A DNA stretch of 64,000 nt, taken from positions 1 through 64,000 of the forward strand of contig JACPJC010000006.1 of the NCBI GenBank assembly GCA_016187745.1, read 5' to 3'. The stretch is from Candidatus Iainarchaeum sp. GTDB lineage: Archaea; Iainarchaeota; Iainarchaeia; Iainarchaeales; JAXPJC01. Position numbers and translations under genes: made by a program. The notes under the pieces were generated by a model. The model did no database searches. It was not told where the DNA came from and was given only the letters and a program-made list of their open reading frames with translations. Below are positions 1 through 64,000 of this stretch, piece by piece; position 1 is the first letter of the stretch; every line of letters begins with the position of its first letter.

Positions 1-49
1 CCCCACACGCAGTTGGTATTATTATACTGAGAAGTATTTAAGTGAGAAA

Positions 50-664
50 ATGAAGCAGAAGTCCCTTACAAGGAAAATAAAGGAAAGCGTTGCGGGCCTT
101 ATAGATTCCGGCGCGCATGTGAATGCCGCGGAGAGCACTAAATTCCTCGCGAAAAAGCTCGGCCTTCCGGAAAGGCTTGTGAATTACACCCACACGGAGA
201 TAAGGAACAAGCTCAATGAATCAAGGTATATTTCTGTTCCCTTCAGTGAAAGGGTCCTTTTTGTGCCGCAGTGCCTGCGCAATTCACAGAAATGCAAGGC
301 AGTTCTGGGTGAGGAAGGCTGGATATGCAAGGAATGCGGCTCATGCAAAATTTATGCGCTTGCAAAAATTGCGGAAAAATATGGTTATTCACGGCATTTC
401 ATTGTTCCGGGTGGCAGCATGGTCAAGAAGATCATTGAAAAATACAGGCCTTCTGCGGTATTGGGGGTTGCGTGCTTCAATGAGGTGAATATGGCGATGG
501 ACAATCTGCAGGGGAGCTCTGTTGCGCACCAGGCGGTTCTGCTGCTCAGGGACGGCTGCAGGGACACTGATGTAAATGTTGATGAGGTTGAGGAAAAGCT
601 CAAATTAATTGAGAGGAACAACAATGGAAATAATCAAAAGAATGGCAAGGCTGTGCAGAAATAA
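50..664 (+). CDS. DUF116 family protein
   Basis: Motifs FVPQCLR, C-x2-CG-x-C, IVPGGS, GVAC, DGC-x-DT typical of DUF116. Confidence 0.85.
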   Translation: MKQKSLTRKIKESVAGLIDSGAHVNAAESTKFLAKKLGLPERLVNYTHTEIRNKLNESRYISVPFSERVLFVPQCLRNSQKCKAVLGEEGWICKECGSCKIYALAKIAEKYGYSRHFIVPGGSMVKKIIEKYRPSAVLGVACFNEVNMAMDNLQGSSVAHQAVLLLRDGCRDTDVNVDEVEEKLKLIERNNNGNNQKNGKAVQK

Positions 665-1385
665 TCCTGTTCCAATAATCCTGGTTTCTGCAATAATTGT
701 ACTGCTGGCGCTGAATTTCATCTTCATTGGGGGAAAAGGCAGCGGGGCCGGGGACAGGAACATTTCATATTTCAGGGAGATGATTGAGGGAACTCATTCA
801 CAGATTGGGGAAATCCTTTCTGACGCTTCGGCAATGAAGCCAAAGGAACTCAGCGCTGACATGAATGCCGAGGAGCAGAGCAGAATTATTTTATTGAATG
901 AGCTGCAGGAATCATTGAAGAACGATGTCAGCTGGCTTTCAGAGAAGGAAAATTCCATCTATCTGCAATCGCAAGGAGTAAAGGAGAAGGGCGAAATGAT
1001 TGCGCTTGCGAATTCCGAAACTGCGCTTCTCATAGCTGCGATGCAGGTAATAATGCTGAACAGCGGGGCGATAAAAACTGCTGTGGAATTTTATGGCGAT
1101 TCGGAATCCGTAATTGAGGAGGCGCATGCCGCGAGCGATGAAATAGAAGTCGGAAATTTCTCCGTGGGGGAGGAATTTGCCGCATTGCTTCAGGACACTG
1201 CGCTTGACCGCGCGGAAATAGAAGCAGGCGTTGCAGAACTGATGGGAGAATACCTCGGGCTTAGAAAGGCGATGCTTGAAAATCCGGGGGAAACCGGCGG
1301 CGCTGATGCCGGGGAAATTGAGTTTGTTGAGGCGCTGAAGCTGCTCAGCTTGCAGTATTTCATGGAAGCGGGCCCGGGGGAATAA
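624..1385 (+). CDS. Hypothetical membrane-anchored helical protein
   Basis: Long ORF with N-terminal TM helix (IILVSAIIVLLALNFIFI); start ATG 624 or 642 uncertain. Confidence 0.65.
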   Translation: MEIIKRMARLCRNNPVPIILVSAIIVLLALNFIFIGGKGSGAGDRNISYFREMIEGTHSQIGEILSDASAMKPKELSADMNAEEQSRIILLNELQESLKNDVSWLSEKENSIYLQSQGVKEKGEMIALANSETALLIAAMQVIMLNSGAIKTAVEFYGDSESVIEEAHAASDEIEVGNFSVGEEFAALLQDTALDRAEIEAGVAELMGEYLGLRKAMLENPGETGGADAGEIEFVEALKLLSLQYFMEAGPGE

Positions 1386-1419
1386 TTTTAAAACTCTTTC
1401 AAGTTCAAATTAATCTGGC

Positions 1420-1491
1420 GCCTCGGTAGCTCAGTGGTAGAGCAACTGCCTTGTAAGCAGTAGGCCGGGAGTTCAAGTCTCCCCCGGGGCT
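1420..1491 (+). tRNA. tRNA-Thr(TGT)
   Basis: Acceptor GCCTCGG/CCGGGGC; anticodon arm ACTGC-CTTGTAA-GCAGT; T arm GGGAG-TTCAAGT-CTCCC. Confidence 0.95.
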
Positions 1492-1518
1492 TTATTGTAG
1501 AATGCGGAGAAAGCACAG

Positions 1519-2100
1519 ATGGCTGCAAACAAGAGCAGGATTGTTTTAGGCGGAAAAGTATTTGGCCTCCTCAGAGTGAGGGGCGATAGCCACGAAGTTT
1601 ATCCGTTGCTTCATACTAAAGACGAAAGATGGGCAAGGCCAAGCGCTGAAGAACCGCAAACAATGCTAGAGTGGTTCAGGTTTGAAAGTGGTGCTAGTGA
1701 CAGGTATGTCAAGGCCTATATCGCGAACAAAGAAACAGATGTTTTCTTCCTGATTGACAAGAAAACCCCAATTGGCTTTTTTTCTATTGCAAAACGGCAG
1801 GGTGAGGCGTCTTTAGGGTCAATGTATATTAAGAGGGAATTTCGCAGAGGCTATGGTAATTTGTTGGTTGCAAGAGCACTCAGAATCGTGAGAAATTCAG
1901 GTTTCAAAGGACTTATAATTCCTCAGATGACTGACAAAATGGGGATTGCTGCAACGAAGGCTGTCGAAGATGCAAAAACAGTAAAAACTCACGAACTCCA
2001 GTATGAGGAAGCCTATGCCGGGCCAGACATGCTAATTAAACTCCACGAGCGACCAAACAGGCGCGAGCGTCGCAGAATACAACTGAAAATCCACCTATAA
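1519..2100 (+). CDS. GNAT-like acetyltransferase, divergent
   Basis: IGFFSI...LGSMYIKREFRRGYG resembles GNAT motif A; Arg-rich C-terminus. Confidence 0.55.
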   Translation: MAANKSRIVLGGKVFGLLRVRGDSHEVYPLLHTKDERWARPSAEEPQTMLEWFRFESGASDRYVKAYIANKETDVFFLIDKKTPIGFFSIAKRQGEASLGSMYIKREFRRGYGNLLVARALRIVRNSGFKGLIIPQMTDKMGIAATKAVEDAKTVKTHELQYEEAYAGPDMLIKLHERPNRRERRRIQLKIHL

Positions 2101-2118
2101 TGCATTCACGCATTCAAT

Positions 2119-2598
2119 TCAGTGCAAATTGTTTTTTGAAGGCAGGTCTATTTTTGAGACGCTGTCCATAAATGTGTGGAGGCGCCTTATTTCCCTTTCA
2201 AGAATGCCGATAGTGCGCAGGAGCTTTTTGTTCTTGGTTTTCTGCTTTTCCTGCTGCAGGTCTGAAAGGCTTGTGTTGATGCTCGTATCGAGCTTTGCAA
2301 TTACCGCCTTCTTCAGGCAGTCAAGGAGGTCAGCATTCAGGAGCACATAAACTTTCCTGTCGGAGCCCTTCTTTAATTTTTTTATCACTCCCAGGACTTC
2401 AAGCAGATCAATGCTCAGGGAAATTGTAGAAAGGGAATAATTTGTCTTGTGCGCTAATTCCTGCAAAGAAATCGGCTCCTGCGCAATGAGAAGCGCTGCA
2501 AGGATTTTTCCGTGCAGGTCGCTGTATCCCAGAGAGCCTGCAACGCCCGCAAAGGTATCTATGACCTTCTTTTCAATCGCTTCCTCTTCCTTTCCCAT
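2119..2598 (-). CDS. GbsR/MarR-family winged-HTH regulator
   Basis: GKILAALL...PISLQELA...YSLSTIS..L..L...G...K...DRKVY pattern. Confidence 0.8.
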   Translation of the reverse strand: MGKEEEAIEKKVIDTFAGVAGSLGYSDLHGKILAALLIAQEPISLQELAHKTNYSLSTISLSIDLLEVLGVIKKLKKGSDRKVYVLLNADLLDCLKKAVIAKLDTSINTSLSDLQQEKQKTKNKKLLRTIGILEREIRRLHTFMDSVSKIDLPSKNNLH

Positions 2599-2639
2599 GT
2601 TTTCAATATGTTTATATAAGTGAATGTTAATATATATAT

Positions 2640-2660
2640 GTTTCGGAACTTTCGGAAAGT
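2640..2660. promoter_or_regulatory. Putative operator between the divergent regulator and tes
   Basis: TTTCGGAA repeated; ACTTTC-G-GAAAGT palindrome at 2648-2660 next to TATA-like sequences. Confidence 0.5.
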
Positions 2661-2683
2661 ACTAAAAGTTGTTATTCGGGGGA

Positions 2684-4339
2684 ATGGGTTTGGCGGAAAA
2701 AATAAGCAGGGTGGGCAGGGGCTATGCGTCAGCTTTGCCTGTGAAGACGCGCTCACTGTGCCCTGAATGCAAGGCGCCGCTGCCCGCGGAAATATATGAA
2801 AAATCAGGCAGGGTGCGCATCAGGAAAACCTGCGGAATCCACGGGAAATTTGACGAGATGTACTGGGAAAGCGCGAAGTTCTATGATTTTGCAAGGAAGT
2901 TCTCCGCAAGAAGCAGGGGGATTGAAAATCCGAATGTGGGAGAAATCATAAATAATGACGGAACCAACTGCCCCTTTGACTGCGGGATTTGCTCAAACCA
3001 CCACACGCACACAGGGCTTTCAAACATTGTTGTTACGAACCGCTGCGACATGAGCTGCTGGTACTGCTTCTTTTATGCGAAGGAAGGCTCTCCAATTTAT
3101 GAGCCGTCGCTTGGGCAGATAAGGATGATGCTCCGCAACCTGAAAAATGAAAAGCCCGTTTCAACAAATGCTGTCCAAATTACAGGGGGAGAGCCATGCG
3201 TGAGGGATGACATTGTTGATATTGTGAAGATAGCGAAAGAGGAGGGCTATGCGCACGTGCAGTTCAACACGACAGGGATTGCATTCGCAAATGACGCGGA
3301 GCTTGCAAAAAAAGTTAAGGATGCAGGCGCAACAACGGTTTACATGAGCTTTGACGGAACTTCCAAAAAAACAAACCCGAAAAACCACTGGGAGGCGCCG
3401 TTTGCAATAGAGAACTGCAGGAAGGCAAAGCTTGGGATTGTGCTGGTTCCTACGCTTATTAATTCGGTAAATGATAATGACGCCGGAAACATAATAAATT
3501 TCGCCCTTAACAACCTTGATGTGATACGCGCCGTAAACTTCCAGCCTGTTTCATTCGTGGGAAGGATGCCAAAGGCATTGAGGGAAAAACAGCGCATAAC
3601 AATTCCCGGGGCAATAAAAAAAATAGAGGAGCAGACCAGGGGCGTGATTGCCGAGAGCGACTGGTATCCTGTTCCCTGCGTTGCCCCTTTTTCGCAGTTT
3701 GTTGAAGCCCTTACCGGGAGGCGCCAATATGAGCTGAGCATACACTTCGCATGCGGCGCAGCCACTTACCTGTTCATGGACGGGAACAGGCCGGTTCCCA
3801 TTACGCGCTTCATTGATGTTGAGGGCTTCACTGAATTCCTTTCAGAAAAGGCGCAGGAGCTTGAAAAGGGAAAGAGCAGGATAGCAACCGGCGCAGAAAT
3901 GCTCCTTAAGCTCGGGAAATTCATAGACAGGAAAAAGCAGCCCAAAAGACTCAACATAGGGAAGCTGCTTTTCAATGCGCTTGTGAGGCACGATTACAAG
4001 GCGCTGGGGGAAATACACCACAAAACCCTTTTCCTCGGGATGATGCATTTTATGGACCCCTACAATTATGACCAGGCAAGGGTTGAGCGCTGCGATGTCC
4101 ATTATGCAATGCCTGATGGGAGAATAATTCCCTTCTGCGCATTCAATGTCCTGCCGGAAATTTACAGGGACAAGGTTCAGAGGCAGTACTCAGTTTCATG
4201 GAAGGAATGGCAGAGACTGCATCCGGATGAAAATATAAATTATAAGTACAGGCGCGATGTGAAAAGGCTTGAGGCAAGCGAAATTTACAGAAACGCCTAC
4301 TTCGGCCAGCAGAACTTTTTCCCGGAGGGGAAAAAATGA
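2684..4339 (+). CDS. tes: Tetraether lipid synthase Tes (GDGT-MAS, MJ0619-family radical SAM)
   Basis: N-terminal CPEC...CGIHG metal site; CPFDCGIC..H; radical SAM C-x3-C-x2-C (CDMSCWYC); NFQPVSF; HFACG; MHFMD.YN.D..R..RC..HYA.PDGRIIPFC. Confidence 0.85.
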   Translation: MGLAEKISRVGRGYASALPVKTRSLCPECKAPLPAEIYEKSGRVRIRKTCGIHGKFDEMYWESAKFYDFARKFSARSRGIENPNVGEIINNDGTNCPFDCGICSNHHTHTGLSNIVVTNRCDMSCWYCFFYAKEGSPIYEPSLGQIRMMLRNLKNEKPVSTNAVQITGGEPCVRDDIVDIVKIAKEEGYAHVQFNTTGIAFANDAELAKKVKDAGATTVYMSFDGTSKKTNPKNHWEAPFAIENCRKAKLGIVLVPTLINSVNDNDAGNIINFALNNLDVIRAVNFQPVSFVGRMPKALREKQRITIPGAIKKIEEQTRGVIAESDWYPVPCVAPFSQFVEALTGRRQYELSIHFACGAATYLFMDGNRPVPITRFIDVEGFTEFLSEKAQELEKGKSRIATGAEMLLKLGKFIDRKKQPKRLNIGKLLFNALVRHDYKALGEIHHKTLFLGMMHFMDPYNYDQARVERCDVHYAMPDGRIIPFCAFNVLPEIYRDKVQRQYSVSWKEWQRLHPDENINYKYRRDVKRLEASEIYRNAYFGQQNFFPEGKK

Positions 4340-4641
4340 AAAGCGCGCTTCCCTTCAGAAAGCTCATCAGGCTTGAATTTTCAGTAAGCGGGCTGAAAAG
4401 CAGTGAGGATGCCGCGGCGCTGCAGTACGGGCTGCTGCTCAATGATGCAATAATAAGGTGCCATGTTGATTTCAGCGGGGGAAAATGCGAACTATTATAT
4501 AACCCATCAGACACAAATTCTAGGAAGATAATCGCTTCGGTAAAAAGGCCCCTTAGGGCAAAGGCGCCTGATGAGGCCGAAATCAACTATGCTGAAATTG
4601 TGAAATCCGGCTTTCACAGCCAGGGGGCAAAAAATGGGTGA
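4336..4641 (+). CDS. Small HMA/ferredoxin-fold-like protein lacking CxxC
   Basis: F.VSGL....AAALQY.L......C.VDF......L.YNP pattern resembles HMA; overlaps tes stop (ATGA). Confidence 0.5.
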   Translation: MKSALPFRKLIRLEFSVSGLKSSEDAAALQYGLLLNDAIIRCHVDFSGGKCELLYNPSDTNSRKIIASVKRPLRAKAPDEAEINYAEIVKSGFHSQGAKNG

Positions 4642-5095
4642 AGATGAAAAATACATCCAGTTCATTGCAAATTACGATGACTGGGTAGCGATAAGGAAAA
4701 TGAAAATCACAGAAACTACCGACTCAAAAACAGTCCTTGAGTTTCTCGCATCGCTCGGAAGCGGCTTTGATAGGAAGATTGCGCAGAACCTTGGGAAGAT
4801 AATTGACATCGTGCAGCTGGACAATGCGCTAAATGAGGTTCTTGTTGATTCCGCGGGAAAATCCGCTGAAGAGCTTGGAAAAATAATCGCGCTTGTAAAG
4901 GGCCCCAAGATAAACAAGGTCATTTCTGAACTTGTCGGGAAGGTTCCAAACCTTGAGAGCGCGGTGCAGAAGGAGATTGAGCAGTTCGCAAAGGCATATG
5001 CGGTGAGGAAGGCGCTGAAGGAATGCGGCCTGCAGGTTGATTACTCCGAGATTGACATTCCCGGAATGAAAAAAATAAAGAGGGCAAAGGCTTAA
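4634..5095 (+). CDS. DUF2666-like protein
   Basis: IQF.A.Y.DW.A..K.KI.E.T....V..FLAS N-terminus. Confidence 0.6.
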   Translation: MGEDEKYIQFIANYDDWVAIRKMKITETTDSKTVLEFLASLGSGFDRKIAQNLGKIIDIVQLDNALNEVLVDSAGKSAEELGKIIALVKGPKINKVISELVGKVPNLESAVQKEIEQFAKAYAVRKALKECGLQVDYSEIDIPGMKKIKRAKA

Positions 5096-5106
5096 TCTGA
5101 ATCCAT

Positions 5107-5958
5107 ATGGCGCTTATTGAATTCAATTACGGGGTTTTGAAGCTTGCGCAGTCATTCAGCTCCGCCCCGCTTGATGCCCTGATGCACATAATAACCTTTT
5201 TTGGCAATCCGATTTTCTGGGTTTTGGTTGCAGCATTTTTGTACTGGCGCGGAAGGGAGAACGAGTCCTTTTATTTCATGAACCTTCTTGCATTTTCCGC
5301 TGCTGTTGTGGGAATTTTGAAGCCGCTGTTCGGGATTCCAAGGCCGGATAATCACATTTTCAGGGTCATTTCAAGCGACTGGGGTTTTTCATTTCCCTCA
5401 GGGCACGCAACTTTGATTGCAGGCGTTTGCACATATGCCGCAAGGTTCGCAAGAAGCAGAATAACAATCGCGCTGCTTGCAATTCTCGCTCTGCTGGTTG
5501 CATATTCGCGCCTTTATCTGGGGGTGCATTTCCTGACTGATGTTATTGCAGGCCTGATAATTGGTGTTGTAATTGGGGAGTCAAACTTCTTCATGCGCAG
5601 GAAGCTTGAGCATTCCTCTTACCGGCTTACAAAGCTCGGGGATGAGCTTGCATTTGTTGCAGTTCTTTTCCTCGGCCTGATTATTGCATTGCTCTTTGCA
5701 GTTCCCGCGCTGAGCGGCGCTCTCATAGGATTTTACGCAGGGTTTTTCCTTCTAAAGGAGAAGCAATTTGGGGGGCAGCTGCGCAGAACGAACAACTCCG
5801 CGCTCAAGTTCGTTGTGGGGTATGCGGTTGTTGCGCTTCTTTCCCTTCCATATTTCATGAATTTTGAGCTTTTCTGGGCCGCGGAATTCGCACTCTTCTT
5901 TGTTGCGGGCTTCTGGGTGAGCTTTTTGCTCCCCTATCTCTGGGACAGAATTTACTGA
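5107..5958 (+). CDS. PAP2-family membrane phosphatase
   Basis: K-x6-RP, SFPSGH, SRLYLGVHF..DV motifs; multiple TM helices. Confidence 0.9.
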   Translation: MALIEFNYGVLKLAQSFSSAPLDALMHIITFFGNPIFWVLVAAFLYWRGRENESFYFMNLLAFSAAVVGILKPLFGIPRPDNHIFRVISSDWGFSFPSGHATLIAGVCTYAARFARSRITIALLAILALLVAYSRLYLGVHFLTDVIAGLIIGVVIGESNFFMRRKLEHSSYRLTKLGDELAFVAVLFLGLIIALLFAVPALSGALIGFYAGFFLLKEKQFGGQLRRTNNSALKFVVGYAVVALLSLPYFMNFELFWAAEFALFFVAGFWVSFLLPYLWDRIY

Positions 5959-6001
5959 TGGGGTAATGTTTTATAATAAAAATCCCACATTAATATTACT
6001 A

Positions 6002-6125
6002 CCTGCCTTAGCGTAGTAGTTAACGCGTCTGGCTGTAGATGTTTTTGTTCTGCGCACAGCAGAAGAAAACCCGCCCTTTGGGCGCGGTAACCAGAAGATC
6101 CCCGGTGCAAATCCGGGAGGCGGGA
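6002..6125 (+). tRNA. tRNA-Tyr(GTA) with 51-nt intron at 37/38 (6039-6089)
   Basis: Acceptor CCTGCCT/AGGCGGG; anticodon stem TCTGG/CCAGA; CTGT pairs with intron GCGG, followed by a TAA bulge. Confidence 0.9.
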
Positions 6126-6159
6126 TTAATTTAAATAATCAAATTAGTAAGCATATATT

Positions 6160-6813
6160 ATGCTTAAGGTTAAACACAGCAAGGGCCCATTTAGAGGACC
6201 AGCACCGAAGGGGCTCTACCAAACAATTGATTTGGCTGCAGGGCCGGAAGCTTGGCATGCCAAGATGCAGGCCAAAAAGCTTCCTTCAAGAGAATATTTG
6301 GCTGTTGATTTCAAATTTGACTTCCGCAAAAAACCAAAAAATTTACATTTAATGCGGAAAGATGCATTGACTGCACTTAAAATATTAGTTGCAAAAAAGA
6401 AAAAAACCAGGCACATCCAGATTTCAATGCCTGTTGGCCGTCTTCTCAACACGAAATATCTTGAAGCTGTTGCGAAGATAGCCAAAAAAGTCTTAATTCC
6501 GAATGGAAAAATACATATTATAACTCCAGTAAGCCCGAAAGATTTTGAGGATGTGATTGAACGATTCAAAAAAGAAGGTTTTAGTTACAGACTGGTTGAA
6601 AGATATAAGAAATTCCCCTTGCCTTTACAATATGAATTAATAACTGATGAAGACTATCGCAGACATATAGAAAGAATTGATTCTTTTTATAAGCAAAGCC
6701 CTAAAGCCGCCGCATATTTGGAAAATTACAATGCTTTCTCACGGGAATATGAATTTACTTATAGGTTAAAAACTGCAATTCCAAGAAAAAGAGAGAGGCG
6801 TAAATGGCCATAG
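6160..6813 (+). CDS. Class I SAM-dependent methyltransferase-like orphan
   Basis: TIDLAAGP and YLAVD motif I/II-like; AT-rich; basic termini. Confidence 0.5.
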   Translation: MLKVKHSKGPFRGPAPKGLYQTIDLAAGPEAWHAKMQAKKLPSREYLAVDFKFDFRKKPKNLHLMRKDALTALKILVAKKKKTRHIQISMPVGRLLNTKYLEAVAKIAKKVLIPNGKIHIITPVSPKDFEDVIERFKKEGFSYRLVERYKKFPLPLQYELITDEDYRRHIERIDSFYKQSPKAAAYLENYNAFSREYEFTYRLKTAIPRKRERRKWP

Positions 6814-6841
6814 GCCTTTTGGTGTGATTCGACCATTACCG

Positions 6842-7369
6842 CTATCTTATGTTTCTATACAGTTCAACAAAATACTTTTTAGTTCCTTCCTCAACTGCCG
6901 TTGAAATGCTCTTTATATAGAAAGTGGTTTTCAGGATGCTTTTTCCCTGCGCATCATAAAAGATTATATCCTCCCTTTCCCCGAATAAATTTGACGCAAT
7001 TTTGCCGCTGTTGGAATCATACAATTCAAAGAGGGCCTTTTCAATTCCTTCGGACAATGCGCCGCCCGCAAGGACCAATGTGTAGGAATTCCCGTTCCAA
7101 TCCTGCAGCCCGGAAGAGACTGTGGTTTGCTCTGCTTCTTGTTCTGCATTTAAGTCGTCAGCCTTGAAGGTGTTTGTATCCTGTGATCCAACTGCCGCAT
7201 TGTTCCCGTCAACTTGTTTGTTCTCATCGATTATATTGTTGTTTGAATCCGCAGGTGGCGAACCGCCATTTTCCAGGCCATCCGTTCCTAAATTCCGGTC
7301 TGCGCCAATTTTAACGCAGCCCGCAAGAAGCGCAAGCAGAACAATTGCAATAAATAAAATTCTTTTCAT
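6842..7369 (-). CDS. Putative lipoprotein
   Basis: MKRILFIAIVLLALLAGC signal peptide with lipobox. Confidence 0.75.
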   Translation of the reverse strand: MKRILFIAIVLLALLAGCVKIGADRNLGTDGLENGGSPPADSNNNIIDENKQVDGNNAAVGSQDTNTFKADDLNAEQEAEQTTVSSGLQDWNGNSYTLVLAGGALSEGIEKALFELYDSNSGKIASNLFGEREDIIFYDAQGKSILKTTFYIKSISTAVEEGTKKYFVELYRNIR

Positions 7370-7431
7370 AGGCCGGCACCTGCAATACATTGGTGCATAA
7401 TAATTAAACAACTTTCTAATGCAGTTATTTC

Positions 7432-9519
7432 ATGTGCGGCATAACCGGCTTTTTCAATTATGGGGGCGCGGAAAAACTTGCGGAGCGCGCGCTTGAGCTG
7501 ATGCATAATCGCGGAATAGACGCAAAAGGCATTTATGCCCCTGATTCCGAGAATGCGCTCGGGCACTGCCTGCATGCGGTTGTGGGATTTGTGAAGCAGC
7601 CGCTTGTTGGAAAGGGCGCGCTTGCTGCGAACTGCGAAATTTACAACTGGAAGGAATTGAATGTAAAATATAAATTTGGCGCGAAGAATGATGCGGAGCT
7701 TCTCCTTAAGCTGCTTGACAAAAAAGGCGCAAATGAAATAAAGCAGGTTCTTTCCGAACTGCACGGGACTTATGCCTTTGCCTATCTGCGCGATGGGAAA
7801 ATTGCGATTGCGCGGGATTTGATCGGGGTTAAGCCCCTGTGGTATGCGCTTGACGCTGATGGAAAATTCTGCTTTGCTTCGGAGAAGAAAGTCATTGAGG
7901 CGCTTGCAGGGCAGAATGCGCTTGAACTTAACCCGAGGGAAGCGCTCGTTTATGACATTAAAAGGCGCAAACTGGATTCTTTGAAAAGGGAATTTTTCAG
8001 ACTGGGAAAGGAAAATAAATTTAATCTGCAGCAGAATGCGGAAAAAATCAGGGAATTGCTCTCCAATGCTATGAAAATGCGCATCCCGGAGCGGAAATTC
8101 GGGCTGCTTTTTTCCGGGGGAATAGATTCCGCGCTGATTGCAGGGGCGCTCAAGGAAGGCAGGCAGAAATTCAGGTGCTATTTCGCATTTATTGGTGGGG
8201 ATTCAAGGCCGAAGGATCTGGAATATGCGCAAGGCGCCGCGAAGGCGCTTGGGATTGAATTGGAGCTCGTCAGGGTTGAAATGGATGAGTTTGAGAAGGA
8301 GCTTCCAAAAATAGTGAATCTCATTGAATCCGCAAACCCCACAAGGGTTGGCGTCGCTTCGGTGAATTACTTCGCGTGCAGGAAGGCGCATGCGGACGGC
8401 TGCAAGGTAATTTTTTCAGGATTGGGCGCTGATGAATTGTTTGCGGGATATGCGCGCTTCAAAGAGTCAAAAAACATAAATGCCGACTGCCTGAGCGCAT
8501 TGATGCAGATGCATGAGAACGACCTTTACAGGGATGATGTTGCCTCAATGGAGAATTCTGTTGAATTGAGACTGCCTTTCTTGGATTCTGAGCTGGCGGG
8601 GTTCGCGCTTAATGTGCCTGAGAAATTCAAAATAAATAAAAGCGGGAACAAGGCTGTGCTGCGCGAAATCGGGAAAGGAATTGGTTTGCCGAAGGAAATA
8701 TATGAGAGGAAAAAGCTTGCTGCGCAGTACGGGAGCAATTTTGACAGGGCAATAGAAAAGCTTGCAAGGAAGCACGGGCACAAAAGAAAATCGGAATTCC
8801 TTGCTAGTATGCTACATAATAAAAACCTGCGCCTGGGCGCGCTGTTCAGCTCCGGGAAAGACAGCAATTATGCGCTCTACGAGATGCAGAGGCAGAATTA
8901 CGGGATTGCCTGCCTGATTACAATAAAATCAAAGAACCCGGATTCTTACATGTTCCACAGCGCAAATATTGGAATTGCAAAACTGCAGGCGCAGGCGCTT
9001 GGAATTCCGATAATTGAAGTTGAAAGTGCGGGGGAGAAGGAAAATGAACTGGGGGATTTGGAAAGGGCGCTGAAAATTGCAAGGGATAAATTCAGAATAA
9101 ACGGGATTGTAACGGGAGCGATTGTGAGCAATTACCAGCGCAAAAGGATTGAGAATGCCGCGGATGAAAACGGATTGAGGGTGTTTTCCCCGCTGTGGCA
9201 AAAAAACCAGGAGCTTGAGCTGAAGGAAATTGTGGATTCAGGATTTCATTTTATCATAACAAAAATCGCGTGCGCAGGAATTGGAAAGGAGTGGCTGGGG
9301 AAGGAAATCGGAATTAAGGAAGCTGAGCAGCTGATTGCGCTGGGCAGGAAATCCGGATTCAATGCTGCTGGGGAAGGCGGGGAATATGAAACGCTTGTGC
9401 TGGACGCGCCGAATTTCAGGAAAAAAATTGTTATTGGGAAATATGAGATAAAAAGCACGGGCGAATTCTCGCACGAGCTGGTTATAAATTTCTCTTCTGC
9501 CACTCTTGCAAAAAAGTAA
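7432..9519 (+). CDS. Asparagine synthetase B-like amidotransferase fused to diphthine--ammonia ligase (Dph6)
   Basis: MCGI Ntn nucleophile, N.EIYN, LFSGGIDS, SG.GADELFAGY, ELRLPFLD; C-terminal LFSSGKDS, SYMFH, GEGGEYET. Confidence 0.9.
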   Translation: MCGITGFFNYGGAEKLAERALELMHNRGIDAKGIYAPDSENALGHCLHAVVGFVKQPLVGKGALAANCEIYNWKELNVKYKFGAKNDAELLLKLLDKKGANEIKQVLSELHGTYAFAYLRDGKIAIARDLIGVKPLWYALDADGKFCFASEKKVIEALAGQNALELNPREALVYDIKRRKLDSLKREFFRLGKENKFNLQQNAEKIRELLSNAMKMRIPERKFGLLFSGGIDSALIAGALKEGRQKFRCYFAFIGGDSRPKDLEYAQGAAKALGIELELVRVEMDEFEKELPKIVNLIESANPTRVGVASVNYFACRKAHADGCKVIFSGLGADELFAGYARFKESKNINADCLSALMQMHENDLYRDDVASMENSVELRLPFLDSELAGFALNVPEKFKINKSGNKAVLREIGKGIGLPKEIYERKKLAAQYGSNFDRAIEKLARKHGHKRKSEFLASMLHNKNLRLGALFSSGKDSNYALYEMQRQNYGIACLITIKSKNPDSYMFHSANIGIAKLQAQALGIPIIEVESAGEKENELGDLERALKIARDKFRINGIVTGAIVSNYQRKRIENAADENGLRVFSPLWQKNQELELKEIVDSGFHFIITKIACAGIGKEWLGKEIGIKEAEQLIALGRKSGFNAAGEGGEYETLVLDAPNFRKKIVIGKYEIKSTGEFSHELVINFSSATLAKK

Positions 9520-10669
9520 GCGCCTCTCTATCACTTACTTTTCCCCATTTACCCAATATTTCAGGCACATAATTGCCATTAACAATCAGGGGCCTGTTAT
9601 CCGCATAAACATTTGCATTTGGGATTGTCATGTCTATGTGCGTTTTGCTTGAATAGTTTGCGTGCGTATCGTGCTGCAGCGGATCGCCAAATGCAATGGC
9701 AATAATCCTTTTTTCATCAACCAGCGTTGAAGGGATTTTAAGCTCCGGCAGGAAGACATTTGTGGGAAGTGAAAATTCCCCGATTCTTGTTGCGTTTTTC
9801 TCATGCATTTTCTTCATGAATTCTGCATAAATCCGCCTGTCCGCGCACTTTACGCTCTCAAGAACTGCGTGCCCATTCCTTATTTCAATGCTCATTGGCG
9901 ACTTTCCTGCATTTACCGAATTGAACAGGTCAATTACTCCGTTGAAGACAACCCTGCCGTTTGCATTGAATGGCGCAGTGAAGACTTCACCTGCGGGGTT
10001 GTTTGTATAGGAACCTTCTTTCACTACATCCGCATCAGGAAACCAGCGCGCATATTGGGGATTGAATTCAATCGTGAGATTTGTGCCTGCTGCGGAGGCT
10101 ATTTTCATTGTGCGGCAATTTTTGACAGATTCGTAAACAACTTGTGTAAGGCGCCTCATGCGCTCCGGCCTCACTGCAAGCACACGCTTTATGAGTTCGG
10201 GGCTTAATTCGCCTAAACTTATGTGCCTTGTGAGTTTTTCCTCCTGTATTTTCTTTACAAGGTAATCCCCCACTCTTTCTGTTTCCAGCGTGCCTGCCGA
10301 CCCAAGATATACGCTTGCTTCAGAGGACCTGAGCGCATTTGTTATTGTTGACAAATACTCCCCCCTTAGCCAGTCATGCTGCGGGGTCAGTTCAATTATC
10401 TGCGCCTTGCAGCCAATGCTTCTTATTTTCTCTGAAAGCGCCTCTGCAAATGCCCTTGCCCCCCTGTCTGGAAATATCGCAACCCTTTCATCCGGCTTCA
10501 GCAGCATTGAATTTGTGAAGTTTCTTGCCGCAGGCCTCATGTAGGGCTGAACAATTATGCGGGGCTTCTTGTAGGGGATTCTTGAAACTTTAGCTACCCT
10601 CTTCCTTGCCTTTACCGAGAATCTGCGCCCTGCGCGCCCTGAGAAATTAGGATTGCCGAAAGAAGCCAC
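9482..10669 (-). CDS. M29-family (AmpT-like) aminopeptidase homolog
   Basis: GTNL, N.PAGEVFTAP, IGEF, DEK, S.THID; basic N-terminal extension; overlaps the convergent gene. Confidence 0.75.
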   Translation of the reverse strand: MASFGNPNFSGRAGRRFSVKARKRVAKVSRIPYKKPRIIVQPYMRPAARNFTNSMLLKPDERVAIFPDRGARAFAEALSEKIRSIGCKAQIIELTPQHDWLRGEYLSTITNALRSSEASVYLGSAGTLETERVGDYLVKKIQEEKLTRHISLGELSPELIKRVLAVRPERMRRLTQVVYESVKNCRTMKIASAAGTNLTIEFNPQYARWFPDADVVKEGSYTNNPAGEVFTAPFNANGRVVFNGVIDLFNSVNAGKSPMSIEIRNGHAVLESVKCADRRIYAEFMKKMHEKNATRIGEFSLPTNVFLPELKIPSTLVDEKRIIAIAFGDPLQHDTHANYSSKTHIDMTIPNANVYADNRPLIVNGNYVPEILGKWGKVSDREALTFLQEWQKRNL

Positions 10670-10768
10670 AGGTAATATTTGTTGCGCGCTATATAAATTG
10701 CTTTTGTTTTTCGGATATCAACTAATAGCGAATAAATAAAACCCTTTCTTTTGTAGATTATTAAAGAG

Positions 10769-10840
10769 GCCCTGGTAGTCTATCGGCTAGGATGCGGCCC
10801 TGTCGAGGCTGCGAGGCGGGTCCGACTCCCGCCCAGGGCG
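10769..10840 (+). tRNA. tRNA-Asp(GTC)
   Basis: GCCCTGG/CCAGGGC; CGGCC-CTGTCGA-GGCTG; T arm GCGGG-TCCGACT-CCCGC. Confidence 0.9.
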
Positions 10841-10906
10841 CTTTTCTTTTTTTTGCTGACCCATAAACATTAATCTTTTAATACTATAGCTACTTATATA
10901 GTTGTT

Positions 10907-11125
10907 ATGGAAACAACTATCCAGGTAAGCAAGGATCTGCGCGAGACCCTGCAGAAAAGGAAGCTGGCGGAAAAGGAAAGTTATGAGGAAGTCATATGGG
11001 ACCTGATAGAGGACGCTATGGAAATTTCAGAAGAAACAAAGAAGGAAATTGAAGAGGCAAGGGAAGAGTTCAGAAAAGGGAAAGTAAAGCCCCTTTCACA
11101 GGTAAAAAGGGATTTGGGGCTCTGA
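10907..11125 (+). CDS. RelB-like antitoxin
   Basis: TTIQVS...ESYEEVI...GKVKPL..VK..LGL; directly upstream of RelE. Confidence 0.8.
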   Translation: METTIQVSKDLRETLQKRKLAEKESYEEVIWDLIEDAMEISEETKKEIEEAREEFRKGKVKPLSQVKRDLGL

Positions 11126-11374
11126 ATGTACGATGTCCTATTTACAGAAAAGGCCGAAAGGCAATTGAGAAAATTGGAGAAGCATGTCCGGGAAAGGATT
11201 ATTTCTGCATTGGAAAGGGCAAGGATAAGGCCTGAGGCGCATTTTCAGAAACTTGTCGGAGACAAGGCATACAAGCTAAGGGCAGGCGATTACAGGATAA
11301 TAGCTGACATACTGAGAGACAAACTTGTAATTCTGGTCCTTAAAGCCGGGCACAGAAGGAATATTTACAAATGA
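11126..11374 (+). CDS. relE: RelE/ParE-family toxin
   Basis: YKLRAGDYRII...GHRRNIY. Confidence 0.9.
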   Translation: MYDVLFTEKAERQLRKLEKHVRERIISALERARIRPEAHFQKLVGDKAYKLRAGDYRIIADILRDKLVILVLKAGHRRNIYK

Positions 11375-11383
11375 ATTTTCTAA

Positions 11384-11863
11384 TCAGGGATTCAGCACCA
11401 CTATGCTGAAATTGAGGACTGCCGCAAGGCTTACCCAGAGGAGATATGGAACAAGAATTAGCGCGGCGCGCTTTGAGATTTTTGAGAATGTGATTATTGT
11501 TGCTGCAATTGCAAGCCAGAGGGCAATTATTTCCACGAACGCGTAAAGCGGGGATTTAAGCCCGAAGAACAAAAATGACCAAAACGCATTCAGGACTAAT
11601 TGCGCCGCAAACGCTGAAACCGCAATTTTTGCATTTCTGCCTTTGATTCCGTTTTTTATTACAAAATAAAGCGCAATCCCCATCAGGAAATAAAGTGCAG
11701 TCCACGCGGGAGCGAAGACCCAGTTCGGTGGGCTGAAAAACGGCTTCTGCAATGAGGCATACCATGTTGCAATCGCAGGGAACGTAAAAATGCCCCCAAT
11801 TGCTCCCGCAAACCCGCAGAGCGCAATGCAGGCTATCAGCTTTGCAATATTGCCGGGTTTCAT
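11384..11863 (-). CDS. tspO: TspO/MBR family membrane protein
   Basis: WY..L.KP.F.PPNWVF.P.WT.LY; LN..WS.LFFG; PYL.W. Confidence 0.92.
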   Translation of the reverse strand: MKPGNIAKLIACIALCGFAGAIGGIFTFPAIATWYASLQKPFFSPPNWVFAPAWTALYFLMGIALYFVIKNGIKGRNAKIAVSAFAAQLVLNAFWSFLFFGLKSPLYAFVEIIALWLAIAATIITFSKISKRAALILVPYLLWVSLAAVLNFSIVVLNP

Positions 11864-11905
11864 TAAGGTATATTAAAACGTGCAAATATTTAATTATTGG
11901 GCTTT

Positions 11906-11977
11906 GCCCCGGTAGTGTAATGGACAGCATAAGGGCCTCCGGAGCCTTTAGTCAGGGTTCGATTCCCTGCCGGGGCG
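11906..11977 (+). tRNA. tRNA-Arg(CCG)
   Basis: GCCCCGG/CCGGGGC; AGGGC-CTCCGGA-GCCTT; CAGGG-TTCGATT-CCCTG. Confidence 0.93.
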
Positions 11978-12073
11978 TTGGGAAGGTTTCCCTGCAATTG
12001 TATCTTTGCGGCGCATATTGGCAGTGCCTCGCAAGCACAATCCTTTTATTTATTTAGTATCATAATCAAATTA

Positions 12074-12505
12074 ATGCTAGAAAAAATATCGCCCTGGTGG
12101 AAAAAGGCATATGGGGAATACAGGAAAAATAACCCTTTTCGATCATCGCCTGAAGAAATTGCAATGCGGAAGAGGGCGCTGCATTTTTTCAGTGTAAGGA
12201 AGGCGGCTGAAAAGCGGCCAAGCCAGCTGAGGCAAATTAAAGAAATTCCGATTATGTGGAGCAAGAGGGGAAATGGCTATTCTGTCGGGCTTAAACAAGA
12301 AGGTTATTCTACGGAGTATGAAGTTAGATTTAAACTTACTCCTGATAAAACAATTGATTTAAACTCCATTGAAATGGAAAAACACCTGATGCCTTGGGAG
12401 GCAGTACTGGAAAAGGATCCTAAAGTTCCACTTAATGAAAACAAAAGAACTTTGATTGCGAAGATTTTAGGAGAAGACAGATATGTCCTTCCAAGGGGAT
12501 TTTAG
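12074..12505 (+). CDS. Hypothetical basic protein
   Basis: 143-aa ORF after a TATA-like tttattta; no recognised motif. Confidence 0.55.
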   Translation: MLEKISPWWKKAYGEYRKNNPFRSSPEEIAMRKRALHFFSVRKAAEKRPSQLRQIKEIPIMWSKRGNGYSVGLKQEGYSTEYEVRFKLTPDKTIDLNSIEMEKHLMPWEAVLEKDPKVPLNENKRTLIAKILGEDRYVLPRGF

Positions 12506-12559
12506 CTGTTAAGGCAAATAATTTATACTACCTGAATCTATTAAATAAAGGGGAATGTC

Positions 12560-13009
12560 ATGGGATTGTTCAATTTTGGAATTGGCGGGATAGAACTTAG
12601 GCTTGAGAAATACGAATTTGCGCCCGGAGAGGCGATTAAAGGGCATGTTTCGCTGAAACTGAAAAAGCCGATAAAGGCGCGCAAACTGGGAATTGCGCTT
12701 CTTGGCTTGCAGGAAACCCATCAGCTGCGCTCTGGCCCGAGTCCAAGGCGGGAAAGCAATTATATTTTTAATTTTGAGAAGCCTTTGGATGGGGAAAAGG
12801 AATATCTGCAGGGGGAATATGATTTTGAGCTGAAGATTCCCGCAAATGTGCTTGAGGGATCTTATGGTTCAGGTGCGCTTGCTGCGGTTGCAAAAACTGC
12901 GCAGTTTCTTGGCGGGGCGCTTACAAACATTAAATGGTTTGTTGAGGCTTCTTTGGATATTCCAATGGGGCTTGATGTCAGAAAAAAAATTCAAATAAAT
13001 ATTGGATAA
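12560..13009 (+). CDS. SpoOM/arrestin-N-like Ig-fold protein
   Basis: L.K..F.PGE.IKG.V...Y.FE.KIP...W.VEA.LDIP..LDV. Confidence 0.65.
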   Translation: MGLFNFGIGGIELRLEKYEFAPGEAIKGHVSLKLKKPIKARKLGIALLGLQETHQLRSGPSPRRESNYIFNFEKPLDGEKEYLQGEYDFELKIPANVLEGSYGSGALAAVAKTAQFLGGALTNIKWFVEASLDIPMGLDVRKKIQINIG

Positions 13010-13020
13010 GGAGGCAGAAA

Positions 13021-13170
13021 ATGGTTAAATGCGCAAAATGCGGAACTGAAATGGGTTCTTTGCTGAGCAAGCTGCGAGGAATTGGGCCGAGCGCTAAAAA
13101 TCCGAAAATATGCAACAGGTGCGAATCCGATGCTGCGAAGCAGAAATGGCCGAGAAAAAGGGCAAAATAA
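13021..13170 (+). CDS. Small zinc-finger protein (49 aa, not in ORF track)
   Basis: MVKCAKCGTEMGSLLSKLRGIGPSAKNPKICNRCESDAAKQKWPRKRAK; AGGAGG RBS upstream. Confidence 0.7.
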   Translation: MVKCAKCGTEMGSLLSKLRGIGPSAKNPKICNRCESDAAKQKWPRKRAK

Positions 13171-13203
13171 AAATTTATTAAGCAGTTCTTCCTATTTAGC
13201 AGC

Positions 13204-13920
13204 ATGAAGCACGCCTTCCGCGCTTTCAGGAGCGAGCCGCACAGCAGGGCCGGGGGCAAGTTATATGAGGTAATCCTCGGCGGGCAGGACGGGATGGTCA
13301 ATGTCCTGGGGCTTATTCTGGGCGTGGCAAGCGCGACTGCGGATTTGAGGCTGATTCTAATTTCTGGGCTTGCTGCAACATTTGCGGAGAGCGTTTCAAT
13401 GGCAGCTGTCGCATATACTTCAACGAAAGCAGAGGTTGATTACTATAAAAAAATTGAGGCGCAGGAAAAATGGGAAATGAAAAACAAAACAGAGGCTGAG
13501 AAAGAGGAGATAAGGGATATTTACAGAAAAAAGGGCTTCAGCGGGAAATTGCTGAATGCTGTTGCAAATAAAATCTTCTCAAATAAAAAAATATGGCTGC
13601 AGGACATGATGGTGCAGGAGCTGAATCTTCCGCCATTGCAGAAGAAGAATCCGCTGAGCTCTGCACTGATTGTCGGGGTTTCTGCAATAATTGGGAGTGT
13701 AATTCCGCTGATTCCATTTGTTCTTGGAATTCCGATTGCAGGCGCAATGGTTTCCGCAGTCATAATTTCCGCAATCGCGCTTTTTATCGCGGGCGCAATA
13801 GAATCGCGCTATACAATTGGAAATTGGAAGAAGAAGGGGGCTGAGCTCGCGCTTATCGGGATGGGCGCTGCCGTTGTGGGCTTCCTGATTGGAAAACTTC
13901 TTGGGAGCGCGGCTATTTAA
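13204..13920 (+). CDS. VIT1/CCC1 iron/manganese transporter
   Basis: LGGQDG.V..LG...G; AE..SMA...Y.S; E.EEI..IY..KG. Confidence 0.9.
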   Translation: MKHAFRAFRSEPHSRAGGKLYEVILGGQDGMVNVLGLILGVASATADLRLILISGLAATFAESVSMAAVAYTSTKAEVDYYKKIEAQEKWEMKNKTEAEKEEIRDIYRKKGFSGKLLNAVANKIFSNKKIWLQDMMVQELNLPPLQKKNPLSSALIVGVSAIIGSVIPLIPFVLGIPIAGAMVSAVIISAIALFIAGAIESRYTIGNWKKKGAELALIGMGAAVVGFLIGKLLGSAAI

Positions 13921-13940
13921 CGTATTGCGGCGGGTGCATA

Positions 13941-14304
13941 ATGCCAAAGAAAGCCTTGATTGTTGATGATAACAAGGAACGCCTGAGCCAGCTAAAAAAA
14001 GTGCTCGGCTCCAGAGGTCAGCTCTGAAAAGAGGGGCGAAAAAGTAGGGCTGATAATCACTGACCTTGATTTTGGGCGAAAAATATGGAATAAGCGCCAT
14101 TTTCTTGATGGGTTCAGGTTTGCGATGTGGTGCAGAAAAAAAGGGATAAACTCTAAAATTATCCTGCACTCAACCGCATTTGAAAGCCGTTTGTTGTCTT
14201 TTTTATTCAAGCCTGTAATAATGAACGCAAGAAAGAACAACATAATTGTGAGAAAAAAGGCGGACATGCTAAAACTGAAAACAAAAAAACAAATGAGATT
14301 TTGA
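13941..14304 (+). pseudogene. Frameshifted response-regulator receiver domain
   Basis: MPKKALIVDDN... stops at TGA 14025; +1 frame continues KVGLIITDLD...DGF.FA...IILHST to TGA 14302. Confidence 0.65.
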
Positions 14305-14310
14305 GGTTGT

Positions 14311-14976
14311 TTATTTTGCAACAAGCCTGAATTCTTCCGGCTTTAAGTAGCAATGCTCTTTTGTGTTCATAATTTTATATTTTGTAATTTCAATTTTCTT
14401 CTTGTAGAGTGGGGCGTCAAGCACTATTGTGTGGAATTCGCCGTTCTCCCCGCAAACATCTGTGCGGGTTTTTCCGCATGCGGATTTGAATTCCTGCAAA
14501 TTGCGCGCGGTTATTGTTTTGCCGACCCAGGATTTCTGCAGTTTTTCGGGAATTACGCAAGTGACCATCGGCATGAATTTTTTTGCTGCAAGCTCATTCA
14601 GGATTTTATTTGTTGGCATTCCCCAGAGCGGGGTGATTAATTCCAGGGGAAGGGGCTTAATCACCTTTTTCGTCCACTTCATTGCGGATTGGAGCCACAA
14701 ATCCCCGGTAACCAGCCCTTCAATCCGGTATTTCCCGATGAGCGTGCGGAGCGCTTTCCTGTAATCCTGCAGGTAGGGCTTGTTCGCATTGAAGAAGAAA
14801 TGCCTTATGCCGAGCGCCTTCGCCTGCAGCGCAATAAGCTTCTGCGGATGCGCCCTGAATTTCTTCCCGTCAAAGGTAATTGTGAGCAATGCAACAACTT
14901 CAATTCCTGATTCAATTGCCTTGTGCAGCGCAAGGTTTGAGTCCTTGCCCCCTGAGAACATCATTGCAGCGCGCAT
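14311..14976 (-). CDS. Diphthine--ammonia ligase family (Dph6/DUF71) PP-loop ATPase, second copy
   Basis: FSGGKDS.LA, QA.ALG, V.GD, PLW, D.CGENGEFHT.V.D.P. Confidence 0.88.
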   Translation of the reverse strand: MRAAMMFSGGKDSNLALHKAIESGIEVVALLTITFDGKKFRAHPQKLIALQAKALGIRHFFFNANKPYLQDYRKALRTLIGKYRIEGLVTGDLWLQSAMKWTKKVIKPLPLELITPLWGMPTNKILNELAAKKFMPMVTCVIPEKLQKSWVGKTITARNLQEFKSACGKTRTDVCGENGEFHTIVLDAPLYKKKIEITKYKIMNTKEHCYLKPEEFRLVAK

Positions 14977-15018
14977 AACTTTTATAATGGGTAGGAATAT
15001 AATCTTAAATGTGGTGCG

Positions 15019-15444
15019 ATGCAGTACAGGGAAGAAAACGGATTGGTAATTGCGCGCCTCTTTCCGGGGGAGGACCTTTTCAAGGCTACTGCGCAGGTTC
15101 TGCGCGAGCTTAAAATACAAACTGCGGTTGTGCTTTCGGGAATCGGAATGCTGAGGGATTTTGAGCTGAGCTATTTTATTGGAAAGGGGAATTATGGAAC
15201 TGAGAAATTCGGGAAGGCGCATGAGCTCTGCGCATTAAGCGGGCTGATATGCAAAAAGGAAATTGATGATTATTCATTCCACTTGCATGCGGTTCTTGCG
15301 GATGAGAATAAAAAGGCGATTGCCGGGCATCTTCCAAAGGGAACTGTTGAAGTTACGTGCGAGCTCGCGCTTCTGAAAAGCGGGATTGAGCTGAAGAGAA
15401 GGATTGAGGAAGGGAGCGGACTGAACGGGCTGTTTTTGGAATAA
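15019..15444 (+). CDS. PPC domain (DUF296) protein
   Basis: RL.PGEDL, SGIG.L, HLHAVL, GHL..G.V..T.E. Confidence 0.88.
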   Translation: MQYREENGLVIARLFPGEDLFKATAQVLRELKIQTAVVLSGIGMLRDFELSYFIGKGNYGTEKFGKAHELCALSGLICKKEIDDYSFHLHAVLADENKKAIAGHLPKGTVEVTCELALLKSGIELKRRIEEGSGLNGLFLE

Positions 15445-15478
15445 CTGTTTATAAATCTAATGAGGTTAGTATTTTGCA

Positions 15479-15988
15479 ATGCCTGGAAGGAAAATACTTT
15501 TTATTGGAATTCTGCTTATTGCGCTTTTTGTTCTGCTTATGGGCTGCGTGCAGGATGGGAATGGCACTGACACGAACAGCATTGCGCCAACTTCCATCAA
15601 GAGCTTTTCCAAAATGGAGAATGCGCAGGTTTGCATGGAGAATGGGAAGCCCGTTGTGAGGCTTTTCTCAACCACATGGTGCCCGCACTGCAAGTGGATA
15701 AAGGACGCGTTTGATTCGACCATGAAGGAATACACTGCACAGGGAAAAATCATTGCATACCACTGGGAGCTGGATACCGGGGATAACACGCTTACCCCTG
15801 AGGCTGAAGGCGCCGTGCCCGCTTCCGAATCCGCAATATACAAGCAGTTCAATCCCGAGGGAACTGTACCTACCTTTGTTTTCGGCTGCGAATACTACAG
15901 GATAGGGAATGCGTATGAATCGCAGAATGACTTGAAGGCGGAAATAGGGGAGTTCAAGGCGGTAATAGAGGAACTTCTGAAGGGATAA
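15479..15988 (+). CDS. Thioredoxin-like lipoprotein
   Basis: LLMGC lipobox; WCPHC; VPTFVFG. Confidence 0.85.
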   Translation: MPGRKILFIGILLIALFVLLMGCVQDGNGTDTNSIAPTSIKSFSKMENAQVCMENGKPVVRLFSTTWCPHCKWIKDAFDSTMKEYTAQGKIIAYHWELDTGDNTLTPEAEGAVPASESAIYKQFNPEGTVPTFVFGCEYYRIGNAYESQNDLKAEIGEFKAVIEELLKG

Positions 15989-16072
15989 GCATTAATTTGC
16001 CCTTTTTATATATTTCGGCGAAAGACGGAAAAATATAAATGTTTAAATATCTGTTTGTGCATAGAATATTGC

Positions 16073-16687
16073 ATGAAGCGGGCTTGTGAAATTATAGTAA
16101 AGGGAAACGTCCAAAAAACCGCATTCAGGCCATTCGTCAGGCAACTTGCAAAGAAATGCAGATTGTTCGGCAGTGTCGAGAATCTCAGCAATTATGATGA
16201 GGATGTTAGGATAATCTGCGAAGGCGCAGAGGCGCGTATGCAGAAGTTTTTGGGCAGGCTTAGAAATCCAAGCAAAGAAGACAGGGAAGAGACTTCTGCG
16301 GAAATAACAGGCATCCGGATAAAGCGCATTCCGCTTAGCGGGGAATTCGATAATTTTACAATAATAAGAAATGCAGATGAGGTTGCTGAAAGATTGGATG
16401 AGGGGCTGATAATCATGAGCAAGGGATTCAGGGCGCAGGAAAAATCTTTTGAGAGTTTAGGCGGAAAAATGGATAGGAACTTTGAATCGCTTGATAGAAG
16501 CGCAAATAAGAATTTTAAGTTACTTGGTAAAAACACAAATAAAAATTTCAAATCGCTTGGGGGCAGAATAGACAGTAATTTCAGCAGCCTGGACACAAAA
16601 TACGGCAGCATATCAGGCATTCTTGTCAGAATAAACAGGAATCTGGAGAGGCTTGTCAATTACCCGCGCCTAAAGGCGCGGGCCTGA
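16073..16687 (+). CDS. Acylphosphatase with C-terminal 11-aa repeat coiled coil
   Basis: G.VQ...FR, G.VEN, V.I.CEG; repeats FESLGGKMDRN/FESLDRSANKN/FKLLGKNTNKN/FKSLGGRIDSN. Confidence 0.8.
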   Translation: MKRACEIIVKGNVQKTAFRPFVRQLAKKCRLFGSVENLSNYDEDVRIICEGAEARMQKFLGRLRNPSKEDREETSAEITGIRIKRIPLSGEFDNFTIIRNADEVAERLDEGLIIMSKGFRAQEKSFESLGGKMDRNFESLDRSANKNFKLLGKNTNKNFKSLGGRIDSNFSSLDTKYGSISGILVRINRNLERLVNYPRLKARA

Positions 16688-17048
16688 ATGGCAATCAAAC
16701 AATAGAAAATAATTCATGCAAAACAAGCCTTTACCCCTGCTTGAAAGCAAGGGCTTCAACAATCTGGCAAATGAATAATAAGAAAAATATTTTCTTATGC
16801 CAGATTTTTTGCGGGCGCGGGTAATTGTGGGAAAATCATAGGCAATTCCCGGCAAAGGTTTGGAAAGCCCGCGGGGGAACCTTTAAATTCCTTTCTATTA
16901 TAAATTAATATAGTTCAATTGACTTAGCTAGCTATGTATGGCGATTTCTAAATCAGGGTGTGCATTTTGATAAAAAATTCCTCAGCATAGATAAACTTAA
17001 GCGCTAAACATAGCAACGGCTTTGAGTTTCCCCGGAGTTGTGTATTTG

Positions 17049-17282
17049 ATGCCTGTTGAAAAAGTTTCAATGCATTATCTTGTCCCCAAGCACGAGATTG
17101 TGCCGAGCGAGAAGGTGGATGAATTCCTCAGGAAATTCGGCGTAGAGAGGGATGCAATGCCGAAAATCCTAGAGAAGGATCCCGCGGCAATTGAGATTGG
17201 GGCAAAAAAAGGGGACATAATAAAAATAACCCGCGCTTCCCACACTGCGGGAGAAGCAGTCTATTTCAGGGCGGTGATTTGA
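17049..17282 (+). CDS. rpoH: RNA polymerase subunit H (Rpo5)
   Basis: H.LVPKHE, PKI...DP, GDIIKI.R.S.TAG. Confidence 0.96.
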   Translation: MPVEKVSMHYLVPKHEIVPSEKVDEFLRKFGVERDAMPKILEKDPAAIEIGAKKGDIIKITRASHTAGEAVYFRAVI

Positions 17283-18760
17283 TGAAGGGCGAAGCGCAGA
17301 GCGATTACTGGCCGCTGATTGATGCCTATTTCAGGAACAGGAATCTTGCGGAGCAGGAAATCGCAAGCTTCAACCAGTTCATTGAAAAGAAGCTCCATGA
17401 GATTGTCGAGGAAAACAGGATAATTTCCCCGAAGATTGAGGAAGTTAGGATTGAGCTAGGAAAGATTGAGGTTCTCAAGCCGAGGATTGTTGAAGCTGAT
17501 GGCAGCCCGAGAATACCTTTCCTTCCCGCGGAATCAAAGCTCAGGAACAGGACTTATGCGGGGCCGATAAATCTGGAAATGAAACTTCTGAGGAGAGATG
17601 TGGAGCAGGATGCGAAAAAAACAAACATAGGGGAAATGCCGATAATGGTGAAATCAAACCTCTGCTGGCTCAATGGGAAAAATCCGGAAGAACTGGTTGC
17701 AAGCGGGGAAGATCCACTTGATTTCGGGGGGTATTTCATAATAAACGGCTCGGAGAAAGTGCTCATGACGCAGGAAGTATTGGCAAGCGACAGGGTGATG
17801 ATTTCGGAATCCCTGGACAAGGTAACGGCCGAGGTAATCTCAACCAAGGGCGCTTTCAAGGGAAGGGTAAGGATAACACGCAACAATGACGGGATTTTGT
17901 ATGTGACATTCCCGGCGTCCCCGAGAAAATTAAGGCTGTTTGTGCTGATGCGCGCCCTTGGGCTGAAAAGCAGCTCGGACATAATGAATGCGTTCCCTGA
18001 GGAAATTGAAATCCACAATGATGTGCTTCTCAACCTTGAAAACACGCCGATAAAGAATGTTGAGGAAGCCCTTGACCGCATTGGAAAATACGTTGCGCCC
18101 GGCCAAGTAATAGATTACAGGCTGCGCAGGGCGCAGGAAGTAATTGACGCTTTCCTTTTGCCTCATATCGGCCAGAATCCCGAGAACAGGATTGCAAAGG
18201 CATATTACCTTGCAACAATGGCGACAAAGGCGGTTGAGCGCCATTACAAATTAAGGCCAGAGGATGACAGGGACCATTACGCAAACAAGCGCCTTGAGCT
18301 TTCGGGAAAACTGATGGAGCATTTGTTCAGGTATTCCTTCAAATATTTCATAAAGGACCTTAAATTCCAGATTGATCGCACTGTTACCAGAAGGCGCAAG
18401 CTGAACATTTCAACAATCGTAAGGCCGGGGGCGGTTTCAGAAAGGATTGGATTTGCGATGTCAACAGGAAACTGGATTGGAAGGTCAACAGGGGTAAGCA
18501 AGTTCATGGACCGCGTCAATTACCTTTCTCCACTAACGGATTTGAGAAAAGTAAAAAGCCCGTTGGACAAGAACCGCGAGCTTTATGAGGCGAGGGATGT
18601 GCATGGAACCCACTGGGGAAGGCTTGACCCAATAGAAACTCCTGATGGTCCGCAGTGCGGGCTGGTAAAAAATTTGTGCTTGCTTGCAGAGGTAACAACA
18701 GAAAGCGATGAGAAGGAAGTTGAGTCATTGCTGAGAAAAATGGATGTTAAATTCAAGTGA
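17282..18760 (+). CDS. rpoB2: RNA polymerase subunit B'' (Rpo2N)
   Basis: GGYFIINGSEKV, DHYANKRL, ETPDGPQCGLVKN. Confidence 0.97.
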   Translation: MKGEAQSDYWPLIDAYFRNRNLAEQEIASFNQFIEKKLHEIVEENRIISPKIEEVRIELGKIEVLKPRIVEADGSPRIPFLPAESKLRNRTYAGPINLEMKLLRRDVEQDAKKTNIGEMPIMVKSNLCWLNGKNPEELVASGEDPLDFGGYFIINGSEKVLMTQEVLASDRVMISESLDKVTAEVISTKGAFKGRVRITRNNDGILYVTFPASPRKLRLFVLMRALGLKSSSDIMNAFPEEIEIHNDVLLNLENTPIKNVEEALDRIGKYVAPGQVIDYRLRRAQEVIDAFLLPHIGQNPENRIAKAYYLATMATKAVERHYKLRPEDDRDHYANKRLELSGKLMEHLFRYSFKYFIKDLKFQIDRTVTRRRKLNISTIVRPGAVSERIGFAMSTGNWIGRSTGVSKFMDRVNYLSPLTDLRKVKSPLDKNRELYEARDVHGTHWGRLDPIETPDGPQCGLVKNLCLLAEVTTESDEKEVESLLRKMDVKFK

Positions 18761-18766
18761 TGGAAA

Positions 18767-20581
18767 ATGGCGATTAAGACCAAGGTTTATATCAACGGAA
18801 GGCTCGTGGGGTTCCATGCAAGCGGGGAGAAGCTTGCGAAGGAGCTCATACAGAAGAGAAGGGCAGGAAAGCTTGAGAGGCTCATAAACATCGCATGGCA
18901 CGAGGACACTAATGAAGTGTACATAAACACCGATTCGGGGAGGGTGCAAAGGCCGCTGCTTGTTGTTGAGGACGGGAAAATAAAACTGACCGAGGAGCAT
19001 CTGAAGCTTGTGAAGGAAGGGAAGCTTTCATGGAAGGAGCTTGTTGAGAAGGGCATAATTGAATACCTTGATGCGGAGGAAGAGGAAAACACGCTCATTG
19101 CGCTGGATGAGGGCAGGCTTACGAAAGAGCACACGCATATGGAAATAAACCCGATTTCAATCCTCGGGCTGATGTGCGGAATGATTCCATACCTTGAGCA
19201 CAATCTCGCGGGAAAGGTCCTGCACGGCGCGAAAATGTTCAAGCAGGCGCTGGGAATAGGCACAATAAACCATTTTTTGCGCACTGACACAGAAAGCTAT
19301 CTCCTTTATTACCCGCAGAAATGCCTTGTGAAGACAAGGGTGATGGACCTTGCAAAAATGAATGAGAGGCCGCACATACAGAACCTTGTTGTGGCGCTCA
19401 TGCCCTACAGGGGCTTCAACATACTTGATGCTGTTGTGATAAACAAGGGCGCTGTTGACCGCGCTTTGGGAAGGGCGTCATATTTCAGGACCTATGAGGC
19501 ATATGAGAACCATTATCCCGGGGGGCAGATTGACAAGTTTGAAATCCCTGCGGCGGAAACTGTTGGCTACCTGGGGGAAGAATTCTACAAGAAGCTGGGG
19601 GAGGATGGCCTTGCTGAAATTGAATCCCCGATAAAAAGCGGCGAAGTGATTGCGGGAAGGACAAGCCCGCCAAGGTTCCTTGAGGAAATTTCCGAATTCG
19701 GGGTAATAAAGGAAAAAAGGAAGGAAAGCTCATTGAGCATAAGGAAGGGAAAGGAAGGTATTGTTGACACTGTAATGATTACTGAGGGAGACGGAAGGAA
19801 CAGGCTTGCAAAAATAAGAATCAGAAGTGAAATGATTCCGGAATTGGGCGACAAATTCTCAAGCAAGCACGGGCAGAAGGGAGTTGTTGGAATGATAATT
19901 CCCGAAGAGGACATGCCATTTACCGCAGAGGGGGTAAAGCCGGATTTGATTCTCAATCCCCATGCAATCCCGACAAGAATGACTATTGGCCATTTAATTG
20001 AAATGCTTGCTGGAAAGGCCGCGAGCCTTAAGGCCGAGGAGATTGATGGAACCCCCTTCAATGAGGTAAGCGAGGAGGAACTTAAAAAAATGCTCCTTGA
20101 ATCCGGCTTCAGGAATGATGGGAAAGAGACATTGTATGACGGGGTAACCGGGGAGAGGATTGAGGGGGAAGTGTTTGTGGGAATTGTTTCTTACAAGAGA
20201 TTGTTCCACATGGTTGCGCACAAGATGCAGGCAAGGGCCCGCGGGCCTGTGCAGATGCTCACAAGGCAGCCGACTGAAGGGAAGGAAAGGGAAGGGGGCC
20301 TGCGCTTCGGTGAGATGGAAGGCGAAACGCTTGTAGGGCACGGAGCCGCGATGCTGCTGCAGGAAAAGCTTGTTGAAGATTCGGACAAGGTAGTGGAGCT
20401 TGTGTGCGAGAGATGCGGAACCGTTGCAATCAACGACCAGATAAGGAACAGGAAATACTGCTCATTGTGCAAGGGAAGCAGGGTATACCCTGTTGAAATG
20501 ACCTATGGGTTCAAACTGCTTCTGGAAGAGCTGAAGGCGCTTGGAATAATGCCGAAACTTGTAATTGAGGATAAGGTGTAA
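18767..20581 (+). CDS. rpoB1: RNA polymerase subunit B' (Rpo2C)
   Basis: GDKFSSKHGQKG, NPHAIP.RMT, RQPTEG..REGGLRFGEME. Confidence 0.97.
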   Translation: MAIKTKVYINGRLVGFHASGEKLAKELIQKRRAGKLERLINIAWHEDTNEVYINTDSGRVQRPLLVVEDGKIKLTEEHLKLVKEGKLSWKELVEKGIIEYLDAEEEENTLIALDEGRLTKEHTHMEINPISILGLMCGMIPYLEHNLAGKVLHGAKMFKQALGIGTINHFLRTDTESYLLYYPQKCLVKTRVMDLAKMNERPHIQNLVVALMPYRGFNILDAVVINKGAVDRALGRASYFRTYEAYENHYPGGQIDKFEIPAAETVGYLGEEFYKKLGEDGLAEIESPIKSGEVIAGRTSPPRFLEEISEFGVIKEKRKESSLSIRKGKEGIVDTVMITEGDGRNRLAKIRIRSEMIPELGDKFSSKHGQKGVVGMIIPEEDMPFTAEGVKPDLILNPHAIPTRMTIGHLIEMLAGKAASLKAEEIDGTPFNEVSEEELKKMLLESGFRNDGKETLYDGVTGERIEGEVFVGIVSYKRLFHMVAHKMQARARGPVQMLTRQPTEGKEREGGLRFGEMEGETLVGHGAAMLLQEKLVEDSDKVVELVCERCGTVAINDQIRNRKYCSLCKGSRVYPVEMTYGFKLLLEELKALGIMPKLVIEDKV

Positions 20582-20583
20582 AA

Positions 20584-24736
<4,153 letters not shown>

Positions 24737-24741
24737 ATTTC

Positions 24742-25173
24742 ATGAAGTTAGGCAATGCAGAAATCCTGTACATCAATGCTCTTTCAAATGTCTGCGGCAC
24801 GAACGCGAAGTCGTGCATGATTGAGGGGGATTCGGTAATATTCCTTGTGAGGGAAGATGAGATAGGAAAAACAATAGGAAAGCACGGGTGCAATATCTCC
24901 GCACTGAGCAGGAAGCTCGGGAAAAAAATTGAGGTATTTGCGTTTGCTGAAAACGCGGGGGATTTTGTAAGGAAGGCATTTCCGAAAATTTCCTTTCAGG
25001 GGTTTGAGGAAGCGGATTCCGAAAGCGGGAAGAAAATCCTGCTTGCGGTGCTTGATTCCGAGAACAGGCGCGCACTGCTCGGGGAAGGCAGGAAGCTCAA
25101 GAGAATAAAAGAGGTTGCAAGAAGCAATTATAATATTGATGATATACAAATAAAAAGTGTTGAACGGCTATAG
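24742..25173 (+). CDS. nusA: Archaeal NusA
   Basis: KH motif IGKHG.NI; position between L30e and S12. Confidence 0.9.
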   Translation: MKLGNAEILYINALSNVCGTNAKSCMIEGDSVIFLVREDEIGKTIGKHGCNISALSRKLGKKIEVFAFAENAGDFVRKAFPKISFQGFEEADSESGKKILLAVLDSENRRALLGEGRKLKRIKEVARSNYNIDDIQIKSVERL

Positions 25174-25242
25174 CAGGATTAATAAATCAGCCATGCTAAA
25201 AGCTTTATTTGCTCAGCACTCTTTAAAAACAAGTGATATGAA

Positions 25243-25671
25243 ATGGGAAAAGGGGAATTCGCTGCGGAAAAGCTGGAAAAAGACTGGCACAAATGGCGCC
25301 TGAAAAAGAGAAGGGTAAAGCGCAGGCTGCTGGACGTTGGGGACAAATACGACTTGCTTGAGGGGGCGCCCCAGGCGCGCGGAATTGTCATTGAGAAGAG
25401 GGGAGTTGAGGCAAAGCAGCCGAATTCAGGCATAAGGAAATGCGTGCGCATACAACTGACCAAAAACGGAAGGCAGCTGACGGCGCTTGCGCCGCGCGAT
25501 GGCGCAATAAAATACATTGATGAGCATGATGAGGTTATTGTGGAGGGGATTGGCGGCAGCAAGAGCGGTCCCAAAGGGGACCTCTGGGGAGTGAAGTACA
25601 AGGTAATAAAAGTGAACGGCCAGTCCTTGGAAATGCTCAGGACAGGGAAAAAGGAGAAGGTAAAGAGGTGA
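25243..25671 (+). CDS. rps12: 30S ribosomal protein S12
   Basis: [19 protein letters not shown]. Confidence 0.97.
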
Positions 25672-25679
25672 TGGTCTTT

Positions 25680-26282
25680 ATGGCGCTTTTATTCGGAAGA
25701 TGGGACACTGCAAATGTGAAAATATCGGATGCCGGGCTGGGCGCATATCTCAACCTTGATGCAAGGATAGTGCCCAATACTTTCGGAAAGGTAAGCAGGA
25801 AGGCGCTGAAGAAGGCGAATGTGAGCATTGTGGAAAGGCTTGCAAACAAGATAATGCGCTCAGGGCAGGGAAAAAGGAAATTGTCCGGAAAATACATAAG
25901 GGGAAGGGGCTCGTGCGGAAAAAAACTGCAGGCCCTTGAGATTGTTGAGAAGGCGCTGATGATTGTGGAGAGGGAAACAAAGGAAAATCCCGTGCAGGCA
26001 TTGGTAAGGGCTGTTGAGAATTCCGCCCCGAGGGAAGACACGACAAGGATTGAAAGGGGGGGCATAACATACACGCAGGCAGTGGACATTTCCCCCATGC
26101 GCAGGGCCGATGAGGCGCTGAAAAACATTGCGCTTGCGGGATTTGCAGCAAGCTTCAACAACAGGACACCTGCGGAGGCAGCGCTTGCAAAGGAAATCAT
26201 TGCTGCATCAAAAGAGGAATCCTCAAGCTATGCGGTGAGAAGGCGCGATGAGATAGAAAGGATTGCAAAAGGAAGTAGATAA
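25680..26282 (+). CDS. rps7: 30S ribosomal protein S7
   Basis: NPVQ.LV.A.ENSAPRE, AVD.SP.RR. Confidence 0.97.
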   Translation: MALLFGRWDTANVKISDAGLGAYLNLDARIVPNTFGKVSRKALKKANVSIVERLANKIMRSGQGKRKLSGKYIRGRGSCGKKLQALEIVEKALMIVERETKENPVQALVRAVENSAPREDTTRIERGGITYTQAVDISPMRRADEALKNIALAGFAASFNNRTPAEAALAKEIIAASKEESSSYAVRRRDEIERIAKGSR

Positions 26283-26291
26283 CTGATTTTT

Positions 26292-28487
26292 ATGGCGCGA
26301 AAGGAAGATGTTGCGCAGATTGCGCAGAAGATGATGCACCGGCAGAATAACATACGCAACATTGGCACTGTCGCGCACATCGACCATGGGAAAACAACGC
26401 TTTCTGACAATCTTGTCGCAGCCGCGGGGCTTATAAGCTCGGAGCTTGCGGGGAAGCAGCAGTTCATGGACTATTATGAATTGGAGCAGGAGCGCGGAAT
26501 TACAATAAATGCGGCAAATGTTTCAATGGTCCATAATGTTAACGGGGAGGATTATCTGATCAATCTGATTGACACTCCGGGGCATGTTGATTTCGGGGGG
26601 GAGGTAATAAGGGCAATGCGCGCAGTTGACGGGGTCATTTTGGTAGTGGATTCTGTTGAGGGGGTAATGCCGCAGACGGAAACTGTAATAAGGCAGGCAT
26701 TGCGCGAGAAAGTAAAGCCGGTTCTTTTCATAAACAAGGTTGACAGGCTTGTGAATGAGCTGCAGCTTACGGAGCAGCAGATGCAGGAGCGCTTCATAAA
26801 AACAATAACGCAGGTAAATGCGCTGATAAAGAGAGGGGCAGCAGATGAGTTCAAGGAAAAATGGCAGGTTCGCGTTCAGGACGGAAGCGTAACATTCGGC
26901 TCCGCTTACAATAATTGGGCATTGAATTCTGACACGATTGCGGAAAACAAGATGGGCTTCAAGGAAGTCTATGAGTACTGCAAAAACGGCAAACAGAAGG
27001 AGCTTGCTCAGAAAACCAAGCTGCACTCCGCGGTTCTGGGAATGGTTGTAAAGCACCTGCCTTCCCCTGTGCAGGCGCAGAAATACAGGATTCCAACAAT
27101 CTGGACGGGGGATCCGGAAAGTGAAGAGGGCAAGGCAATGATGGGCTGCGACCCCAACGGGCCTGTGGCAATGATGGTAAATGACGTTACTGTTGACCCG
27201 CACGCGGGGGATGTCGCAACAGGAAGGATTTATTCCGGAACCATAAGGCGCGGAACCCTTGTAAAGCTTATAGGCATGCAGAAGGATGTAAGCGTGCAGC
27301 AGGTCTGCCTTTACATGGGCCCTGAAAGGATTACGGTTGATGAGATTCCCTCGGGGAATATCGCGGCTATTGTGGGAATAAGGGAAGTTTATGCGGGAGA
27401 AACAATCTCAACAGCGAAAATAAAGGAATTTGAAAGCTTCATGACTACTGTAGAGCCGGTAATGACTGTCAGCGTTGAGCCGAAATCAACAAAGGACCTT
27501 CCGAAACTTATTGAGGTTGTAAGGCAGATTTCAAAGGAAGACCCGAATGTCAAAGCTACACTAAACCAGGAGACGGGGGAGCATCTGCTTTCAGGCATGG
27601 GGGAACTGCATCTTGAAATCACTAAATACAGGATTGAGGTTGACCATAAGGTTCCCATTGAAGTTAGCACTCCGATTGTTGTTTACAAGGAAACAATTGC
27701 AAAGGGCTCCCCGACGCTCGAGGGAAAATCCCCGAACAAGCACAACAAGTTCAAGCTGCGCGTTGAGCCCATGGAAGAGGAAATCAGGCTGAAGCTTATT
27801 GAGGCAAGGCTGCAGGGAAAAGTTAGGGAAAAGGACAAGGAGATTGTCCCGAAATTAATGGATATTGGATTTACAAGGGACGAGGCAAAGAGCGCATGGG
27901 CAATACACAACAACAACATAATTATTGATGAATCCCGCGGTGTGCAGTATTTGAATGAAGTAAAGGAGCTTGTGATTCAGGGCTTTACTGATGCGATGAA
28001 TGAGGGGCCGCTGGCGAAGGAGCGCTGCATAGGGGTGAAGGTTTACATTGATGATGCCAATCTGCACGAGGACGCGATTCATCGCGGGCCGGCGCAGGTG
28101 CTTCCTGCGGTTACGCGCACAATATACGCGTGCATGCTTTCCGCGGACGCATTGCTGCTTGAACCGAAGCAAATCCTTACAATAAATGTGCCGCAGGATT
28201 ATATGGGCTCTGCAGCCAAGGAGCTGGGCGCTCGCAGGACGCAGATAAATGAAATGCGCACCGAGGGGGACACTGCACTCATAATTGCAAAGGCGCCGGT
28301 TAAGGAGCTTATTGGATTTTCGGCCGCAATAAGAAGCGCAACGCAGGGGCGCGCCGTATGGACCGCGGAATATGCGGGCTATGAGAAATTGCCTCGCGAA
28401 CTGCAGGCGCAGGTTGTAAGGGAAACAAGGCAGAGAAAGGGCATGGACATTGAAGTTAAGCCCTACCAGTTCTTCCTGGAATCGTAA
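26292..28487 (+). CDS. fusA: Elongation factor EF-2
   Basis: AHIDHGKTT, DTPGHVDF, NKVD; diphthamide loop DAIHRG intact. Confidence 0.98.
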   Translation: MARKEDVAQIAQKMMHRQNNIRNIGTVAHIDHGKTTLSDNLVAAAGLISSELAGKQQFMDYYELEQERGITINAANVSMVHNVNGEDYLINLIDTPGHVDFGGEVIRAMRAVDGVILVVDSVEGVMPQTETVIRQALREKVKPVLFINKVDRLVNELQLTEQQMQERFIKTITQVNALIKRGAADEFKEKWQVRVQDGSVTFGSAYNNWALNSDTIAENKMGFKEVYEYCKNGKQKELAQKTKLHSAVLGMVVKHLPSPVQAQKYRIPTIWTGDPESEEGKAMMGCDPNGPVAMMVNDVTVDPHAGDVATGRIYSGTIRRGTLVKLIGMQKDVSVQQVCLYMGPERITVDEIPSGNIAAIVGIREVYAGETISTAKIKEFESFMTTVEPVMTVSVEPKSTKDLPKLIEVVRQISKEDPNVKATLNQETGEHLLSGMGELHLEITKYRIEVDHKVPIEVSTPIVVYKETIAKGSPTLEGKSPNKHNKFKLRVEPMEEEIRLKLIEARLQGKVREKDKEIVPKLMDIGFTRDEAKSAWAIHNNNIIIDESRGVQYLNEVKELVIQGFTDAMNEGPLAKERCIGVKVYIDDANLHEDAIHRGPAQVLPAVTRTIYACMLSADALLLEPKQILTINVPQDYMGSAAKELGARRTQINEMRTEGDTALIIAKAPVKELIGFSAAIRSATQGRAVWTAEYAGYEKLPRELQAQVVRETRQRKGMDIEVKPYQFFLES

Positions 28488-28698
28488 AGAGCCCTGGCAT
28501 AAATGCCAAGGCGCTTAACATTCAGCGCCAAGGTTCTTTGGTAAAAAACTGCGTAAAATAGAACGCTTTTTAAACCTTTTTGAATGAAAATAATAATATA
28601 GCAAACTCTAATTAACCTTCACTGGTTTATCATTAGGTTAATTGTGTTCAAATCCAGATTTAGGGAAACCTAATGCAATTGTTTCGGAGGATGAAATT

Positions 28699-29979
28699 AT
28701 GGCGGATAAACCACACGTAAATTTGGTTTTCATTGGCCATGTTGACCATGGCAAATCCACACTCGTGGGAAGGCTTTTGTATGATACGGGCGCATTAAGC
28801 GAGCAGGATTACCGCAAGCTTAAGGCGGAAGCTGATGCCCAGGGAAAGGGCACATTTGTGTTTGCATATGTGATGGACACATTGAAAGAGGAAAGGGAGC
28901 GCGGAGTGACAATTGATGTTTCCTACAAGAAATTTGACGGGAAGAAAAACAACTTCACAATAATCGATGCTCCGGGGCACAGGGATTTTGTAAAGAACAT
29001 GATTACAGGCACTTCGCAGGCCGATGCCGCGGTTCTTGTTGTTTCTGCAAAAGAGGGAGTGCAGCCCCAGACAAAGGAGCATGCGTTCCTTGCGCAGGTA
29101 ATGGGCCTGAAGCAGCTAATAATTGCAGTAAACAAGATGGACGAGATGAAATACGAGCAGAAGGCATTTGACACGCTTAAGGCTGACCTTTCAAAGCTCC
29201 TTTCTGCTGTCGGATATAAGATGGATACAATTCTTTTCGTTCCGGTATCCGCATGGGTAGGGGACAATGTTGCAAAGGCAAGCAGCAATTTGGGATGGTA
29301 CAAAGGCCCAACGCTTGTTGAGGCCCTTGACACCGTTGTTGCGCCGAAGCCACCGACAGACAAGCCATTGAGATTGCCAATACAGGATGTTTACAACATA
29401 AAAGGGGTAGGGACAGTCCCTGTTGGAAGGGTAGAAACAGGGATAATGAAGCCAGGGGATTCTGTAATAGTAAATCCCCCGGGAGTGAGCGGCGAAGTGA
29501 AAACAATTGAGATGCACCACGAGCAGCTTACGCAGGCCGTTCCAGGGGACAATGTCGGCTTCAATGTAAGGGGCATAAACAAGGAAGACATAACACGCGG
29601 GGACGTTTTGGGCCACACAAGGGACCCCCCAACTGTTGTGAAGGATTTCATAGCGCAGATTGTTGTGCTGAACCACCCAACAGCGATTCCTGTGAATTAC
29701 ACGCCTGTGTTCCACATACACACTGCGCAGCTTTCATGCGCATTGACGGAACTGCAGAAGAAAATCGACCCAAAAACCGGAGCTACAGTCGAGGAAAATC
29801 CGAAATTCCTCAAGACAGGCGATGCCGCAATAGTGAAGATTGTTCCCACAAAGGCGGTTGTAATTGAGGAATACAAGAAATTCCCGCAATTGGGAAGGTT
29901 TGCCATAAGGGACATGGGGCAGACCGTTGCCGCAGGGATTGTAACTTCAGTAACGCTGAGGCCTCCGGGCGGAAAGTGA
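28699..29979 (+). CDS. tuf: Elongation factor EF-1 alpha
   Basis: [34 protein letters not shown]. Confidence 0.98.
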
Positions 29980-30010
29980 ATCTTTGTTTTTGATTTTTTA
30001 TCAAAATATA

Positions 30011-30096
30011 TTTTCTTTTTTCAAGGTTTTTTCTTTTTAGAAAGAAAAAAGCTGTTTTCTTTTTCCAGGTTTTTCTTTTTCGAAAAGAAAAAGCTG
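30011..30096. repeat. Tandem ~43-bp repeat with T-rich/A-rich hairpins (probable terminator region)
   Basis: 30011-30054 ~ 30055-30096; each unit has GGTTTTTCTTT..AAAGAAAAAGCT. Confidence 0.7.
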
Positions 30097-30144
30097 TTCA
30101 AGACTTTTTCGTTAAAAAAGTTTTGGGTGCAAAGGTGAGTCAAA

Positions 30145-30456
30145 ATGCAAAAAGCGCGCATAAAATTGAGCAGCCCTGATTATGGCACCTTGAACGGAAT
30201 ATGCACCCAGATAATTGATGTTGCCGAGCGCACAGGGGTTAAGCACTCCGGCAGCATTCCATTGCCCACAAGGAAAATGGTAATCCCCACAAGGAAGAGC
30301 CCGTGCGGGGGGGGCACGCACACCTTTGACCACTGGGAAATGCGCGTGCACAAGCGCCTCATTGACATTGAGGCTGATGAGCGCACCTTGCGCAGGATTA
30401 TGCGCGTTGAGATTCCCGAAAACGTTAAAGTGGAAATCGAGCTGAAGGAAGCCTGA
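30145..30456 (+). CDS. rps10: 30S ribosomal protein S10
   Basis: [26 protein letters not shown]. Confidence 0.97.
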
Positions 30457-30791
30457 TGGGAAATTTTAGGTTTATTGGAAGATTCAACTTTTTAGCAGGG
30501 ATAAAACGCAGAAGAAAGGCAAATCCGCACTATTCAGGGATGCTTGAAATCGGGCAGCTTGCTGAAGTTGTTGAAAAAGACCCTGCAAAGCGCAAACTGT
30601 TTGAGGTTTGGGGCTATGCTTCCGAACTTTCGGAAAAGAGGCTTGTTGAGAAGGGGCTGGCTCCAGAAGCAATAAAATTCTTTGTTGGGGAAGGAATATT
30701 GATTAAGCTTCCTGTAACTTTTGGCGGGGCAAGATATTTTCTTAGCCAGGACAGGGGGATTTCGCTCCTTTCCAAATTCAAAAAGGAATAA
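30456..30791 (+). CDS. Hypothetical protein
   Basis: Coupled to S10 stop; basic N-terminus. Confidence 0.55.
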   Translation: MGNFRFIGRFNFLAGIKRRRKANPHYSGMLEIGQLAEVVEKDPAKRKLFEVWGYASELSEKRLVEKGLAPEAIKFFVGEGILIKLPVTFGGARYFLSQDRGISLLSKFKKE

Positions 30792-30802
30792 TTATATGCA
30801 AA

Positions 30803-31141
30803 TCAGAGCATTTTTGCGCGCTTCTTCAGCATTGTAATAATATCTTCAACAACTTTCTTTTCCACAGCTTTATTCTCTGCAGCATTAAGGCGCCTTCCGA
30901 GTTCTGCGCTCCTTGCGCCCTTCAGGTGCATGGCCAGGATGTTTGCCCAATAGCCGAGCTCGGATTTTCTGCTGCGCCATGTGCCTTTCATTACAAGCCC
31001 GTTTATCATATGCCCTGCGGTTATGCCCCCGCCGTCAATATTCACCTCCCTGCCTGATTGCCTGATGCCCTGCATCATCGCGCGCCTGCATTCCAAAAGA
31101 TTCCTTGCAGTATGCTCACCTGCTTTTTTAATTGCCTGCAT
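30803..31141 (-). CDS. Hypothetical basic protein
   Basis: ORF divergent from archease; no recognised motif. Confidence 0.5.
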   Translation of the reverse strand: MQAIKKAGEHTARNLLECRRAMMQGIRQSGREVNIDGGGITAGHMINGLVMKGTWRSRKSELGYWANILAMHLKGARSAELGRRLNAAENKAVEKKVVEDIITMLKKRAKML

Positions 31142-31197
31142 CAATTAAACACCATACGCGAATTGTTTATAAACAGAATTTTGCATTCTTATTTGTG

Positions 31198-31629
31198 ATG
31201 CAGGACTTCGAATATCTTGAGCACACCGCTGATGCGAAGTTCCGCGCTTTCGGAAGCACGCTTGCAGAGTGCTTTGGGAACAGCGCGAAAGCGATGGTAA
31301 ATGTAGTGTGCGCGCTGGAGAAAATTGAAGCGAAGGAAGAAACTGAAATAAATGCGGAGGCCGAGAGTTCCGAGGACCTTCTGCACAAGTTCCTTGAAAA
31401 CCTTCTATTTGAGATTGAAACGCGCGGGATGCTTTATTCTGAATTCAGGATTGAAATAGGCAATGACAGGACAAAATGGTTTTTGAAGTGCATTGCGCGC
31501 GGGGAAGAAATAAATCTGGAAAGGCATTCCATAAAGTCGGAAATAAAGGCCGTAACGTGGCACGAGTTTTTCCTGCGCAAGGATGCGGAAATTAACAAAT
31601 GGGTTGCGCAGGTTATTGTGGATATTTGA
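31198..31629 (+). CDS. Archease
   Basis: YLEHTAD, A.G.TL.E.F, EIKAVT.H, DI C-terminus. Confidence 0.93.
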   Translation: MQDFEYLEHTADAKFRAFGSTLAECFGNSAKAMVNVVCALEKIEAKEETEINAEAESSEDLLHKFLENLLFEIETRGMLYSEFRIEIGNDRTKWFLKCIARGEEINLERHSIKSEIKAVTWHEFFLRKDAEINKWVAQVIVDI

Positions 31630-31638
31630 GGGATTTAC

Positions 31639-32388
31639 ATGAAGGGTTTGCTTTCAAAATTTGCTTTCTGGAAAAGAGCAAAAACACAGAAGTGGAAGGG
31701 GGAACTGAACCTAAAGGCTATTAAGAGAAAAAACTGGTTTTTGGCATATTCGCCTGAGGCCCGGAGTTTCATTGCCAAAAATAAGAAAGTGCTGCGCAGC
31801 ATTTATGAATTCGTTCACAACGAAGATAATATTAAAAGGTTGAAAAATAGTGCAATCGGGATTGATGTTGGAGGCGGAATTCATATTGGCTACGATGCGA
31901 CCGGCTTGCTTTACCGAGGCGAGCCATCCGTAACTTCAACCCTGAAGGTAAGTGTCGCAGGGAAGGTGTTTTTTGTAAAGATAAATAAAACAAATATGGA
32001 AAAGGCTGCAGATGTTCTGCATAGCACGCAAGTTATGGAAAAATATCTCAGAAAGAGGCACTATAAGGTTGGGGAGTTTAATGTGCGCGTAATCAAGCCA
32101 ATGCTGCTGTACGAGCCAACCGGGGGCAAGACCTATGTTGCAACAGAATTTTACAAGGAGGGGGATGTGATATTAATTTATGATATGGAATACCATAACT
32201 TCGCAGACTATCGCGGGATAAAAGGCGGTTTGAAATACGGAAGAGACCTGAGATTCAGCGAGCTGAGAAAGACAATTCAGGCCATACGGATGGATGATGA
32301 AAACAAAGCGGGAGATGTGTTTACTCACAATGCATTTTATCAGCCTAAAACAAACACAATTTTGCTATTTGATTTGCGCAGGCACTAA
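31639..32388 (+). CDS. Protein-kinase-like fold orphan
   Basis: VFFVK (beta3 Lys), V.VIKP, YVATEFY hinge, D....NAFY...ILLFD. Confidence 0.5.
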   Translation: MKGLLSKFAFWKRAKTQKWKGELNLKAIKRKNWFLAYSPEARSFIAKNKKVLRSIYEFVHNEDNIKRLKNSAIGIDVGGGIHIGYDATGLLYRGEPSVTSTLKVSVAGKVFFVKINKTNMEKAADVLHSTQVMEKYLRKRHYKVGEFNVRVIKPMLLYEPTGGKTYVATEFYKEGDVILIYDMEYHNFADYRGIKGGLKYGRDLRFSELRKTIQAIRMDDENKAGDVFTHNAFYQPKTNTILLFDLRRH

Positions 32389-32394
32389 TGAGGG

Positions 32395-32850
32395 ATGGAA
32401 AAAATGAAACTCGCAATTGCTTCCGACCATGGCGGATTTGAATTGAAAAATTACATAATGGAATCTTTAGTAAAGGAGAAATACGATATTGAGGATTTCG
32501 GCTGCGACAGCGCGGAGAGCTGCGATTATCCTGATTATGCGCTGAAGGTCGCGGATGCGGTTGCTTGCGGAAACGCTGAATTCGGAATTCTTGTCTGCGG
32601 CACAGGAATCGGGATGTCAATGGCGGCAAACAAAGTGAGGGGAATCCGCGCCGCAGTTGCAAGCAGCGCGGAGCAGGCAAAACTTGCGAGGGAGCACAAC
32701 AATGCGAATGTTCTCTGCATCGGGGGAAGGATTTTGCAGAAAGAGCAGGCGGAGCAAATAGTTAAAACCTTTCTCACTACATATTTTACAAATGAGGAAA
32801 GGCATTTGAGAAGGGTAAATAAAATAATGGAAATTGAAAAATTAAAATAA
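32395..32850 (+). CDS. rpiB: Ribose-5-phosphate isomerase B
   Basis: SDHGG, DYPD, CGTGIG.S..ANK..GIRAA, HNNAN. Confidence 0.95.
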   Translation: MEKMKLAIASDHGGFELKNYIMESLVKEKYDIEDFGCDSAESCDYPDYALKVADAVACGNAEFGILVCGTGIGMSMAANKVRGIRAAVASSAEQAKLAREHNNANVLCIGGRILQKEQAEQIVKTFLTTYFTNEERHLRRVNKIMEIEKLK

Positions 32851-32866
32851 AAAATGTGCTGCAAAG

Positions 32867-33030
32867 GTTCATTTCTGTTCACATCCCTGCTTATTAACCT
32901 GCTCATTCGGTGCATTCGGCCATAAAAAAGGTGTTTTTTGGACATTTGCCTTGTTCATTCCTGTTCAGCCCCCTGCTTATTAACAGTTCATGTGCATATC
33001 TGGCTATGGAAAAAGTGGTTTTTGGGCATT
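32867..33030 (+). repeat. Imperfect ~80-bp tandem duplication of promoter and start of the surface-protein gene
   Basis: 32867-32946 ~ 32953-33030; shared GTTCAtt(t/c)ctGTTCA and CCCTGCTTATTAAC. Confidence 0.8.
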
Positions 33031-35777
33031 GGAAGACTGCAGCAACCTTTTTGTTTGTGTTGCTGGCAATTAGCTTTGCTTATGCCATAGATTTCAATAT
33101 TTTTTACATTGACGGCAATGCGGATAATGGCGGCTTGCCTGCTTTTTCATTTGTGAGAGACGGCAATCTTAGGATAGATTTGAATGTAAGGGACAATAAC
33201 TATGGTATATTACTTTTGGATTTAAATTATTCAACATCAAGATATACGTACGGAACGCCAATTGTTGATGATTTGAACCTCAACTCTTATGCAGGCTGCC
33301 AGGACAATAATTTCATTGATTCAACCCGATGCTCAGTGTATTTTGATATAGGCGCAATTGCAGACGGAAACTATTTTATAAGCGGTGCGGCAAGGGACAC
33401 TTTTGGGGGCGCAGGGTCTTTTGCCTATGATATTTCAGACAACAACTTCATGGTTGACAATACTGTTCCAATAACAACAGATGACGCAAATGCCGGATGG
33501 CAGAATTTTAATGCAAATGTAAGAATAACCTGCAATGATGGAAACGGCTCAAGCTGTACAATATGGGGAAGTGCTCTTAATTATTATAGGAAAGATACTG
33601 ATCTTTCAGCAGCGGTTTCATATGGGGCATGGCAAATATATAACTTATCCCCCATACCATTCACCGCGGACGGAAACTGGGCTTTGGACTATTACACAAT
33701 AGATAGGGCTGGAAATGCGGAAACAATAAAAACCACTTATGTGCTAATAGACAAAACATCCCCGGATATAAATATTGTCCAGCCTGCCGGAAACAGCACT
33801 TCAAGCAATCTCCTGTGGTTTGAGGTAAGCAAAGGATATGGCTCTGACATCAATGCAAATACAATAAAAGCAGACATAAATGGTGTAGCAAGCGACCTCA
33901 ATTTCTCACAACATTGTGTAGAAACAGGCGAAGGATACAAATGCTCATGGGCAGAATCAAGCCTTGCTTCGGGAAATGATTACAACTTGGCTGTTTTTGC
34001 AAAAGACAATGTTGAATGGAGAGCAACAGCACAAAGGGTATTTACATATACAATTCCTGCGCCGGGCTCGTTGCCTGACATAAACATTAACTATATTGAC
34101 GGCCATGCAGACAGTAATGCCTTGCCTACCTTCTCATATGCGAGAGATGGCTTAATCACCATAGATTTCAATGTTGCAGATGTAACACCTGCCTCGTTTA
34201 TTTTGGACATGAATTACTCCACTTCAAATGTAAATGGAACTGGCGCTGCAATAGCTGATGATTTGAACCTTGACTCCTATGCGGGATGCGATGACACAAA
34301 CTTCTTGGATTCAACGCACTGCAGCATTGATTGGAATGCAATGGGCATTGCTGACGGGAATTACTATATTCTTGTATCACTGAGAAGCAGCCCGGATACT
34401 GCAATTGAATCATCCGATAATAATTTCTTAATTGACAACACAAAACCGGTTATTGCATTTACTTTGCCCGCGTCCGGAGAAATGATCACAAATACATTTA
34501 CAGTTAAATTTGATATAAATGATTCTGGCGGAAGCGGAGTGGACGGCGATAATGTTTTCTTTGATACAAATGCCACAGATATAAATACTGCAATTGTGAT
34601 TGGAAGCGGCTCATGGGATATGAATTATATTGCTACATATACGGTCTCAAATGTTCCGGATGGTGATTATAATGTAACAATACGTGCAGTGGATAAGGCT
34701 GGAAACCAGGCTGATCAGAACACTGCATTAATTCATTATGACACAAATGCCCCAAGCGTAAGCATTGAGTCTGTTTCAACAAGTTCGGATTCTGCAACAA
34801 TAACCTATTCGGGCTTTGATTCCGGCTCTGGAATCAAGGAGTACTGGATTAGGCTTGATTATGAAGAATCCCTAAGTGGAAGCTGGGAGAGTAATGGAAC
34901 TGCAACAAGCAAAACCTATAGCGGCTTGAGCGCAGGCTCATACACCTTCTATTTAAAAGCAACTGATTATGCTGATTCAAACAGCCCTGATGCCAATACC
35001 AATTTCACTATAAGCGCCAGCAATGGAGGGAACCCCGGAGGGGGGCCTGGTGGAGGTCCAGGCGGAGGCCCCAGCCCGCCCACCCCGACTCTGCAGTGCA
35101 CTGATACAGACAACAGCGATGATTTATTCGCTTTTGGATACGCCTATGCAAAAAGAGGGAATTCGCCAATGACGCTTTTGCAGCTGGATAAGTGCTCGGA
35201 CAAGGACAACCCAAATGAAATGAAATATGATATCATAGAGGCAATATGCATACACGAGCAGCCGAAAGGCGCTCCAAGAAATTGCCCGGAGAATTATCAT
35301 TGCGGAACATCCCCACAAACCATAAATGACACAGCATATCTGCTTGCTGCATGCGTGCCTGATGAAAATGCAGAAGAGGCAGGCGAAGAGGGGCCGTTTG
35401 AAAGCTTCAGCGAGCAGGTGGCTGAAAAACTTGCAGAACTGAGGGAAAATTTAAGTGAAAAACTGGCTGAATTTATGGAAGGCAATCCTATCATAAGCGG
35501 CCTGGTTTCGCTTGTTCTGGAAAAGAGGGCAATAGCCTCGGAAAGGGAGAGGGTAATAAGGAACTTTAATGTAAGTGATGCTGAGATAGTGGAGGGGGTT
35601 GAAGAAATTGCCTCGGAAGAAATCAATTTGGAGCAGTTTGAATCTGAGCTAAAGCTTTTCTCGGGGCACTTCAAAAAGCACCTTTATCTCGCGCTGAAGG
35701 ACGGCTCAGAAGAAGAAAAAAAATTGCTTTACAAACAGATAAAAAGCTATCTAAGCGAGGTAGAAAGGGAGTCATGA
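33006..35777 (+). CDS. Large secreted Ig-like repeat surface protein
   Basis: Signal peptide; D.AGN Ig motifs; duplicated ~120-aa domain; Gly/Pro linker; Cys-rich module. Confidence 0.8.
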   Translation: MEKVVFGHWKTAATFLFVLLAISFAYAIDFNIFYIDGNADNGGLPAFSFVRDGNLRIDLNVRDNNYGILLLDLNYSTSRYTYGTPIVDDLNLNSYAGCQDNNFIDSTRCSVYFDIGAIADGNYFISGAARDTFGGAGSFAYDISDNNFMVDNTVPITTDDANAGWQNFNANVRITCNDGNGSSCTIWGSALNYYRKDTDLSAAVSYGAWQIYNLSPIPFTADGNWALDYYTIDRAGNAETIKTTYVLIDKTSPDINIVQPAGNSTSSNLLWFEVSKGYGSDINANTIKADINGVASDLNFSQHCVETGEGYKCSWAESSLASGNDYNLAVFAKDNVEWRATAQRVFTYTIPAPGSLPDININYIDGHADSNALPTFSYARDGLITIDFNVADVTPASFILDMNYSTSNVNGTGAAIADDLNLDSYAGCDDTNFLDSTHCSIDWNAMGIADGNYYILVSLRSSPDTAIESSDNNFLIDNTKPVIAFTLPASGEMITNTFTVKFDINDSGGSGVDGDNVFFDTNATDINTAIVIGSGSWDMNYIATYTVSNVPDGDYNVTIRAVDKAGNQADQNTALIHYDTNAPSVSIESVSTSSDSATITYSGFDSGSGIKEYWIRLDYEESLSGSWESNGTATSKTYSGLSAGSYTFYLKATDYADSNSPDANTNFTISASNGGNPGGGPGGGPGGGPSPPTPTLQCTDTDNSDDLFAFGYAYAKRGNSPMTLLQLDKCSDKDNPNEMKYDIIEAICIHEQPKGAPRNCPENYHCGTSPQTINDTAYLLAACVPDENAEEAGEEGPFESFSEQVAEKLAELRENLSEKLAEFMEGNPIISGLVSLVLEKRAIASERERVIRNFNVSDAEIVEGVEEIASEEINLEQFESELKLFSGHFKKHLYLALKDGSEEEKKLLYKQIKSYLSEVERES

Positions 35778-35856
35778 ATTAACTCTGTTCAATGAAAAAG
35801 TTTTTATAAACAACTTAAAGTAATAATATATGGCACATATGGGGTGAGGGAAAGAA

Positions 35857-36711
35857 ATGAATCTGGCTAAATGCTGTTCAATCCTGTTCATAGTATTATA
35901 CATAATGGGAAGTGCACTTGCGGTTTCTGCAGATTATGATGTGAAAATATCTGAAAATGGCAATTCTCTTGTTATAATTAATATTTCAGGAAAGGACTGC
36001 TTTGATCTGCCATTGCCATTGGATGTTGCCGAGCCGAATGTAACTGGCGCCTTGTATGTATATTCAGAAAAGGGAGTTGAAGTGTGCATTGGCTCTACTG
36101 AAAGCGCGATAATTGTTTACAGGTCTGCACTGCTTACAGAGAAGACAGGGGGCTGGACATTCAAAATGGATTTGCCAGCTCTTGAAAAAGCATCTGCAAA
36201 GATCAATTTTCCGCAGAATGCCATTGTCACAAAAACAACCCCTTCTGCAAAAATTTGGCAGGCAGATGGCGCAAAATATGCAATTTACAATATCGGAAAT
36301 GCAACTTCAATAGAGGCAAAATACAAATTTGGAACTGCTGAAACTCCCGCCGCTGCAACTACCGGGTTTTACTTCCTTGCTCAAAACTATGGGCTCTACG
36401 GCATCCTGCTGCTTGTTGTAATAGCTGCTGCCCTTTCATACTTCTTTTATTTCAGCAAGAAGCTGGCAAAAATAACTCCGGGGCAGGAAAATGTTGCCAA
36501 AACCCTTACAGAGAATGAGGCAAAGGTTGTCAAAATGCTTCTTGAGAATAAAGGCAGCATTAAAAGAAACCAGCTTGAAAGGAGTTCCGAGCTTGCAAAG
36601 TCAAGCCTTGCTGCTGTGCTCTACAACCTTGAGAACAAGAATATTGTCGGGGTTGACAAGAGCAATACCGTGCATCATGTAAAACTGAGCGATTGGTTCA
36701 AAGGGCTTTAA
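35857..36711 (+). CDS. Membrane-spanning protein with C-terminal winged HTH (putative one-component regulator)
   Basis: Signal peptide, extracellular beta domain, TM helix, then LTENE..VV..L....G......L.......KSSL...L..LE.K. Confidence 0.75.
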   Translation: MNLAKCCSILFIVLYIMGSALAVSADYDVKISENGNSLVIINISGKDCFDLPLPLDVAEPNVTGALYVYSEKGVEVCIGSTESAIIVYRSALLTEKTGGWTFKMDLPALEKASAKINFPQNAIVTKTTPSAKIWQADGAKYAIYNIGNATSIEAKYKFGTAETPAAATTGFYFLAQNYGLYGILLLVVIAAALSYFFYFSKKLAKITPGQENVAKTLTENEAKVVKMLLENKGSIKRNQLERSSELAKSSLAAVLYNLENKNIVGVDKSNTVHHVKLSDWFKGL

Positions 36712-36757
36712 ACTGCTTTTTAATTATTTTGTTCTATTTTATCTATTGGTTTTTAGC

Positions 36758-38191
36758 ATGCAAACCTATAATAAAATTTCAGAGGGGATTTATGAAATTC
36801 CCAAGGATGCAGGGATGAAACTTCCCGCGCGCATTTATGCTACAGAGAAGCTGCTGAATGCAATTGAGAATGGCGCAATTCAGCAGCTGAAGAATGTTGC
36901 CTCTCTCCCTGGAGTGCAGAAATATGCAATTGGGGAAGCGGACATGCACTGGGGCTATGGGTTTCCCATTGGCGGGGTGGCGGGGATGAGTGTTGATGGG
37001 GGAGTTGTAAGCCCTGGCGGAGTTGGTTTTGACGTAAACTGCGGCGTCAGGCTGATAAAAACAAACATGGTTCTTTCTGATGTTAAGGGAAAGCTGCGCG
37101 AACTGCTGGATGTGCTTTTCAGGGAGATTCCTTCAGGATTGGGAAGCAAGGGAAAGCTGCGCCTGCAATCCGGGGAGCTGCGCGAGGCAATTGAGCAGGG
37201 CGCAAAATGGGCCGTCGGGAAGGGCTATGGGGCTGAAAAAGATTTGCAGTGCATTGAGGAATACGGCTGCATGAAGCAGGCAGATTCGGCAAAAGTCAGC
37301 GCGAGCGCGCTGCAGAGGGGCATGCCCCAATTTGGAACGCTCGGGAGCGGAAATCACTTCCTTGAAATCCAGCTTGTGGACAAGATTTTTGATGCGGAAA
37401 CCGCAAAGGCATTCGGGCTGTTTGAGGACCAAATTGTTGTGATGCTGCATACCGGGAGCAGGGGCTTCGGCCACCAGGTTGCAACGGATTATATTGCAGT
37501 AACGGACAGGGCAATGCAGAAATACGGAATTTCAGTTCCCGACAGGCAATTGGCTTGCGCGCCGATAAATTCGGATGAGGGGCAGGCCTACTTTGCGGCA
37601 ATGTGCTGCGCAGTTAATTACGCGTTCTGCAACCGCCAGGTCATGACCCATTGGATAAGGGAGAGCTTTGCAAAAGTTTTGGGAAATCCCTGGGAGGATT
37701 TGGGGATGGGGCTGCTTTATGACATCTGCCACAATGTTGCGAAACTGGAGGAGCATGAGGTTGAAGGGAAAATGAAGGAATTGCTGGTGCATAGGAAGGG
37801 CGCAACGCGCGCATTCCCTGCGGGGAGAAAGGAAAATCCTGAAATTTATGCAAAAACAGGCCATCCCGCAATAATTCCCGGGAGCATGGGAACAGCAAGC
37901 TATATCTGCGTTGGAACGCAGAAGGGATTGCAGGAAACTTTCGGAAGCGTTGCGCATGGCGCCGGGAGGGTGATGAGCAGGACTTCCGCAACAAGGCAGA
38001 GGCGGGGGGAAGAGGTGAAAAAGGCGCTTGAGGAAAAGGGCGAATTTGTAAGGGGCGCATCTGCCGAGGGATTGGCGGAGGAAGCGCCTGAGGCATACAA
38101 GGACATTGATGAGGTTGCGCTTTCAATTGAGCTGAGCGGAATCGGGAAGAAAGTCAGCAGGCATGTTCCGCTTGCGGTAATGAAGGGGTAG
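36758..38191 (+). CDS. rtcB: RNA-splicing ligase RtcB
   Basis: D.H.GYGFPIG, GFDVNCG, GSGNHF, HNVAK, HRKGAT, HGAGR, EEAP.AYKD. Confidence 0.96.
   Translation: MQTYNKISEGIYEIPKDAGMKLPARIYATEKLLNAIENGAIQQLKNVASLPGVQKYAIGEADMHWGYGFPIGGVAGMSVDGGVVSPGGVGFDVNCGVRLIKTNMVLSDVKGKLRELLDVLFREIPSGLGSKGKLRLQSGELREAIEQGAKWAVGKGYGAEKDLQCIEEYGCMKQADSAKVSASALQRGMPQFGTLGSGNHFLEIQLVDKIFDAETAKAFGLFEDQIVVMLHTGSRGFGHQVATDYIAVTDRAMQKYGISVPDRQLACAPINSDEGQAYFAAMCCAVNYAFCNRQVMTHWIRESFAKVLGNPWEDLGMGLLYDICHNVAKLEEHEVEGKMKELLVHRKGATRAFPAGRKENPEIYAKTGHPAIIPGSMGTASYICVGTQKGLQETFGSVAHGAGRVMSRTSATRQRRGEEVKKALEEKGEFVRGASAEGLAEEAPEAYKDIDEVALSIELSGIGKKVSRHVPLAVMKG
38151..38187 (+). repeat. Direct repeat copy 1 (rtcB 3' end)
   Basis: aagtcagcaggcatgttccgcttgcGgtaatgaaggg; 36/37 identical to 38776-38812. 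Confidence 0.9.
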
Positions 38192-38250
38192 TTTTTTAAT
38201 GTCTATTGTCTATAATATACTATAGGAAGTTATAGAATAGGAGGATTATT

Positions 38251-38499
38251 ATGACTCATTTGACAACAATCCAATTGGACAAGTCTACAAAAAATCAGCT
38301 TGACAAGTTGAAGGAATACAAAAGAGAGACCTATGACGAGGTAGTGAAAAATCTGGTTGAGGTTGCTGAAATTCTAAAAAAAGAGCCCGAATTAAAAGAA
38401 GAAGTGTTGGAAGAAATTGCTGAAGCGAGAAAACATATCAGAATGGGCAAAGGACTGACAACTAAACAGCTAATTGCTGAGCTGGGCATAAAAATATGA
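38251..38499 (+). CDS. RelB-like antitoxin
   Basis: TTIQL...ETYDEVV...GKG...LG; homolog of 10907..11125. Confidence 0.8.
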   Translation: MTHLTTIQLDKSTKNQLDKLKEYKRETYDEVVKNLVEVAEILKKEPELKEEVLEEIAEARKHIRMGKGLTTKQLIAELGIKI

Positions 38500-38759
38500 C
38501 ATATTCTGTAATCTGGTCGCCCAAAAGCAAAGAGAAACTCGAGAAATTTGAAAAGGATGTTGCAGCAAGAATAATCAGGAAGGTTTCAGACATTAGTGAA
38601 AATCCTGAGCCGTATCTTATAAAACTTACTAATTCTGATGCATTTCGCTTAAGAGTCGGGGATTATAGGGTGGTCGTTGACCTGCTGAAAGACAAAAAAG
38701 AACTGCATGTAATTACTCTCGGGCACAGAAGAAACATTTACAAAGAGTTTGGTAGATAG
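38496..38759 (+). CDS. relE: RelE/ParE-family toxin
   Basis: FRLRVGDYRVV...GHRRNIY. Confidence 0.9.
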   Translation: MTYSVIWSPKSKEKLEKFEKDVAARIIRKVSDISENPEPYLIKLTNSDAFRLRVGDYRVVVDLLKDKKELHVITLGHRRNIYKEFGR

Positions 38760-38775
38760 AGATTATAATTGCAAG

Positions 38776-38812
38776 AAGTCAGCAGGCATGTTCCGCTTGC
38801 TGTAATGAAGGG
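38776..38812 (+). repeat. Direct repeat copy 2 (displaced rtcB 3' end)
   Basis: aagtcagcaggcatgttccgcttgcTgtaatgaaggg followed by ataa. Confidence 0.9.
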
Positions 38813-38817
38813 ATAAT

Positions 38818-39276
38818 GTGGATATAAAATATAAAGAAGTAGAAATAATTAGTGAATTTATTGATGCAATTAGACTTCGGGTTGATGTATTTATCATAGA
38901 ACAGGGTTTCAAGCCAGGATGGGAACCGGATGAAGATGATAAAATATCCAGACATTTTATAGCAATGGCTGATGATAAGGTTGTTGCAACAGCCAGATTC
39001 AGGGAAATTGGAAAAAGTGAAATAAAAATTGAAAGGATGGTGACAAAGAAAGAATATCGTGGGAAGGGTATTAGCAGAGGACTTGTTAAATTCATGATTG
39101 AAGAGATAAAAAAACTTAAACCCAAGAAAATATGGCTGAGAAGCCAGGTGCAATCGCAGCCATTTTATGAAAAATGCGGATTTAAAGCTGTTTCTGGGCC
39201 GTTCGATATGTGGGGGGTGCAACATATTGATCTGGAGTATCAAAGCAACAATTCACTAATTCACTATAAACCCTAA
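38818..39276 (+). CDS. GNAT acetyltransferase (ElaA/YjcF-like)
   Basis: LR..VF..EQG, KIER......RGKG, FYEKCGF, H.D. Confidence 0.88.
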   Translation: MDIKYKEVEIISEFIDAIRLRVDVFIIEQGFKPGWEPDEDDKISRHFIAMADDKVVATARFREIGKSEIKIERMVTKKEYRGKGISRGLVKFMIEEIKKLKPKKIWLRSQVQSQPFYEKCGFKAVSGPFDMWGVQHIDLEYQSNNSLIHYKP

Positions 39277-39317
39277 CATTTATATACACTAAGCGCTACA
39301 ATCTATTATTAGATATA

Positions 39318-41204
39318 ATGGCAGGATTTGGGGGAGTCAGGAAGTTTGGGCAGTATGGCGTGATTCTGCTAGTTCTGGTTCTGTTTGGCACTTACGCAAG
39401 CGCAGAGCCTTTCTGCGGGGAAGTAAGTTTTTCAGTTTATCCCATAAGCATAACCTCAGGAACATCAATTGACAGGACGTTTGCGCTGCAGAACAATTCT
39501 GCCGAGGGGTTTTACATTGATGATTTCAATGCCTATGACATTGATGCCGATTTTAATGTGATTAAATTGAGCAATGACTCTTATGCCGGCCCGAATGCAA
39601 CTGCAAGCTTATACATAAATATTTCCGCCTCTTCGGGGGTAAGCTCAAAAACCTCCAGCGCATATGCGAAAGTGAACGGGCATTTTGCCTCAGGGAAGGC
39701 TTGCGATTACAATGCGCTTGGGGAGAAGACCTTTGGAATTACAATTACAGGGGGAATTGTCGCAGTGGATGCGGAATGCACGAAAGTGAAAATTAGCGCG
39801 CATGCGGTAGGCATGGGAGAAAATTCTTCCGTTGCCGAAACATTCACCCTGCAGAACAATTCCTCGCAGAATTTCTATATTGATTCATTCATGGTTGATG
39901 AGAATTCAAATGATGTTTTTGCAATCGAGCAGGGATATGGGGATGTTGCAAATGCGAACGGGACAGCAGACCTGAGCCTGAAGGTTGAGTCCTATTCCAC
40001 AAGCGAAAACAAGACCGCAACAGCGTATGCGAAAGTCGCGGGGCATTTCACCTCCGGAACGCAGTGCAATTCAAATGCGATCGGGGAAACCGGCTTCAGC
40101 ATTTATGTTGCGGGAAGCGCAAGCACAAACTGCAATGATTTCCTGCTGTCAGTCCCTTCAGAAAAAAGGATGCTGAATTCTGCGGAAATTGGGATTGCCG
40201 CTGAAAATCCTACTCAGAGCTCAGCCACAATAACAATTTCAGGAGGCAATATCGGGGTGAATCAGAGCACCGTAAGCGTGCCTGCGGGGGAAACAATAAG
40301 CAAAACGCTCACGCTCAGCAATCTTGAGGGGGATGAGGCATGGCTTGCTTATGATGTTATATTGGAGAACTGCAATATCCCTTCAGGAATCACGCACATA
40401 GTGAAGGGCGCGGATTACGTTGAAGTTGCACATTACAATTCCGCAGTTGAGATTGAGGATGAGGCTAATGTGAAAGTGGAACTGAAAAACAATTCCCCGG
40501 ACGCAAAGCAGTTTGCGCTTGCAATAACAGGATTGCCCGCGGATTGGGAAGTGCAGTATCTGCAGGGCTCGCTGGAAGGGGAGGAAACGCGCGCAGTTGT
40601 TTTGGGGGTTAGGCAGAAGAATGCCGTTTTCGGGAATTCCTATGCCGCAAAGCTTGTCCTGAGCTATGATTCAGCGCAGGTTGAGAGGGATATTGAATTC
40701 AGCGCGATGCGCTCAGGGCAGATTGAGAATGCAAGCATACAGACAAGCGTTGTGCAGAAGGACGATGAAAAGGGCAGCTACGAGGTAAGTGTTGTAGTTG
40801 AAAATGGTTCAGCAAGCGGAATTTCAGGCGCAATAGAAATTGAAGTTCCGGGAAACTGGGAAGTGGAAGGCGCAAAGGAGATTGCTGTTCCCGCAGGAGG
40901 GGCCGCGCAGACAACACTGACTGTAATTCCTGACAAGGCGCAGAAGGCAGGGGAAATAGGAAGCGTCAGTTTTGTTGCGAGGGATGGGAGGAAACTTGAG
41001 GAATTTGTGAGCTTCACCCCAAAAGGGGTTGCGGCATCCGTAGCATTTGCGGCATTTGCAACAAATGCTGTGTTTTTCGGCTTCATTGCAATCATTGTAG
41101 TTGCAATCATCTTCGTTCACAGGGGCAGGATTTCAGGAACAAGGAGGGAAAGCGTGGAATGGCCCTATAATTGGGGGAAAGAAGCCGGAGAAAAACCTTT
41201 TTAA
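39318..41204 (+). CDS. Surface glycoprotein with Ig-like (NEW3-like) domains and C-terminal TM anchor
   Basis: Signal peptide; duplicated FxLQNNS...FYID.F...AYAKV.GHF.SG..C domain; many N-x-S/T; C-terminal TM. Confidence 0.8.
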   Translation: MAGFGGVRKFGQYGVILLVLVLFGTYASAEPFCGEVSFSVYPISITSGTSIDRTFALQNNSAEGFYIDDFNAYDIDADFNVIKLSNDSYAGPNATASLYINISASSGVSSKTSSAYAKVNGHFASGKACDYNALGEKTFGITITGGIVAVDAECTKVKISAHAVGMGENSSVAETFTLQNNSSQNFYIDSFMVDENSNDVFAIEQGYGDVANANGTADLSLKVESYSTSENKTATAYAKVAGHFTSGTQCNSNAIGETGFSIYVAGSASTNCNDFLLSVPSEKRMLNSAEIGIAAENPTQSSATITISGGNIGVNQSTVSVPAGETISKTLTLSNLEGDEAWLAYDVILENCNIPSGITHIVKGADYVEVAHYNSAVEIEDEANVKVELKNNSPDAKQFALAITGLPADWEVQYLQGSLEGEETRAVVLGVRQKNAVFGNSYAAKLVLSYDSAQVERDIEFSAMRSGQIENASIQTSVVQKDDEKGSYEVSVVVENGSASGISGAIEIEVPGNWEVEGAKEIAVPAGGAAQTTLTVIPDKAQKAGEIGSVSFVARDGRKLEEFVSFTPKGVAASVAFAAFATNAVFFGFIAIIVVAIIFVHRGRISGTRRESVEWPYNWGKEAGEKPF

Positions 41205-41315
41205 ACCCTTTTCATCGCTTATATTATATAATATTATTGTAAACTGTATCCCTCGCGAACCGCACGGGATATAACTACAAAAAACACACGTTTTTTGTTT
41301 TTGAAAATGCAGCAG

Positions 41316-41346
41316 GGAAGGTATCGGAAACGCAGTTTCTGATTGT
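41316..41346 (+). repeat. Dispersed 31-bp hairpin repeat (family B)
   Basis: ggaaggtatcggaaacgcagtttctgattgt is the exact reverse complement of 58951-58981. Confidence 0.85.
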
Positions 41347-41387
41347 GCTGTGCTGCAATGCAGTTTATATTAGCCTGGTGAATCTGA

Positions 41388-42506
41388 GTGACAAAGAAGC
41401 ATAAGCCAAGAAGCGGAAGCTTGCAATTCTACCCCAGAGTGCGCTCTGCAAAGCCTGTCGCAAATTTCACAACATTCCCGAAAATAACGGATGGCGCATC
41501 AAAGCCCATGAGCTTTTTCGGATACAAGGCCGGAATGCTGCATGTGATGGCGAAGGATTTGTATGACAAGTCCGCAACTTACGGGCATGAGCTGAGAATT
41601 CCCGCAACAATAGTTGAGGCGCCCCCCATGAAGGTTTTCGGAATCCGCGCATACGGGGATTCCTCAAAGGGAAAATATGCGCTTACTGAAATAATTGCCG
41701 AGAAATTTGACAAGCATCTGGGTAAGAGGATAAAAAACTTAAAGGGAAACGGCGATTTCGGGAAGATTGAAAAATTAAGGGACAGGGTTGTTGAAATAAG
41801 GCTTATTGCGCATGCGCAGCCGCACCTGACGGGAATAGGGAAAAAAATGCCCGAGGTAATGGAAATTGCGCTTTCGGGGGATGTGAATGCGCAGACGGAC
41901 TATGCTAAAAATATTCTGGGGAAAGAAATTTCAGCGAAGGATGTTTTTTCTGACAATGAGATTGTGGATGCGAGGGCCGTAACATTGGGAAAGGGATTCC
42001 AGGGCGTTGTGAAGCGCTTTGGTGTAAGAACATTGCGCAGAAAATCAAAGAAGGAAAGGATGGTTGGAAGCATAGGGCCATGGAACCCGAGCCTTGTGAT
42101 GTGGACCGTTGCCCGCGCTGGACAAATGGGCTATCACGCAAGGGCGGAATACAACAAGCGCATACTTAAGATTTTTGAGAATCCCGCGGAGCTGAATCCG
42201 AGCTCGGGGCTTGAGGGCTATGGGACATTGAGGGGCACTGCAATTCTTGTCGCCGGCTCGCTGCCGGGGCACATAAAAAGGATTGTCGCGCTGCGCAAGG
42301 CGATAAGGAAGCCGCACATTGAAAGGAAATTGAGCGAAATTACATTCATATCAACAAGGCCTGAAATTGCAAAAACTTCTGAAGAGGAAGCCGCAGTGCA
42401 TAAGGTAAGGGCTGAAAAGAAAGTTGAGAAGGAAGAGAAAAGCGTGAAGGATGAGATTGCAATGGCAGTAAAGGGGGAGAAGGAAAAGAAGGAAAAGGAG
42501 AAGTAA
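41388..42506 (+). CDS. rpl3: 50S ribosomal protein L3
   Basis: PR.GSL.FYPR.R, GYKAGM, GKGFQG.VKR.G, AGQMGYH. Confidence 0.97.
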   Translation: MTKKHKPRSGSLQFYPRVRSAKPVANFTTFPKITDGASKPMSFFGYKAGMLHVMAKDLYDKSATYGHELRIPATIVEAPPMKVFGIRAYGDSSKGKYALTEIIAEKFDKHLGKRIKNLKGNGDFGKIEKLRDRVVEIRLIAHAQPHLTGIGKKMPEVMEIALSGDVNAQTDYAKNILGKEISAKDVFSDNEIVDARAVTLGKGFQGVVKRFGVRTLRRKSKKERMVGSIGPWNPSLVMWTVARAGQMGYHARAEYNKRILKIFENPAELNPSSGLEGYGTLRGTAILVAGSLPGHIKRIVALRKAIRKPHIERKLSEITFISTRPEIAKTSEEEAAVHKVRAEKKVEKEEKSVKDEIAMAVKGEKEKKEKEK

Positions 42507-42524
42507 AAGCGGGAAATGATTTTT

Positions 42525-43346
42525 ATGAAAGAGGCTAACGTATTTTCAGTTTCTGGGGAAATGGCGCATTCCATAAAGCTGCCCGAGGTATTCAATGAGC
42601 CCTACCACCCTGAGCTTATAAAGCGCGCGGCGCTTTCCGCTATTTCAGCAAGATTCCAGCCCAAGGGGACATACCCCGATGCGGGAAGGGAAGTTGTTAC
42701 TGAATACAGGAGTCTGCGCTCTCTCCCTGCAATGGAGCGCACTATGAATGTTGACAAGGCGCGCAAGCCCAGGACAAAACACAGGCGCGGGCTGCTTGCG
42801 GGAGATGTTGCAGCAATCCCGGGAGTTGTTGGAGGCCCAAAATCACACCCCCCTAAGGCGATTAAAACACTCCATGAGAGGATAAATGAGAAGGAGAGAA
42901 GGCTTGCAATAAAAAGCGCCATTGCCGCATCATGCGACAGGAAGCTTGTAATTGCGCACGGCCATAAGATTTCCGAAGGGATTGAGCTCCCGATAATTAT
43001 TGAGAAGGGGATTGAGAAGCTGAAGAAAACAAATGAAGTGTGCAAAATGCTCAAGGCGCTTAAATTATGGCAGGATGTGGAGCGCGCGAAAAAGAAGAAG
43101 CTGCGCTCAGGCAAGGCAAAAAGGCGCGGAAGGAAATACGCAAGAAGGAAAAGCGCGCTCATTGTTGTTTCTGGCAGCAGGGAAGGAATTTACAGGGCCG
43201 CAAGGAACATCCCTGGAATTGATGTGATTGAGCTGCGCAATTTGAATGCGGAAGTTCTTGCTCCGGGCGCAAAGGCCGGAAGGCTTGTGATATGGTCCGA
43301 GAATGCAGTAAACGAACTTTCAGAAAAAGAAAAGGTAAGTGCTTAA
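42525..43346 (+). CDS. rpl4: 50S ribosomal protein L4
   Basis: LP.VF, HPP, IN.KE...A..SA, N.PG.D, LAPG...GRL. Confidence 0.95.
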   Translation: MKEANVFSVSGEMAHSIKLPEVFNEPYHPELIKRAALSAISARFQPKGTYPDAGREVVTEYRSLRSLPAMERTMNVDKARKPRTKHRRGLLAGDVAAIPGVVGGPKSHPPKAIKTLHERINEKERRLAIKSAIAASCDRKLVIAHGHKISEGIELPIIIEKGIEKLKKTNEVCKMLKALKLWQDVERAKKKKLRSGKAKRRGRKYARRKSALIVVSGSREGIYRAARNIPGIDVIELRNLNAEVLAPGAKAGRLVIWSENAVNELSEKEKVSA

Positions 43347-43347
43347 A

Positions 43348-43782
43348 ATGGCTGAAAAGAAAATCGCAAAGAAAGGGAAGGATGCTGAAAAGCAGAAGCC
43401 TGCGATTGCCAAGGCCGGGAAAAAGACAGCGGGGGAAAAGGCGGAAAAAAAAATTGAAAATGAAGCTGCGCAGAAGGAAAAGGCGCCGGAAAAACGCAGT
43501 TTTTCTGATATTGAGAAGGAGCTTAAGAATTTTGAAATAATTAAGTTCGCGCTCATAAGCGAGAAGGCAGTGAACATGATTGAAAGGGAAAACAAGCTGA
43601 CATTCATAGTGAACCAGAGTGCGGACAAGCCCTCAATAAAAAGGGCGATTGAGGAGATGCACAAGGTGAAGGTAGATTCCGTGAAGGTAATAAGGGACAG
43701 GAAAGGCAGAAAGAAGGCGATTGTAAAAATAGGAAAGGGCTTCAAGGCAAGCGATGTTGCAACAAGGCTGGGTGTGATATAG
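43348..43782 (+). CDS. rpl23: 50S ribosomal protein L23 (Lys-rich N-terminal extension)
   Basis: SEKA...IE.ENKL.F.V, KKA.V, A..LG.I. Confidence 0.93.
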   Translation: MAEKKIAKKGKDAEKQKPAIAKAGKKTAGEKAEKKIENEAAQKEKAPEKRSFSDIEKELKNFEIIKFALISEKAVNMIERENKLTFIVNQSADKPSIKRAIEEMHKVKVDSVKVIRDRKGRKKAIVKIGKGFKASDVATRLGVI

Positions 43783-43783
43783 C

Positions 43784-44503
43784 ATGGGAAAGAGACTTAA
43801 ACAGCAGCGCAGGGGAAAGGGCAGCCCGATGTTCATAGCAAGGCACGGCATTGCTGATGTCGAATATCTGCCAATAACTCCGGAACAGAATGAGGGAACG
43901 CTCAGGGGTAAGGTTGTTGATTTGGTTCCTGATAAAGTCAGGAGCGCTGTGCTTGCGGATATTTTGTTTGAGAACGGGCTGCGCTCATATATGATTGCGC
44001 CGGAAGGGATGTTTGTGGGGCAGGAACTTCATTACGGCAGGAAAGCGCCATTGGAAATAGGGAACGTACTGCCATTGAATGAGATTGCGGAGGGCTGCCC
44101 GATATTCAATATAGAAAAGCGCCCTGGAGATGGGGGGTGTTATATTAAAACTTCCGGTATTTATGGATATATTGTAACAAAGGAGCCTGGAAGGGTTTAT
44201 GTAAAGCTGCCGAGCGGAAAAACGGTTGAGATTTCCCCGGAATCGCGCGCCACAATAGGGAATATTTCCGCGGGGGGAAGGACTGAAAAGCCCATGCTCA
44301 AGGCAGGAACGCATTATCATGCGATGCACGCAAAGGGCTACCATTACCCCGGGGTAAGGGGCGTTGCAATGAATCCTGTTGACCATCCGTTTGGGGGCGC
44401 GCAGCACCATGCGGGAAAATCCAAGAGCGTTTCAAGGCATGCCGCTCCAGGGCAGAAGGTTGGGGCAATAGCAAGCAAGCGCACAGGGAGAACAAAGAGG
44501 TAG
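43784..44503 (+). CDS. rpl2: 50S ribosomal protein L2
   Basis: MGKR...QRRG.G, VRGVAMNPVDHPFGG. Confidence 0.97.
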   Translation: MGKRLKQQRRGKGSPMFIARHGIADVEYLPITPEQNEGTLRGKVVDLVPDKVRSAVLADILFENGLRSYMIAPEGMFVGQELHYGRKAPLEIGNVLPLNEIAEGCPIFNIEKRPGDGGCYIKTSGIYGYIVTKEPGRVYVKLPSGKTVEISPESRATIGNISAGGRTEKPMLKAGTHYHAMHAKGYHYPGVRGVAMNPVDHPFGGAQHHAGKSKSVSRHAAPGQKVGAIASKRTGRTKR

Positions 44504-44509
44504 AGGCAA

Positions 44510-44917
44510 ATGGTAAAAAAGGATTTTGCATTCCGCGGGCATCCTATTGAGGAACTGCTAAAGCTTTCTGACAAGGACTTTTCCAAGCTCATATGCTCAA
44601 GGTCCCGCAGGACTCTGTTGCGCAGCGGAATGGACAAGAAGATTGAGAAGAAAATCGAGAAGGCGCATGCGCTCTTGCAGCAGGGAAGGGAGGCAAAGCC
44701 CATCCGCACGCATCTGCGCAACATAATTGTTGTGCCGAGGATGGTCGGATTGAGGTTTGCAGTGCACAGGGGAAACACATTTGAGATTATAGGGATCATG
44801 CCGGAGATGCTCGGGCATTTCCTCGGGGAATTTGCGCTTACAAGGAAGAAGATGATGCACGGGAGAGCGGGAATCGGCGCGACAAAATCATCAACCGCGA
44901 TAACCGCAAGAGGATAA
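44510..44917 (+). CDS. rps19: 30S ribosomal protein S19
   Basis: IRTH.R..I..P.MVG, M.GH.LGEF..TR. Confidence 0.96.
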   Translation: MVKKDFAFRGHPIEELLKLSDKDFSKLICSRSRRTLLRSGMDKKIEKKIEKAHALLQQGREAKPIRTHLRNIIVVPRMVGLRFAVHRGNTFEIIGIMPEMLGHFLGEFALTRKKMMHGRAGIGATKSSTAITARG

Positions 44918-44929
44918 AGGGGAAGGAAA

Positions 44930-45406
44930 ATGGTAAAAAGGGATTATAATTTTGATTTTTCCGCCGTAAATCCGAAAAGGAGCGCGAGGGCAATACTGGC
45001 AAACCAGCCGGTTTCGCTGAAATATTCCGTTGAGCTTTGCAGGGAACTGAAGGGAAAAAGCACGAAGAACGCGGAGGCCTTCCTCAATGACCTGAAGGAA
45101 ATGCGCGCGTTTTTGCCATTGAGGAAATACCGCAAGAAGGTTCCGCATCGCGCCGGGGAGCCTAAAAGCAAGGCAAAGGCCGGGCGCTATCCCATAAAGG
45201 CTGCGGCGAAATTCCTGGATCTGCTGAAGCTTGTGAAGGCAAATGCGGATGTTAAAGGATTGGATGCGGGAAAGCTGCGAATAGTGCACCTGTTCGCTTC
45301 CCAGGGCTTTCACAGGAGAGGCATGCAGGCGCAGGGAAGAATCTCCGGAAAACAGCGCAAGAGAAAATCAACGCACCTTGAAATAGTCGTGCAAGAGGCG
45401 GGATAA
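44930..45406 (+). CDS. rpl22: 50S ribosomal protein L22
   Basis: S.K.S.E.C, GRYP.KA, NA..KGLD. Confidence 0.95.
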   Translation: MVKRDYNFDFSAVNPKRSARAILANQPVSLKYSVELCRELKGKSTKNAEAFLNDLKEMRAFLPLRKYRKKVPHRAGEPKSKAKAGRYPIKAAAKFLDLLKLVKANADVKGLDAGKLRIVHLFASQGFHRRGMQAQGRISGKQRKRKSTHLEIVVQEAG

Positions 45407-46152
45407 TGATAGAAAAGGCATTCATCAGGCAGGGGATAAAGAATGTGCAGCTTGAGGATTACATGAGGAAGCAGCTTAAAAGCGCGGGATTCACGCGCCT
45501 TGAGATTGTCAAAACGCCTTTAGTAACGAGGATTGTTGTGAATGTGACAAATCCCGGGCTTGCGATAGGGAAGGGCGGGCAGAACATAAGGACGCTTACA
45601 AAGGAGCTTGGGGAAAAATTCGGGATTGATAATCCGCAATTGGAAATAAAGGAGATTGAAAAGCCGCAGCTTGACGCGCAGGCGATGTCGGATTTGCTTT
45701 CAAGCCTTATTGAAAGGGGATTCTCATGGAGGAGCGTTGCATTCAAGATTGTAAGGGATATAATGAACGCGGGCGCATTGGGAGTGGAAATAATAATTTC
45801 CGGAAAGCTCGGGGGGAAGGGCGCAAGGAAGAAAAAGCAGAGGATTGCGCTCGGATACATGAAGAAGGCGGGGGAGCAGACAAGGCTTGTTGATGCGGGA
45901 ATGAAGACTTCTTACCCGAAGCAGGGCGCAATAGGAATAAAGGTAAAAATAATAAGGCCTGATGTGATGTTCCCGGATAAAATAAGGATAAGGGACGTAA
46001 TAGCGAAGAAAAGGGCGGATGAGGAAAAGGAGAATGAGAGAATCGCAAAAAGCGCGGAAGACGCTGAAAAGGCGCAGGCAAAGGAAGCCCCTGTTGCTGA
46101 AGAGGCTGCTGTGAAGGGAGAGGCTGCAGTTAAAATAGAGGAAGGCAAGTGA
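45406..46152 (+). CDS. rps3: 30S ribosomal protein S3
   Basis: PG..IG.GG..I, GA.G.E..ISGKL. Confidence 0.96.
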   Translation: MIEKAFIRQGIKNVQLEDYMRKQLKSAGFTRLEIVKTPLVTRIVVNVTNPGLAIGKGGQNIRTLTKELGEKFGIDNPQLEIKEIEKPQLDAQAMSDLLSSLIERGFSWRSVAFKIVRDIMNAGALGVEIIISGKLGGKGARKKKQRIALGYMKKAGEQTRLVDAGMKTSYPKQGAIGIKVKIIRPDVMFPDKIRIRDVIAKKRADEEKENERIAKSAEDAEKAQAKEAPVAEEAAVKGEAAVKIEEGK

Positions 46153-46153
46153 A

Positions 46154-46390
46154 ATGGCGCTTAAGATAAGGCAGATAAGGGAAATGGCGGTTCAGGAGGC
46201 AGAGGAGAAGCTGCTTGAGATGCGCGCTGACCTTGCGAAGGAGAAGGCGCTTGTGGCAAGCCACACGAAGCAGGAAAACCCGGGGAAGATAAGGGCGCTG
46301 CGCAGGGCCGTTGCAAAAATACTGACAATTGTCAATGAGAAGAAGAATTCAGGCGATAAAAAAATAAAAAACAGGGGGAAAAGCGAATAA
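46154..46390 (+). CDS. rpl29: 50S ribosomal protein L29
   Basis: NPGKIR..RR.VA..LT. Confidence 0.93.
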   Translation: MALKIRQIREMAVQEAEEKLLEMRADLAKEKALVASHTKQENPGKIRALRRAVAKILTIVNEKKNSGDKKIKNRGKSE

Positions 46391-46695
46391 TGGAAGAAGT
46401 CTGCCAGATATGCGGATTGCCTAAAAACATCTGCGTATGCACGCAAATAACAAAGGAAGCGCAGAAAATCAAGGTAAGTGCGGTAAAGCGCGCATTCGGA
46501 AAGATAATAACGACAATATCCGGAATTGATGATGTGCAGACCGCAAAGGAGCTTGAAAAAATAATGAAAAGGAAGCTTGCGTGCGGCGGAACAACGAAGG
46601 GAAAGACAATAGAGCTTCAGGGGAATCATAAAAGGAAAATAAAGGAAATACTGGTGGAACAGGGATACAAGGGGGAATCAATAGATGACAATTAA
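46390..46695 (+). CDS. Translation initiation factor aIF-1/SUI1
   Basis: C.ICGLP...C.C, K.KLACGGT.K...IELQG.H. Confidence 0.95.
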   Translation: MEEVCQICGLPKNICVCTQITKEAQKIKVSAVKRAFGKIITTISGIDDVQTAKELEKIMKRKLACGGTTKGKTIELQGNHKRKIKEILVEQGYKGESIDDN

Positions 46696-46987
46696 ATATT
46701 TGATAAATGGGTCGAACCTTCCGGCGCACGAGCTCATAGGGCTGGATGCGAAAGTGGTAAAAAGCGCGGATGTGAACAAGGTGGGGCTTTCAGGAAGGAT
46801 TGTGGATGAGACAAGGAACATGTTTGAGATTGAGAAAAGGGGAAAAACAATGAGGATTCCGAAGCGCGAGGTTGTTATTGAATTCAGGCTTTCGGGAAAA
46901 AGCCTTGGGAAAATTGAATGCAGCAGGATAATCTGCAGGCCCGAGGACAGGATAAAGAATTATTTCAAAAAGGGCAGGGGCGCATAA
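46685..46987 (+). CDS. rnp1: Ribonuclease P protein component 1 (Rpp29)
   Basis: HELIGL, G.IVDET.N, IPK, RPEDR. Confidence 0.93.
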   Translation: MTIKYLINGSNLPAHELIGLDAKVVKSADVNKVGLSGRIVDETRNMFEIEKRGKTMRIPKREVVIEFRLSGKSLGKIECSRIICRPEDRIKNYFKKGRGA

Positions 46988-46989
46988 AA

Positions 46990-47316
46990 ATGGCTGAAGA
47001 GCAAAAAAAGGAAGTTATCGGAAACGCAGTTTCTGATTGCAAGGATTTGAAATGCCCGGTTCACGGAAGCGTAAAAGTGAGGGGCAATATGTTTGAAGGA
47101 ATTGCAATAAGGGCAAAGGCGCCGAAAACAGTGATTGTTGAGCGCTATCTAATGCAGCATGTGAGGAAATACGAGAGATACAAGAAAGTTAGGTCGAGGA
47201 TTACGGCGCACAAGCCGGACTGCATTCAGGTTGCTATCGGGGATAAAGTGAGGATTGGCGAAACGCGCAAGCTCAGCAAGACAAAGAGCTTTGTGGTTAT
47301 GGAGGTGCTTAAGTAA
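46990..47316 (+). CDS. rps17: 30S ribosomal protein S17
   Basis: C.D.KCP.HG..K.RG, KYERY, ETR.LSKTK. Confidence 0.96.
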   Translation: MAEEQKKEVIGNAVSDCKDLKCPVHGSVKVRGNMFEGIAIRAKAPKTVIVERYLMQHVRKYERYKKVRSRITAHKPDCIQVAIGDKVRIGETRKLSKTKSFVVMEVLK

Positions 47317-47714
47317 TGCGCGCAATAACAGCAAGAAGGGCGAAGAGCCTCCAGCACCGCTCAAACTGCTTTTGCACCGACAATTCGGGGGCAAAGGAAG
47401 TCAGGTTTGTCAGCGTAATAGGGCTGCACACGCGCAAGAAGATGTCCCCGAAGGCGGGAATAGCTGACATGATTACTGTTGTAATAACAAAGGGCAAGCC
47501 GGAAATGCGCAAGAAAGTTGAGCGCGCGATAATTGTAAGGACAAAGAAGGAATTCCGCAGGCCTGACGGGATGAGGGTAAAATTCGAGGACAATGCGGTT
47601 GTGCTCGTTGATGAGAAGGGATTGCCGAAGGCAAGCGAAATAAAGGGCGCAATAGCAAAGGAAGTCGGGGAGCGCTGGCCCAAGATTGCAGGAATTGCCG
47701 CGGCAGTAGTTTAA
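47316..47714 (+). CDS. rpl14: 50S ribosomal protein L14
   Basis: DNSGA, RRPDG...KFEDNA.V. Confidence 0.96.
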   Translation: MRAITARRAKSLQHRSNCFCTDNSGAKEVRFVSVIGLHTRKKMSPKAGIADMITVVITKGKPEMRKKVERAIIVRTKKEFRRPDGMRVKFEDNAVVLVDEKGLPKASEIKGAIAKEVGERWPKIAGIAAAVV

Positions 47715-47733
47715 ATGATTTAAGTGTGATAAA

Positions 47734-48096
47734 ATGGAAAAAACAACAAAGCCCGGAAAGCAGAGAAAAAGGGCATATGGCGCGCCACTGCATGAGCTGC
47801 AGGGCTTCATGCATGCCGCGCTCAGCAGGCAGCTGAGGAAGGAATTGGGGAGAAGGAGCCTCGGGCTGAGAAAGGGCGACAAGGTGAAAATTACAAGCGG
47901 GGCGCACAAAAAAACAGAGGGAAAAATAATTGCGGTTGACAGGAAGAAGGGGCGGATTTTCATTGATTCGCTTAAAAGAAAAAAAGTTTCGGGAAAGGAG
48001 ATTTCAATTCCAATAAGGGCGGGAAATGCTATGCTGATTGAGCTTGAAAAGGGCGATGAGAGAAGGCTGCACGCGAAAAAAAAGGAGAAGAAGTAA
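47734..48096 (+). CDS. rpl24: 50S ribosomal protein L24
   Basis: P.KQRK..Y.APLH, LS..LR, KGD.VK. Confidence 0.95.
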   Translation: MEKTTKPGKQRKRAYGAPLHELQGFMHAALSRQLRKELGRRSLGLRKGDKVKITSGAHKKTEGKIIAVDRKKGRIFIDSLKRKKVSGKEISIPIRAGNAMLIELEKGDERRLHAKKKEKK

Positions 48097-48097
48097 A

Positions 48098-48820
48098 ATG
48101 GCGAGAAAGGGCGCAAATAGGAAGCAGAAAAGGCTTTCCGCAAGCAGGGCGTTGTTTGCGATGAGAAAGACCAGCAAGTGGATAATGTCCACAAAGCCCG
48201 GGGCGCATCCGAAAGGGAATTCCGTCCCGCTCGGGTTTGCACTGAGGGAGCTCCTGAATTATGCCGGAAACGCGAAAGAAATTAAGATGCTGCTGAATTC
48301 AGGGAAGGTGCTTGTTGACGGGAAAGTAAGGAAGGGGCGCAACATGCCGCTGGGGATATTTGATGTTGTGGAGCTTCCGGAAATTGAAAAGCGCTACAGG
48401 GTCTTGTTTGATTCGAAGGGAAGGACAATGCTCAAGGAAATTCCTGCAAAGGGAAAGCTGCAGAAGCTCTGCACTGTTGTGGGAAAGCATGCGACAAAGG
48501 GAAACAAGATGCAGATTGCAACAAATGACGGGAGGAGCATTGCTGCCTCAGGGGCTGATGGGATTTCAGTGCATGATTCGCTGCTTATAGAGCTCCCAAG
48601 CCAGAAGATTGCCGCGAAATTCAGGATGGAAAAGAATTCCCTTGTTTACATAATTTCTGGAAAGCACGTTAATGAGCATGCGAGAATCCTCGATGTTGGG
48701 GAATCAACAATGAAGAGGCCGAAGCTTGTAATGCTTGAGAATGAGAGCGGGGACAAATTCAGCACGCTGGCTGAGAACATATTTGTAATAGGGGCGGAAA
48801 AGCCCGCAATTGAAATGTGA
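48098..48820 (+). CDS. rps4e: 30S ribosomal protein S4e
   Basis: KRL.A, PG.H, L.Y.....E, V.VDGKVR. Confidence 0.95.
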   Translation: MARKGANRKQKRLSASRALFAMRKTSKWIMSTKPGAHPKGNSVPLGFALRELLNYAGNAKEIKMLLNSGKVLVDGKVRKGRNMPLGIFDVVELPEIEKRYRVLFDSKGRTMLKEIPAKGKLQKLCTVVGKHATKGNKMQIATNDGRSIAASGADGISVHDSLLIELPSQKIAAKFRMEKNSLVYIISGKHVNEHARILDVGESTMKRPKLVMLENESGDKFSTLAENIFVIGAEKPAIEM

Positions 48821-48825
48821 TTGAA

Positions 48826-49338
48826 ATGGCAGAGAACAATATGCGCAGTATAAGGGTTGCGAAAATAGTCGTCAACATGGGCGTCGGGCAGACAGGGGAG
48901 GAACTGAAAAAGGCAATGACAATACTTGAGAAAATAACAAATTCGAAGCCGGTTCAGACGCTCTGCAAGATAAAGCAGCCAACATGGAACATAAGGGAAG
49001 GGCTGCCTATTGGGACAAAGGTTACGCTGCGCGGGGAAAAGGCGATTGAGTTTTTGAAAACCGCATTTCTTGCGAAGGAGAAGGCGCTTGAAGCAGGGAA
49101 TTTCGATGAAAGGGGCAATTTCGGCTTCGGGATTGCGGAGCACATTGACATGCCGAATGCAAAGTATGACCCGAAACTCGGAATCAGGGGATTTGATGTC
49201 CTTGTCGCGCTGGAGAGGGCGGGTTACAGGATAAAGAGGAGAAAGCGCGGAAAGCACAGGGTAACAAAAAACCACATCATAGCAAAAAACGAGGCGATTG
49301 AATTCATAAAAAATAATTTCGGGGTTGAGATTAAATGA
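48826..49338 (+). CDS. rpl5: 50S ribosomal protein L5
   Basis: K.VVN.GVG, IG.KVTLR, GN..FGI.EH. Confidence 0.96.
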   Translation: MAENNMRSIRVAKIVVNMGVGQTGEELKKAMTILEKITNSKPVQTLCKIKQPTWNIREGLPIGTKVTLRGEKAIEFLKTAFLAKEKALEAGNFDERGNFGFGIAEHIDMPNAKYDPKLGIRGFDVLVALERAGYRIKRRKRGKHRVTKNHIIAKNEAIEFIKNNFGVEIK

Positions 49339-49487
49339 CTGAAAGAATCAGCATCGGGAAGAAAAACAAGAGGACCTGCAAAATCTGCGGGAATGACAAG
49401 GGCCTGATGCAGAAATATGATATTGGGATATGCAGGCGCTGCTTCAAGGAGCGCGCTGATAAGATGGGTTTCAGGAAATACACTTAA
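49335..49487 (+). CDS. rps14: 30S ribosomal protein S14 type Z (not in ORF track)
   Basis: MTERISIGKKNKRTCKICGNDKGLMQKYDIGICRRCFKERADKMGFRKYT, between L5 and S8. Confidence 0.93.
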   Translation: MTERISIGKKNKRTCKICGNDKGLMQKYDIGICRRCFKERADKMGFRKYT

Positions 49488-49498
49488 GAGGGGAAAAA

Positions 49499-49888
49499 AT
49501 GACTTCGGACCAACTGATGAATGCTCTGATAAGCATAAAGAACCATGACGCAAAGGCGAAGAGGGAATGCATTGTAAGGCCCGCGAGCAGGCTGCTCGGG
49601 GAAGTCCTGCGCCTTCTGCAGAAAAACTCGTACATAGAGGGCTATGAGTTTGTTGATGATGGAAGGAGCGGGGTTTACAGGATTTCGCTGCTCGGAAAAA
49701 TAAACGAGTGCAAGGCTATAAAGCCGAGATATGCGGTAAAAAGGGACGGGTTTGAGAAATATGAGAAGCGCTATCTCCCCGCAAGGGACGTTGGATTGAT
49801 ATTTGTTTCAGCGCCTTCAGGGGTAATAACGCACACAGAGGCGAAAAAGCGCGAAACCGGGGGAAGGCTGCTGGCATATGTTTATTGA
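49499..49888 (+). CDS. rps8: 30S ribosomal protein S8
   Basis: DDGR.G, GKIN.C..IKPR, GG.LLAYVY. Confidence 0.96.
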   Translation: MTSDQLMNALISIKNHDAKAKRECIVRPASRLLGEVLRLLQKNSYIEGYEFVDDGRSGVYRISLLGKINECKAIKPRYAVKRDGFEKYEKRYLPARDVGLIFVSAPSGVITHTEAKKRETGGRLLAYVY

Positions 49889-49906
49889 AGTCATTGAAGT
49901 GAAAAC

Positions 49907-50437
49907 ATGAAAAAATTCGAGAAAATAATTGAACTGCCGGGGGATGTCTCCGCGCAGCTGCAGGGGAAGAGCCTTTCGCTCAAATGCAATAATGCGGAGA
50001 ACAGCAAAAAATTCAAGGCGGCAGGAATAGGGCTTTCGCTCGATGGGAACAGGATCATAATTTCCTCGGACAAGGCCGGAAAGAAAACAGATGCGGTTGC
50101 AAACACGCTTGAGAAGCATATAAAAAACATGATTCAGGGATTAAAGGAAGATTATGAATACAGGCTTTCTGTTGTTTATTCGCATTTCCCGATAAGCGTT
50201 GCGGTGAAGCAGGGCATTGTGGAAGTGAATAACTTCCTCGGGGAGAAGAAGCCGCGCAGGGCAAGGATATTGGGGAAAACAAGGGTTGAAATGAAGGGCG
50301 CGGAAATAACGGTAAGGGGAAACTCCAAGGAAGATGCCGGGCAGACAGCAGCAAACCTCGAGCAGGCAACAAGGGTTTCAGCGCGGGACAGGAGAGTTTT
50401 CCAGGATGGGGTATACATAATCAAAAAGCCGGAATGA
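49907..50437 (+). CDS. rpl6: 50S ribosomal protein L6
   Basis: YSHFP, NFLGEK.PR, GQTAAN.EQ, D.R.FQDG.Y. Confidence 0.96.
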   Translation: MKKFEKIIELPGDVSAQLQGKSLSLKCNNAENSKKFKAAGIGLSLDGNRIIISSDKAGKKTDAVANTLEKHIKNMIQGLKEDYEYRLSVVYSHFPISVAVKQGIVEVNNFLGEKKPRRARILGKTRVEMKGAEITVRGNSKEDAGQTAANLEQATRVSARDRRVFQDGVYIIKKPE

Positions 50438-50441
50438 AAAC

Positions 50442-50834
50442 ATGAAAGAAAATGAAGGAAAAAAGAAAAGGAAGGCGCTTAAGAGGCTGATGAAGGGCAA
50501 GTGCAGGCTCCTGTTCAAGGGAAGGTTCGGAAAGCGCGATGTGAGAAGGAAGAAAAACAAGAAATGGCAGCGCTGGAGAAAGCTGCAGGGAACTGACATG
50601 ATGAAGGAGCAGGAAGACGGGAGAATTCCGGGAACAGGCTACAGGACGCGGAAGGAAATAAGGTTCATGCACCCTTCGGGATTTTATGAGAAAATGATTC
50701 TGAACCTTGCGGACCTGAAGGGAATAAATGCCGAAAATACTGCTGCGAGAATCTCCTCGAAAATCGGGAAGAAAAAGCGCATTGCAATAATTAATGAGGC
50801 GAAAAAGCTCGGCATAAAGCTGCTGAACGCATAA
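50442..50834 (+). CDS. rpl32e: 50S ribosomal protein L32e
   Basis: WRK..G.D, GY, R.MHPSG, A...GI..LN. Confidence 0.92.
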   Translation: MKENEGKKKRKALKRLMKGKCRLLFKGRFGKRDVRRKKNKKWQRWRKLQGTDMMKEQEDGRIPGTGYRTRKEIRFMHPSGFYEKMILNLADLKGINAENTAARISSKIGKKKRIAIINEAKKLGIKLLNA

Positions 50835-50856
50835 GGATGCATAAGGGGAATTCAAA

Positions 50857-51285
50857 ATGGACATAAGGAAAATAAGGAAAATTGCTTCCGAGCTTCTCGG
50901 AAGCGGGGAAACCCGCGTGTGGATTGACCCCGAGAAAACAGCTGAAATTTCAAAATGCATTACCAAGGATGACATAAGGGCGAAAATAAAGGAGGGCGCA
51001 ATAAGGAAAAGGGAGTCCGCATATGCGAGCAGGGGCAGGGCAAGGGCAAGGCACAAGAAGAAAAAATTGGGGAGAAAGCGCGGCTTCGGAAAGAGGAAGG
51101 GCGGAAGGAATGCGCGCTCGGGGCAGAGGAAGTCCTGGATAAGCAACGTCAGGGCGCAGAGGAAAAAAATAAGGGAGCTTAGGGAAAAGGGCGCAATAGA
51201 CCAGAAGAAATACTCAAAGCTCTACAAGATGGTGAAGGGAAATTACTTCAAGGGGAAGAAATACATTGAGGCATTCATAAAATAA
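50857..51285 (+). CDS. rpl19e: 50S ribosomal protein L19e
   Basis: G..RVW.DP, G.RKG, W...VR.QR, Y...KG..F. Confidence 0.95.
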   Translation: MDIRKIRKIASELLGSGETRVWIDPEKTAEISKCITKDDIRAKIKEGAIRKRESAYASRGRARARHKKKKLGRKRGFGKRKGGRNARSGQRKSWISNVRAQRKKIRELREKGAIDQKKYSKLYKMVKGNYFKGKKYIEAFIK

Positions 51286-51296
51286 GGCGGGAAAAA

Positions 51297-51881
51297 ATGA
51301 CAAAGCAATCTATGTTTGAGGGCAAGTTCAGAAGGCGCAGGGAATGCAAGACTGATTACAGGAAAAGGCTTGCGATGGTCAAATCGGGGAAACCCAGGCT
51401 CATTGCGAGGAAGACCGACCGCTACATAATGGCGCAGGTTGTAAATTACGCTCCAAAGGGGGATGTTGTTGCGGCAGGCGCAAATTCAAGGGAGCTTGAG
51501 AAATTCGGCTGGCCGTTCGGGAAGAAGAATTTGAGCGCGGCCTATCTTACAGGAATGCTTGTTGCGCAGAGGGCGAAGGAAAAGGGCATTTCCGAGGCAA
51601 TATTCGACCTCGGCCTGCAGGCCAATGCCCATGGGGCGAGGATTTTTGCAGTCCTCAAGGGGGCGCTTGACGCGGGAATGAAAATTCCGCATGATGCTGA
51701 AGTGATTCCGAAGGCCGAAAGGATAGGCGGGAAGCACGTAGGGGATTATGCGAAAGCACATCCAAACAGCAAGCAGCAGTTTTCGGAGTATGCGAAAAAG
51801 AAGATTTCTGCAGAGAATATTCCTGCTGCATTTGAGAATGCCAAAAAGAGAATTACTGGGAATGGCGGGGAACAAAAATGA
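51297..51881 (+). CDS. rpl18: 50S ribosomal protein L18
   Basis: RRRRE.KTDY..RL, N..AAYLTG, KG..DAG. Confidence 0.96.
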   Translation: MTKQSMFEGKFRRRRECKTDYRKRLAMVKSGKPRLIARKTDRYIMAQVVNYAPKGDVVAAGANSRELEKFGWPFGKKNLSAAYLTGMLVAQRAKEKGISEAIFDLGLQANAHGARIFAVLKGALDAGMKIPHDAEVIPKAERIGGKHVGDYAKAHPNSKQQFSEYAKKKISAENIPAAFENAKKRITGNGGEQK

Positions 51882-52594
51882 GTGCGAAAAAGTTATCAGT
51901 TGAAGAGCCGGAGCTTTCTGCATCCGAAAGGCTGCTGAGGCAGAATGAAGAGGAGCTTCAGAAGAAGCTTGCGGCATGGGCGCCGAAGACCGAGTTGGGA
52001 AGGATGGTGCAGCGCTCCGAAATTACCGAAATGGACCAGATTTTCGAAAACAATTACAAGATACTTGAGCCGGAAATAATTGACTTCATGCTGCCTAACC
52101 TTGAGGAAAAGATTGTTGAATCGACAAAAACAACAAGGGTTAGAAGGGCCGGAAGGCAGTTCTCGTTCAGGACGGCCGTCCTTGTGGGGGACAGGAACGG
52201 CCATATCGGCCTTGGAATCGGAACTGACAGGGAGAGGCTTCCTGCGGTGCAGAAGGCAACGGAGAATGCGAAAATGCATCTGATGAGGATTAACAGGGGC
52301 TGCGGAAGCTGGGAGTGCAGGTGCAGCATGCAGCATTCTGTGCCTTATAAAATAGAGGGGCGATGCGCTTCCGTAAGGATTGTTCTGATGCCCGCGCCAA
52401 AAGGAACCGGGCTTGTTGTGGGGGAAGAAACAAAGGAAGTCCTGGAAACCGCGGGAATAACAGACGTGTGGAGCAGGACAAAGGGAAGCACGGCAACAAA
52501 GCTTAATTTTGTGAAGGCGACAATAAATGCGCTTGCAAACATATCCAAGGTGCATATTTCTGAAAACATGTCAAGAAAGCTGGAAGTGAAATGA
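51878..52594 (+). CDS. rps5: 30S ribosomal protein S5
   Basis: W.PKT.LG, GCGSWEC, PAP.G.GL. Confidence 0.96.
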   Translation: MSAKKLSVEEPELSASERLLRQNEEELQKKLAAWAPKTELGRMVQRSEITEMDQIFENNYKILEPEIIDFMLPNLEEKIVESTKTTRVRRAGRQFSFRTAVLVGDRNGHIGLGIGTDRERLPAVQKATENAKMHLMRINRGCGSWECRCSMQHSVPYKIEGRCASVRIVLMPAPKGTGLVVGEETKEVLETAGITDVWSRTKGSTATKLNFVKATINALANISKVHISENMSRKLEVK

Positions 52595-53058
52595 AAATGT
52601 ACGCCGCAATAATGGTAAGGGGATTGATAGGCGCGAAAAAGGACGCAAAAATGGCGATGAGGCTTATGCGCCTGAACAAGCAGAACCACCTTGTGCTGCT
52701 GCCTGAAAATGATAGCAACAAGGGAACGCTCGAGAAGGTCCAGAGCTATGTTACCTATGGAAAGATTGCGAATGATGTGCTTGCAGGGCTTGTTGAAAAA
52801 TGGGCAAGGCTCATTGGAAATAAGAAAATTGATGCGGAGTTCCTGAAGAAAAACAAGTTCGGGAATTTCAATGAGCTTGCAAATGCTCTTATCGATGGGA
52901 AAACTTCGCTTGCGGAGCTGCAGATAAAGCCGGTGTTCAGGCTGCATGCGCCGAGCAAGGGGTATGAGAGAAAGGGCACAAAAAAGCCTTTTTCACTAGG
53001 GGGCGCGCTTGGCCCGAGGGAGAATGAAATAAACAAATTGATTATGAGGATGATTTAG
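52591..53058 (+). CDS. rpl30: 50S ribosomal protein L30
   Basis: VRG, LMRL, FRLH.P..G, GG.LG.R..IN.L..RM. Confidence 0.94.
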   Translation: MKMYAAIMVRGLIGAKKDAKMAMRLMRLNKQNHLVLLPENDSNKGTLEKVQSYVTYGKIANDVLAGLVEKWARLIGNKKIDAEFLKKNKFGNFNELANALIDGKTSLAELQIKPVFRLHAPSKGYERKGTKKPFSLGGALGPRENEINKLIMRMI

Positions 53059-53143
53059 AATGAAGGAAGGGAATCAGGATTAACCTAAAACTGAAGGGAA
53101 ACCTTGGTTTCCCTGCGGTTTGGATGAGGATGATTTAGAATGA
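53044..53143 (+). mobile_element. 60-bp hairpin insert (family A) flanked by a perfect 20-bp direct repeat
   Basis: atgaggatgatttagaatga at 53044-53063 and 53124-53143; insert homologous to 59069-59131. Confidence 0.7.
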
Positions 53144-53589
53144 CTGTGCGAAAAAGGAAAAGGAAAAACAAGCTGCGCGGTTCGCGCACTTTCGGAACCG
53201 GAAATACCAAGCATAAGCGCGGCTCAGGATGCAGGGGCGGAAAGGGAAGGGCCGGAAGCCACAAGCACAAGTATTCCAAATATTACGATACGTTTGGAGT
53301 AACGCTGAGGCTGAAGCCAAGGAAACTCAAGGGGAATGAAATGAACCTCTGGCAGGTTGATGAAAACATCGAAGGCTGGCTTTCCGGAAAAATGATTGAG
53401 AAGAGCGGCGACGCTTACGTAATTGACTGCAAAAAGCTCGGAATAAGGAAAATACTTTCAAAGGGGAATCTTGCAAGGAAAGTTATCCTGAGGAATGCGC
53501 AGCTAAGCGAAAAGGCAAGGGAAAAAATAATCGCATCAAAGGGAATCATTGAGGAAGCAGGGGAGAAAAAGGAGAAGGGTGAAAAATGA
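53140..53589 (+). CDS. rpl15: 50S ribosomal protein L15
   Basis: RGSRT.G.G..K..RG.G..GG.G.AG..KH. Confidence 0.95.
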   Translation: MTVRKRKRKNKLRGSRTFGTGNTKHKRGSGCRGGKGRAGSHKHKYSKYYDTFGVTLRLKPRKLKGNEMNLWQVDENIEGWLSGKMIEKSGDAYVIDCKKLGIRKILSKGNLARKVILRNAQLSEKAREKIIASKGIIEEAGEKKEKGEK

Positions 53590-54956
53590 GCATCCTTGAT
53601 GTTTTTGAGCCAATTTACAAGCTGCTTCCTGAGGTGAAGAGCCCGGAAGTAAAGCCGGCGCTTAAGCGCAGGCTCATGTGGAGTGCGCTGGCGCTCCTGC
53701 TGTTTTTCATAATGGGCAATATTACTGTCTATGGGATTGACCTTTCAAGAAGCCTGGGGGGCAATCTCGCGGCATTTGAGCTCATACTTGCAAGCAAGAT
53801 TGGAAGCCTTATAACTGTGGGAATAGGCCCGATAGTGCTCGCATCAATCATACTGCAGATGCTTGTGGGGGGCAAAATAATAAACATAGACCTTTCAAAC
53901 CCAAAGGACAGGGCGCGCTTCACGAGCATGCAGAAGCTGTTTGGGATCGTGCTTTGCTTCTTCGAGGCATTTGTATATTCCGCATTCGGGTTTTTGGTTC
54001 CAGATTCGGGAATGCTTCTGCCTGTAATCCTGCAGATAGCATTCGGCGCAATAATCCTGATATATCTGGATGAAGTTGTTTCAAAGTATGGAATAGGCTC
54101 TGGAATCGGATTGTTTATTGCAGGCGGAGTCGCAGGCTCAATAGGATGGCGCATTTTCGCCCCTTACCTTGTCACAAACGTTGGAATAGTTGAGGGCCTG
54201 CTGCTGCAGATTGTTGGGGAGGCGGTGAAGGGAAGCCTGCTCAATGCGTTTGTCCTGTCGGTTCCGATAATATTTGTGATTGTGATTTTTCTCGTGGTTG
54301 TTTTTGCGGAGGGAATGCACGTAAATATCCCGATTACCGTAGGGAGGAGCGGGGCGACATCGCGCTTCCCCGTGAAATTCCTCTATGTGAGCAACCTTCC
54401 AGTTATACTTGCAATGGCGCTGTATGCGAACCTGCAGATGTGGGCGATAGCGGGCGCAAATATCCCAATACTCGGAACAATGCTCGGCGCAGTAAGCTAT
54501 GCAACTGCAATCCCGAGGGTCGGGGGAACAGCGCTCTTTGAGGCGATTTTCCTGCAGGGGCTTTCGGGAATTGTGATTGCTGAAATCCTGCATGCGGTGC
54601 TTTATATTGCGGTCTTTGTTGTCATTTGCGTTGTTTTCGGAAAATTCTGGGTGGAGATGGCAGGGCAGGGGCCTGCGGCAATTTCAGAGCAATTGCAGAA
54701 AGCCGGAATGTCTATTCCTGGATTCAGGAAGGACCCGCGCATCATAAGGCAGATTTTGGATAGGTACATTCCGCCAATTACAATCCTTGGGAGCGCATTT
54801 GTTGCGCTGCTTGCGGGGCTTGCGGATTTGACCGGAGCACTTGGGAGCGGGACGGGAATACTTCTGACTGTTGGAATTGTTTACAGGCTTTATGAGGAAC
54901 TTGCAAGGGAGCAGCTCATGGAAATGCACCCGTTGCTTGGGAGACTTTTCAAATGA
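53586..54956 (+). CDS. secY: Preprotein translocase SecY
   Basis: GIGPIV.ASII.Q, SKYGIGSGIGLFI, YVSN.PVI, IPGFR, SGTGILL. Confidence 0.97.
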   Translation: MSILDVFEPIYKLLPEVKSPEVKPALKRRLMWSALALLLFFIMGNITVYGIDLSRSLGGNLAAFELILASKIGSLITVGIGPIVLASIILQMLVGGKIINIDLSNPKDRARFTSMQKLFGIVLCFFEAFVYSAFGFLVPDSGMLLPVILQIAFGAIILIYLDEVVSKYGIGSGIGLFIAGGVAGSIGWRIFAPYLVTNVGIVEGLLLQIVGEAVKGSLLNAFVLSVPIIFVIVIFLVVVFAEGMHVNIPITVGRSGATSRFPVKFLYVSNLPVILAMALYANLQMWAIAGANIPILGTMLGAVSYATAIPRVGGTALFEAIFLQGLSGIVIAEILHAVLYIAVFVVICVVFGKFWVEMAGQGPAAISEQLQKAGMSIPGFRKDPRIIRQILDRYIPPITILGSAFVALLAGLADLTGALGSGTGILLTVGIVYRLYEELAREQLMEMHPLLGRLFK

Positions 54957-54990
54957 CTAAGTGGAAGTTTGAGGAAACGGAGGGTTTCTG

Positions 54991-55485
54991 ATGTGGCAAC
55001 TGATAAATCCTACAATTGATATTCTGCTGATTTCAATAGGCATAGCTGCGGTATCGCAGCTGTTCCAGATGAAATTTACAGACAGGAAAAAAATGCGAGC
55101 AATGCAGAAGGAAATGAAGGACAAGCAGAAGAGAATGCGCGAGCTTGCGGGAAAAACCGATGCTAACGCGCTTGCGGAAATCAAGAAACTCGAGCAGGAG
55201 ATGATGCATGCGCTCAATGAGAGCATGAAGCACAGCATGGGCAGCATGATAAAGCTTATGCCGCTTACAGTAATTTTCCTGTTTGTTTACTGGCTGCTTG
55301 GCAGCGCCTATGGGAGCAGCGCGGTGCCAACGCTTTTCCCAATAAGCATAGTCAAGCCCGCAATGGGCTGGATATGGTGGTATGTGATATGCGTATTTAT
55401 AGCAAGCATTGTAATAAGCGCATTAACGAATGCTGTTGAGAACAGGATGGAATCAAAAGCGCAGGGAGTTGCAAAAAATGGTTGA
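54991..55485 (+). CDS. EMC3/TMCO1 (DUF106) family membrane insertase
   Basis: TM-coiled coil-TM-GWIWWY-TM; conserved position after secY. Confidence 0.88.
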   Translation: MWQLINPTIDILLISIGIAAVSQLFQMKFTDRKKMRAMQKEMKDKQKRMRELAGKTDANALAEIKKLEQEMMHALNESMKHSMGSMIKLMPLTVIFLFVYWLLGSAYGSSAVPTLFPISIVKPAMGWIWWYVICVFIASIVISALTNAVENRMESKAQGVAKNG

Positions 55486-55819
55486 ACCTAAGAAAAGGAA
55501 TATGAAAAGGCGCTATGTGAGGACCTCGGGCGGAGTGGTAAGGCTGCATTTCGGAAAGCGCAAGTCCTCAAAGCACGAATGCGCGCTTTGCGGAAGGACA
55601 ATGCACGGGATGCTCCACGGCTCGGGAATAAGCGAGGCGCATGATGCGGCAAAGACGGAAAAAAGGCCAAGCGCACTGCTCGCAGGCGCATTATGCAACA
55701 AATGCAGGGCAGTGGCAACAGAAGAGGCGATAAAAGTAAAGCACGGAATAAAGCCGATTGATGAGGTTGATCTGGGCTTCAGGAAATACGCTGAAATGAT
55801 AATGAAGAGGATTGAGTGA
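55478..55819 (+). CDS. rpl34e: 50S ribosomal protein L34e
   Basis: VRT.GG, CALCG..L/M.G, KRP....G.LC..C. Confidence 0.92.
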   Translation: MVEPKKRNMKRRYVRTSGGVVRLHFGKRKSSKHECALCGRTMHGMLHGSGISEAHDAAKTEKRPSALLAGALCNKCRAVATEEAIKVKHGIKPIDEVDLGFRKYAEMIMKRIE

Positions 55820-55821
55820 AT

Positions 55822-56298
55822 ATGATAGTAACAATATCGGGCCTGCCGGGAACGGATGCAAGGGAGATCTGCAAGCAGATAGCGCTTGAATTCAACCTGC
55901 AGTATGTTTCCCTTGAGCAGATAGGAAAGGGGATTGCGCTTCCGGGCAATGCCGCAAGGATTTCAGAAATGCTCAAGGCGGCAGTGCGCAGGAAAAACTG
56001 CATAGTGGAGCATGCGCTCGCGGGAATAATGCTCAGCAATGCGGATGCGAAGGTCTTCCTGCTTTCATTCAGGCTCAACAGGGCGAGGATGCTTTCCAAG
56101 CGCGAAAAAATAGAATTCGATGCCGCGCTCGGAAAAATCGAGGGCGAAGAGGAAATCCTGGGGAAAATCGCATCAGACGAACTTGGGATTGGAATGGACA
56201 GCCTTAATCCCTATGACCTTGTGCTTAACTCTGACAAAATCGGCAGCAATGATGCGGCGGAGCTAATAAAGAATTACATAAAGAGGGCCGTTGCATAA
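55822..56298 (+). CDS. cmk: Cytidylate kinase-like protein with degenerate P-loop
   Basis: IVTISGLPG, YDLVLNS; conserved L34e-cmk-L14e order; GKT replaced by DAR. Confidence 0.75.
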   Translation: MIVTISGLPGTDAREICKQIALEFNLQYVSLEQIGKGIALPGNAARISEMLKAAVRRKNCIVEHALAGIMLSNADAKVFLLSFRLNRARMLSKREKIEFDAALGKIEGEEEILGKIASDELGIGMDSLNPYDLVLNSDKIGSNDAAELIKNYIKRAVA

Positions 56299-56317
56299 AT
56301 TTTAGGGAGGGAAAAAA

Positions 56318-56539
56318 ATGCCTGCGCTTGAAGTTGGAAGAATCTGCGTGAAAACGCGCGGAAGGAATGCCGGAAAGAGGGTAGCAATAGTGGAAATGCA
56401 GAAGAATTTTGCGGTAATTGACGCGCCGAACATGAAGAGGAAGCGCTGCAACATCCTGCACCTGATTCCGCTTGAGGAGAAGATTGATGTGAACAAGGGC
56501 ACAAGCCATGAGGAAATTGCAAAAATTATGAAAAAATAG
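56318..56539 (+). CDS. rpl14e: 50S ribosomal protein L14e
   Basis: GRICVK..GR.AG, KRK.CN..HL. Confidence 0.94.
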   Translation: MPALEVGRICVKTRGRNAGKRVAIVEMQKNFAVIDAPNMKRKRCNILHLIPLEEKIDVNKGTSHEEIAKIMKK

Positions 56540-56569
56540 TGGAAAATAGTTTGTGTTTTTAAATAGAAT

Positions 56570-57133
56570 ATGGGGAAAATTAATATGGTTGAAGGAAAAA
56601 TTGCAGAAAATCCGGATGAAATCCGCTATATTGTCAGGATTGTCGGAAAGGACCTTAACGGCCTTTCCCCAATATGGCATGCGCTTCTTGGAATAAAGGG
56701 GATAGGGCAGAGAATGGCAATAATGATGGCAAGGGCATTTGAAAGCAGGACAGGAATCGGATATGATGCTAAGCTCGGGGAGATTCCAGAGGACAAGCAC
56801 AAGGTGCTTGAGGATATTGTGATGCACCCGGGGAATTATGGCATTCCCTCCTGGGCATTCAACAGGGGGAAGGATATTGAGAGCGGGAAAGACATGCATC
56901 TCGTAATGTCGGAGCTTGATTTTTCATTGCGCAATGACTTGCAGAGGCTGAGGGAAATAAAGACCTACAGGGGGATGAGGCACACCTGGGGGCTTCCGGT
57001 AAGGGGCGGAAAAACAAGGACAAGGGCAAGGAAGCGCGGCGTTTCCGTCGGAGTGGAGAAGAAGGCTGCAAAGGCCGCAATGGCCCCGAAGGCCGGGGAA
57101 AAGGCAGAGGCAAAAGAGGAAAAAAAGAAGTGA
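56570..57133 (+). CDS. rps13: 30S ribosomal protein S13
   Basis: IKGIG, P.W..NR.KD, YRG.RH..GLPVRG..T. Confidence 0.96.
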   Translation: MGKINMVEGKIAENPDEIRYIVRIVGKDLNGLSPIWHALLGIKGIGQRMAIMMARAFESRTGIGYDAKLGEIPEDKHKVLEDIVMHPGNYGIPSWAFNRGKDIESGKDMHLVMSELDFSLRNDLQRLREIKTYRGMRHTWGLPVRGGKTRTRARKRGVSVGVEKKAAKAAMAPKAGEKAEAKEEKKK

Positions 57134-57139
57134 TGAACA

Positions 57140-57748
57140 ATGGGCGATCCTAAAAGGGCCGAAAGGCAGTATGAAATTCCCAGGAAGCACTGGGATCTTG
57201 CCATAATAGAGAATGAGCGCAAGACCATGGAGACCTATGGCCTGAAAAACAAGCGCGAGCTGCACCACCTGCAGGCGATTGTAAAGACCAAAAGGCACAA
57301 TGCGAGAAGTTTGCTTGCGCTTTCCGCGGAACAGCGCGTGAAAAGGCAGTCCGAACTTCTTAAAAGCCTTGAGAGAATAGGATTGCTGCCGGAGCATGCT
57401 ACGCTTGATGATGTTTTGGTTCTTTCAATTGAGGAATTGCTCGAAAGGCGCCTCCAAACTGTAGTGTGGAGGAAAGGGCTTGCAAATACGATAGGGCAGG
57501 CAAGGCAGTTCATAGTGCACGGGCATATTGCGGTTAACGGCAGAAAAATTGACCGGCCGGGCTACATAGTTTCAAAAGGCGAGGAAGAAAAGGTCGCATA
57601 TTATGGGAAGCAAATGCAGCTTGCGGCAAAGGAAAAGGTTGAGGAAATTAAAAAAGGGCAGGATGCGGAGGCGCAGGGAACTGAGGAAGCGGAAGCCGCA
57701 TCGGGGGAAACTGCCGAAGAGGCAATAAATATGGAAGAGGCGTCTTAA
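57140..57748 (+). CDS. rps4: 30S ribosomal protein S4
   Basis: [28 protein letters not shown]. Confidence 0.96.
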
Positions 57749-57749
57749 A

Positions 57750-58142
57750 ATGAGCGATGAGGAAAAGCGCGGGATTCTGCACATATATGCGAGCCATAAC
57801 AACACGATTCTCCTGCTTACTGATGTGAGCGGCGCGGAAACAATTGCAAAATGCTCCGGGGGAATAGTTGTAAAGGCGCAGCACAAGGAGGCTTCTCCGT
57901 ATGCGGCAATGAAGGTTGCGGAGGTTGTTGCGGAGAAGGCAAGGGAGCGCGGAATCAGGTTCATTGATGTCAAGGTGAGGGCATCCGGAGGCACAAAGCT
58001 AAAATCCCCGGGTCCGGGGGCTGAAGCCGCAATCCGCTCGCTGACAAGGCAGGGGCTTATAATAAGGAACATTGAGAATGTAACTCCGATGCCGCATGAC
58101 GGGACAAGAAGGAAAAGGAAATACAGGAGCAAAAAAAAGTAA
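57750..58142 (+). CDS. rps11: 30S ribosomal protein S11
   Basis: S.NNT, SPYAAM, PGPGA..A.R, VTP.PHDG. Confidence 0.96.
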
Positions 58143-58196
58143 ATATTAATTTTTCCTGAAAGAAGGGAAATTAATAAGAAACCGGAGGTTTCTTAT

Positions 58197-58946
58197 ATGG
58201 ATGTAAAAAAAATTGCACAGAAGGAAAATACCCTTAAATTCCTTGTAAGGGGGGTAAATTCCGAATTTGCGAATTCCCTGCGCAGGGCAATAATGGCTGA
58301 TGTGCCCATACTTGCGATAGAGGATGTTTCAGTATATGAAAATTCCTCAATATTATATGATGAGTTCCTTACCCAGAGGCTTGCATTGATTCCATTGACA
58401 ACAGATTTGAAAACATACAAGAAGGGTGAATCCGCTAAAATGAGCATCGATAAGGAAGGGCCCTGCACGGTCTATTCAAAGGACATAAAATGCAGCGATC
58501 CGAAAATTGAGGTAGCGGACAAGCGCATTCCGATTGTCAAATTGCTGAAGGACCAGAAATTAAAGCTTGAGATGAAGGCAGTAATGGGCTTCGGGAAGGA
58601 GCATGCGAAATGGCAGCCTGCGGTTGTTTCCTACAGGCAGCTTGCAACAATAAGCATTGGGAAGGACTGCGACCTGTGCGGGAAATGCATTGAGAACTGC
58701 GCAAAGAAGCTTCTGGAGGCAAAGGCAAAGAAGATTGTCCTGGAAACGCCGATTGAATGCGATTTGTGCGGAAAATGCAGGGATGTGTGCAACCTGCAGC
58801 AGCTTGCGATAGAATACAGCAAGGATGATTTTTTGTTCACTGTGGAAAGCCACGGGGCCCTTGAGGCCTCTGAAATAGTGGAAAAGGCTGCGGAAATCCT
58901 GAAAGACAGGAATTCGGACTTCAGGAAGGAGATTAAAAAATTATAA
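58197..58946 (+). CDS. rpoD: RNA polymerase subunit D (Rpo3) with ferredoxin-like domain
   Basis: FAN.LRR, YDE...RL.LIP, G.G.EHAKW; two C-x2-C-x2-C-x3-C motifs. Confidence 0.96.
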   Translation: MDVKKIAQKENTLKFLVRGVNSEFANSLRRAIMADVPILAIEDVSVYENSSILYDEFLTQRLALIPLTTDLKTYKKGESAKMSIDKEGPCTVYSKDIKCSDPKIEVADKRIPIVKLLKDQKLKLEMKAVMGFGKEHAKWQPAVVSYRQLATISIGKDCDLCGKCIENCAKKLLEAKAKKIVLETPIECDLCGKCRDVCNLQQLAIEYSKDDFLFTVESHGALEASEIVEKAAEILKDRNSDFRKEIKKL

Positions 58947-59034
58947 CATTACAATCAGAAACTGCGTTTCCGATACCTTCCTTTGTTTCAAGGGAAACTC
59001 GGACGAGGAGATTAATAAATTATAACATTACAAT
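58927..59034 (+). mobile_element. 50-bp insert (contains family B hairpin, minus orientation) flanked by a 29-bp direct repeat of the rpoD 3' end
   Basis: aggagattaaWaaattataacattacaat at 58927-58955 and 59006-59034 (1 mismatch). Confidence 0.65.
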
Positions 59035-59055
59035 TATTATGGGAAAGCCCGGTGG

Positions 59056-59130
59056 AATCCTGAACCTTAAGGGAAAGGGTCAGGATTAGCCTAAAACTGG
59101 GGAAAACCGTAGGTTTTCCGCGGTTTGGAT
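59056..59130 (+). repeat. Two-hairpin element (family A), second copy, abutting tRNA-Leu
   Basis: AATCCTGA/TCAGGATT stem; AAACTG-GGAAAACC-GTA-GGTTTTCC-CGGTTT stem; homologous to 53064-53125. Confidence 0.75.
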
Positions 59131-59272
59131 GCAGGGGTACCCAAGCGGCCAAAGGGGCAGGTGAGTTTTGATTTGAAAAAAACAAAATTCTGCCAAACTT
59201 AAGGTCTCTTGAAAAAAGGATGGGAAATCCTGTGGCTTAGTGCCTTCAAGGGTTCAAATCCCTTCCCCTGCA
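59131..59272 (+). tRNA. tRNA-Leu(TAA) with two introns (59162-59196 at 30/31; 59204-59226 at 37/38)
   Basis: GCAGGGG/CCCCTGC; after removing both introns the anticodon arm reads CAGGA-CTTAAGA-TCCTG; long variable arm; both introns have BHB motifs; canonical rpoD-tRNA-Leu-L18e position. Confidence 0.88.
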
Positions 59273-59397
59273 CACCAATCCCTTTTCTTTTAGGAAAAGA
59301 AAAGATCTGGGTTTTACCCCAAAAGAAAATAAAAAATAAAATTCAGGGAAAGAGAAAATAATTTTCGGAAAAAAAATAAAAAATCGGGAATGAGAAA

Positions 59398-59766
59398 ATG
59401 AAAGTTACAGGGCCTACGGAACTCGGAACTCAGGTTCTTATAAGAAGGCTTGAGAAGCTCGGAAAAAGCAGCGGGCAGGCCATGTGGCTTGACCTTGCGG
59501 AAAGGCTGGGAAAGCCGCGCAGGATAAGGCCTTCGGTTAATTTGTGGAAGCTCGGGAAAATGGCAAAGAAATTCCCGGGAAAAACATTGCTTGTTCCGGG
59601 GAAGGTGCTTGGCTCGGGCTCGCTGGATTCCGCGCTTTCAATATGCGCGCTTGAATTTTCCGCTGGCGCAATGAAAAAAATCTCCGGGCACAAGGGAAAG
59701 GCGCTGACGCTGGATGAATTCGTAGGAAAGCCCGCAGATGCGAAGGACATTGCAATAATAAAGTGA
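59398..59766 (+). CDS. rpl18e: 50S ribosomal protein L18e
   Basis: W...A..L..P.R....VN..K, VPGKVLG.G, FS..A..KI. Confidence 0.95.
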   Translation: MKVTGPTELGTQVLIRRLEKLGKSSGQAMWLDLAERLGKPRRIRPSVNLWKLGKMAKKFPGKTLLVPGKVLGSGSLDSALSICALEFSAGAMKKISGHKGKALTLDEFVGKPADAKDIAIIK

Positions 59767-59771
59767 TTTTT

Positions 59772-60197
59772 ATGACAACAATAAATGCAGAAAACCTGAT
59801 TCTGGGAAAGCTTGCGACAAATGTTGCAAAGCGCCTTATTTCAGGGGAAACCATAGCCATTGCAAACGCGGAAAAATCCGTAATGCTCGGGACAAAAGAG
59901 GCAAAGGCATACAAGTTCAAGGTGAGGCTGGGAATCGCGTACAAGGGGATGCCTGAGCGCGGGCCGAAATACTCGAACAGGCCTGAAACCATAATGAGAT
60001 ATGCAATAAGGGGCATGCTGCCAATGGAAAGGGCCTCGGGGAGGGATGCATTCAGAAGGCTGAAGGTTTATTCAGGCCTGCCAATGGAGCTTAAGGACAG
60101 GAATTTAAAAACAGTTCCTGATGCAAAGTGTAAAAGCGACAGGTTTGTTTATCTGGAAGAGGTTTGCAAGCATCTGGGATATGAGGCGAAAGCATGA
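59772..60197 (+). CDS. rpl13: 50S ribosomal protein L13
   Basis: ILG.LA..VAK, NAE, IRGMLP, RL.VY.G.P. Confidence 0.95.
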   Translation: MTTINAENLILGKLATNVAKRLISGETIAIANAEKSVMLGTKEAKAYKFKVRLGIAYKGMPERGPKYSNRPETIMRYAIRGMLPMERASGRDAFRRLKVYSGLPMELKDRNLKTVPDAKCKSDRFVYLEEVCKHLGYEAKA

Positions 60198-60628
60198 GCG
60201 CGGAGCAGAAGGCATCAAAAAAGGCAAGGCGCAAGGGCGTTGTAACAAAGGCAAGGCGCAAGACCGCAATAGCGCACGCCATTCTCAGAAAGGGCACCGG
60301 GAAAATAAGGGTGAACAGGATGCTCCTTGGAATTGTGCAGCCAAGGTATGTGCAATTGCTCATAAAGGAGCCTATAACACTTGCGGGGGAGCTTGCAAAT
60401 GACATTGATGTTGATGTAAGCGTAAAGGGCTCGGGGCAGATGGCGCAGGCGGTTGCCGCGCGCGGAGCAATAGCAAAGGCGCTGGTCGCATACACCAATA
60501 GCCCTAAGCTTAAAAAGGAATTCCTGGATTACAACAGGATGCTTATTGTTGATGACATAAGGCAGACCGAGCCCAAGAAGCCTTTGGGAAAAGGCGCAAG
60601 GGCAAAGAAGCAGAAATCAAAGAGATGA
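60194..60628 (+). CDS. rps9: 30S ribosomal protein S9
   Basis: RKTA.A, G.G..RVN, D.R..EPKK..G.GAR.K.QKS.R. Confidence 0.96.
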   Translation: MSAEQKASKKARRKGVVTKARRKTAIAHAILRKGTGKIRVNRMLLGIVQPRYVQLLIKEPITLAGELANDIDVDVSVKGSGQMAQAVAARGAIAKALVAYTNSPKLKKEFLDYNRMLIVDDIRQTEPKKPLGKGARAKKQKSKR

Positions 60629-60679
60629 CAAACATGGGGTTAATAAGGGCATTATGCCATTATAGCAGAAATCAAAGAG
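60609..60679 (+). repeat. 16-bp direct repeat of the rps9 3' end flanking a short hairpin
   Basis: agcagaaatcaaagag at 60609-60624 and 60664-60679. Confidence 0.7.
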
Positions 60680-60700
60680 GTAAAATTCAGAGGTGAAAAA

Positions 60701-60898
60701 ATGATTGTTCCGGTAAGATGCTTTTCATGCGGGAAGGTTCTCGCTGGCATGTATGACGAGTATCTGCAGCGCATAAGAAAGGGGGAAAGCGCGCAGAAGG
60801 TCATGGATGCTTTGGGAATAGAAAGATACTGCTGCAGGCGCACTATTTTCGCGCATGTTGATTTGATGGATGAGATGCTTAAATTCCCAAGGCAGTAG
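60701..60898 (+). CDS. rpoN: RNA polymerase subunit N (Rpo10)
   Basis: PVRCFSCGK, LGI.RYCCRR. Confidence 0.97.
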   Translation: MIVPVRCFSCGKVLAGMYDEYLQRIRKGESAQKVMDALGIERYCCRRTIFAHVDLMDEMLKFPRQ

Positions 60899-60912
60899 AT
60901 GGAGTTGCAATA

Positions 60913-61731
60913 ATGAGCGAAGAAAAAAAGCACACTGAAAAGGCGGAAGCAGTGAAAACTCCGCAGAATGGGGATAAGCCGATTCCATCCCCGCAGAACG
61001 TTTACGGGAATGAGGAGTTCCAGATTTCAGGGAAAACGCTTGTTCCTGCCGACGTTTACCTCAAGGCGGGCGTGCACATTGGCACAAAATTCAAGTCCGG
61101 GGACATGTCGCGCTACATTTACAAGCAGAGAAGGGACGGCCTGAAGGTTATGGACATTGCGACATTTGATGAGCACCTGAGAATTGCTGCTAATTTCATC
61201 GCGCAGTTTGCCCCTGAAAGGGTTGCGATTGTCTCGCGCAAGCTTTACGGCCAGAAGCCAGTGCAGGAATTCGCTGAATCCATAGGCGCGCGCGCATTTG
61301 TTGCTAGGTTTGTGCCGGGAACCTTCACAAACCCCGAGGGGAAGGAGTTTGTCGAGCCGCAGCTTGTAATTGCAAATGACCCCGGGGCGGATGCGCAGGC
61401 AATATCGGAAGCAACAGTAATGAAAAGACCTGTAATCGCATTCTGCAATACCGACAGTTCGCTGAAAAATATTGACTTGGCAATCCCGATGAACAACAAG
61501 GGAAGGAAAAGCCTTGCGCTTGCGTACTGGATACTCACAAGGGAAGTCCTGCTCCTGCTCAACAAGATAAAGAGCCCTGCGGAATTCACAAAAAAGGTTG
61601 AGGATTTTGAATATGTGCTGAAGGAAGGGGCCTCTGAATCCGATGAGGGGGAAGAGGGCGGCAGGAAAAAAAGCTATGGAAGGGACAGGGAGCGCACTGA
61701 AAGAAGGGGATTCAGAAGGCGCGAATACTGA
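60913..61731 (+). CDS. rps2: 30S ribosomal protein S2
   Basis: YL.AGVHIG, RF.PGT.TNP, IP.NNKGR.SL. Confidence 0.96.
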   Translation: MSEEKKHTEKAEAVKTPQNGDKPIPSPQNVYGNEEFQISGKTLVPADVYLKAGVHIGTKFKSGDMSRYIYKQRRDGLKVMDIATFDEHLRIAANFIAQFAPERVAIVSRKLYGQKPVQEFAESIGARAFVARFVPGTFTNPEGKEFVEPQLVIANDPGADAQAISEATVMKRPVIAFCNTDSSLKNIDLAIPMNNKGRKSLALAYWILTREVLLLLNKIKSPAEFTKKVEDFEYVLKEGASESDEGEEGGRKKSYGRDRERTERRGFRRREY

Positions 61732-61750
61732 TTCTCCAGAATGAAAAAAC

Positions 61751-62563
61751 ATGGATTCAAGGAAGTGCGCGGTCTCGGGCTCTTTTTACCCTTCAAACGC
61801 TGAAGAATTGAAATACGCTGTTTCTGGATTTTTCGCAAATGTTAAGCTGATGCATAAGAACAAAACTTCCGTAATTGTCGCTCCGCACGCGGGATACGGA
61901 TATTCGGGGCAAACGGCGGCATACGCCTACTCTGTTTTGAATTCCGCTGAAACATTTGTAATCCTTTGCCCTAATCACACAGGGCTGGGAAGCGCGGTTT
62001 CAATCTCCTCAAGTGCGCAATGGGAAACCCCTCTGGGAAATCTGCAGGTTGATGCGCAATTTGCTGATGCGCTTGCTGATGCTCTCAGAATTGAACGTGA
62101 TGATTTAGCGCATTTGCAAGAGCATGCAATTGAAGTGCAGCTCCCCTTCATAATCCGCAAATTCGGGAACAAAGTGAAAATCGTTCCGATTTGTTTAGCA
62201 ATTGATGATTTTAATTCCTTAATAAAAGTTGGGCAGGCGATAAGTGAAATTCAGGCTAAAACAAAAACAAAAATCTGCGTCATTGCAAGCTCTGATTTCT
62301 CGCATTTCATCCCTTTGGAAAGCGCGAAGGAGAAGGATTCTGAGGCGATAGAAGAAATCAAAAAACTGGATGTCTCCGCTTTCTACAAATTGGTGCATTC
62401 CAGGCGCCTAAGCATCTGCGGATACGGGGCGATAATTGCGGCAGTTAAGTATGCGAAGGAAAAGGGGATGGAGCGCGCTGAGTTCCTGCGTTACTCAACA
62501 AGCGCCGATGCAACGCGCGACAGGAGCAGTGTTGTGGGCTATGCCGCATTGGCATTTTACTAG
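61751..62563 (+). CDS. MEMO1 family protein (AmmeMemoRadiSam system protein B)
   Basis: G.FYP, PHAGY.YSG, PNH, EH..EVQLPF, SSDFSH, CG.G, VGYA. Confidence 0.92.
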   Translation: MDSRKCAVSGSFYPSNAEELKYAVSGFFANVKLMHKNKTSVIVAPHAGYGYSGQTAAYAYSVLNSAETFVILCPNHTGLGSAVSISSSAQWETPLGNLQVDAQFADALADALRIERDDLAHLQEHAIEVQLPFIIRKFGNKVKIVPICLAIDDFNSLIKVGQAISEIQAKTKTKICVIASSDFSHFIPLESAKEKDSEAIEEIKKLDVSAFYKLVHSRRLSICGYGAIIAAVKYAKEKGMERAEFLRYSTSADATRDRSSVVGYAALAFY

Positions 62564-62598
62564 TTAGATTTAAATTGAACATGAACGTTAGATTATCT

Positions 62599-63228
62599 AT
62601 GAAACTGAACTTTAAGGATCCAACAGTCATTTCCCTTGTTCTGGCAAACCTGATTACAATTGTCATAGCGGTCTGGTTCAGCTGGAACCTGCTTGATTTG
62701 CTCTGGGTTTACTGGTGGCAGAGTATAATAATCGGGTTTTTCACCTTTTTTAAAATATTGTCGCTTAAGGATTTTTCTACAAAGAACTTTACCATACACG
62801 TTAGTGGCATAATTGCTGGCACAACCAAAGGGCAGCCAAAGCCGGTAAAAGTTGGCAAGGAGGGTGCTGCCCTCTTTTTCGCATTCCACTACGGCTTTTT
62901 TCATTTGGGGTATGCTGTTTTTTTGATGACTCTGCCATTCGGAACTTCCGCTAATTTCGGATATGTGGCGCTTGCTGCAGCAGCCTTTTTAATAAATCAT
63001 CTTTTTTCCTTTTTGTATTACAGGGGCCGGCAAAAGAAAAAGCAGAACCTTGGGGCAATAATGCTTTCCCCCTACAAGAGGATAGTTCCCATGCACTTCA
63101 CAATGATTGCAGGCGGGTTTTTAGCAGCCGGCGCCATATTGCTTGTTATATTCCTCCTTCTTAAAACAGCCGTTGATGTCATAATGCACGCTATAGAGCA
63201 CGAGGGGCGGCAGCCGGATAAGCTGTAA
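62599..63228 (+). CDS. DUF6498-like membrane protein
   Basis: L.AN, W......YW....IIG, FF..HYG.F, PY.R..PMH, LK...D...H. Confidence 0.75.
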   Translation: MKLNFKDPTVISLVLANLITIVIAVWFSWNLLDLLWVYWWQSIIIGFFTFFKILSLKDFSTKNFTIHVSGIIAGTTKGQPKPVKVGKEGAALFFAFHYGFFHLGYAVFLMTLPFGTSANFGYVALAAAAFLINHLFSFLYYRGRQKKKQNLGAIMLSPYKRIVPMHFTMIAGGFLAAGAILLVIFLLLKTAVDVIMHAIEHEGRQPDKL

Positions 63229-63345
63229 TTTTCTGTCAAGCCGCCCGTTATCTCTTTTTGGCTAAAAACGAAAAAAGCAAAACAGCGCTGTTTAAATACT
63301 TCAGAGTCTTGTTATAGTTAAATTCAACGCAAAGGAGGTGCACAA

Positions 63346-63819
63346 ATGGCTGATATCGGGAAGTTGTTGAGCGCAACAAAATTGCAGCTTGCAATAGTGA
63401 TTGTGCTGGGAATAATCTCAGCGGCAATAACCTACATGGCATATTCGGGGATTAGCACTGTGGAAGATATGCTCGCGCTTGCGGCAAGCCCAGTAATGCT
63501 GGTTTCAAGCGTTTTGGGGCTGGTCGGCCTTATGGTAATAATATGGGCAGGCTATGTCGCGGCAAAGGCAGTCAGGGGCGGAGCTGTTGATGGCGGGCTT
63601 GCAGGGGCATTGATCGGAGTCATTTCAGGCGTAATCGGCGGAATAATAAGCCTTGCAACAATAATGCCGTTAATGGCAAAGCTGTATGCTGCGGTTCCCA
63701 TGATGTCCGGCGCATTAGCGGGCGCTGGTGCAGTTAGCCTTGTAATCGGCGTAATAGTCGCTGCAATAATCGGCTTCATTCTGGGGGCAATAGGCGGATT
63801 CATCGGAAGGAAAAAATAG
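63346..63819 (+). CDS. Gly/Ala-rich integral membrane protein (DUF5518-like)
   Basis: Four hydrophobic helices, GxxxG repeats, ends GAIGGFIG; GGAGGTG RBS. Confidence 0.65.
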   Translation: MADIGKLLSATKLQLAIVIVLGIISAAITYMAYSGISTVEDMLALAASPVMLVSSVLGLVGLMVIIWAGYVAAKAVRGGAVDGGLAGALIGVISGVIGGIISLATIMPLMAKLYAAVPMMSGALAGAGAVSLVIGVIVAAIIGFILGAIGGFIGRKK

Positions 63820-64000
63820 GCGGGCTTTCAATCCGCTTTTCCTTCTTTTTCTTGTTTTTTTGCTGTTTGCCTATGGGCAGAAAGCCTACCAAAAGCCTTT
63901 TATTCACTGAAAGCAGTAAATATTATATATACTAAAGGTACTATAGTATAAGCAAGGCATTTTGGGTTAGAACATGGACTTGGAAGCTGTAAATGGGTTT

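Follow-up and report, generated by a model that had tools for sequence, protein, structure and literature searches.

The surface protein encoded at 33006..35777 of the 64,000-nucleotide stretch of DNA analysed here (the window) raises the question of what is signified by the tripeptide D-x-N, which recurs throughout its sequence. Two readings had been offered in the original prediction, namely a non-canonical modification sequon for Asn glycosylation and a repeated Ca2+-binding or Asx-turn motif. The enrichment proves to be directional, restricted to exported proteins and to particular lineages, conserved between orthologues, and independent of the fold; neither composition nor any single fold or domain family accounts for it. 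The most probable explanation, though a tentative one, is that D-x-N is a short linear motif selected in the exported proteins of a Diapherotrites-type (DPANN) lineage and read by an enzyme, most likely as an Asn-glycosylation sequon with Asp at position -2.

Counted with overlaps, the focal protein contains 37 D-x-N, 36 of which lie in residues 28-708—matching the earlier hand count of about 36 for the extracellular part—against 6.9 expected from its composition (80 Asp and 80 Asn). Shuffled versions gave a mean of 6.94 with a standard deviation of 2.41, the observed number corresponding to z = 12.5 and being reached in 0 of 5000 shuffles, so that the effect is larger than had been claimed. 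Control pairs in the same protein remain few: N-x-D occurs 3 times (shuffle mean 7.0), D-x-D 5 times, N-x-N 9 times, and D-x-x-N 8 times. As had also been noticed, most of the motifs (30 of 37) lack Ser or Thr at +2, which is present in the other 7, and N-x-S/T is not enriched (15 versus 13.4 expected).

Table 1. Positions of the focal gene, its parts, and other genes of the window with D-x-N
Feature	Position	Strand	Basis
Focal gene, 923-aa exported multi-domain Ig-like surface protein, 37 D-x-N	33006..35777	+	ORF and motif statistics
Putative signal peptide, residues 1-27, hydrophobic helix 2-23, ...SFAYA / IDFN	33006..33086	+	Sequence and AF2 helix
Module A, residues 28-160, beta-sandwich, 10 D-x-N	33087..33485	+	AF2 pLDDT 80-90
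OmpL47-type / Big_3-like domain, residues ~150-255	33453..33770	+	Basis of comparison of D-x-N-rich with D-x-N-poor copies
Module B, residues 356-490, module A paralogue, 9 D-x-N	34071..34475	+	Alignment to module A
Big_13/Big_3_3 and Y_Y_Y Ig-like domains, residues ~493-669	34482..35012	+	Pfam matches
Gly/Pro-rich linker, Cys-rich stretch, long predicted helical C-terminal region	35022..35777	+	Sequence and AF2
Small lipoprotein (lipobox ...LLAGC), 8 D-x-N	6842..7390	-	Motif count; weak LPAM_1 match
Thioredoxin-like lipoprotein, DGN and DTN immediately past lipobox Cys	15479..15988	+	Pfam scan and motif count
Exported CARDB/NPCBM_assoc-like protein, small D-x-N excess	39318..41204	+	Pfam scan and motif count

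The AF2 model of the focal protein (Table 1) is a chain of beta-sandwiches, with low confidence at residues 480-578, and the cleavage site after SFAYA is a putative one. The protein scores above the curated Pfam cut-offs for Big_3_3 (43.0 bits, cut-off 27), Y_Y_Y (36.1, 26.6), and Big_13 (31.2, 27), as well as that of the NCBIfam OmpL47-type barrel domain (barrel_OmpL47; 43.8, 40), and it falls short of the NCBIfam full-length equivalog Lepto_OmpL47 (44.7 versus 250). Module A found no match in a Pfam search and has about 2520 relatives at E<=1e-3 in a representative library. Because modules A and B are paralogous (53% identity), with 7 of the 10 D-x-N in A aligning with D-x-N in B, the counts within this protein are partly non-independent. 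In the C-terminal region, where helices are predicted by AF2 at residues 798-922, the sole D-x-N is DEN at residue 786. Foldseek searches with the model returned generic Ig/FN3 chains only, at TM 0.1-0.2 and with nothing on ion sites, and a PDB sequence search with the extracellular part gave 0 matches at E<=1.

Elsewhere in the window, the D-x-N bias is non-uniform across exported proteins. The small lipoprotein, the ORF of which spans 6842..7390, contains the 8 D-x-N previously reported for it, against 0.98 expected; 0 of 2000 shuffles reached 8, and N-x-D is absent. All 8 are located in residues 31-127 (nt 7010..7300), the majority of them within a low-complexity linker behind the lipobox that is probably disordered, judging from its composition. 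The DGN and DTN of the thioredoxin-like lipoprotein, likewise correctly placed by the original prediction, amount to 2 versus 0.33 expected (shuffle p 0.04), and the CARDB/NPCBM_assoc-like protein has 4 D-x-N versus 1.7 (p 0.08) and 13 N-x-S/T versus 6.8. An exported protein at 35857..36711 has 0 versus 0.57. The remaining ORFs of the window, when pooled, hold 38 D-x-N versus 27.7 expected, and those of the cytoplasmic class hold 27 versus 22.6.

A comparison of observed with expected D-x-N and N-x-S/T in exported and cytoplasmic proteins, which had been put forward as a check on the sequon reading, was carried out on 484 ORFs from the window and 39 related archaeal loci, the latter retrieved with a D-x-N-containing pattern and so indicating the presence of the trait in these genomes, not its frequency. 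With ORFs assigned to export classes by a crude hydrophobicity rule of our own, not by a trained predictor, D-x-N reaches 3.5-4.1 times expectation in exported ORFs versus 0.99 times in 251 cytoplasmic-class ORFs (119 versus 120.6 expected), in agreement with the impression that cytoplasmic proteins lack the bias. The exported figures comprise 445 versus 128.8 (3.46 times) in 88 ORFs non-homologous to the focal protein and 1067 versus 262.6 (about 4.1 times) in 32 homologues of it. N-x-D stands at 0.77-0.95 times expectation in these ORFs, and N-x-S/T is barely enriched, at 1.15-1.17 times in exported versus 1.09 times in cytoplasmic ORFs. Furthermore, in 70 small exported ORFs—a set cleared beforehand of 39 homologues via phmmer and two HMMs—D-x-N occurs 95 times versus 34.0 expected (2.8 times; Poisson 8e-18), with N-x-D at 35 (1.0 times). 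Pilin-like, thioredoxin-like, coiled-coil, and lipoprotein families are among those in this set.

In 65 D-x-N-rich homologues, D-x-N was counted 2219 times versus 489 expected (4.5 times), with z-scores from about 4.5 to 20, and it is by far the strongest of all residue pairs at spacings of 1-4, the runner-up at spacing 2 being C-x-D at 2.3 times. Asp and Asn each make up 8-10% of the residues in these proteins, as would be expected were the excess a chance product of two simply abundant residues; nevertheless, this explanation, the probability of which is negligible, is refuted by the shuffles and by composition-matched N-x-D, which is at or below expectation everywhere. Indeed, the enrichment is directional in that neither N-x-D nor E-x-N is raised, the latter being depleted (404 versus 625 expected). 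Across 131 proteins, Asp occupies position -2 of 36% of 15540 Asn residues.

The residues around the motif follow rules of their own. At the x position, Pro is found at 0.10 times and Asp at 0.14 times background (2216 sites). In a set of 5601 D-x-N sites, Pro at N+1 is about 2.7-fold lower than at other Asn, although not absent (79 sites, 1.4% versus 3.8%; OR 0.36, p 9e-19), and Ser or Thr at N+2 is somewhat more frequent (1460 sites, 26.1% versus 20.3%; OR 1.39, p 1.6e-16), leaving 74% of the sites without it. Avoidance of Pro at x, its lower frequency at N+1, and a mild preference for Ser/Thr at N+2 are consistent with sequon-like side rules.

The D-x-N positions are also conserved. In 31 orthologue pairs, the motif Asp is kept in 86% and the motif Asn in 83% of cases, versus 67% for other Asp, 56% for other Asn, and 59% for other residues, and the whole motif is kept in 79% of comparisons, which indicates that D-x-N is under purifying selection. 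Such strong positional conservation is compatible with a role in structure or binding no less than with modification of particular sites. A rather unlikely alternative is that D-x-N represents an inherited structural feature, namely conserved surface or strand-start positions of a beta-sandwich module family massively expanded in DPANN, with the excess arising from descent, duplication, and a D/N-rich composition and not from recognition by an enzyme. The family consensus indeed contains about 15 conserved D-x-N positions in its first 250 residues, modules A and B share most of their motifs, large Ig-domain proteins account for the bulk of the raw excess across the loci, and many motifs lie at or just ahead of strand starts in the AF2 model. 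Moreover, an excess is missing in about half of the small exported families: among those where more than 0.2 D-x-N are expected, 16 exceed that number and 15 fall short of it.

Unrelated families are nonetheless enriched, with 5 D-x-N versus about 1 in a pilin-like and 10 versus 1.6 in a thioredoxin-like family, along with the lipoprotein linker and the pooled small non-homologous ORFs described above, and a structural pairing of Asp with Asn would not obviously exclude N-x-D. A predicted helical protein (L011:5751-6686) has 17 D-x-N versus 3.4 expected; 13 of the 17 are helical by prediction, and the motif takes up 17 of the 22 Asp in this protein. Of 22 motifs in confident AF2 regions of the focal protein, 7 lie wholly in strands, 7 wholly in coil, and 8 at boundaries. 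D-x-N thus has no single secondary-structure context, occurring in strands, turns, a linker, and predicted helices; an Asx turn or other single local motif fits poorly with these mixed contexts and with the absence of any excess in cytoplasmic ORFs. The OmpL47-type/Big_3-like domain carries 4.09 D-x-N per copy in D-x-N-rich proteins (320 copies) versus 0.12 in D-x-N-poor proteins (745 copies), the latter having T, P, K, R, Y, E, or S at the motif columns. As the D-x-N-poor proteins carry the same Ig-like domain nearly motif-free, the fold does not require D-x-N.

The named D-x-N-poor proteins are bacterial or from Thermoplasmata/Aciduliprofundum, and the named D-x-N-rich ones belong to Diapherotrites, Iainarchaeum, Micrarchaeota, one Altiarchaeales, and one Heimdallarchaeaceae. 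Support for the trait is strongest in Diapherotrites/Iainarchaeum; the window is Diapherotrites-like, and the label DPANN used in the original prediction was broadly right.

Asp and Asn are classical Ca2+ ligands, and the excess is extracellular only, so a role in cation binding or surface chemistry comes to mind: the Asp carboxylate and Asn carbonyl (i, i+2) would bind Ca2+ or Mg2+, mineral, or host surfaces, stabilising or gluing surface proteins in the ion-rich waters inhabited by these archaea. As in Ca2+-stabilised tandem Ig-like adhesins (Ca_tandemer; Big_13/Big_3), the focal protein is a chain of Ig-like domains of the same type, and its inter-domain 'D-N-T-x-P' junctions presumably resemble the Ca2+-binding linkers of such adhesins. 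However, its match to the NCBIfam Ca_tandemer family ('Ca2+-stabilized repeat-containing adhesin') is weak, at 30.2 bits versus a cut-off of 50, and the bacterial members have the 0.12 D-x-N per domain given above, those from NCBI-labelled environmental MAGs included. Known Ca2+ loops need at least three close oxygen ligands, as in D-x-D-x-D-G, D-x-N-x-D, the cadherin D-x-N-D-N, and the EF-hand-like D-x-[DN]-x-[DN]-G, but around D-x-N acidic residues are depleted, with Asp at 0.14-0.64 times background at every position from -4 to +4 and Glu at 0.3-0.6 times throughout. For Asp, the values are 0.18 at N+1 and 0.39 at N+2, and 0.55, 0.49, and 0.38 at -1, -2, and -4 upstream of the motif Asp, respectively (2216 sites). 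The density of about one site per 20 residues is far above the number of domain junctions, and nonspecific electrostatics would treat D-x-N, N-x-D, and E-x-N alike. The cation-binding explanation is thus improbable, and the Ca2+-binding/Asx-turn half of the original prediction is disfavoured.

There remains the question of which enzyme could read the motif. An AglB was found at L035:5166-7103 (Pfam STT3, 75.9 bits; AglB_core, 40.8 bits), adjoining a GT4 gene and the gene of a D-x-N-rich protein. Its motifs FDPY, EED, SVGEE, and WWDEGHW are conserved in at least 116 relatives, mostly named Diapherotrites, and the AglB of the lineage has an intact WWD motif (WWD-E/Y/Q-GHW) and a DK-like motif. 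In solved oligosaccharyltransferases (OSTs), motifs of the WWD and DK types bind the +2 hydroxyl (PMC7226087). Since 74% of the motifs lack Ser/Thr at +2, one would expect most D-x-N to be passed over by a classical OST. Inspection of the pocket had been put forward as a further check; the WWD pocket itself is intact, and an invariant Lys321, present across the at least 116 Diapherotrites-type AglBs, lies near the putative -2 subsite. The placement of Lys321 rests on a profile alignment to yeast Stt3—one alignment, with a 2-residue gap nearby—in which yeast D362 falls on position 320, next to Lys321; the profile also matches the PglB structure 3rce at E 8e-4. Yeast D362 has been equated with R331 of PglB, the residue binding the -2 Asp (PMC7226087). 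A 111-aa piece covering the EL5 region of AglB gave only a chance match to nitric oxide reductase in the PDB.

Alternatively, D-x-N may be read by another enzyme or partner: an Asn- or Asp-directed one, such as another glycosyltransferase or a hydroxylating, methylating, or cross-linking enzyme, or a host or partner protein of these symbiotic archaea for which it would be a docking motif. The evidence for a linear, export-specific, directional, and conserved motif applies equally to such a reader, and the weak dependence on +2 Ser/Thr, together with the intact WWD pocket, would sit more comfortably with a reader different from AglB. An Asp-led tripeptide can be read by a non-OST system, as seen in the general O-glycosylation motif of Bacteroidota, (D)(S/T)(A/I/L/V/M/T), which marks exported proteins phylum-wide (PMC8550257). 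As a precedent for a short, lineage-specific sequon visible in sequence statistics, that motif is the best one, although it is O-linked to Ser/Thr, bacterial, and dependent on another enzyme system, the resemblance being one of logic only. On the other hand, Pro exclusion and the +2 Ser/Thr preference resemble OST sequons, and adjoining genes offer no candidate enzyme: the neighbours of the focal gene encode archease, RpiB, an HTH membrane protein, and RtcB, with no glycosylation gene beside it. Among 39 multi-pass ORFs of at least 250 aa in the loci and window, AglB and GT4 were the only glycosylation genes; in the window, no AglB was found among the 38 of 68 ORFs scanned, multi-pass ones included, with 53586-54956 and the ribosomal-protein block left out. 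Such a different reader is, on balance, unlikely.

With respect to an Asn-glycosylation sequon, the closest known system is bacterial (Campylobacter-type) PglB, whose sequon D/E-X1-N-X2-S/T likewise has Asp at -2 and is used in exported proteins. Pro is excluded at X1 and X2 of that sequon; in D-x-N it is disfavoured at x and reduced at N+1. In Campylobacter lari PglB, the -2 Asp is read by the basic residue R331 (PMC7226087), and the Diapherotrites AglBs carry the invariant Lys one position from the putative R331-equivalent site. Unlike in PglB, only 26% of D-x-N have Ser/Thr at +2, Glu at -2 is depleted whereas PglB accepts it, the enzyme is of the archaeal STT3/AglB type (SVGEE, WWD-E-GHW, DNRN), and the site density is far higher. 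The canonical N-x-S/T system is represented by the intact catalytic and WWD motifs of the lineage AglB and by some N-x-S/T-rich exported proteins; yet N-x-S/T enrichment in exported ORFs is slight in comparison with the 3.5-4.5 times of D-x-N. For Asn-2 glycosylation in Halobacterium salinarum, older literature reportedly found the +2 hydroxy residue to be dispensable, but this is one site in one haloarchaeal protein, without a -2 Asp rule. The Asn-2 site belongs to the S-layer glycoprotein and exemplifies archaeal N-glycosylation with its own glycan and lipid carrier (PMC11407970), and no -2 preference for AglB is described in passages of two sources (PMC7226087; PMC11407970). Searches of the literature outside subscription journals turned up neither D-x-N enrichment nor a -2 Asp rule for Archaea.

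The sequon reading of the original prediction gains indirect though consistent support from the export specificity, direction, fold independence, lineage restriction, conservation, and side rules of the motif, and loses in that the WWD pocket of AglB leaves 74% of the sites unexplained. Under this reading, a membrane-bound or extracellular enzyme would recognise Asp at -2 after translocation and act on the Asn, the best candidate act being N-linked glycosylation by the lineage's own AglB. Modification of the Asn, its being a glycan, and the role of AglB as the enzyme are all inferred. The -2 Asp would add binding energy, as in PglB, with Ser/Thr at +2 helpful but not obligatory, and pili, adhesin-like Ig-domain proteins, and lipoprotein linkers would end up covered by a very dense layer of glycans. 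In its most specific form—D-x-N, with +2 Ser/Thr dispensable, as the acceptor of a previously undescribed Asn-glycosylation code in Diapherotrites-type DPANN, the -2 Asp being read by AglB via Lys321 at about one site per 20 residues on those surfaces—the proposal is possible but doubtful.

If the motif marks modified Asn, no N-linked sequon specific to one lineage would have been known earlier from Archaea, and there would be an initial clue to the surface decoration of uncultivated DPANN symbionts. The motif would then be the archaeal equivalent of the bacterial D/E-x-N-x-S/T rule, perhaps related to the source of that rule, bearing on the origin of the bacterial requirement for an acidic -2 residue. 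Scanning archaeal metagenomes for N-x-S/T would miss most sites, and the ratio of D-x-N to N-x-D in exported proteins would serve as a simple statistic with which to follow the trait and, through phylogenetic profiling, to search for the enzyme. Even without modification, a directional tripeptide that accounts for about one third of the Asn across hundreds of surface proteins and is missing from the same domains elsewhere calls for an explanation, and is testable.

The excess is patchy among exported proteins of the loci. A subtilase (L023:7393-10023) has 0 D-x-N versus 3.1 expected, and the exported protein at L001:6195-9143 has 3 versus 2.6, yet 30 N-x-S/T. The idea of two systems, with D-x-N inverse to N-x-S/T, was rejected at a Spearman coefficient of -0.03 in 55 exported proteins; the value of -0.49 for N-x-S/T without Asp at -2 is largely arithmetic. 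In true polytopic proteins, Asp and Asn are too few for an inside versus outside comparison, and the D-x-N level of 2.4 times expectation in multi-pass membrane proteins is due to three large ectodomain proteins with C-terminal anchors.

The 923-aa exported Ig-like surface protein contains 37 D-x-N (Asp-any-Asn) tripeptides against 6.9 expected by composition, and 36 of them lie within residues 28–708, matching the original prediction of about 36 in its extracellular part. None of 5000 shuffles reached 37 (z 12.5), and the controls—reversed N-x-D (3), D-x-D (5), N-x-N (9), and D-x-x-N (8)—were at or below expectation. S/T was absent at N+2, the second position after the motif Asn, in 30 of the 37, as had been noted for most of the motifs, and the count of N-x-S/T in this protein showed no enrichment over expectation. 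The eight D-x-N noted earlier in the lipoprotein encoded at 6842..7390 were likewise recovered (0.98 expected; 0 of 2000 shuffles reached eight), all within residues 31–127, mostly low-complexity linker past the lipobox, and the thioredoxin-like lipoprotein of the window does carry DGN and DTN immediately past its lipobox. Since the recount, shuffles, and composition controls agree, the earlier counts are correct and far beyond chance, and chance as the cause of the D-x-N excess is excluded. The rest of the window ORFs, pooled, contain 38 D-x-N versus 27.7 expected. Enrichment in exported proteins thus stands as a departure far beyond chance, but not as a universal one: the excess is small or nil in the exported proteins encoded at 39318..41204 and 35857..36711, the latter having 0 D-x-N.

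Features of the focal protein, its neighbourhood, and other genes of the window
Feature	Position	Strand	Description
Focal gene	33006..35777	+	923-aa protein with N-terminal hydrophobic signal
Paralogous beta-sandwich modules	residues 28–160 and 356–490		~130 aa each, 53% identity, no Pfam match
Ig-like domains	focal protein		domain-family matches: OmpL47-type/Big_3-like, Big_13/Big_3_3, and Y_Y_Y
C-terminal part of focal protein	35022..35777 (residues 673–923)	+	after the Ig-like domains
Upstream neighbours			archease, uncharacterised protein, RpiB
Downstream neighbours			membrane HTH protein, RtcB
Gene directly 3' of focal gene	35857..36711	+	N-terminal signal-like segment, ~150-aa middle, transmembrane segment, C-terminal TrmB/MarR-like winged helix
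Fusion gene	7432..9519	+	695 aa; glutamine amidotransferase/asparagine synthase (GATase_7, Asn_synthase) with diphthamide-synthase-type domain (Diphthami_syn_2)
Second, stand-alone Diphthami_syn_2 gene	14311..15222	-	5 kb from the fusion gene
EF-2	26292..28487	+	731 aa, intein-free
First ParE-family toxin gene	11126..11374	+
DUF7557 gene and second ParE-family toxin gene	38251..38499 and 38496..38759	+	4-base overlap, DUF7557 gene upstream
Arrestin_N match	12560..13009	+	149 aa; E 5e-7, 30.2 bits versus cut-off 24.9

Residues 673–923 of the focal protein comprise a (GGGP)n/Pro-rich, Gly/Pro-rich linker, a Cys-rich stretch of ~90 aa, and ~125 Glu- and Lys-rich residues predicted to form long helices; the region showed neither an evident transmembrane segment nor a recognised sorting signal. 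An AlphaFold2 model built with 19 aligned sequences was confident for the beta-sandwiches at residues 30–350 (pLDDT 80–90) and lower elsewhere (mean 62). Foldseek matched only generic Ig/FN3 domain chains, and a PDB sequence search gave no match. No glycosylation gene was found among the neighbours, of which the product of the gene directly 3' looks like a membrane-tethered transcription regulator from its domain order.

Wider counts were taken over 39 archaeal loci from a genome scan whose pattern itself held D-x-N, which biases the sample towards trait-bearing genomes. ORFs of 90 aa or more in these loci and the window, 484 in all, were classified by our own simple hydrophobicity rule. The 251 cytoplasmic-class ORFs contained 119 D-x-N versus 120.6 expected, in keeping with the lack of cytoplasmic bias noted by eye, whereas 88 exported-class ORFs non-homologous to the focal protein contained 445 versus 128.8, and the 32 homologues 1067 versus 262.6. 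The 58 multi-pass ORFs also showed an excess (88 versus 37.1), for which three large ectodomain proteins account. Across all classes, N-x-D stood at 0.77–1.0 and N-x-S/T at 1.09–1.31 times expectation. With a wider exclusion, in which 39 homologues were removed via phmmer and two HMMs, the 70 small exported ORFs still contained 95 D-x-N versus 34.0 expected (N-x-D, 35), or 62.2 versus 25.5 when averaged over 61 families. The excess is concentrated, with 16 families above and 15 below among those with an expectation >0.2. Outside the Ig-module family it is clear in pilin-like proteins adjoining paired T2SSF genes (5 versus ~1), exported thioredoxin-like proteins (10 versus 1.6 and 6 versus 1.0), a YadA-head repeat protein (19 versus 5.9), and an Asn-rich protein (17 versus 3.4). 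A subtilase from the loci (0 versus 3.1) is a clear non-case, as is the product of L001:6195-9143 (-) on a Micrarchaeota contig (3 D-x-N, 2.6 expected; 30 N-x-S/T, 21 expected). The latter, an exported protein of beta-helix type, bears a class III-type signal, and its contig also encodes a focal-protein homologue with 61 D-x-N; thus, both Asn contexts can coexist there.

A conserved cluster adjoins a focal-protein homologue at four loci (L002:12065-21309, L004:2026-11235, L010:13560-22764, and L026:14720-23792). Its members are a pair of T2SSF (PilC/FlaJ-like) genes and genes for a pilin-like protein (class III-type signal, 5–6 D-x-N), for two or three small exported products, and for a D-x-N-rich protein of ~1000 aa. 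This arrangement suggests that some of the D-x-N-rich proteins form part of the pilus or are adhesins carried on it.

Among 75 word-indexed homologues, 65 had a D-x-N observed/expected ratio (O/E) of 2.5–8.5 and 10 a ratio of <=1.5. Pooled, the 65 rich homologues contained 2219 D-x-N versus 489 expected, with any other residue pair at spacing 1–4 far below. An exhaustive HMMER search with focal residues 28–358 (E<=1e-3) matched 2520 representatives, and of the best 150, the 125 that were new were bimodal in O/E (53 at <=1.5, 71 at >=2, and one between). The named D-x-N-poor proteins belong to Elusimicrobia, Fictibacillus, 'bacterium', Chloroflexota, and Aciduliprofundum/Thermoplasmata archaea, and the named rich ones to Diapherotrites, Iainarchaeum, ainarchaeum, and Micrarchaeota, plus a single Altiarchaeales and a single Heimdallarchaeaceae, either of which may be mis-binned; the trait therefore belongs neither to the fold itself nor to Archaea in general. 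Moreover, an HMM of the OmpL47-type domain (focal residues 150–255) located 1412 copies in the fetched proteins, and after removal of copies with >30% gaps or from proteins with O/E 1.5–2.5, D-x-N numbered 4.09 per copy in rich proteins (320 copies) versus 0.12 in poor ones (745 copies). Both classes share the core positions (hydrophobic strand residues, D-x-A-G-N, and D-x-T-x-P), whereas five pairs of columns are occupied by D and N at 53–75% in the rich class (41% for one N column) and by T, P, K, R, Y, E, or S in the poor class. D-x-N is therefore overlaid on variable, probably surface-located positions of a fold that can do without it. That the excess is a structural feature inherited within the expanded module family would be an unlikely explanation; a structural or binding role would fit the patchy spread over exported families equally well.

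Around 2216 D-x-N sites, the middle residue was enriched in F, G, and L and depleted in Pro (0.10-fold) and Asp (0.14-fold); Y, H, I, F, and V were favoured and D, N, E, and P avoided at N+1; M, H, F, S, L, and T were favoured and K, D, and R avoided at N+2; and additional acidic residues were depleted to either side of the motif. Of 15540 Asn in 131 rich proteins, 5601 (36%) had Asp at -2. Compared with other Asn, D-x-N Asn more often had S/T at +2 (26.1% versus 20.3%; OR 1.39) and less often Pro at +1 (1.4% versus 3.8%; OR 0.36). Where the focal model is confident it holds 22 motifs, predicted to lie within strands (7), in coil (7), or at boundaries (8). In L011:5751-6686, a locus protein in which 17 of 22 Asp have Asn at +2, 13 of 17 D-x-N fall in predicted helices of a modestly confident single-sequence model, including all nine in blocks with pLDDT >=65. 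Over 31 orthologue pairs of 40–89% identity, which overlap and were counted in both directions, the motif Asp (408/473) and Asn (393/473) were conserved, as against 716/1073 other Asp, 690/1222 other Asn, and 59% of other residues; the middle residue (66%) was no better than average. Relative to the 87%-identical relative P0001, all 71 compared motif Asn were kept. This strong positional conservation fits a structural or binding role equally well. Cation binding by D-x-N is considered quite improbable.

D-x-N is directional, specific for Asp and not Glu, export-specific, fold-independent, lineage-restricted, and conserved, with Pro barred between D and N. A motif with this profile is most likely a linear one that is read beyond the cytoplasm in one lineage. 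N-linked glycosylation would then occur at D-x-N of exported proteins, with AglB as the candidate enzyme class present in the lineage. Bacterial PglB, for its part, accepts Glu at -2. Its sequon, D/E-x-N-x-S/T, is the closest known logic, and an oligosaccharyltransferase (OST) review describes Arg331 of PglB as binding the -2 Asp and the WWD motif of all solved OSTs as binding the +2 hydroxy residue (PMC7226087). The Bacteroidota O-glycosylation motif, likewise three residues that begin with Asp, is another parallel (PMC8550257). D-x-N differs in that Glu is avoided at -2 and that three quarters of the motifs lack a +2 hydroxy residue, contrary to an OST sequon though the AglB WWD is intact; Pro at +1 is reduced but still occurs, contrary to a strict sequon. 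These features, together with the patchiness and positional conservation, hold N-linked glycosylation at D-x-N to a tentative reading with somewhat less than an even chance. That another enzyme or partner reads the same motif is unlikely.

At L035:161-7103, genes for AglB (STT3 and AglB_core; 0 D-x-N versus 1.2 expected) and a GT4 (AglH-like) protein adjoin that for a D-x-N-rich 1029-aa protein. Among 120 matches listed, the 116 AglB relatives of at least 560 aa keep FD-x-Y, E-E/D-D, (S/T)VGEE, WWD-(E/Y/Q)-GHW, and DNRN, with Lys321 invariant; inspection for the changes in the WWD pocket raised by the original prediction thus found none in WWD. A profile alignment to yeast Stt3 pairs the catalytic Glu with E310 and places yeast D362 at position 320, next to Lys321, in a register off by one and near a gap. 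The same review equates D362 with PglB R331 (PMC7226087). The putative correspondence of Lys321 is a lead, not a test. A search of the open full-text literature, with most subscription journals outside it, yielded no description of enriched D-x-N in Archaea or of an archaeal rule for Asp at -2, nor was either present in passages of the 2020 OST review (PMC7226087), the 2022 Agl24 paper (PMC8993221), or the 2024 archaeal N-glycosylation review (PMC11407970). D-x-N may be an apparently unreported Asn-centred sequon, and there is a real chance that it is something else new.

Elsewhere in the window, the fusion gene and the gene for the D-x-N-rich lipoprotein lie back to back. The EF-2 is 70–72% identical to proteins named Candidatus Diapherotrites archaeon at NCBI, which assigns the window to a DPANN archaeon of the Diapherotrites/Iainarchaeum type. 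The closest relative of this EF-2, P0220 (96% identity over 95% of the query), has 1245 aa and intein/LAGLIDADG Pfam domains, a feature shared by several other EF-2 proteins of Diapherotrites (~1220–1280 aa). The DUF7557 gene product is likely the antitoxin. To our knowledge, an N-terminal arrestin domain, such as that matched by the 149-aa protein, is unusual for an archaeon.

Follow-up and report, generated by a model that had tools for sequence, protein, structure and literature searches.

How do conserved archaeal genes come to have their 3' ends repeated downstream, with extra DNA lying between the two copies? We addressed this question in a 64-kb stretch of DNA from the DPANN archaeon Candidatus Iainarchaeum sp. 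(the window), with 12 loci from distant relatives as the comparison set; the closest relatives among those retrieved are Iainarchaeota/Diapherotrites MAGs with ~43-53% protein identity. A preliminary description of this DNA had reported four such sites and proposed one new family of miniature elements at gene termini.

Duplicated gene ends in the window

All four direct repeats are present as described, at rtcB (37 nt), L30 (20 nt), rpoD (29 nt) and rps9 (16 nt), and the gene identities were confirmed by Pfam. Gene-end direct repeats in the window exceed chance. A scan for local direct repeats (spacing 12-1000 nt) revealed nine events scoring at least 16, four of which straddle stop codons; the real repeats score 16-34, compared with a top score of 14 in 30 block shuffles of the window. 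In the window and the 12 loci together, 12 of 375 annotated gene ends scored at least 16 (one is an artefact), as did 3 of 691 gene-internal controls (Fisher's test, p = 0.001 for the full set and 3e-4 for the window by itself). The duplications, 15-47 nt around real inserts, are indeed longer than ordinary IS target duplications. The claim that the 64 kb hold no transposase or integrase is correct for the ORFs scanned, 87 by Pfam and 18 by NCBIfam (15 lacking a Pfam annotation and three others; 12 match no family in either database): we found no transposase, recombinase, reverse transcriptase, Cas1 or other cas gene among them.

The rtcB and rps9 sites are composed as follows.

38151..38191, + strand: rtcB 3' end, in-gene repeat copy, ending ggg TAG (sequence, Pfam, repeat scan)
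38192..38775, + strand: 584-nt insert with promoter-like AT-rich leader, relB and a relE/parE-type toxin gene (sequence, Pfam)
38776..38816, + strand: orphan rtcB-end copy, ending gga TAA (sequence)
60609..60628, + strand: rps9 end, in-gene copy, aga TGA (sequence, repeat scan)
60629..60663, + strand: rps9 insert with small hairpin GGCAT-t-ATGCC (sequence)
60664..60683, + strand: orphan rps9-end copy, agg TAA (sequence)

The two rtcB copies are identical at 36 of 37 nt (38151-38187 and 38776-38812), followed by g-TAG in the gene and a-TAA in the orphan, downstream of which a GNAT gene starts at GTG 38818. The insert is a low-GC RelB/RelE-type toxin-antitoxin cassette: relB (38251-38499) matches DUF7557 and relE (38496-38759) matches ParE_toxin in Pfam, and the GC content is 0.358 compared with 0.524 for rtcB. 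With the window's own entry set aside, the best database match of RelE has 52% identity, while the relatives of RpoD reach 89-95%; an identical RelE protein is on record in nine contigs. No donor was found for the relBE insert, only a weak match of 25 nt.

At rps9 the repeat is exact (16/16 nt, 60609-60624 and 60664-60679) with a 39-nt insert between, and is followed by a-TGA in the gene copy and g-TAA in the orphan. The insert does not fold significantly (z = 0.03) and has no homologue or donor in the window. The window also contains tandem duplications, one with a 27-nt period inside rps9 (60220-60262) and another at 30003-30089.

Donors and homologues of the inserts

The remaining sites, and the sequences related to their inserts, are the following.

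58909..58955, + strand: in-gene copy of the rpoD end with its stop TAA (58944-58946) and the next 9 nt; the core is 58927-58955, with a probable leftward extension to 58909 (sequence)
58956..58993, + strand: rpoD insert (sequence match to rps17)
58994..59034, + strand: orphan, decayed rpoD-end copy (sequence, relatives' proteins)
47003..47039, + strand: donor, rps17 codons 5-17 (rps17 start ATG 46990; sequence, relatives)
41313..41356, + strand: 44-nt insert upstream of the promoter-like TATA of L3 (41364-41372; sequence, fold)
53044..53063, + strand: in-gene copy of the L30 end with its stop TAG (53056-53058) and the next 5 nt (sequence, repeat scan)
53064..53123, + strand: 60-nt L30/L15 insert, a 5'-shortened copy of the two-hairpin element (sequence, fold)
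53124..53143, + strand: orphan L30-end copy with the L15 ribosome-binding region and start ATG 53140 (sequence)
59041..59130, + strand: two-hairpin element, 90 nt, between a promoter-like stretch and a tRNA (sequence, fold)
59131..59273, + strand: intron-containing class II tRNA, probably Leu, given as context outside the insertions (likeness to the L006 and L004 copies)

The core of the rpoD repeat (58927-58955 and 59006-59034) is identical at 28 of 29 nt and brackets 50 nt; it probably extends leftward to 58909 and 58994 with an in-frame 6-nt gap, which would reduce the insert to 38 nt. The orphan end reads GNSD--EEINKL*, compared with RNSDFRKEIKKL* in the gene, and matches none of eight aligned relatives. 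Because the RpoD proteins of the three closest relatives (89-95% identity) carry the in-gene version, the downstream copy is the decaying orphan.

The preliminary description had found homologues of two inserts elsewhere in the window, which we can now identify: the rpoD insert recurs at 41316-41346 and 47003-47039, and the L30 insert at 59080-59131. Positions 58952-58988 at rpoD are the reverse complement of rps17 47003-47039 at 35 of 37 nt, with CAAT (4 nt) common to both at the left junction, and the insert matches 41316-41346, upstream of L3, at 31 of 31 nt in inverted orientation. The rps17 segment is native coding sequence just upstream of a C-x4-CP-x-HG motif; as this motif is conserved in two comparison loci, L004 and L008, rps17 is the native source. 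The copy upstream of L3 has the same sense as rps17 and lies within a strong hairpin (z = -4.75 for the 44-nt insert); the insert is flanked by a 7-nt direct repeat, AATGCAG (41306-41312 and 41357-41363). The same rps17-derived segment is accompanied by duplications of 29 nt at rpoD and 7 nt upstream of L3. The rps17-antisense insert in the 3' region of rpoD might conceivably pair with rps17 mRNA as well as with the same-sense copy upstream of L3. L29 and L5 share an exact, in-frame identity of 22 nt, and both read AKEKAL where L5 homologues have AKDN-L, which suggests ectopic patch copying elsewhere in the same gene cluster.

The L30 copies are identical at 20 of 20 nt (53044-53063 and 53124-53143). 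Their insert has the 3' end GCGGTTTGG in common with the two-hairpin element at 59041-59130, and pairing is kept by compensatory changes between the copies: the stems GGGAAACC/GGTTTCCC of the L30/L15 insert stand against GGAAAACC/GGTTTTCC. A segment overlapping the two-hairpin element (59049-59133) folds with z = -5.1. The tRNA beside it, whose assignment as Leu is probable from sequence, was picked up neither by ARAGORN nor by Rfam at gathering score; in L004 the sequence 'acattattat' abuts the same tRNA directly. The L30/L15 insert stops where the 5' leader of this tRNA would end after RNase P cleavage. Three nucleotides (ATG) are shared at the L30/L15 junction, which together with CAAT at rpoD makes two testable junctions in all, too few to distinguish from chance. 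In either orientation, a donor match was found for two of the four gene-end inserts of the window (rpoD and L30/L15) and for the L3-upstream insert.

Recurrence in relatives

The recurrence of gene-end insertions was borne out, and it includes two further genomes. A gene end repeated around an insert (X-insert-X) occurs at 5 of 32 gene ends in L004 and at 2 of 36, plus one weaker case, in L006; there is none among 228 gene ends in the nine other loci. Presence of the same pattern in two of 12 distant relatives argues for a biological, lineage-wide phenomenon. In our fold analysis the inserts of L004 prove to be A-rich filler without structure, and no donors were found for them; the L32e end in L004 forms a four-copy array. 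In L006 an element is present in three copies with a common 3' end and a varying 5' extent, and its hairpin has changed in a compensatory manner (CGCGTG/CACGCG and CGCCTG/CAGGCG). At L4/L23 the common part is just 27 nt long, and the unrelated sequence 5' of it is no simple truncation. A small hairpin element with 10-11-nt inverted ends is nested within another L006 insert. Across the two hairpin elements, that of the window and that of L006, all five copies have the same orientation.

An assembly or amplification artefact would be the simplest explanation of repeated ends, and every record used here is a metagenome assembly. In L003, exact duplications of 54-55 nt beside runs of N are scaffolding artefacts. 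The window structures are real sequence with no N and total 71-108 nt, which would be below or near typical read length or final k-mer length, judging from the contig name 'k141_' of L004. Three independently assembled genomes show the pattern, complete with element families and compensatory changes, and the exact RelE protein is found on nine contigs. We consider an artefact extremely improbable.

Taken together, the duplications measure 15, 16, 16, 16, 17, 20, 21, 27, 29 (probably ~45), 33, 37 and 47 nt, and the inserts 33-113 nt plus the 584-nt relBE cassette. The inserts comprise a copy of native coding sequence, a hairpin element, a toxin-antitoxin cassette and, in L004, A-rich filler. 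No inverted termini were seen on inspection of the insert ends, except those of the nested L006 hairpin element, and no core sequence is common to all repeats. The proposal of one new family of miniature elements is therefore not supported: the inserts are heterogeneous, lack inverted termini, and even the same two-hairpin element is accompanied by a duplication of 20 nt at L30/L15 and of at most 2 nt at the tRNA. The inserts likewise do not fit a MITE or IS-derived miniature element, there being no inverted termini common to the copies and no fixed duplication length; no cognate transposase was seen among the scanned ORFs of the 64 kb.

The preliminary description had also noted that at rtcB and rps9 the downstream copy keeps a synonymous last codon plus stop. 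The detail is real, but the 12 cases mix synonymous and non-synonymous differences. In four cases the in-gene stop is TGA or TAG and the orphan stop TAA, with the first mismatch at the junction; orphan copies have a GC-to-AT excess of 16 versus 8 (p = 0.15). Another candidate is homology-driven or att-like integration, in which incoming DNA would have brought a related donor's gene end, so that the two copies would be donor and recipient alleles. When an integrative element copies the 3' terminus of a tRNA or protein gene (attL/attR), the gene stays intact, much as seen here. In favour of this candidate, the rtcB, rps9, L006 L3 and L006 L4 pairs differ by synonymous third positions and stop-to-stop changes, and the GC content of the relBE insert looks foreign. 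Against this, the rpoD, L004 EMC3 and L004 L32e pairs differ non-synonymously, the orphan rpoD end is unlike all eight aligned relatives, and DNA circles or fragments only 60-130 nt long would be implausible carriers of gene ends. Att integration needs an integrase acting on a single core sequence, whereas the repeat differs from site to site here. Integrase-mediated integration fits poorly, with no adjacent recombinase domain in the scanned ORFs and no common core, and we regard homology-driven integration in general as very unlikely.

Could the structures have arisen in two steps, by slipped-strand tandem duplication of the junction into a neutral gap in which a small element lands later? 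In favour are the tandem duplications of the window, the L32e array in L004 and the nested hairpin element in L006. However, the 375 gene ends contain no insert-free X-X tandem versus 11 X-insert-X, and the insert always lies exactly between the copies, a position that a separate later event would seldom hit. This sequence of events is quite improbable.

Several other processes were compared. An archaeal mRNA bulge-helix-bulge intron is rejected, as a custom script found the motif (two 3-nt bulges, 4-bp helix), placed so that splicing would give back the sequence lacking the insert, in register in 0 of 11 cases. Rfam 15 covariance models (E ≤1) gave, for the inserts, a weak tRNA-clan match on the tRNA itself and chance-level matches only. 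In translational bypass (T4 gene 60; 'byps' of yeast mitochondria), a short hairpin insert separates two matching codons, the first of them followed directly by a stop; here, in contrast, the second copy ends in a stop at once, so there is nothing to read beyond it and bypass would gain nothing. Off-target Cas1-Cas2 spacer integration would duplicate a constant, repeat-like length of target and insert DNA of spacer size; it is rejected given duplications of 15-47 nt, inserts of 33-584 nt and no cas gene in the scanned ORFs.

Possible copying scars or mobilised elements

We tentatively favour, with a little less than even confidence, the reading that the structures are scars of host replication or repair, left by template-switching or filler-DNA capture, and not one mobile-element family. 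A DNA end being extended in replication or break repair would exit the operon at a gene junction and copy 30-600 nt off another template. This second template could lie elsewhere in the same gene cluster and be read in either orientation, or it could be a hairpin-rich repeat or foreign DNA, for instance a toxin-antitoxin cassette. The DNA end would then re-anneal on the original template 15-47 nt upstream of the exit point, giving X-insert-X. An equivalent route would begin with the filling in of a break with a long stagger, after which filler DNA is captured. Starting from the observed anatomy, recurrence, donors and variable duplication length, we infer the template-switch step, in which DNA or RNA may have been the template.

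Survivorship accounts for the location at gene ends better than targeting of gene termini does. The genes of the run abut or overlap (stop to next start 0-20 nt), its only expanded junctions are the insertion sites, and one gene end probably also serves as the promoter of a tRNA. In such a packed operon only a junction-spanning duplication leaves both genes intact. Selection would retain only events whose duplication spans the stop/start junction; the first copy would leave the upstream gene whole, and the second would retain the downstream start signals and then decay.

Several observations count in favour of copying errors: the heterogeneous inserts with identified donors, the lack of a fixed duplication length, the same architecture in L004 and L006 and its absence from 228 gene ends, the missing X-X intermediates, stop and next start overlapping or at most 3 nt apart at no fewer than 6 of 12 junctions, and the decayed orphan at rpoD. 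Junction microhomology (CAAT, ATG) may be listed with them, at two junctions, too few to distinguish from chance. Templated insertions by template switching (SPDIR-like) are similar in being short copies of ectopic sites in either orientation, of highly variable size and with no element-encoded enzyme; they also have junction microhomology (PMC8421209; 10.1101/2023.11.22.568220; 10.1101/2024.07.02.601687). They differ in that each surviving event here lies where one essential gene stops and the next starts, with a flanking duplication of 15-47 nt; moreover, some donors are multi-copy hairpin repeats and one insert is a 584-nt gene cassette. We found no description of such a process in archaea in the literature searched. 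Other evidence counts against copying errors. Donors are known for two of the four inserts of the window but not for any of those in L004, no case of templating from within 1 kb is significant, the change from TGA/TAG to TAA in four cases is not fully explained, and 584 nt is long for a template-switch patch. The common 3' ends, variable 5' extents and compensatory hairpin changes are what end-recognising mobilisation would be expected to produce, and the single orientation of five copies also speaks against copying.

These last features are the strength of a rival explanation, non-autonomous elements mobilised in trans by a dedicated enzyme that would be encoded outside the window and would cut with long staggers of variable length. 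The process might involve an IS1634/IS1549-like transposase, or else a small hairpin RNA or DNA might be copied from its 3' end in a target-primed manner (LINE/SINE-like). The repeat families (53064-53123 and 59041-59130; three L006 copies), the retained hairpin pairing, the uniform orientation and the coincidence of the L30/L15 insert end with the RNase P end of the tRNA leader all agree with mobilisation. PMC2266710 reports direct repeats of 8-514 bp for IS1634/IS1549, a family described as frequent in Euryarchaeota, and no mechanistic model. Such long, variable repeats resemble ours, but IS1634-family elements are 1.5-2 kb long with a DDE transposase and terminal inverted repeats; the inserts are not themselves elements of this kind, being 33-113 nt or the relBE cassette, without C-----YT termini or a transposase in the scanned ORFs. 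Against mobilisation in trans stand the absence of inverted termini, the complete difference of the inserts from site to site (one a native coding copy, those of L004 unstructured), the unrelated 5' part of the L006 L4/L23 copy and, weakly, since the enzyme could be elsewhere in the genome, the lack of transposase, reverse transcriptase and Cas1 in 87 window ORFs. REPs occur in hundreds of copies with a conserved head and, to our knowledge, leave no long target duplication; here such copy numbers with a conserved head are not seen and long duplications are present. REP/BIME moved by RAYT (HUH) are, like the elements here, small hairpin repeats between operon genes (PMC2817692). Overall, mobilisation in trans is unlikely, though a serious contender.

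A more specific proposal is a hitherto undescribed SINE-like target-primed process in Iainarchaeota-like DPANN, in which hairpin RNAs or DNAs would be copied 3'-first into nicked targets, leaving 5'-shortened copies and long variable duplications. The RNase-P-released 5' leader of tRNA 59131 would be an example, its last ~57 nt reappearing between L30 and L15. Non-LTR/SINE target-primed reverse transcription gives variable-length target duplications, a common 3' end and 5' shortening; we know of no such insertion in archaea. Unlike these elements, the copies here have no A-tail, no reverse transcriptase was seen, and the sample is 2-3 copies per family. We consider this process rather improbable.

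Little known DNA is as conserved and compact as that of ribosomal-protein operons, and fresh insertions are found here in three separate genomes, each rendered harmless by a gene-junction duplication. If they are host copying errors, reduced archaeal genomes would gain spacers, hairpins, internal promoters and toxin-antitoxin cassettes in essential operons without a transposase, by a route that would also show how overlapping genes become uncoupled. If a dedicated mechanism is responsible, archaea would have a new form of mobility, and if that is SINE-like, a target-primed mechanism remodelling essential operons. Either way, the orphan gene ends are datable scars that could be used to measure such events across metagenome-assembled genomes.

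Gene-end repeats in the window and related loci

Direct inspection of the sequence located all four gene-end repeats named in the preliminary description. At each site, the 3' end of a gene is directly repeated around extra DNA, with the in-gene copy first and an orphan copy, lying outside the gene, second (X-insert-X):

rtcB gene end: 38151-38187 and 38776-38812
L30 gene end (L30/L15 junction): 53044-53063 and 53124-53143
rpoD gene end: 58927-58955 and 59006-59034
rps9 gene end: 60609-60624 and 60664-60679

According to Pfam, the region from 36.7 to 62.6 kb opens with rtcB, a relB/relE-type pair, a GNAT acetyltransferase and a 628-residue surface-type protein, followed by the archaeal ribosomal-protein cluster from L3 to L15-SecY. 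A second ribosomal-protein cluster in the window has the order S13-S4-S11-rpoD-(tRNA)-L18e-L13-S9-rpoN-S2. The only clearly expanded junctions in the operon run are insertion sites, L30-L15 (81 nt) and S9-rpoN (72 nt). A search with L19e returned 12 distantly related loci (top match, 51% identity), the majority of them from metagenome-assembled genomes of Iainarchaeota/Diapherotrites-type DPANN archaea. The cluster genes have a mean identity of 43-53% to these loci, and the comparison covers 64 kb of the window genome and approximately 20 kb per relative.

A local direct-repeat scan of the whole window found nine events with a score of 16 or more, whereas 30 shuffles gave no score above 14; four of these events lie across stop codons. 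In the window and the 12 loci together, such scores occur at 12 of 375 annotated gene ends and at 3 of 691 gene-internal controls (Fisher p = 0.001, one artefact removed). X-insert-X structures are present at five of the 32 gene ends of one relative's locus, L004 (S19, SUI1, L32e, EMC3 and L13), and at L3 and L4 of another, L006, which has a weaker case at L32e; none was found at 228 gene ends in the nine other loci. The recurrence claimed for the window is thus borne out and extends to two relatives. These counts leave out duplications in a further relative's locus, L003 (16166-16365 and 18156-18365), which are exact, 54-55 nt long and border N runs. They are scaffolding artefacts, and a warning for automated scans for X-insert-X.

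Could the X-insert-X structures themselves be artefacts of assembly? This is unlikely, because they total 65-140 nt, are made of real sequence and are present in independently assembled genomes, and because the exact RelE protein of the rtcB insert is on record for nine contigs. Simple tandem duplication was also rejected, as the sequence past the first copy is unlike that past the second.

Structure of the duplications

The duplications are 15-47 nt long, with no modal length. All duplicated segments extend as far as the stop codon (mismatches in the stop codon being permitted), and most continue 1-10 nt past it. The stop of the upstream gene overlaps the next start, or is separated from it by at most 3 nt, at no fewer than six junctions:

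L004 SUI1/p29: 8-nt overlap
L004 L13/S9: ATGA overlap
L006 L32e/L19e: ATGA overlap
window L30/L15: TAG-a-ATG
L006 L4/L23: TAAATG
window rtcB/GNAT: TAA-t-GTG

The first copy therefore preserves the upstream gene, and the second preserves the downstream signals. In L006, the duplicated L19e start opens a 45-codon frame through the whole insert (9861-9986), which terminates 5 nt short of the genuine L19e start; a similar 20-codon frame in the window (60635-60697) ends 3 nt before rpoN. Both frames may preserve translational coupling.

Synonymous differences between copies had suggested that both evolved as coding ends. A tabulation of 12 cases argues against this idea, since synonymous and non-synonymous differences are mixed, and so do the relatives of RpoD. 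Among RpoD proteins of 89-95% identity, the C terminus is always the in-gene version, NSDF(R/K)KEIKK(L/I); the downstream copy, GNSD--EEINKL, is a decaying orphan. A hand count from in-gene to orphan copy gave 16 changes from GC to AT and 8 from AT to GC, a difference without statistical significance (p = 0.15). Four cases pair an in-gene TGA or TAG stop with an orphan TAA, the mismatch falling right at the junction; imperfect microhomology at the switch point, together with selection for an immediate stop, may be responsible. By comparison with L004, we infer that the last codons of rpoD resemble the TATA box of the adjoining tRNA.

Other local duplications were seen. The 5' part of rps9 (60220-60262) contains AAAGGCAAGGCGCAAG twice, a tandem duplication that has a period of 27 nt and stays in frame. 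AT-rich duplications, tandem or nearly so, in the EF1a-S10 spacer (30003-30089) and upstream of L18e (59331-59399) have spacings of 43 and 40 nt, respectively, and may have arisen by duplication of promoters or terminators. In L004, the L32e gene end occurs four times in succession (9791-9990) at 47-75 nt spacing with related spacers, apparently an X-insert-X unit amplified by unequal exchange.

Origins of the inserts

Two of the window inserts had been said to have homologues elsewhere in the window, and this holds for those at rpoD and L30/L15. At the rpoD insert, the stretch 58952-58988 is the reverse complement of 47003-47039 in rps17 (35/37 nt), within the first 17 codons of that gene (start, 46990). 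The donor segment is native to rps17, because L004 and a third relative's locus, L008, both conserve an adjoining C-x4-CP-x-HG motif. A third copy, at 41316-41346, has the same sense as rps17 and matches the rpoD copy at 31/31 nt; it sits in a strong hairpin (z = -4.75), with the L3 TATA-like box directly downstream and a 7-nt repeat on either side. The two derived copies have two differences from rps17 in common, and one is therefore derived from the other. A conserved role of the rpoD 3' region as an antisense regulator of rps17 was considered and rejected: the complementarity scores 31 in the window and at most 9 in eight other loci, and is thus not conserved at the depth of the relatives compared.

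The L30/L15 insert corresponds to about 57 nt at the 3' end of a two-hairpin element, 90 nt long, at 59041-59130, and both end at the same base (GCGGTTTGG). The fold of the overlapping segment 59049-59133 has z = -5.1, and between the two copies one base pair of the hairpin is changed on both strands, a compensatory change. The element at 59041-59130 is itself an insertion, because 'acattattat' abuts the same tRNA in L004, while the window element parts 'acaattattat' from the tRNA. The 3' end of the L30/L15 insert is the exact point where RNase P cleavage would end the tRNA 5' leader. The tRNA (59131-59273) is of class II, resembles tRNA-Leu when set beside its L006 and L004 counterparts, and has a long intervening sequence, possibly two introns; it was missed by ARAGORN and at the Rfam gathering score, and gave a weak tRNA-clan match at a relaxed threshold. 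Another intron-containing tRNA (6002-6125; Rfam, 50.8 bits) was also missed by ARAGORN.

At rtcB, the insert consists of a minimal relB-relE cassette preceded by an AT-rich leader of its own, and has a GC content of 0.358, compared to 0.524 for rtcB. The best relative of RelE is at most 52% identical, whereas RpoD has three relatives at 89-95%, a weak proxy for empty sites in close relatives. The neighbouring GNAT gene has a GC content of 0.359, close to that of the insert and far below that of rtcB, and the 38-40 kb stretch is low in GC overall (0.41); the entire rtcB-to-L3 stretch (38818-41204) may be of different origin. A second RelB/RelE-type pair (10907-11374) adjoins tRNA-Asp, is not flanked by gene-end duplications, and has only a 25-nt stretch (92%) in common with the first relE.

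The rps9 insert has no homologue within the window. Three junction inserts of L006 have a common segment with a terminal hairpin, in which CGCGTG/CACGCG against CGCCTG/CAGGCG is a compensatory change; one of the inserts holds a nested small inverted-repeat element. This small hairpin element (9921-9972 and approximately 17860-17907) has 10-11-nt inverted ends (ACAAATTGGC...GCCAATTTGT), its nested copy is associated with a duplication of 2 nt at most, and it represents a separate MITE-like family. The L004 inserts are A-rich and unstructured. In the window and the relatives' loci, every insert family is limited to its own genome, and Rfam searches matched the inserts to no known RNA family. Bulge-helix-bulge introns fit none of 11 cases.

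A proposed host-level process

The preliminary description had proposed a new element family targeting gene termini. Support for this reading is partial: insertions with duplications are indeed real and recurrent, yet a single family is at odds with the heterogeneity of the inserts, and the apparent targeting would be accounted for by selection. We tentatively favour a host-level process over a single transposase-driven family, because the inserts are heterogeneous; native coding sequence serves as donor, in both orientations; possible microhomology is present at the two testable junctions (CAAT and ATG), too few to tell from chance; duplication length is very variable, even for one element; and inverted termini were not found on the inserts, nor a recombinase among the 87 window ORFs scanned, in agreement with the reported lack of a transposase or integrase. 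A further reason is that L29 (46232-46253) and L5 (49069-49090) are identical over 22 nt that encode LAKEKAL in each gene's own frame. L5 homologues read AKDN-L at this site, and the patch looks like an ectopic conversion from L29 into L5.

Such a process could be template switching, on DNA or RNA, during replication or repair, the growing end re-annealing upstream of where it left; equivalently, a long staggered break would be filled in and filler DNA captured. Snap-back or local templating within 1 kb was rejected, as matches were no better than in shuffles. Off-target CRISPR integration was also rejected: Cas1-Cas2 integration works by length rulers, and neither the duplication nor the insert is of constant length.

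The main evidence against a host-level process comes from the hairpin elements, which have common 3' ends with variable 5' extents, a uniform orientation and conserved hairpins. These features would fit an IS1634-like enzyme or a dedicated mechanism of copying anchored at the 3' end. For IS1549 and IS1634, direct repeats of 8-514 bp are reported, formed by an unknown mechanism (PMC2266710). The literature searched held no description of the pattern in archaea. The pattern is a variant of known insertion-with-duplication processes.
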